From Ginglymostoma cirratum (lineage: Eukaryota), in NCBI GenBank assembly GCA_024137785.1, contig JAHRHZ010000038.1, positions 8,384,219-8,448,218 of the forward strand: a DNA stretch of 64,000 bases, written 5' to 3'. Below are positions 1 through 64,000 of the stretch, one piece after another (position 1 is the first letter of the stretch; each line of letters begins with the position of its first letter). The notes beneath the pieces are model-generated. The model ran no database searches. It saw nothing but the letters and a program-made list of their open reading frames with translations, and was not told the origin of the DNA. Both the position numbers and the translations under genes were made by a program.

Positions 1-54
1 TGTTATGCTATCAACGTTAAGCATGTTTGACAATGCGTATAAAATGTTGAAGAA

Positions 55-256
55 AAGAATGGCGGGTGCGTGGAATGCACTGCCGGCGTTGGTAGTGGAG
101 TCAAATACATTAGGAACGTTTAAGCGACTCTTGGATAGGCACATGGATGATAGTAAAATGTAGGGTATGTAGGGTAGTTCTATCTTAGAGTAGGATAATA
201 GGTCGGCACAACATCGTGGGCCGAAGGTCCTGTACTGTGCTGTACTGTTCTATGTT
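55..256 (+). mobile_element. CR1-type LINE 3' end fragment
   Basis: Sequence tggaatgcactgcc...ttggataggcacatggat...gggccgaaggtcctgtactgtgctgtactgttctatgttc is a typical CR1 3' tail. Confidence 0.75.
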
Positions 257-2189
257 CCCGTTGTCTTTGTGTGATGTGGGATTTAAGGCCGGAGATAATT
301 CACAACTGCGACTTATCACCTTCATTTTCTGTGCTTATTTTTAAAGTTCCGTTATGAATTGTTTGGTCCAGATTTCAAATAGAAACGACTTATGATAACC
401 TTGTAATTTTCACATTGCACCTTCCTGCCATGAATGATGTTCTAATACTTCCACTCTGTGGAAGGTGGAATTACAGTGACATGGGTATGTTATGTTCGCA
501 TTATGGATGTGGAGATAACCTTCTAACAGAATAAACTGAGAGTAAGTGCGCGGAGGGATATAATTTTCCATATATTATAGATTGTCCGATCCTACACTTT
601 AATTGAGATTCTTAATTTGCTGATGAGATGTAACGTGCTCTAAGTAGCAGTGCCTCTTATTTGTAAATCTTCACGGCTTCAATTTAAAAGATGTCCAGTT
701 GGCTTGTAATGTTGATTGAATGCACCCAGGTGCATGGCACATATATATGCAGAAGCTGTTGAACAGGATGCATTCCGTCCATGAAGTCAATGGGCCATAC
801 AATTGTTCTGTATTTTTTTCTTAAAGGAGAACTGTTTCCTGTTGTAAACTTGACAAATTTCAACGGGAGATTCACAAAATAAATGCCAAATGGTCCACAT
901 GCATTGTGGAAAAGTCTCCACAGGATGCTGTATTTTTCCGTCATCGAGAGTGCTATTACTTCGCCTGCCACTGGATGCTGTGGGTCAGATGATATCTCTG
1001 CAGGTGGCTTGAGTGCTGTGGTTATCCATGTGATCCTCACAGATTTTAGCAGCAGTACAATAATGTTCATTTCAAGAACTTTGTGGAAGGTTAAAATACA
1101 GTACACTGTTTCAGAACGCAAAGCTGTGCTCAGCCTGACTTTGGAAAGATATGTTAAATCGTGAGATTAGAGGCAAAAATGAGAACAATAACAAAAGATA
1201 AAACAAAGCACTGTGGATGCAGGCAATCAGAAACAAACAACAAGTTGGCCCATGTAATTTCCTGACCATTTCCGCTATATGATTCTTTCTTTGGTTATTG
1301 GATTATGTGTCAGTGCTCAGTTAGTTCCAGTTTCAGTTTCATTTTCCTCTAATTTTGTTGTTTGTGTTTTGTACTTGTTAAGTAAATGTCAGTGCTGGGG
1401 AAATTGATGCTTGTCGATATGTTGCATCTTACATTTATATCAGATATTTTGATGCGAGTCATGGACTGGATACAAGGTGAAGTTCTCTTTATTGGATGGT
1501 CTTTTACTCTGTAGCTAAGAAGTCCCAGGATTTTGAGGGGATATGTCTGGTGCATTGGGAGAAAAATGGCAAGAATTTGTTGCAGAAGCATATCCATTCA
1601 GGAGTATTTCTTCCAGTCCAGTAGCTTGACGGCTGACTTTCCAAGACCAAATTGTCCTGAGGCATGTGGAAGAAAATTGTTGACTATTTGTAGTTTCATG
1701 TTATGCCCCATCTTCATCTTGAATTCTCTGCCAAAAGGCAGGGTTGTTCTAAAGCATTGCGATCTCCATCAATGGTAGAACAACAAGCAGGTTTGAAATC
1801 CATGGCAGCCAGAAACCTCATGCTATTGGCACCAATCCAATCCCCACCAGCTGTCTAGGCAAACAAGCCAAACGTCTCCCCTTTTAAGGAGTCTTCCATC
1901 ACATGTTGACCAGGATTCTTTCCTTCTGTTATCAGCTACCATGAGTGCGTTCTGGAAGGGCTTACAAGCTGAAACTCAGTTTGGCCAAATCTCGATCTGC
2001 TAAGAGCACGTTCCTTGACCATCACCTCTTCAAGTGAGACTTGAATTGTGAGCTTCTGACACTGAGTCAGGGATGCTACCCATTGCTCCACAAGACCTCA
2101 TTACGTCCTATCCCTTCAAGGAATTAGGTTGGGATTATCACAGTTCATTCATTTGACACCATGGTGCCAAACATGAGTTGGTGAAAACA

Positions 2190-2660
2190 GATTGGTTCCG
2201 AGGAAGAGTCACCGGACTTGAAATGAAATCTTCTGCTTTCTTCCCATAGATGCTGCCAGACCTGCTGAGTTTCTCCTAAAGTTTATGTTTTTGTTTCAGA
2301 ACTTCAGCATCCGCAGCTCTTTGGTTTGTTATTATGTTACTCATAGTCCCCATTATCGCCTATCTGGCTTCTCTTCTTTCCTTGCTTACAATCAACAATC
2401 CCTTTGTCTGCCAATCTTTTTCTCTCTCCCAATCTCAGCTGCATCTCCATCTATCCACTCATCCCTTACCCCCACCAACCCTCCATCGTGAGCATAAATT
2501 CTACCTTTTCTTAGCTGTCATCAGTTCTGAAGAAGAGTCACTGGACTCTAAATATTAAATCCATTTCTGTCTCCACACATGCTGCCAGACCTGCTATGTT
2601 TTTCCCAACAATTTTGGTTGTTTCAGATCTTCAGCATCCACAGTTCTTCGTTTTATTTCA
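2190..2660 (+). mobile_element. Penelope-derived pLTR fragments in partial tandem, with two degenerate hammerhead cores
   Basis: Two direct copies of core plus gatgctgccagacctgct, cores at 2198 and 2527. Confidence 0.7.
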
Positions 2661-2949
2661 GAGAAAAAGGAGACCTCAATATCAAATAATGTTCCCTGAT
2701 CTCAATTTTTTTTGAAAGAAAGGCAGTGTCCTGACTCACTTTTATTCCCAGACTACCATATCAGCCAAACTTGTGGTTATTTTGTGCAAAGGCTTCCTTA
2801 GTCTTGGTCAGAAGCTGAAATCACTTTTGGTAGCTTGTTCTTCAATTTATAAGTGAACTCAGAAGGACAACATGGATATTTGGAGGGCACAGTATGAAAG
2901 AATACAATCTTCCCTGCTTCTTGCTGCAGACAATACAAAATTATATCAT

Positions 2950-4185
2950 AAACTGGAAAATGGCTAACAGAACACCCCTGTTTAAAAAGGGAGAGAGGCA
3001 GAAGACAGGAAAATGTAGGGCAGTTAGCCTGATCTCATTCGTTGGTAAGATTTTAGAGTCCAATATTAAGGATGAGACTGCGGAGCACTTGGAAGTGCTT
3101 GGTAAAATAGGGCTGAGTCAGCATGACTTCATCAAGGGGAGGTCGCACCTGACAAATATGTTAGAATTCTTCAAGGGGGAAACAAGCAAGTTAAACAGAT
3201 GAGAGCCAGTGGGCATGAGCATTTTGAATTTCCAGAAGGTCTTTGACAAGGTGCCACACAAGAGGCTGCTGCTGAATACAATAAGAGCCTATGGTGTTGG
3301 GGGAAGCTATTGGCATGGATAGAGGATTGGCTGACTGGCAGAAAACAAAGTAGGCATAAAGGGATCTTTTTCAGGGTGGCAACCAGTGACTAGCGGAGTG
3401 TTACAACCACAACTATTCACATTATACATTAATGATCTGAATGAAGGAACTGAGAGCATAGTTGCTACGTTTGCAGATGGCACAAAGATAGGTGGAGGAG
3501 CAGGCAGTGTTAAGGAAGAGGGGAGTTTGTAGAATGGCTTGGACAGGCTTGGAGAGTGGGCAAACAAGTGGTAGATGGAACACAATGTGGGAAAGTGTAA
3601 GGTATGTTTTCCATATGGGGCAAGGTTTTGGAAATGTGAAGCACCAAAGGATTTGGAGTCCTCGTTCAGGATTCTGTTAAGGTTAACGTCGAGGTTCACT
3701 TGGCAGTTAGGAAAGCAAATGCAATGTTAGCATTCATTTCAAGAGGGTTAGAATACAAGAGCAGAGATGTACTGCTGACACTGTATAAGGCCCTGGTCAG
3801 ACTGCATTTGGAATACTGTGAGCAGTTTTTGGGCCCTGTATCTAAGGAAGGCTGTGCTGCCCTTGGACATGGCCCAGAGGAGGTTTACAAGAATGATCCT
3901 GGGAATGAAAGGCTTGTCATGTGAGGAGCAGTTGAGATGAGGAGGAATTTTTTTCATCCAGAGGGTGGTTAATCTGTGGAATTCATTGTTGTGGACAACT
4001 GTGGAGGCTAAGTCATTGAGGGTATTTAAGACAGAGATGGACAGGGTCTTGGTCAGTAAGGAGATCAAAGCTCATGAGGAGAAGGCAGGAGAATGGGATT
4101 GAGAAACCTATCAGCCATGATCGAATGATGGAGCAGGCTCAATGGGCCAAGCGACCTAAATCTGCTCGTTAACCTTGTGGTGTAT
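2950..4185 (+). mobile_element. Decayed CR1 LINE (RT region to 3' tail)
   Basis: ORF remnants WKMANRTPLFKKG..RAVSL and KANAMLAFISRGLEYKSRDVLLTLYKALVRLHLEYC, with stops and frameshifts. Confidence 0.9.
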
Positions 4186-4875
4186 AGTCAGAGTCTTGTC
4201 TTGAATTCAAATATAACAAAGAAAGACAATGGCATTCTTTAATTTGCACCTGTTAAATAAACCTTCACATTACTTCAGACTGCCAAAAAATATTTTCAGT
4301 ACCTTTTCTCTAGTAATTATCTCTCTGCTTCATTGATGAAAAGGAATTTTCAGACTGGTCCATACCTTTATGGTTTAGGACATATTTGAAACTGCTGAAT
4401 GTACTGCTAGAATTGCTTTATGCCCCTGTATGTACAGTGTAGTCAATTAGCTGTCCGCAGCAACAATGCTATTGTACTTACACACAGAATTTCCTTACTA
4501 CATGAATGATGCACAACTTCCAGTGACCAGATTTGGTATGGACAATACATAAATGAAGCTGACTGGTACATCAGGCAGGCTCAGGACATTACCAGCCAGC
4601 ATGTGTTAACACACTGGCTGACTAATATCCATGTACAAACCCTTCTAGCAATGTACTGTATCTTAATTACATTTGAATTGCTCTTCTACCAAGGAGAATG
4701 AGGAAGTTTCCACATAAATTATATTTAGAATATGTGATTATTACCCTTCTGAATGTAGGTATCATCTGATCTCCGAGATTTCAGTGAGTTAAACACTTTA
4801 ACTGCTTAACTGCTTATAGTGTATATAAAATTCTGGAGATAATTATTTAGAAGGAGGGGGTTTTATAAAATTATG

Positions 4876-5083
4876 AACAAAATCAGAAATTGTTGGTAAA
4901 ACTCAGTAGGTCTGGCAGCATCTGGGGACTGAAAGCAGAGTTAACATTATGGGTGCAGTTCTGAACAAGTGTCACTGGATCTGAAATGATAACTCTGCTT
5001 TCTCTCACAGATGCTGCCAAACCTGTTGAGTTTTTCAAGCAATTCCTGATTTTGTTTCTGATTTCCAGCATCCACAGTTCTTT
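4876..5083. mobile_element. Foldback Penelope-derived mini-element with 16-bp target-site duplication
   Basis: Inverted arms; gttttataaaattatg at 4860-4875 and 5084-5099. Confidence 0.8.
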
Positions 5084-5728
5084 GTTTTATAAAATTATGC
5101 TTGGTCTTATTTTCTGTCACATTCGAGTTAATGCTGCAAATTTATGACAACACCGCATGTAGAACAAGCTTTAATCCATATTGCAATTAACCATTTGAAA
5201 TTTGAATATGATTACCAAGGCTGTTTTCTCCTTCACATTAAATATATTGTAAATCTGCAAAATTCGCTAACTGACTAGTAATAAATATATCATGGTAATC
5301 TGAAACAACAGGCAAGATGCACAATCAAACTCTTGGTAATAACTGTTGTATTTGCTGACAATCCTGAACCAATGGGATAGATTCGCATTTTCTAAAATTA
5401 GTTCTTGTGTGCTTTATCAGTTAATTCTACACATGCAAACAATATGTGGATAATTGAAACTTCAAATTGTGACATGTTGGCTAACGATTCAGACTCCATA
5501 ATTTGGCATGGCATGTGTGGATACTCACTTTGACCCAACAATGTTAACTTATGTGGTTTTGAGATTGGCAAAAGCAACAATGTACATTGGCCCTGATGGA
5601 ACACAATTGGCTTGGACTAAAGTTGCAAGATTTATTCTGCTCTTTCAATTCTTGCTATAATCAAAGCAGTAATAATGATGATATTAATAGCCTCTTGATG
5701 TGTTACTGCCAATAACACACATCCCCTC

Positions 5729-6057
5729 AGGGGAGGCAATGGCCTAGTCATATTATCACTGGACTGTAGAGCCAGATAATGTTCTGGGGACCTGGGTTTG
5801 AATCCTGCTTTGGCAGATGGTGAAGTTTGAATTCAATAAATAGCTGGAATTAAGAGTCTAATGTCAGGGGGAGAAACCTATCTGGTTCGCTAATGTCCTT
5901 TAGGGAAGGAAACTGCCATCCTTACCTGGTCTGGCCTACATGTGACTCTAGACCCACAGCAGTGTGGTTGACTCATAACTGCCGTCTGCGCAATTAGGGA
6001 TGGGCAATTAATGCTGCCTGGCCAGCAATGCCCTCATCCCATGAATAAATTAAAAAA
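5729..6057 (+). mobile_element. tRNA-derived SINE (related pieces at about 34815-35195, 44640-44722 and 51762-51912)
   Basis: Box A-like tggcctagt, box B-like gggtttgaatcc, shared core ccatccttacctggtctggcctacatgtgactc, and an A-rich tail. Confidence 0.75.
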
Positions 6058-6681
6058 TCATCTGGTGATTCTACCCTATCCTGTTTGGAATATTGTGTAT
6101 GTTAGTATAACTTCATGGAATTTTGCATGGCTCTTCACAATGCTTTGGTAGTTTTATTTAAAAAGAAAGGGTTCTCAGCCAAGTATCACATATCTTGAAA
6201 GCATTGATTCCAGCTGCTTTTGATTCTATGCATGTTAACCACTTTCAGTGTTTTGCCCAGTCCTCATGATTGAGCAGAAAAGTGAATACTGGTGGATCTT
6301 CCCCTTTTTTTTAAAACCAACCTTCATAGATGTTATGACACATATCTGGAGAAGGTCCAGGTCTCTTAGCCCAGAGGTAGGGGCACTACCATTGCTATGC
6401 AAGAGCTCTTCTGATAGACCTTCTATCAGAGCAGAGGTGATGTTTTGGTACTGCCTTCACCTGACTCCCATACATTGGGTTTCCAACAATCACTTCAGGG
6501 CAAGAGAGCAGTTGGAGTTCCATGTATCATTTAATTTTCAAAACAAGTAGCACTGGGAATGATTGAAACATGTCTGCGGTTGAATCCGGAATCTTCCAGT
6601 GTGTGCGCCTCATTCGTTAAACTTCCAGAAAGAGGATGCAGTTCTTCATTTAGTACATTCCCAGATGTGACCTGCATTTCA

Positions 6682-6985
6682 TCACTGCTGCCTCACAGTG
6701 CCAGGGACCCGGGTTTGATTCCACCCTCAGGTGACTGTCTGTGTTAAGTTTGCACATTCTCCCCGTGTCTGCGTGGGTTTCCTCTGGGTGCTCCGGTTTC
6801 CTCCCACAGTCCAAAAATGCGCAGGCCAGGTGGATTGGCCATGCCAGATTGTCCGCAGTGTTCAGGGATGTGTAGATTAGGTGAGTTATTAGGGGATGGG
6901 TCTGAGTGGGATGCTTTGAGGGTCGGTGTGGACTTGTTGGGCTGAAGGACCTGTTTTCACACTGTAGGGATTCTATGATTCGATG
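6682..6985 (+). mobile_element. HE1-like V-SINE (3' part also at about 35600-35800)
   Basis: V-domain ttctccccgtgtctgcgtgggtttcctctgggtgctccggtttcctcccac, box B gggtttgattcc, and a CR1-like tail. Confidence 0.85.
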
Positions 6986-6990
6986 AATAC

Positions 6991-7227
6991 TGAAATAAAC
7001 TCCTGAAAGGCCAGTATCCTGTCACCTAATCACCCTTTATTTGCACATGCATAGAATTTGACATTGGTCCAGCTAGCATAGAGCCAGCTCCGAGAGTGAG
7101 CAGAACCCCTGACACTTCCGTTTCTTTCTGTCAGCCTTGGCTCCCTGATTGGACCAGGTTAACAGCCCCAGTCAATGAACTTATGTTCTATGAAATCCAC
7201 CTGGCTGACCTTGTTCTACTCACTACA
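6991..7227 (-). mobile_element. Solo LTR (237 bp)
   Basis: TG...CA termini; aatac direct repeat at 6986-6990 and 7228-7232; CCAAT followed by AATAAA on the minus strand. Confidence 0.75.
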
Positions 7228-7789
7228 AATACAATTACAGTATCTGGATCTCAGTTCATCACTTGATAAGCTCATTGGCAAAGAAATTTGGCTCCTTTTT
7301 GGTTGTCTTTTCAGTACTATGATTGCCATTTTGCTTCCAACATGGCATATTTGTGGTGTTAGCAGTGCCAGATGCAATTTTGGCAAGGCAATAATATGAA
7401 CTCAGGGATTGTCTGCCAGAGGAATACAGAACAGGTAGCATGTAATCAGAATGTAATGCTATATTAGTGCACATCAGTACAGTTCATGTTGTCCCTTAAA
7501 CATGGACATGGCTGAGCACATGTTCAGTAGCAAGACAGATCCCCTCACCAGTGCCATTTAAAAGAATCAGGTTAGTTGCTGTTTAATTTCCACCGACCCT
7601 TGCATCAATTGTAGAAGCGTTTTGAGTTTTTTAGAACATAAGGACATAAGAAACAGGAGCAGGAATATGCCTTCTCTGAGCTCAACTTGTCCAGGAGATT
7701 CACCACCTGTTCCCTTGACAGCTTACCTATTAAAATGTTGATAATGCAATTTCCTGGTCCCCACATTAGTTGTTGCTGCGAAGGGTTCT

Positions 7790-8300
7790 CTCCAGACACT
7801 GTCCTCGTTCCCTTCAAATCTGCTGCCATCAGCCCGTCTCCAAAAAAAAACTGCTGACCTCACCACCCATTAAACTACTGTCCCATCTCCACCTTTTCTA
7901 TCCAAGGTCATCAAACATGTAGTCCGTTCCCAAATCCATATCTGTTTTTCTTGAAATGTTTGTTTGAATCCCTGCGGTTAAGTTTCTTCTCCTGCCATGT
8001 TACTCCAATACTTCTTCTCAATATCACAAGTGATATCCTGTGTGACTGGACAAAAGTAAACAAAGTCTTTTTAAGTAGTCTATAGTCTTGGATATGATTG
8101 GCCACATCAACTTTCTCTGGTGTCTTCCTCACTGTTGTCCAGTTGAATATGACTACATGCACCTGGTTATATTTTTATCCATCTCGTTGTAGCCAGGGAA
8201 TCACCTATTTTGGCTTCTTTTTCTACTCTCATACCATTACCTCTGGTATGAGTCTTGGGTCTACGTTTGGTCCTCTCCTATTTCTCATCAACCTGCTGAT
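7790..8300 (+). mobile_element. Highly decayed L2-like LINE RT fragment
   Basis: Remnants resembling FKSA-I-P-LKK, NYRPIS and GS-LGPLLF (ORF 8098: GSTFGPLLFLI). Confidence 0.55.
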
Positions 8301-9329
8301 CTTCAACACAGGGCAACTAAGTATAGATTGGACCTGAATCCTTCTGGTCTACATGCCTCAGTAAATGGATGCAGTGCAATTGCAGTATTTTGGGAGGGTG
8401 GAGTAGAGTTATTTACATTCTTAGCTTTCTTATTGAGGAGGTGGGATGGTTCCATATTATCAGAAGGGAAAGAATGATGAAGTCTAATTGTGAATTAATA
8501 GGGCTGCATGTGATGGTACAGGAGCATTATTAGAATCTGGTCATGATTTTCTACAAAATAAGTAATTTAGTCTCCCAAAACCAAGGATCAAATGTATTGG
8601 ACCAGCTCCATTTGCTACTGAAAAACTGGCTATTGAGAACAGCAGCCATGTGCAGACTGCTGGATACTCTGTAGCGGAGCTGTGTAACTGCTTGTAACTA
8701 GCAAATTCTGTATCTCGCCTTTTGTCTGGATTCAAATTCCACACACTCCGATGAAAATGAAAGCTCTAATTCATTGATGCTGACATTCTATCAAAGGGCT
8801 ACATTGTTTCACTTAACATAACAAAGATTATCTTTTGTTAATCCTATTTTGTGGAGTTTACAGAGGCATAAATTTTGCTACAGTAGCAGCCTCCTTCAGT
8901 TTTGCTTATTAGTTACAATAGTTCTTTTTTATAGAGATTATCCTGATTTTTATTATTCCTCTCAAAACAGAATCACATAATGGTTTCTCCAATTCAGGAA
9001 CTTTAGTCTGTGGCGAAGTCCAGGTATGAGCTTAGACAGATAGTCACTGGGCTATTTCAGTTGCTGAGGCCATAGATTTTGTTTCTCAGCAAGGGTGACT
9101 GGACAGCAACTACAGGGTAAAATTGTAATATTTTCACCCTGAAGTTTTCAGAGATGCTGAAGCATCAGTTTTGTCACAAGTTCAAAACAAAATAATGTGG
9201 CATGCTTTTGTATTTGTGAGATTTTTGATATTCCTTTTCCAATTGACTGCTAATATTTCGTTCACACACATGAAACATGAATTAAGGTTACTTTAAAACT
9301 GGAACTGTAGAACAGAATAGAATATCCCT

Positions 9330-9594
9330 TATTATCACATATATTGCATTGTAGAGGTACAGTGAAAAGCTTTCACAATATCTGCCTCTTATGGCGCCAT
9401 CTTAAGTACAAGTACCTAGGTACAATTCGTGGATACAAAAGAAGAATAAAAAGAAATAAAACATCGTTAAAGATTTGACATTATAGACAGATGACAAAAA
9501 CATTTCAAATAAACATTACATTGCAGCAGCTCAGCGCAGGACCTCCACACATGGTCTGATCGCCTGTGCCAGATCCCAGTCCAACAGCCATTCG
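9330..9594 (-). mobile_element. Retroelement 3'-tail repeat (related copies at about 19940-20230 on - and 46505-46575 on +)
   Basis: Shares tacagtgaaaag...gccatctta.gtacaag with the 19990 region. The reverse complement matches cttttcactg...gtgacaataaa at 46515. Confidence 0.55.
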
Positions 9595-9602
9595 CCGTTC
9601 CA

Positions 9603-12115
9603 GAGATAGTAGGAACTGCAGATGCTGGAGAATCTGAGATATACAAGGTGTAGACCTGGATGAACAGAGCAGGCCAAGCAGCATCATAGGAGCAGGAAGG
9701 CTGACGTTTCGGGCCTAGACCTGTCTTCAGAAATGGGGGAGGGGAAGGGGCTTCTGAAATAAATAGGGAGAGAGGGGGAGGTGGATAAAAGATGGATAGA
9801 GGAAAAGACAGGTGGAGAGGAGACAGACAGGTCAAAGAGGCAGGGATGGAGCCAGTAAAGGTGAGTGTAGGTGGTGAGGTAGGGAGGAGATAGGTCAGTC
9901 CAGGGAGGACGGACAGGTCAAGGGGGCGGGATGAGGTTAGTAGGTAGGAGATGGGGGTGGGGCTTGAGGTGGGAGGAGGGGATAGGTGGGAGGAAGGATA
10001 GGTTAGGGAGGCAGAGATGAGCTGGGCTAGTTTTGGGATGTGGTAGGGGAGGGGAGATTTTGAAGCTTGTGAAGTCCACATTGATACCATTGGGCTGCAG
10101 GGTTCCCAAGCAGGATATGAGTTGCTGTTCCTGAAACCTTCGGGTAGCATTGTTGTGGCACTGCAGGAGGCCCAGGATGGACATGTCGTCTGAGGAATGG
10201 GAGGGAGAGTCGAAATGGTTTGCGACTGGGAGGTGCAGTTGTTTAGTGCGAACCGAGCATAGGTGTTCTGCAAAGCAGTCCCCAAGCCTCCGCTTGGTTT
10301 CCCTTATATAGAGGAGGCCACAACGGGATGCAGTATACCACATTAGCAGATGTGCAAGTGAACATCTGCTTGATGTGGCAAGTCTTCTTGGGGCCTGGGA
10401 TGGGGGTGAGGGGGGAGGTGTAGGGGCAGGTGTAGTACTTCCTGCGGTTGCATGTTAAAGTGCCGGGTGTGGTGGGGCTGGAGGGGAGTGTGGAGCAGAC
10501 AAGGGAGTCACGGAGAGAGTGGTCTCTCCAGAAGGCAGATAAGGGTGGGGAGGGAAAAATGGCTTCGGTGGTGGGGTCAGATTGCAGATGGCGGAAGTGT
10601 CGGAGGATGGTGCGTTGGATCCGGAGGTTGGTGGGGTGGGACGTGAGGACGAGGGGGATTCTGTTTTGGTTGTTATTGCGGGGAGGGGGTGTGAGGAATG
10701 AGTTGCGGGAAATGCGGGAGACACGGTCGAGGGCGTTCTCAACCACTGAGGGGGGGAAGTTGCAGTCCTTGTAAAACGAGGACATCTGAGGTGTATGGGA
10801 GTGGAATGCCTCATCCTGGGAGCAGATGAGGCGGAGGCGAAGGAATTGGGAATAGGGGATGGCATTTTTGCAGGACGGTGGGTGGGAGGAGGTGTATTCT
10901 AGGTAGCTGTGGGAGTCGGTGGGCTTGAATTGGATTTTGGTTTCTAGATGGTTGCCGGAGATGGAGTCAGAGAGGTCCAGGAAGGAGAGAGAGGTATTAG
11001 AGATGGTCCAGGTGCACTTCAGGCTGGGGTGGAAGGTGTTGGTGAAGTGGATGAACTGTTCGAGCTCCTCGTGAGAGCATGAGGTGGCGCCAATACAGTC
11101 ATCAATGTAACGGAGGAAGAGGTGGGGTTTAGGGCCAGTGTAGGTATGGAAGAGGGATTGTTCCACGTAACCTACAAAGAGGCAGGCATAACTTGGGCCC
11201 GTGCGGGTACCCATGGCCACCCCCTTTGTAGGAAGTGGGAGGAATTGAAAGAGAAGTTGTTGAGGGTGAGGACGAGTTTGGCTAAGCAGACGAGGGTGTC
11301 AGTGGAGGGGGACTGGTCGGGCCTGCAGGACAGGAAGGAGCGGAGGGCCTTTAGGTCATCTGTATGGGGAATGCAGGTGTATAGGGACTGGATGTCCATG
11401 GTGAAGATTTGGTGTTGGGGACCGGGGAATTGGAAGTTCAGGAGGAGGTAGAGGGCGTGGGTGGTATCACGGACGTAGGTAGGGAGTTCCTGGACTAAGG
11501 GGGAGAAGATGGAGTCGAGATAGGTAGAGATAAGTTCGGTGGGGCAGGAGCAGGCGGAGACAATGGGTCAACCAGGGCAGTCAGGTTTGTGGATTTTGGG
11601 AAGTAGATAGAAGCGGGCGGTGCGGGGTTGGGGAACAATGAGATTGGAGGCTGTGAGTGGGAGGTCACCTGAGGTGATGAAGTTGTGGATGGTTCGGGAG
11701 ATGATGGTTTGGTGGTCGGGGGTGGTGTCATGATCAAGGGGTGGTAGGAGGAGGTATCAGAGAGTTGGCGCCTGGCCTCGGCGATGTCAAGGTCAGTGCG
11801 CCATACTACAACTGCGCCTCCCTTGTTCGCTGGTTTTATAGTGAGGTTGGGATTGGAACGGAGGGCGCGGAAGGCTGCACGTTCTGCGGGGGAGAGGTTG
11901 AAGTGGGTGATAGGGGTGGAGGGGTTGAGACGATCGATATCTCGACGGCAGTTGGAGATGAAGAGGTCAAGGGAGGGTAGGAGGCCTTGGGGTGGTATCC
12001 AGGAGGAGGGGGTGTGTTGGAGGCGGGAGAAGGGGTCAGTAGAGGGAGGGTTAGGCTCACGGTTGAAGAAGTAAGCGTAGAGGTGGAGGCGGCGGAAAAA
12101 CTGCTCGATGTCCAC
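9603..12115 (-). mobile_element. 5'-truncated Penelope-like retroelement (RT plus GIY-YIG endonuclease, probably Neptune-type), frameshifted
   Basis: Minus-strand ORF pieces IKPANKGGAVVVW, MDIQSLYTCIP, MGTRTGPSYA, LRYIDD, Cys-rich linker CNRRKYYTC and GIY-YIG CGLLYIRETKRRL..EH..PVANHF. A hammerhead motif lies at 9701-9734; ccgttcca direct repeat at 9595-9602 and 12116-12123. Confidence 0.92.
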
Positions 12116-12544
12116 CCGTTCCACCCTGCTTTATGGCGATTCCTCATCCACTGACACTCAGTGATTTATTTAGTAACTCATCACTTGGTTCTATAGAAGT
12201 TTTTGCGCTGCAGATTGCTGAGAATTGTTACAACTTAATTCTGAGTTGACTCAGCCTCAGATGGTCCTGGGTAAGGAGACATTTGTTTTGGGGAAGGATG
12301 AGAATCAGGAAGTCAGAATAAGACTGATTTCTGAATAACTGTTGGCCACAGAGGATTGAGAACAAGTAGCTTGCTGTCAATCTTAGGTGAGCATGATTAT
12401 TCTATAGGACAGTTGGTCATGAGACTTGGAAATAAAAAAAGGGATTGAACAACTTTTATGTTTTTGTGGTAATATGCCAGAAAATATGATTGGGGTTCCC
12501 TCGAGACCATCAATGATGATATTTGAATATTTTGTTTGTTGCAG

Positions 12545-48265
<35,721 letters not shown>

Positions 48266-51200
48266 TCAAAGTCCTTTTAAATCAAAGAAGACAATTAATT
48301 GGGTGTTAGGAGGGTGGGTTTGGGAAATAGAGCCTTTACTTATGCTGAAAGGTTCATTCCCTTTAATTTCTTATCTGATCTATGGAATTTGACAAGTAGT
48401 CAACACAACTTAATTGATTTTTTCAGGTATGTGTGTTTTTCTTTCCCTTTTCATTTTTTTTATAGTTATCCATAGAATCTCATAACTTAATATTTAAACC
48501 TGATTTTTTTTCCAGAAATTGGTTGTTTTGTTGTCATTTTGTGGAATGCAGTACTTTATATACACACTATTTGTCTGTCATTACAACTGATAGCTGATCT
48601 AAATGTTTCCCTGTCTCAATATAGTTTTTCTTCTCTCTGGGTCTCATTTCTTTTGAACATCTGTTTGTGCTTGTCTACTCAACACCATAGCACTGTGTTT
48701 TATCAACATCAGAAAAGTTTTGTATCAGAATAGTTATTAAGTAACACAAAAGAACAATTAGAGAAAGAAGCTGAAGGTAATGCCCATATTGTTACAGCAC
48801 ATACTTCAAAGTAACTCAATGTTTACCAAGCCAAAACTATATTGGAGATATGACTTACACTGATCACTGGATTTGGTAGCTTTGTAATTTTATTGGCTGC
48901 GTTTCTAATGTTTTGATATCCGTATATTATTTCACATATGTGTTAATTGGAACAAGCTTTTCCCCATAGCAAGCAGTTTCCAGTATAGCTTTTACAGAAG
49001 GCACAGACAAAAGGTATATTACATATATTTAAGTTAATTTTACTGAAGCTCTAAACCAGTTGCACAGCTGCAGCTATTGGATACAAATAGATAATTAGAT
49101 GTTTTTATCCATCCACAAAAAGTGGTCTGTCATTGAAATAGTTTTTCTAGTTTGTAATGATGATTGGTCTATCAATATCACACTCAGATGCACTCTTCAT
49201 TATCAGCACTGCTGCAGAAGAGAGTCAACATGAGAAAATCAACGACACAGTGTGCATGCCCAGCACAGTATCAGGCATGCATGAGACCATAGGAATATTT
49301 GAACATATTATTGATGTGTCAAATGCTCATCTTTCCAAATCTATTGGTACAACTTTAAGATATACTATAACCTGTTGTTTATCTGATATGTACTGTTTGA
49401 GTGGGAATTAACCAACTTGGAACAGTTGTTATCAAGAAGTTGCATAGGTTTTGAAGAGATTGTGATGTGTTCATGAAAGTTGTAGACATCAGACATTATA
49501 CACTGGCCCTATCTGTGGGGCTACAAGCTGACTATTCCCTCAAGACTAAGCAAATTTTTTAATTGTTAGACAGTACTTTAATTGTGCACAGAGGGCACCG
49601 AGATTCTGGACATGGGTTATTGGGTGGCAGTAGCTGTTTAAAAGTCTGTGATTCCATTTCAAGATATATCTAATTTTTTTTCTTTGTAAAATCAGTTTTG
49701 GAATTAAAGGGGCAATTAGTATTAGAGGCTGCAGTATATGAAATCCTGGCAGAAATAAGAATCTGATACAGAGTTGAGAACCATCCAAATACAGCAGCTT
49801 TCCAATCATCTTTTCACCTTGATTGTCTGACACACCTTTTTAAACCAGGTGCTACAAGTGTGTGAAGCATTGATCAACTGCTTCTGTTGCATTATGGGTC
49901 TTTAACAGAGTTATGGACTTTGTGGGAGTTAGCAAAATCAGAAATGCTGCGCAAACCTTGACCCACTTGTTGGATTGGAAGAATTAGAGAAAAGAAGAAA
50001 TTTCTCTGAGCAGAAAAGTACTTTTTTAACAGAATAGGAGTGGTTAGATATCTGACGCACCCCCTTCTGACACCCATCATGCCTGTCAAAATAAGGCAGG
50101 AGTAGGCTTCAATGTGAAAATTGAGGTTTCTGCCTGTGGCAGGCCCTCCAAATGCAGTTTTCGTGGGCTCATGGCCAAATTTGCACCCATTTTAGGCTTG
50201 GAGTTAAAATGTGCACGCAAAACTTTAAAATAATCTAACAAAAAAGGGAGATGTTCATAAATCTGCAGCGCTTAGCGTAAAGAGAGATAGAACAGCACAA
50301 GCAGATGATGTATCCCTTTGCTGCTGTGGTACCTGTATCATCCCACAAACCAAGTTGTAACAGAATGGGTCACCTTATGTTCTTGGAGCCGAAGGTGGCT
50401 CTTTAAAACCCATTACAATTGCATTGATGTATCAAGTTATGTGTTAAGTGCTTAAATTGTACAGTGTGCATTCCAGTCTGAATCTAACAAACCCAGAATG
50501 GGTTTCTGCCAAGAGATGCTGTGCTTAGATCCAAATTTTGATCAGATTGGGAATTTCAATACAATGGAAAGAGATGAAAATGTTCCATTCAATTTCAATT
50601 TCTGGAACAGAACTATGTTTATATCGGAATGCTTGCATGATGGGAATGGTCATGATGGGATTCTGTGCTTGGCTGTGATACACATTTATGTAGATTCCAT
50701 TGCATTTGCTTGATAATGTGAAATCTTGATAACATGGAAGTATATAATATAACAGAGTAGGTATTGCCATTATAAAGTTGAAAATTATATTGCCTCTCTC
50801 CTAGTTCTCCTTTCTATTCCTTTCCCTTTTTCATTCTGTCCTAAAGTCGCTCTTTTATCATCTAAATTTGTTCTTTTATACTTTTCAATATGGGGTTTAA
50901 TCTAATCCAGGCAATTAAGATTTCGCCCAATTAATATTGTGCATTTTATTAACTGCATTTGAAGCTAATTGCAATCTAACATTCAAAGACTATGGGTTCA
51001 GGTCCTGCTCCAGAAACTTAAGGGTAAAATCTAGGCTAATGCTCCACTGTAGCACTGAGGTCATGTGACATTGTTGAAGGTACTGTCTTTTGGAAAAGAC
51101 GTTAAACCAAGGCCCATCCTCCATTACGAAGGACATAAAAGACCCCATGGCACTACTTTGGAAAAGTGTCCATTCAGACCATCATTGTACTTCAAAAGTA

Positions 51201-53077
51201 CTTTGTTGGTTGTAGAGTGCTTTGTGATGTCCTGAGGCCACGGGAATGCGTGTATTTGCGCATTCATTTTTGACCTAGAGGAGACCAGAAGAGTGTGCAA
51301 TTAATCTCTCACCTTTCAAACCATTATAATATTGGTACCTTGCTTACAGGCTACACAACATATTCAATCACATTTATAACCTAATGGGAAATGAATTAAT
51401 GTGTTCAATTATACCCCTGAGCTGCACATACAGGCCCTTAATTCATGTTGAGAAAACCGTAGGTACACTTTGCTGACTTCCTTTGGCAAACAGTAGGGAG
51501 AAGTATTTTCTCACATAGTTGAGTTAATTGCACTTTGTACCTCAGTCTAAAGAAGCTAGATCAAAATGAATTTAGTGTGTACAGTTCCAGCTCAGTGACT
51601 CTAAGCTTTTATAATATTGATATGTTGTTAATTAATTAGCACTAACATTCATTGATAAATTTCATTCTAGCTTAACAAAATATTTTTCTTTATTTGTCAG
51701 GTAACTAAGCAAAATGTGTGGGATGATTAAGGTTAATACAATAATGTGCTTGAGGGATAGAAAGTGCCATCCTTATGTTGTCTGGCCTACACGTGACTCC
51801 AGACCCACAGCAATGTGTTTGTCTCTGAACTGCCCTCTGGGCAATGAGGGATGGACAATAAATGCTGCCTAGCCAACGACGCCCTCATCCTGTCAATGAA
51901 TAAAGAAAAATAAATTTAGTTTGACTAAGGGAATATTCAGTAACTCGTGGCTCAGTGAAATTTGACAGCTATGTCAGTTGGTGGTTTGTTTAATTTCTGC
52001 AGCAGTGAAAGCAACTGCCAACCAAGTAAGTATTTTCCATCAGTGCCAGTGCTGCTTCATTCAACAGATACCGGAGACATTGGAGCTTAGATTTTCCAAT
52101 CTGTGTTATTTTAAAGCCAGCAGTAAACATTCTAAAATTAAATAAACGTTTCTTATTGGGTTACCACTTGTATTATAATAACACTGAGTAGAGTATTCAG
52201 TTTGTGTCTCCTGTTCCTCCACAATCTTGAAACCCTTTACAGCATGTTTGCACATACATCCAGAACGACATCTCTTTCTGGATGATGTTTACGCTGTTGC
52301 AGACCTTGAACTCTACAAATGTAAGAAAACATCACAGCAACACCACATGACCTTTCTCATGACATACAGCAGAGAAGATTAAAGGGTCACACGAGTATCA
52401 TACCCTTTCCATATTTTACAGCATACTGACATGTCTTGATTTGGTGAGAGGTTTTGGGTTGGGGCGGGGAAGGTTAGATAACAATGCTCACTCTTCAGTG
52501 AAGCTCACTCGAGCACACACCTTTGTAGTAGAAGCAATGATCTGGGTTGAACCATGTTTCTGGTTCACTTTAATGTTCTCATTATTCCTCAGTTAAGTTT
52601 GTTTTCTGTGCATGCACCTCCTCTATCTCTTTCTTACAATTACGAAGCCTTTCAACCTTTTACCTATTTATAGCTGTAAATACGTAGATTTGGAATCTAT
52701 CAAGTGTTCCATCGCACCTAGCAATCATCCTTTCTTTCACCTTTTCTGAATAGCATTCACTCAGTAAAGGTAATTGGAAAGACATTTGTAGTCTGTGCTT
52801 CCTTCCTACCTCTGCCTTTTATCTATATAAAATATTCATGCTGTATTTAATGTATGATTTAAGTTGAGCACCGCCTTGCTTTCCTGATTAGATGTATGTG
52901 CCAGAAAACAAAGGAAGTTTTTACTTTCCAATGTGCCAATAAGCTCAAAATGAGAACTATAATTGTGTACACAGTATTTTCTTGATAGTATATATTGTTT
53001 CAAGTGACTGTAATCTGTAGTCTTATATGGACAGTTTACTTGATTCTTTCAGTGTTTAGGAGAAAAGATAAATATAT

Positions 53078-53083
53078 ATTAAA
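53078..53083 (+). promoter_or_regulatory. Candidate polyadenylation signal (ATTAAA) of a long slc6a9 3' UTR
   Basis: ATTAAA at the end of a repeat-poor AT-rich block with UTR-like motifs, followed by T/GT-rich sequence. An alternative AATAAA lies at 52141. Confidence 0.35.
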
Positions 53084-54666
53084 GAAGCTACTTGTGTAAA
53101 TCTCTTTCATTCTGGGGTCAGTTAAGTACGTTGGAATCTGTGAAATGTTCACATCTTTGTATGAGATCTGATTTTGTCACTGTTATTTGATTCATGGCTG
53201 TATTTGGCTTATTTTCATATATTAATATTTGGCACTTAAAAATACTTAACATTGAGGACAAATCATAAATTGAGTGAATGTTTGACAAAATGTAAGATTT
53301 TTACAAGTCATACTTTATTGTAACAGCATCTCCATTCAGGGTAACAAGTTTTCTCATTGCCTCTATCTCCTGGATGCAATTGTTGCTGAAGCATTGAAGA
53401 TAAGAAACTTTCTAATAAGATGAATGGTCTTGATGGGAATGTCATGGCTACTTCTCATCTTCTCCCTCATTTGAGTCAGTGATAACCAGGTTTCAGTCTA
53501 ATTTGCATGGTGATTTGTTAAAAGAGGTATTTCCCTCTGAGCTCCATGTACTTACTTTAGGCTGGTCTCTGAAATAATTGATGCGGAGTGTGGATTATTA
53601 TTTATTTGACTGACATTAAAAAAATGAAATTAAAACTTTTCCAGCAGCTTGAACATTTACCAATGAAATCCAGCCAGCTCCCAAAAGAATTAATAGACAT
53701 TTCTATATCGTCCATGTTTTCCTTGTCAATAATTCTCCATACAGGAGAATTGGTAAAGTATCTTTACTAGTCCCCAGGAAGTGTCACTTGACACTGAGAA
53801 TGTTTTGAAGAGTGCAAGCAAATGGCCCGCATAAAGTCACCCTTTAAGTTTCCCTTTTGTGCAGTTAAGCATAAGCAGACTGAGCAGTACCTCCACCTAG
53901 CATAAAACATGAAATTAGGAACATATTATTTCACGAAACGAAGCAACAAATCCAATTTACTAACCATTCCTAATTGCTACAGCCTCAATAAGACTCTCTG
54001 ACACATATGAAATTACTGAGGAGGGACACTTCAGTCACAGTATATGTACAACTTTCTGAAAGACTCATACACAAAATGAGTGTTTCAGGTGCTGGAGGTG
54101 GCAGGGAGAAATACGTGTCTTTAATTAGCATCTACTTGGCAAACTTAATGATATTATGGATCAATGGAATAGCAGTGGAACTGTTATCATTATCCCCAAG
54201 TTGTGTTTTGGTGAACTGGAGGCAGATTAATTTATACTGTGCTTGAAATGTTTGTGTTTTGAGACTAACAGTATCAAAATTTGGATTTTCCAATTTGCTA
54301 CTCTTCACCTGAACTGGCAGAAAAAGAATGACCAAAGCAAAGTGACTGTTTAATTTTGCCACCTTGCTTTCGTGGTATGGCCCCATATTCACTACCATTG
54401 AAGCTGGAGGACTGGTGTATCAGAAAGAGGATTTACTGCAGCACAGCATTTCAGCATAGTGTTCATTACATCAAAAAAATCTGCTGTAAACTTTATTCTT
54501 TGACATTTGAAACCAGTAAAGCTTTAAAGGGGAATATGCTGATTCCAGAGTATCGATTTTAAAATCTGTCAGAATTATGAATTACTTGATGTTTGCTCTT
54601 GTGTTTTTTCCAACATACTAATCAAGTAGCCAGTGCTTTAATTCCTAAGCAGTACGACATTTATTA

Positions 54667-56345
54667 TAGAAACATAGAAAATCGGAGCAGGAGTAGGCCA
54701 TTCAGCCCTTCAAGCCTGCTGTGACATTCAGTAGGATTGTGGCTGATTATCCAATTCAGTACCTTGTTCCCACTTTCTCTCCATACCCTTTAATTCCTTT
54801 ACCACTAAGAACTGTATGTAATTCCTTATTGAAAACATTCTATGTTTTGACTTCAACCACTTTCTGTAATAGATAATTCTACAAGCTCATCCCTTTCTGG
54901 GTGAAGAAATTTTTTCCTCAATTCAGTCCTAAATGGCTCACCCTATATCCTTTAACTGTGACCCTTGGTTCTGGATCCTTTATCCTTCTAGTTAAGTCAG
55001 AATTTCATAGGTTTCTATTAAGTTCATTAACTAACTAACACACACACACACACACACACATTTATTCCCCCTGCCCTCCTGCCAACATTCTTCTAAACTC
55101 CAGTGAATATAGTCCTAACTGATCCAGTCTCTCTTTATATCTAAGTCGTGCCATCTCAGGAATCAGTGAGCTGAACCTCTGTTATAATCCCTCCATAGCC
55201 AGAACAATATTCCACAGATAAGAAAACTAGAACAGCACAAATTACTCCAGGTGAGGTCTCACCAAAGCCCAGTACATTTGCAGCAAGACATCTCTGTTCT
55301 TGTGTTCGAATCCTCTCACTATGAAGGCCAATGTACCTTTAATTTTTATCAAGGCCTGCTGCACCTACATGCTTACTTTTTGCAACTGGTGTACGAGGAC
55401 ACCTAGGTCTTGTTGTACCTCCCCCTTTCCCAATCTATCGCCATTGAGTTAATAATTTTCCTTCCTGTTTCTGCCACCAAAGTGGATAACCTCACATTTG
55501 ACTACATTATTACTTTATTTTCCATTCATTTGCCCACTTACTTAACTTGTCCAAATCACACTGAAGCATCTCTGCATCCTTCTCACAGTTCACCCTCACC
55601 CAGCACTGTCGCATCTGACTACCTACTAGTCACTGCCTGCCAAAGGAATAAAGACCCATTTATTCCTATTCTTTATTGCCCATCTGCCAACCAGTTCTCT
55701 GTCCAGATCAGTACACTGCCCCAATCCCAAGCACTTTAACTTTACATGCTAATCTCTTATGTGGGATCTTAGTGAAAGTCTTATGAAAGCCCAAGTAAAC
55801 CATATCCACTGAATCCCCCTTATCAACTTTACTAGTTACATCCTCAAAAAATTCTGGTAGATTTGTCTGTAGATCAGTGCTAACGCTGTCTGATCCTGTC
55901 ACTGTTCTTCAAGAGCTCTGTTATTAAATCTTTTACAATGGAGACTAGCATTTTTCAACTAATGATGTCAGGCTAATTGGTCTATTATTGTGTTTTCGCA
56001 ACCTCATTTTAAATGATGGAGTTACATTAGCTACCTTCTAAACCATACAATCTATTTCAGAGTCTATAGAATCATGAAAGATGAAGTCTGAGGCATCCGC
56101 TGTTTCCAGGGCCACTTCCTTACGTACTATGGGGTGTAGATTGTCGAACCCTGAGAATTTATCAGCTTTCAATTTCCCTAAGACTATTTCCCTATTAGTA
56201 TTGATTTTCTTCAGTTCCTCCCTCTCTCTAGACCTTGTGTTTCCCAACATTCTGAGATTTTACTTGTGTCCTCCTTTTGTGAGGACAGAACCAAAATATT
56301 CATTTAATTGGTCTGCCATCTCTTTGGTCCCCATTATAACTTCCC
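54667..56345 (-). mobile_element. Decayed CR1 LINE, with (CA)n at about 55038-55060
   Basis: Minus-strand ORF remnants LKADKFSGFDNLHP and EFFEDVTSKVDKGDSVDMVYLGFHK; CR1 3' tail near 54670. Confidence 0.88.
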
Positions 56346-58152
56346 TGACTACATTTGTCTATAATCTTTTTCACTTCCATTTTTTACTATCAGTTTGTAT
56401 GTTCCCTGCAAGCATGTAATCTTAATCTTGAAAGAAAAGGGTTTCTATAAACTTAAGTGTATAACTTAAAATAACAAAATTGCAAATTGACTTATGGTTC
56501 CTGAGTGCTGATGGTATTTAGCCAACCTGCCTATCATTTGGCCTGAAATTGGAAGCCTTAGAGAAGTAATATGGATGAGCTGGATGTGAGATTTATTTTT
56601 TAAAATGATCACATCATTTCAGTAGAAGTGTTCTTCTGAGGTGTTACAGGAAACACTTTATTAGGAGAGAAGAGAAGGAATATACTGTAAGTTTGACTGC
56701 AATCGATCCTGACACTGTGACTGGTGAAACTGTGAACTCATCATTCAAAAGTAGGTTAATGATTTCTCCATTTTTTTTTCTCAAAACAGAGACATGTTGC
56801 ATTTGCAAACTCTAAAACAGAATTTCTTCTGCTAGATGAGATCCCACAATTAGGGTGCACTTGTGGTAATAACAACATTAACAAATAATTTAAGATAATC
56901 GGTTGAGCTCATGAAACGGCTGATTTATGCTGTTTAGAATTGAATGCATTCATACTATTTGACCCAGTCTCTACAAACAAGAAGAACATGTTCAAGCCTT
57001 GCACCTTTTCTTGAATTAGTGAGGTGCTTAGAGCCTTTATTTCATTCACCGCTGCTTTCTCTAGGGCAATGCTGCAGACAAGAGTCAACTTGCTAACCAG
57101 TTAGAATCCTTTTCTCCACTAGTGTAAATTGCTGTGAACATTTGAAATTTGGCATTCTTGATTATTTACTGTGAGTGCAAGATCTAAAGCTTCAGCAACA
57201 TGTCTTTCTTCAACAAAGTATATGGTTCCATTACACAGTGCACATGGGAAATCTCACCTTCACATGGCAAAAAAAAGTTCCTAGTTAAGGCAATGTTTGT
57301 GTAAAGTTTGGTCAAGGCAAATCTTTACCTATTGTAGGTTTTAGTTAGGTGGCCTGTGGAAGGAGTGTGAAACAGACTTGCTGGATCTTCAGCATAAGAC
57401 ATCATAATGTTTCTTAGTTTTCACAACTCTTCGCCTGGAGTTGTACTGAACATTAACTGCCTTGGTAACCAAGTCCTTGTGGGTAGGGAATGCATCTGGT
57501 CAAGGCTGATAACTGGAGTTGTGAGATTGAAGATTGTGCCAAGTCTTATAGTAGACTAATGACCTATCCATCCCACAATATTAATGACTGTTAAATTAAA
57601 TGGACCTATTAGGGCCAATCCAGATTGTAAATATTGCTCAAATTGGATCAGTCTTAACTCTGAACTCCATCTTACAGGAGAAGAAAAGATGTCAAATGTT
57701 GGGTGTACACTGTGTTGGCTTTATGAATAGGTTTAACTCTGGATCACATTTATTCTTAATATGTAATTGGGGTTTCAGTTCCCTAAGCTGTTAGACTCTC
57801 TTGACCACTTACTTAAACTGCCACATCACATCATGTCAACAAATATATATACTTTTTTTTTTAACCAATGTTAGGAGCTAGCAAGAACAAACATAACTAA
57901 AAGATCAAAACTACTGATTGCAAGTGCACAAACAGAAAACAGCTAACAGTAAAGAAGCGGACCCAATGCAAGAACTCACTACCGTCTGGAAAAAGCTTGC
58001 TTGTCATTTCTCAGCAACCTGAGCACATATTGGACATAAATGCCAAGAATTTTCTCCTAGCTTCTCCTGACTGCTGTAATTTATAAGGAGGTTTGACATG
58101 AAATAAACAAGAGCCTCACTGCTCCCACTTTATTCAAGCATCTCCTGGAATC

Positions 58153-58190
58153 AGTTCTGAGGAAGGGTCACCGGACCCGAAACGTTAACT
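58153..58190 (+). ncRNA. Minimal type-I hammerhead ribozyme motif in a mini-element of about 100 bp (58155-58252)
   Basis: AGTT-CTGAGGA-A-GGGTC(ACCG)GACCC-GAAA-CG-TT-AACT; tcctggaatcag direct repeat at 58143-58154 and 58253-58264. Confidence 0.75.
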
Positions 58191-58470
58191 CTGTTTTCTC
58201 CTCCACAGATGCTGCCAGACCTGCTGAGCTTTTCCAGCAACTTTGTTTTTGTTCCTGGAATCAGCTATTCATCAAAGAGTGCCTGCTGACAGTCGAGGAG
58301 AAAGGTTTGTTGTGTGGCCAGTTGACCCACCCCAGTGTGCACGATGTAACCAGACTCAAGGTAAATTGTATGGAAGTTACTATACAGAGACATGCCATTT
58401 AACCCAACTGGTCTCTGCAAGTGTTTATGATCCACGAGAGCCTCCTCTGAACTCACCGCCTAAAACAAAA

Positions 58471-58686
58471 GGTAAAGTCACCATAGCCTTAACAGACCAT
58501 AGGGGTGCTCTCTCATTGCAGAAAGTTGACTAATAGTGGTTTAACCTGTGGGTCACTATGCCTCAGGCGACAGGAAAGGTTGAGAAGGAGAATCCTTCAT
58601 AGTGACCTCAGCCGGGTGCAGGAACTGAACCCACCGTGTCAGCATCACTCTTCATTGCAATTCAGCCAACTGAGATTGCTGACCCC
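58471..58686 (-). mobile_element. tRNA-derived SINE
   Basis: The minus strand has CTCAGTTGG (box A-like), GGGTTCAGTTCC (box B-like) and a tail ending ctatggtgactttacc. Confidence 0.6.
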
Positions 58687-59713
58687 ACTTCACCTTATCG
58701 TACAAACACACCCTTATACTTTTTCCTCCCTTAGATTTTTGGAATCTCTTCAATGTTACACACATCAGTCTATCTGGTAGTACGTTCCATAATCTTATCA
58801 AACTTTGGGTGAAGATGTTTCTCCCAAATTCTGTATTGGAATACTGACTACCTTATATCTACATTCTCTAGTTTCATACTCAGCAACATACACATATGTG
58901 GCAACATTTTTGCAAAGTTTACTCTCTGCAATCTCTTCAAAATTTTAAGGGTGGTTAAATGATCACCCAGATATTTATGTACTGGTCCTATTGTATTCAA
59001 ATTCACTCTAATTTTGTTTGAAGTACAAGAATTATTTTTTAAAATGTGTTAATGAATACTGACACATGGAGAAAATTGTTTTTATGTTGTGACAAGATTA
59101 CAGGCAGAATGCATCCATTTTTGATGCAGACTCCTAATTCCTGCCCTCCCTTAAACCAGACACAGAACTAAATGGAGGAAACTGCAAATCTAGTACAATC
59201 TCAAAATAAAGATCTATTGTGCAGGTAATGATGAAAACACTCAGTAAACTAGGCGGCATTTGTAAGAATGGAAAATATCAATGTTTCAGACTTAGCGTGT
59301 CATGTATGTATTCTGGTTAACAAGAAGACATTTAACAAGAGTTGAAGAAACAAGATAGAGTTAAGAAACATTCATAAGAAAAAGAAATCAGGTGACAAGG
59401 AGGAGATGGTTGTCTGTCAGGCCAAACAATAGTTCAGTATGAGTCATGGAGAGGCAGATCAGAATGAAAAGGCATGTCTTGGACTGGTGTTAATAATGGA
59501 CTGGTCAGATTCTAGGGTGACACATGGCTTGATAGTCTATAAGTTTTATTTTTACAGTTTGGTCACTGCGGTTACCAGTCCTGAACATATTCAAACAATG
59601 CTGCTCATGTGCTTTCAACAAAAGATTGTAAGTTTATTATATAAAAAGAAGAAAACAGCTAAATATGTTGATGACAATTTTGAAAGATCGAATCATAAGT
59701 AGCAAAAAGGTTT

Positions 59714-60212
59714 GGAGCTGGATGATCACAGCAGGCCAAGCAGCATCATAGGAGCAAGAAAGCTTGACGTTTCGGGCATAGACCCTTCATCAGAAGCCCT
59801 GAAGAAGTTACCCTCCTCCCTCCGGACAAACCTCAGGGGATCTCTCTCCCACTGCAACTCTCTCATAATCTCTTCGGCCTTGAAACTGCTCGACCACGTC
59901 CTGAAGCAAACCAGGTACTACAGCCACATCACCTTTCTTAGCACCTGCCTACGGAACCAGATCATCCCCAATGGACTACAATCCACATTCAAGCCTTCCC
60001 AATTTGGCCCCAACCGTGACAATATCTCCATTCAGAACATTGAGACCCTTCAGAAGCGCTTCTCCCTGCGACTCCAAAGCATTTCTGATGAAGGGTCTAG
60101 GCCCGAAACGTCAAGCTTTCCTGCTCCTATGATGCTGCTTGGCTTGCTGTGTTCATCCAGCCCTACACCTTGTTATCTCGGATTGTCCAGCATCTGCAGT
60201 ACCTATTATCTC
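59714..60212. mobile_element. Internally deleted Penelope-like element: inverted pLTR arms, two hammerhead motifs and an N-terminal ORF fragment
   Basis: tagcaaaaaggttt direct repeat at 59700-59713 and 60213-60226. CTGATGAAGGGTCTAGGCCCGAAACGTC at 60085 (+), mirrored at 59765-59793 (-). Peptide SHITFLSTCLRNQIIPNGL. Confidence 0.85.
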
Positions 60213-63200
60213 TAGCAAAAAGGTTTAACCTTTTTACCAGCAATAGCCTTCTGCAGACTCTCACCCCCAACAAATTATCACTCTAACCTTCAACTTACTT
60301 GACTGACAAGTACACAAGTTCCTATCAGTGATACACTGCACATTCACTAGATATGATTCTGTGTCAAATTGTTGAAAAGGTGCAGTTAACTTTGAAGAGA
60401 GTTAAACAGACTAACTTACTGATACTTCTCTGACTTTGACTAAGGTTACTAAGATTCCTTTCCAACTCTGCTGCCTGGAGACTTGCCCAAACTAAAAGCT
60501 GATGTAGATTTTTTTTCTGAACTCAATTTGATTGAGGCCCGTAGCCATCTTCCTCTGTTCAATGTAAACGTTCCAATTAATAAATATCAAGCAATCATCT
60601 CACATGTAGACTGCTTGTCACTTACGTTACTTGCTTTCTTGGAAAGGCTGTTTTGGGTTTCCTGTTCACGAATGATTCTCTAACACTTAAAAGAACCACC
60701 TTCACTGAACTAAAATCAAAAATGCATTTAAGTTGTAGAGTTCAAGTTTCCAGAAAAATGATCATATACCACAGCTTACATCACAGGATGTAGAAATGCA
60801 TGAACTGTTGAAGCAGGTTAGGTAAATTACGGGGAAGAATATAGAAATCTGGTAACCACCTCCTGCTATTGGCTCAATGAAGTTAATAGCACATTCCCTG
60901 TTCATCTGACGCTGAAACCCCATCACTGCACTCTGTGAGTCCAGCTTTAAGAAGACAGTAAACAAAATGAGAAAAACAATGAACTGCAGGGGACCTAACC
61001 TTAATAAGGGATGGCAGGGTAACATTTGCAAATTGCAGCAATTGGTTATCATGTGACAAAACCCTGAGGAATACATCCAAGCAGAGTTGACAGATCTAGC
61101 CTAATCAGTTTTCAGCAGTCAACAGGAATTCTTAAATATGGCTCAACTCATGAAGAATTATGAGAGTAATTTTATGGTTACAGAATGATGGAACTTTATT
61201 TTCATAGAATATATCATTTAAGGAATAAATCCCCATTCTATGTACCAAATTAAAAATGCAAAGATATAAATCATGGAGCTCGATCCATATAATTGCAAAT
61301 CTTTTTTTCCTTACGCTCATATCTTTTTATTACAGCACATTTCTACTGGATATTTATTTCTGAGATTTTTCTTACATTTCCATATAACTTAAATGAGAAT
61401 TGCTGAACTTGAATTTGCTGTTGAACTGTACCAATTGCAATGGCTGTTTGGATCCGACTTATGTGTTTAAGTGCTACTGGTGTAATACCTCGTTTGAAAG
61501 AAGCCAGATTAGACAACCAGTCACGGCTGAAAGGGTGGTTGATGGGTGAGCAAGGCTTTTTATAATAGTGAAAATTTGGACCAATGGATAGTGGCATATC
61601 GGCCACAATCTGCACTACAATATTTCATTATAATGATCATTTTTAATTTGACTATTACAAATTAATTTGCTGACATGCTGTCTTCAAAGTTAACTCTGCA
61701 CGTTTTCAACAATTTGAAAATTTAGAAAAAGAATTAATCCTGCTACGCTTTCAAGACTCCGGCTAACATTGACTAATCATTTCAGTAGTAATGCTCAGCA
61801 AGTTTACTTTGCCATCGAAACTCAGTCAGACAAACAGGATGATAAAAGCATGACTTTGGCCATTTTCCATCAGAAGAGTCATTGATCTAAAAGTAATTTT
61901 TTTCACAGACAGCATTTTATCTACTCTGGGTTTCTACTATGAACTCTCTCATAATTTGTCTATCACTACTTCCCAAGTAGTGCTGGCCAAACGATTCCGA
62001 GGAAGTCATCATGAGGACCTTATCTTTACTCACACCCTTGCTAATTAGTCAAATGAGGGTCAGTCTACCTCATAAACTGACAGTTTTCTTTTAAATTCAT
62101 TCATGAGATGTAAGTGGTATTGGTTAGGCCAGCATTACTTGCCCATGACAGGTTGCCCATTTCAACAGAGACTTATTTCCAGGAAGGAAAAAGCTCTCCT
62201 TTGTAGCTTTGTAGATATTTACTTAATGGAGGCCTGTCAGTCTGTTTCTCTCGGAGTAATGGATTTCTTAATGATTCATTTTTTGAGTCTGTTGGTAAGA
62301 ACCTCTTGCTATTATGATGGCTTACACATTTTTAGTTCTTGCAACTTGAGAATTTCTATCTGTACTGTCCTGGCCTAAAAGCTCTACATACTAGAAATCA
62401 TGTTTGTTGTGGAGACTGCTTCCCCTGAACTGACTTAAATCGCTTGCCAAGAGAAACTGTTCTCTTCTGAAAGTTCTGGAGGGATATGGGCCAGCAGCAG
62501 GCAAGTGGGACTAGTTTAGTTTGGGTTTATGTTCAGCACGAACTGGTTGGACTGAAGGGTCTGTTTTCATGTTGTATGACTCTGTGACTCTATATACTGA
62601 ACTCATTTAGTTCAAATTGTCTCTTAATTCTTCCTACCAAAAATCCATTGTTTATTTGCATTAACTGTATCTGCAGTGTACCTACCCATTTTATTAGTCT
62701 TCCTCAAACCTCCAGATGATAGTTACTATCCTCCTCACTTATTGACTACATTTCTAAGTTTGCATCATCTCCAAACTTTTAAATTATGTACAAGTCCAAA
62801 GTCCAGGTCAGTGATATGTTGAAGACTAATGCTCCTAATGCTGATCCACTGTTAACATTGCTCCAGTCAGTAAAATGACCACTCATCACTGTTCTTTGCT
62901 TTCTGTTCCTAATCACCCTTAAAGAATGACAGAATGGTTACAGCATTGAAGGCGATCATTCAGCCTGTTGTTTGGTGCCAGCTTTTTGCAAGAGCAACTG
63001 CGTTATTCCCATTGCCTGGCCTTTTCCTCATAGCAACACAATGTTTTTTTTTCTTTCAGCCAAATCCCTTTTTAAACCTATATTGAATCCTCCTCCACCA
63101 TGCACCGTCAGGCAGTGCAATCGAGATTGTAACTGTTTTTTCTCCAATTTGTTTCTGAGGGTGATACTCATTGGGAGAGCCAGGGCAGGCACAATGGGCC

Positions 63201-63851
63201 ACACGGCATCTTCTTGTGCCCTAAAAATTCTGCAATTCTGATTCAGGGACATAGACATTAATTGGATTAGTCCACAGAATACAATAGGGGTTTGCAATAG
63301 TGTTCTACAGGATAAGTGGCAAGCAGACTCTCTCTGCTGTTACTGCCTGACCTTAGGCAATGGGAAAGTTCATAACCTGATAATCAGCCTGTTTTGCTCC
63401 ATTACAAATGCACCTTCCGTGGCCAGCAGGTCCTGCGTTGGACTCAAACCAGGAATGTCTGACACAGGAGAGGAATCAGGGCCAACAAACATCCTTCAGA
63501 CCCTAACTACCGAGTACATAAAGAAAAGTTTTATCAGTCACCTTAAATCTGGCTCTCGATCCATCTACCAACAGGCCAGGGCCTTCATGACTTTGAACAC
63601 CTTTATCAATCTTCTCCAATCTGTGCATGTAGTTGAGGCTGTTCATTCCTTGAAGCATTCGCCTGATTTTTTTTTCCCCTGCGCCTTGCTCATGCCTTCC
63701 AGAAGTATGATGCCAAAAACTGGACTAAATATGTCAACTGAGAGTGAATCATCATTTTTTACTTTACTGTCTCTTTAACCTCATGGGCTTCAAACTGTCT
63801 CTGTATGAATTTTTCTGTATAAAATGAAACATTGATTCAAGCAACATCATT

Positions 63852-63947
63852 AGTTCTGAAGAAGAGTCACCAGACTGGAAATGTTAACTCTGCTTTCTTA
63901 CTCTAGATGCTGCCTTCTGAGTTTTGCCAGCAATTTCAGTTTTTGCT
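63852..63947 (+). mobile_element. Degenerate hammerhead-bearing mini-element
   Basis: agttctgaagaagagtcaccagactggaaatgttaactctg...gatgctgcc. Confidence 0.7.
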
Positions 63948-64000
63948 CCATTAACTTACTGACTGGTCTTTAATTGATGTTCAGTACCATGTTGCCACCT

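Follow-up and report, generated by a model that had tools for sequence, protein, structure and literature searches.

Minimal hammerhead ribozymes from at least two Penelope-like lineages and their shared 5' boundary at the GlyT1 locus of Ginglymostoma cirratum

Minimal hammerhead ribozymes in the repeats of Penelope-like elements are already known from many animals, and the copies described here from the shark Ginglymostoma cirratum are an ordinary catalogue entry. The main text of Cervera and De la Pena (2014; PMC4209133), which names no sharks and describes no shared 5' boundary, presents the pLTR copies as type I motifs with a short helix I, an extra base between positions 9 and 10.1, a G10.1-C11.1 pair and palindromic 15.2/16.2 positions; many families occur per genome, mostly as single truncated copies, and opposite-strand pairs lie 100-700 bp apart. 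Their role is still called unclear (Craig et al., 2021; PMC8557442). Neptune-type EN+ elements combine a reverse transcriptase (RT), a Cys linker and, at the C-terminus, a GIY-YIG endonuclease; inverted partners are ordinary among their truncated insertions, and the tail is optionally longer by 30-40 bp (PMC8557442). According to a 2026 preprint, vertebrates contain Neptune and Poseidon only (10.64898/2026.07.22.740005). In the anole Poseidon element PAc, the ribozyme contains the start of the ORF and the tail codes for protein, reverse transcription has two internal start sites, and cleavage is not needed for insertion in the in vitro system (Frangieh et al., 2024; PMC11167929). The fly Penelope element, for its part, has a TATA-less internal promoter inside its repeat (PMC2377424).

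The window analysed, a 64,000-nt stretch of contig JAHRHZ010000038.1 (assembly GCA_024137785.1), matches the main-text description of pLTR hammerheads in all of these respects and differs in helix II, which has 3-5 bp here and 7-8 bp in Schistosoma. With Neptune-type elements it shares the domain composition, the partner copy in inverted orientation, a spacing of about 40 nt between two 3' ends, and gaps in the assembly where these structures lie, whereas the 5' ends in the shark cluster at the edge of the ribozyme and are not spread out. As in PAc, the inserts hold an uncleaved motif and reverse transcription would start internally, downstream of the ribozyme; unlike in PAc, the tail does not encode the start of the ORF (MP.LKKL), and the Cys linker is present. 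Our overall reading, to which we give a probability of roughly 0.6, is that these motifs are terminal modules found as decayed, 5'-truncated and often paired copies, the short ones likely being run-off products of an RNA that starts at the ribozyme.

A profile census recovered 16 insertions with 26 arms in the window (Table 1), 20 of which keep a recognisable core; an additional core row, a 23-nt duplicate beside the N gap (42364-42386), was excluded from the 20, and the reversed window gave no match to the same profiles. The first-pass annotation had reported more than a dozen hammerhead copies on both strands; a hammerhead-like motif is present at 15/15 of the coordinates that it named, but only six copies are full. 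A strict descriptor (core, helix II of at least 3 bp, palindromic 15.2/16.2 and UH) retrieved 18450+, 17251-, 58157+, 18601-, 60085+ and 59793-, compared with a mean of 0.06 matches expected by chance from 100 dinucleotide shuffles; helix I reaches at least 3 bp in five of the six and in no strict match among the 100 shuffles. The descriptor check suggested earlier, run on the window, thus bears out six copies but leaves 14 other core-bearing arms outside. The features of minimal hammerheads of Penelope-like elements (core, extra base after A9, G10.1-C11.1, palindromic 15.2/16.2) are seen in six copies, and family C copies have G.U at 10.1/11.1, the first pair of helix II. The motifs are mostly decayed copies of real minimal type I hammerheads. 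A scan of the window with Rfam covariance models returned no hammerhead family among nine matches at E up to 1; its microRNA-like matches were rejected, being inverted pairs and a microsatellite.

Table 1. Hammerhead-bearing insertions, related features and host gene in the window
Position	Strand	Feature	Remarks
9602..12157	-	5'-truncated Penelope-like element, family B	tblastn, protein matches
12118-10068	-	Frameshifted ORF of the 9602..12157 element: RT, Cys linker, GIY-YIG	
9730-9703	-	Hammerhead following this ORF and its 3' UTR	Tail down to 9602
59695..60213		Head-to-head B pair; 59793- and 60085+ intact	6-bp target duplication; ~285 nt from the start of the element's ORF in between, 89% to the P0121 N-terminus
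42244..42905		Head-to-head B pair divided by 400-N gap	Motif 42791+ with broken helix II
17161..18634		Family C palindrome, microsatellite centre, arms ~88% alike	Intact 17251- and 18450+
18507..18601	-	Family A micro-insert within tail of C arm	7-bp target duplication
58150..58258	+	Family A micro-insert; motif 58157-58186 is the best preserved	12-bp target duplication
2195..2658	+	Partial tandem of family A, head-to-tail, repeating every 329 nt	Both cores broken
4876..5083		Family A head-to-head pair, decayed	16-bp target duplication
15598..15762		Family A head-to-head pair, decayed	11-bp target duplication, 1 mismatch
16222..16448		Family A head-to-head pair, decayed	11-bp target duplication, 1 mismatch
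28340..28563		Family A head-to-head pair, G12 lost	15-bp target duplication, 1 mismatch
43124..43340		Family A head-to-head pair, neither core intact	No clear target duplication
63851..63950	+	Family A micro-insert, core intact	CpG decay removed palindrome
27645..27738	+	B2 micro-insert, helix I AGTC/GACT	Palindrome lost
25252..25433		B2 head-to-head pair, decayed	7-bp target duplication
1198..1247	-	Family A fragment, tail only	
12560..48262	+	Host gene GlyT1/SLC6A9, coding-exon span	Ends approximate

Helix I (AGTT/AACT in A, AACAC/GTGTT in C) and the palindromes ACGT and AGCT were confirmed as first described. The motif at 27651, previously placed in B, belongs to a separate fourth subfamily (B2) with helix I AGTC/GACT and the end AATGTT. 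Two further motifs, 42791 and 9730, had been given as CTGATGA and read CTGAAGA, with the first pair of helix II broken in both. Helix I has 4-5 bp with compensatory change in A, B2, C and the families from outside the window described below; it is weak in native B, where the 5' flank ATTT (9730, 42791 and 60085) forms only two or three weak pairs. Because A and B are homologous across their whole length of about 135 nt (69% in the tail) and have helix III in common, they do not count as independent variants. On sequence comparison they are related subfamilies, and C, which lacks the homology that A has to the coding-linked B, is unrelated to them. Short B copies are about 90% alike to the end of the coding element, and the window holds no RT plus GIY-YIG coding partner for A or C. 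Taken as a whole, the motifs are probably terminal hammerhead-plus-tail modules from at least two unrelated Penelope-like lineages.

One B motif lies at the end of a Neptune-type element of 2.5 kb whose RT plus GIY-YIG ORF is frameshifted. In tblastn with the intact 889-aa protein P0006, residues 200-886 were covered in four frames, and the best protein matches come from Stegostoma (zebra shark; 80%) and Chiloscyllium (71%). Relatives contain PF00078, some PF01541; a Pfam search of the broken ORF pieces in the window gave no match. The CX2-5CxxC linker between RT and endonuclease is intact in P0006, and the window copy reads CNRRKYYTC, with the middle Cys changed; a linker of this kind is common to Neptune and Nematis. 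The motif at 9730 lies on the strand of the ORF, about 340 nt behind its end (10068), and in many outside loci the hammerhead likewise follows the ORF, at a distance of 75-170 nt. At the second B site (59695..60213), the motifs adjoin the N-terminus of such an ORF; P0121 begins MPNLKKLPSS. The two tail lengths appear as loose ends at 9601/9602 and 9643, 41 nt apart, in 4/4 public runs, in keeping with the optional 30-40-bp tail (PMC8557442) and the two internal start sites of the anole element (PMC11167929). The window contains no element of full length that has a direct repeat at its 5' side. By its protein and domain matches, family B probably belongs to the Neptune-type EN+ Penelope-like elements. 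The earlier attribution of the motifs to minimal type I hammerheads of Penelope-like elements is upheld by the census together with this RT/GIY-YIG linkage, which for variant B runs against the proposed non-autonomous system. Nor was anything special shown about colonisation of this locus, as had been supposed: family B is matched by 8,676 to 173,067 contigs in each of the four public runs.

Head-to-head pairs, each with an inverted 5'-truncated partner, make up 9/16 insertions when all families are taken together. Target duplications of 7-16 bp enclose five of the nine pairs, with 6 bp around a sixth, which suggests that each duplication-flanked pair is a single insertion event. In the divided pair at 42244..42905, 23 nt are repeated on the two sides of the gap, whose flanks are probably one junction. 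The 12-bp duplication around 58150..58258 overlaps helix I, and the micro-insert at 18507..18601 has a broken helix I and an intact core. Since the pairs are head-to-head, they supply no tandem dimers; most copies are broken as well, so that cleavage as dimers, proposed earlier, does not fit the copies found here. Nearest-neighbour energies for A, in which core contacts are unscored, give the swapped dimer no advantage (-17.3 kcal/mol, against -9.6 for each monomer and -27.0 for another duplex). The sole tandem (2198 and 2527; 2331-2520, seen in one copy only, was taken as native upstream sequence of A) has its cores broken at U4 and U16.1 and at G12, respectively, leaving none with intact motifs in the window. 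It bears on a rather improbable alternative, namely that the ~135-nt unit, at least in A, stands as a SINE- or retrozyme-like element of its own, non-autonomous and multiplied from short masters through the Penelope protein. Non-LTR retrozymes, which descend from these repeats and have been found in one cartilaginous fish, are likewise type I and pLTR-related, with a unit size close to the ~330 nt at 2195-2658 (Li et al., 2026; 10.64898/2026.07.22.740005). The near-uniform unit, the lack of a linked coding ORF for A or C in the window and short tandem B units, with joints reaching back 121 nt (6 and 20 contigs), also agree with such copying. The window units, however, are mostly inverted pairs or single micro-inserts, the one tandem is dead in both cores, and the short B copies agree with the terminal part of a coding element.

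A motif pattern that leaves helix I and H17 free was searched in metagenomes and found 120 loci. As members of the shark families these loci were rejected, with no match for A or C and only two weak, core-only matches for B; they therefore test the motif class. Across 43 outside families (117 matches), pairs 2.2-1.2 and 2.3-1.3 are each Watson-Crick in 36/43 (shuffled means 17.6 and 14.7; 0/5000 shuffles reach the observed values), pair 2.4-1.4 is so in 24/43, and positions 5-6 are at chance level. In-register pairing amounts to 106/129, compared with 19-57 when the strands are slid, and H17 is C, U or A in 42/43. The 43-family set replaced an earlier grouping into 25 clusters that had chained families; the covariation appears in both. 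Viral contigs matched neither motif, and the one match among prokaryote genomes, in a bacterial assembly, is taken as chance. Covariation of helix I thus stands for the outside families, but the three covarying variants first named include two related ones and omit a fourth subfamily, and the window copies decay about neutrally. Among 12 A arms, 14/130 core sites and 122/850 tail sites differ (p 0.34), and G12 is lost in five; outside CpG sites, the core is slightly better kept (9/118 versus 122/850, p 0.045), which may reflect selection, subfamily mixing or copy-finding bias. The ribozyme was probably under selection in active elements, whose copies in the window are decaying.

The neurotransmitter-transporter locus was correctly recognised: the host gene is GlyT1/SLC6A9, with a Pfam SNF domain, glycine transporter 1 matches of 89-93% and 11 tblastn segments. 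Co-option of some of the motifs for cutting or regulating its transcript is very improbable. The intact 18450+ does lie sense in an intron, and non-CpG core sites are slightly better kept. Yet 18450+ has no same-strand partner and would pair with the mirror arm 1.2 kb upstream, every other intronic copy in sense orientation is broken, three intact ones are found 10-12 kb beyond the stop codon, and the family is abundant genome-wide. The ribozyme probably does nothing at the GlyT1 locus.

The arms share a 5' boundary. Fifteen of 26 begin at -9..+4 of C3 (P below 1e-6 under a crude uniform null), and none starts within 5 nt of the cleavage site; at 43124..43340, the hammerhead edge is the start of both arms. 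Loose ends fall at the same boundary in public runs X15 (363 contigs, clip at 9721, consensus continuing to 9734) and X1 (32 contigs, 9733), and the boundary is absent among the six rows listed for runs X3 and X16. Depth in the public runs continues upstream, so many copies are longer. In two large outside families, 7/55 matches end within 31 nt of C3, and two more are cut by contig ends. In X16, one loose end coincides with the predicted cut site, at 9702; it is a one-base insertion variant (median 15 letters) and was discarded as a sign of cleavage.

An initiator-like motif, YYANWYY with +1 at -4, coincides with this boundary in A (2527, 16357 and 58157) and B (9730), for a background of 1.3% per site; the references for A and B have 3-7 further occurrences of the motif elsewhere, and family C has no match at the boundary. 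As A and B are related, they are not two independent cases. Three further signals were set aside: an initiator match at -3 in 11/47 outside upstream octamers, which the letters of helix I and the core confound; a resemblance, 5/8 letters in A by eye, between the ACGT palindrome and the fly element's downstream promoter element; and splicing, since CAG/TT at the A boundary fits a 3' splice site but B lacks the AG and no shared upstream exon was seen. Given the initiator-like motif at the shared boundary, we infer an RNA start at the ribozyme, likely on its first base, with the short copies as run-off cDNAs.

In A, helix I has its base at position -4, which a structural stop would fit as well: the boundary may be where RT halts at the base of a hammerhead that, within the 3' repeat of a long RNA, is folded, dimerised or bound by protein. 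For such a stop speak the position of the boundary in A, on helix I's 5' strand, the three partner arms that end inside helix or loop II and the protein-assisted ribozyme of the anole element (PMC11167929). We consider it unlikely, since B has the same boundary despite its weak native helix I, and a stop would be expected on entering the structure, not on leaving it. An upstream hairpin masking the core, good in single folds, does not exceed shuffles in four window copies either (B 18/200, A 55/200), nor does it do so consistently in 15 outside loci, and it was dropped.

With an RNA start at the ribozyme, the element protein would nick target DNA and prime reverse transcription inside the tail of an uncleaved RNA, as in the anole element. 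Priming in the 5' repeat would then run off after 90-135 nt at the RNA start, the initiator-like site at -4. Head-to-head pairs would form when both target strands prime and the two cDNA ends join, and cleavage by the ribozyme would require a strand-swapped dimer or the help of a protein. A bolder extension, which we put forward tentatively and hold to be doubtful, is that in shark Neptune elements the hammerhead DNA itself acts as core promoter with the start on the first base of helix I, that the run-off micro-element is SINE-like and may be transcribed and recopied, and that the palindrome serves mainly to pair templates.

The boundary could matter because thousands of genomic copies in which the ribozyme forms the front and stays uncut would be a direct readout of the template RNA, and it raises the question of a transcription start versus a polymerase stop. 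If the extended view is true, a SINE-like, hammerhead-headed unit would arise in one step from a 90-135-nt run-off, and the loopless palindrome would serve to join two template RNAs for two-sided priming and less for cutting.

The hammerhead motifs of the window are of a known kind. Each position at which the first-pass annotation had placed one carries a hammerhead-like motif, and profiles built from window copies recovered 16 insertions with 26 arms (an arm being one hammerhead-plus-tail copy, an insertion a single arm or a pair), which span ~7.2 kb with a 400-N gap counted in; the same profiles gave no matches in the reversed window. A recognisable core is kept in 20 of the 26 arms. Only six satisfy the full minimal type-I descriptor, five of them with a helix I of at least 3 bp, against a mean of 0.06 matches in 100 dinucleotide shuffles, and no Rfam model detects the window motifs. 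The 400-N gap lies within an inverted pair and has an identical 23 nt at either side; it is likely a single junction that interrupted assembly, with 42368 and 42791 being the same copy.

The family B motif at 9730 (-) is preceded by a reading frame, broken by frameshifts, that encodes reverse transcriptase (RT), a Cys linker and a GIY-YIG domain and aligns with residues 200-886 of a relative whose intact protein has 889 residues. The encoded protein shares 80% identity with one from Stegostoma and 71% with one from Chiloscyllium, and its best named matches come from carpet sharks. Some 285 nt of ORF start from the same kind of frame lie between two B motifs, 59793 and 60085, in inverted orientation. 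B thus forms the terminal module of an element of autonomous type, and the earlier description of a non-autonomous system fails for this family. No coding frame was found beside A or C in the window with 124 RT/GIY-YIG-type proteins. The linker is of the type that PMC8557442 gives as a mark of Neptune or Nematis. We put the probability that the window motifs belong to Penelope-like elements at roughly 0.95. At 59793-59801 (+), the ORF start CTGAAGAAG (LKK) is identical over nine bases to the hammerhead start, a match that may have steered the junction; read in antisense, the ORF start provides the 59793 motif with a helix I of 7 bp, an improvement on the native B flank. A whale-shark "prostatic acid phosphatase-like" model (P0124) ends C-terminally in the retroelement N-terminus (88% identity to 59793-60062), reflecting either a gene-model chimera or exon capture.

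The three variants first proposed are all present; A and B, however, are homologous, and a fourth subfamily, B2, exists (27651 and 25386). A and B can be aligned across ~135 nt, with 69% tail identity and a common helix III, and the native B flank yields a weak helix I. Helix I at 27651 is AGTC/GACT, a true double change relative to A. Family C shares nothing with the others beyond the motif. Overall its two arms are ~88% alike, but they agree at every base of the motif, down to the G.U that opens helix II, possibly through conversion between arms.

A pattern that fixed the core and helix II and left helix I free found 120 metagenome loci, none from the shark families; 117 of their matches had sufficient flank and formed 43 families, and many of the motifs sit 75-170 nt behind a matching frame. 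Helix I pairing at 2.1, 2.2, 2.3 and 2.4 occurs in 34, 36, 36 and 24 of the 43 families (shuffled means 28.9, 17.6, 14.7 and 12.6), a shuffle comparison that overstates significance because the outside families are related; past 2.4, pairing is at chance level. In register, 106 of 129 positions pair, versus 19-57 in slid registers, and all but one of the 43 families carry C, U or A at H17. Since pairing and H17 are kept across these families, structural selection acts on the motif class in active elements. Helix I covaries across the outside families, whereas the window copies show no clear core conservation: among 12 A arms, differences fall at 14 of 130 core and 122 of 850 tail sites (p 0.34). 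Without CpG sites the core is marginally better preserved (differences at 9 of 118 sites; p 0.045), a weak excess that could reflect selection, subfamily mixing or the way copies were found. G12 lies within a CpG and is lost in five of the 12.

The motifs had also been read as colonising a particular locus. B is abundant in four public runs (65,415, 173,067, 8,676 and 9,300 contigs matching 9560-10160), so the GlyT1 locus is not special. Only one of the six intact motifs, 18450, is sense inside the GlyT1 coding span, and base-pairing with its mirror arm would be expected; cleavage of the transcript is unlikely.

Features of the window by position
Feature	Position	Strand	Remark
GlyT1 (SLC6A9) coding exons	~12,560 to 48,262	+	
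Broken frames	2834-4071, 55407-56419	+, -	presumably resemble CR1-type LINE reverse transcriptase; no Pfam match on two pieces examined
Dispersed repeat	5891-6057, 35036-35089, 51742-51908		167 nt, 82%, unrelated to hammerhead families
Tandem arrays, 33 nt and 58 nt	13733-14080 and 21587-21760		without hammerhead cores
Family C motifs, one per arm	17217-17251, 18450-18484		
Family A insert	18507-18601		sits in the tail of a C arm; nesting of two Penelope families
400-N gap with its 23-nt flanks, inside an inverted pair	42364-42809		

In nine of the 16 insertions two arms form a head-to-head pair whose tails point outward. Target duplications of 7-16 bp surround five pairs and one of 6 bp a sixth, with none found round three; two single inserts have 7 and 12 bp. 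Because one duplication encloses both arms, every duplication-bounded pair represents one event. Inverted truncated partners are described in PMC8557442, and the pairs resemble the opposite-strand motif pairs recorded in PMC4209133. They are predicted to form long hairpins with one motif per strand. Head-to-head pairs also occur at four outside loci (L006, L044, L115 and L073); in L073, helix I begins AGT/ACT as in family A and the ORF is on the opposite strand. In the sole head-to-tail pair, with a period of 329 nt, both cores are broken; thus, no insertion in the window is a retrozyme as defined in 10.64898/2026.07.22.740005. Elsewhere, joints from 9721 to 9601, present in 6 contigs of one run and 20 of another, mark ~135-nt head-to-tail B units, candidates for dimer-competent copies; the case for dimer cleavage comes from PMC4209133 and from the account of Lunse et al. 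in a review (PMC6765202). In all four runs B has its 3' end at either 9601/9602 or 9643, positions 41 nt apart with A-rich flanks. They match the optional tail of EN+ Penelope-like elements described in PMC8557442, which in an anole element is tied to two internal reverse-transcription start sites (PMC11167929).

The 5' ends are clustered. Fifteen of 26 arms start at -9 to +4 from C3, the first C of the CTGAnGA core (P <1e-6 against a uniform null, a crude figure). Alignment places the start of four more between +9 and +43 (three within helix/loop II and a B2 arm that by eye lies close to the edge), four reach at least 190 nt upstream of the motif, and three are tail only; none of the 26 starts within 5 nt of the cleavage site. 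The same boundary appears in runs X15 (363 contigs) and X1 (32 contigs) and was not among the six entries listed for X3 or X16; depth goes on upstream. With only 7 of 55 matches ending within 31 nt of C3 in two large metagenome families, the trait is not general.

An RNA start at the ribozyme edge would set this boundary, with +1 at -4. YYANWYY is the initiator consensus, and it matches there in A and B copies with native flank (background 1.3% per site). The consensus is, however, short and common, falls on the base of helix I, and is absent from the C boundary. An RNA start is nonetheless favoured by the -4 match, by the boundary in B despite its weak helix I and by the internal promoter within the fly Penelope repeat (PMC2377424), and we consider it the somewhat likelier cause. 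A masking hairpin over the core did no better than shuffled controls and was rejected, and folding energies did not favour a swapped dimer. From RNA starting at the ribozyme, reverse transcription that begins within the 5' repeat's tail would yield copies of 90-135 nt by run-off, and the head-to-head pairs would follow from priming on both target strands. The inserts keep an uncut motif, in agreement with the uncleaved RNA template of the anole system (PMC11167929).

A search of mainly open literature, in main texts and passages, yielded nothing on hammerheads of shark Penelope elements or on the 5' boundary; PMC6155905 names sharks only as the motif's namesake, and preprint 10.64898/2026.07.22.740005 includes one cartilaginous fish. 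The 5' boundary is the only part of the finding that could offer a lesson beyond the known kind.
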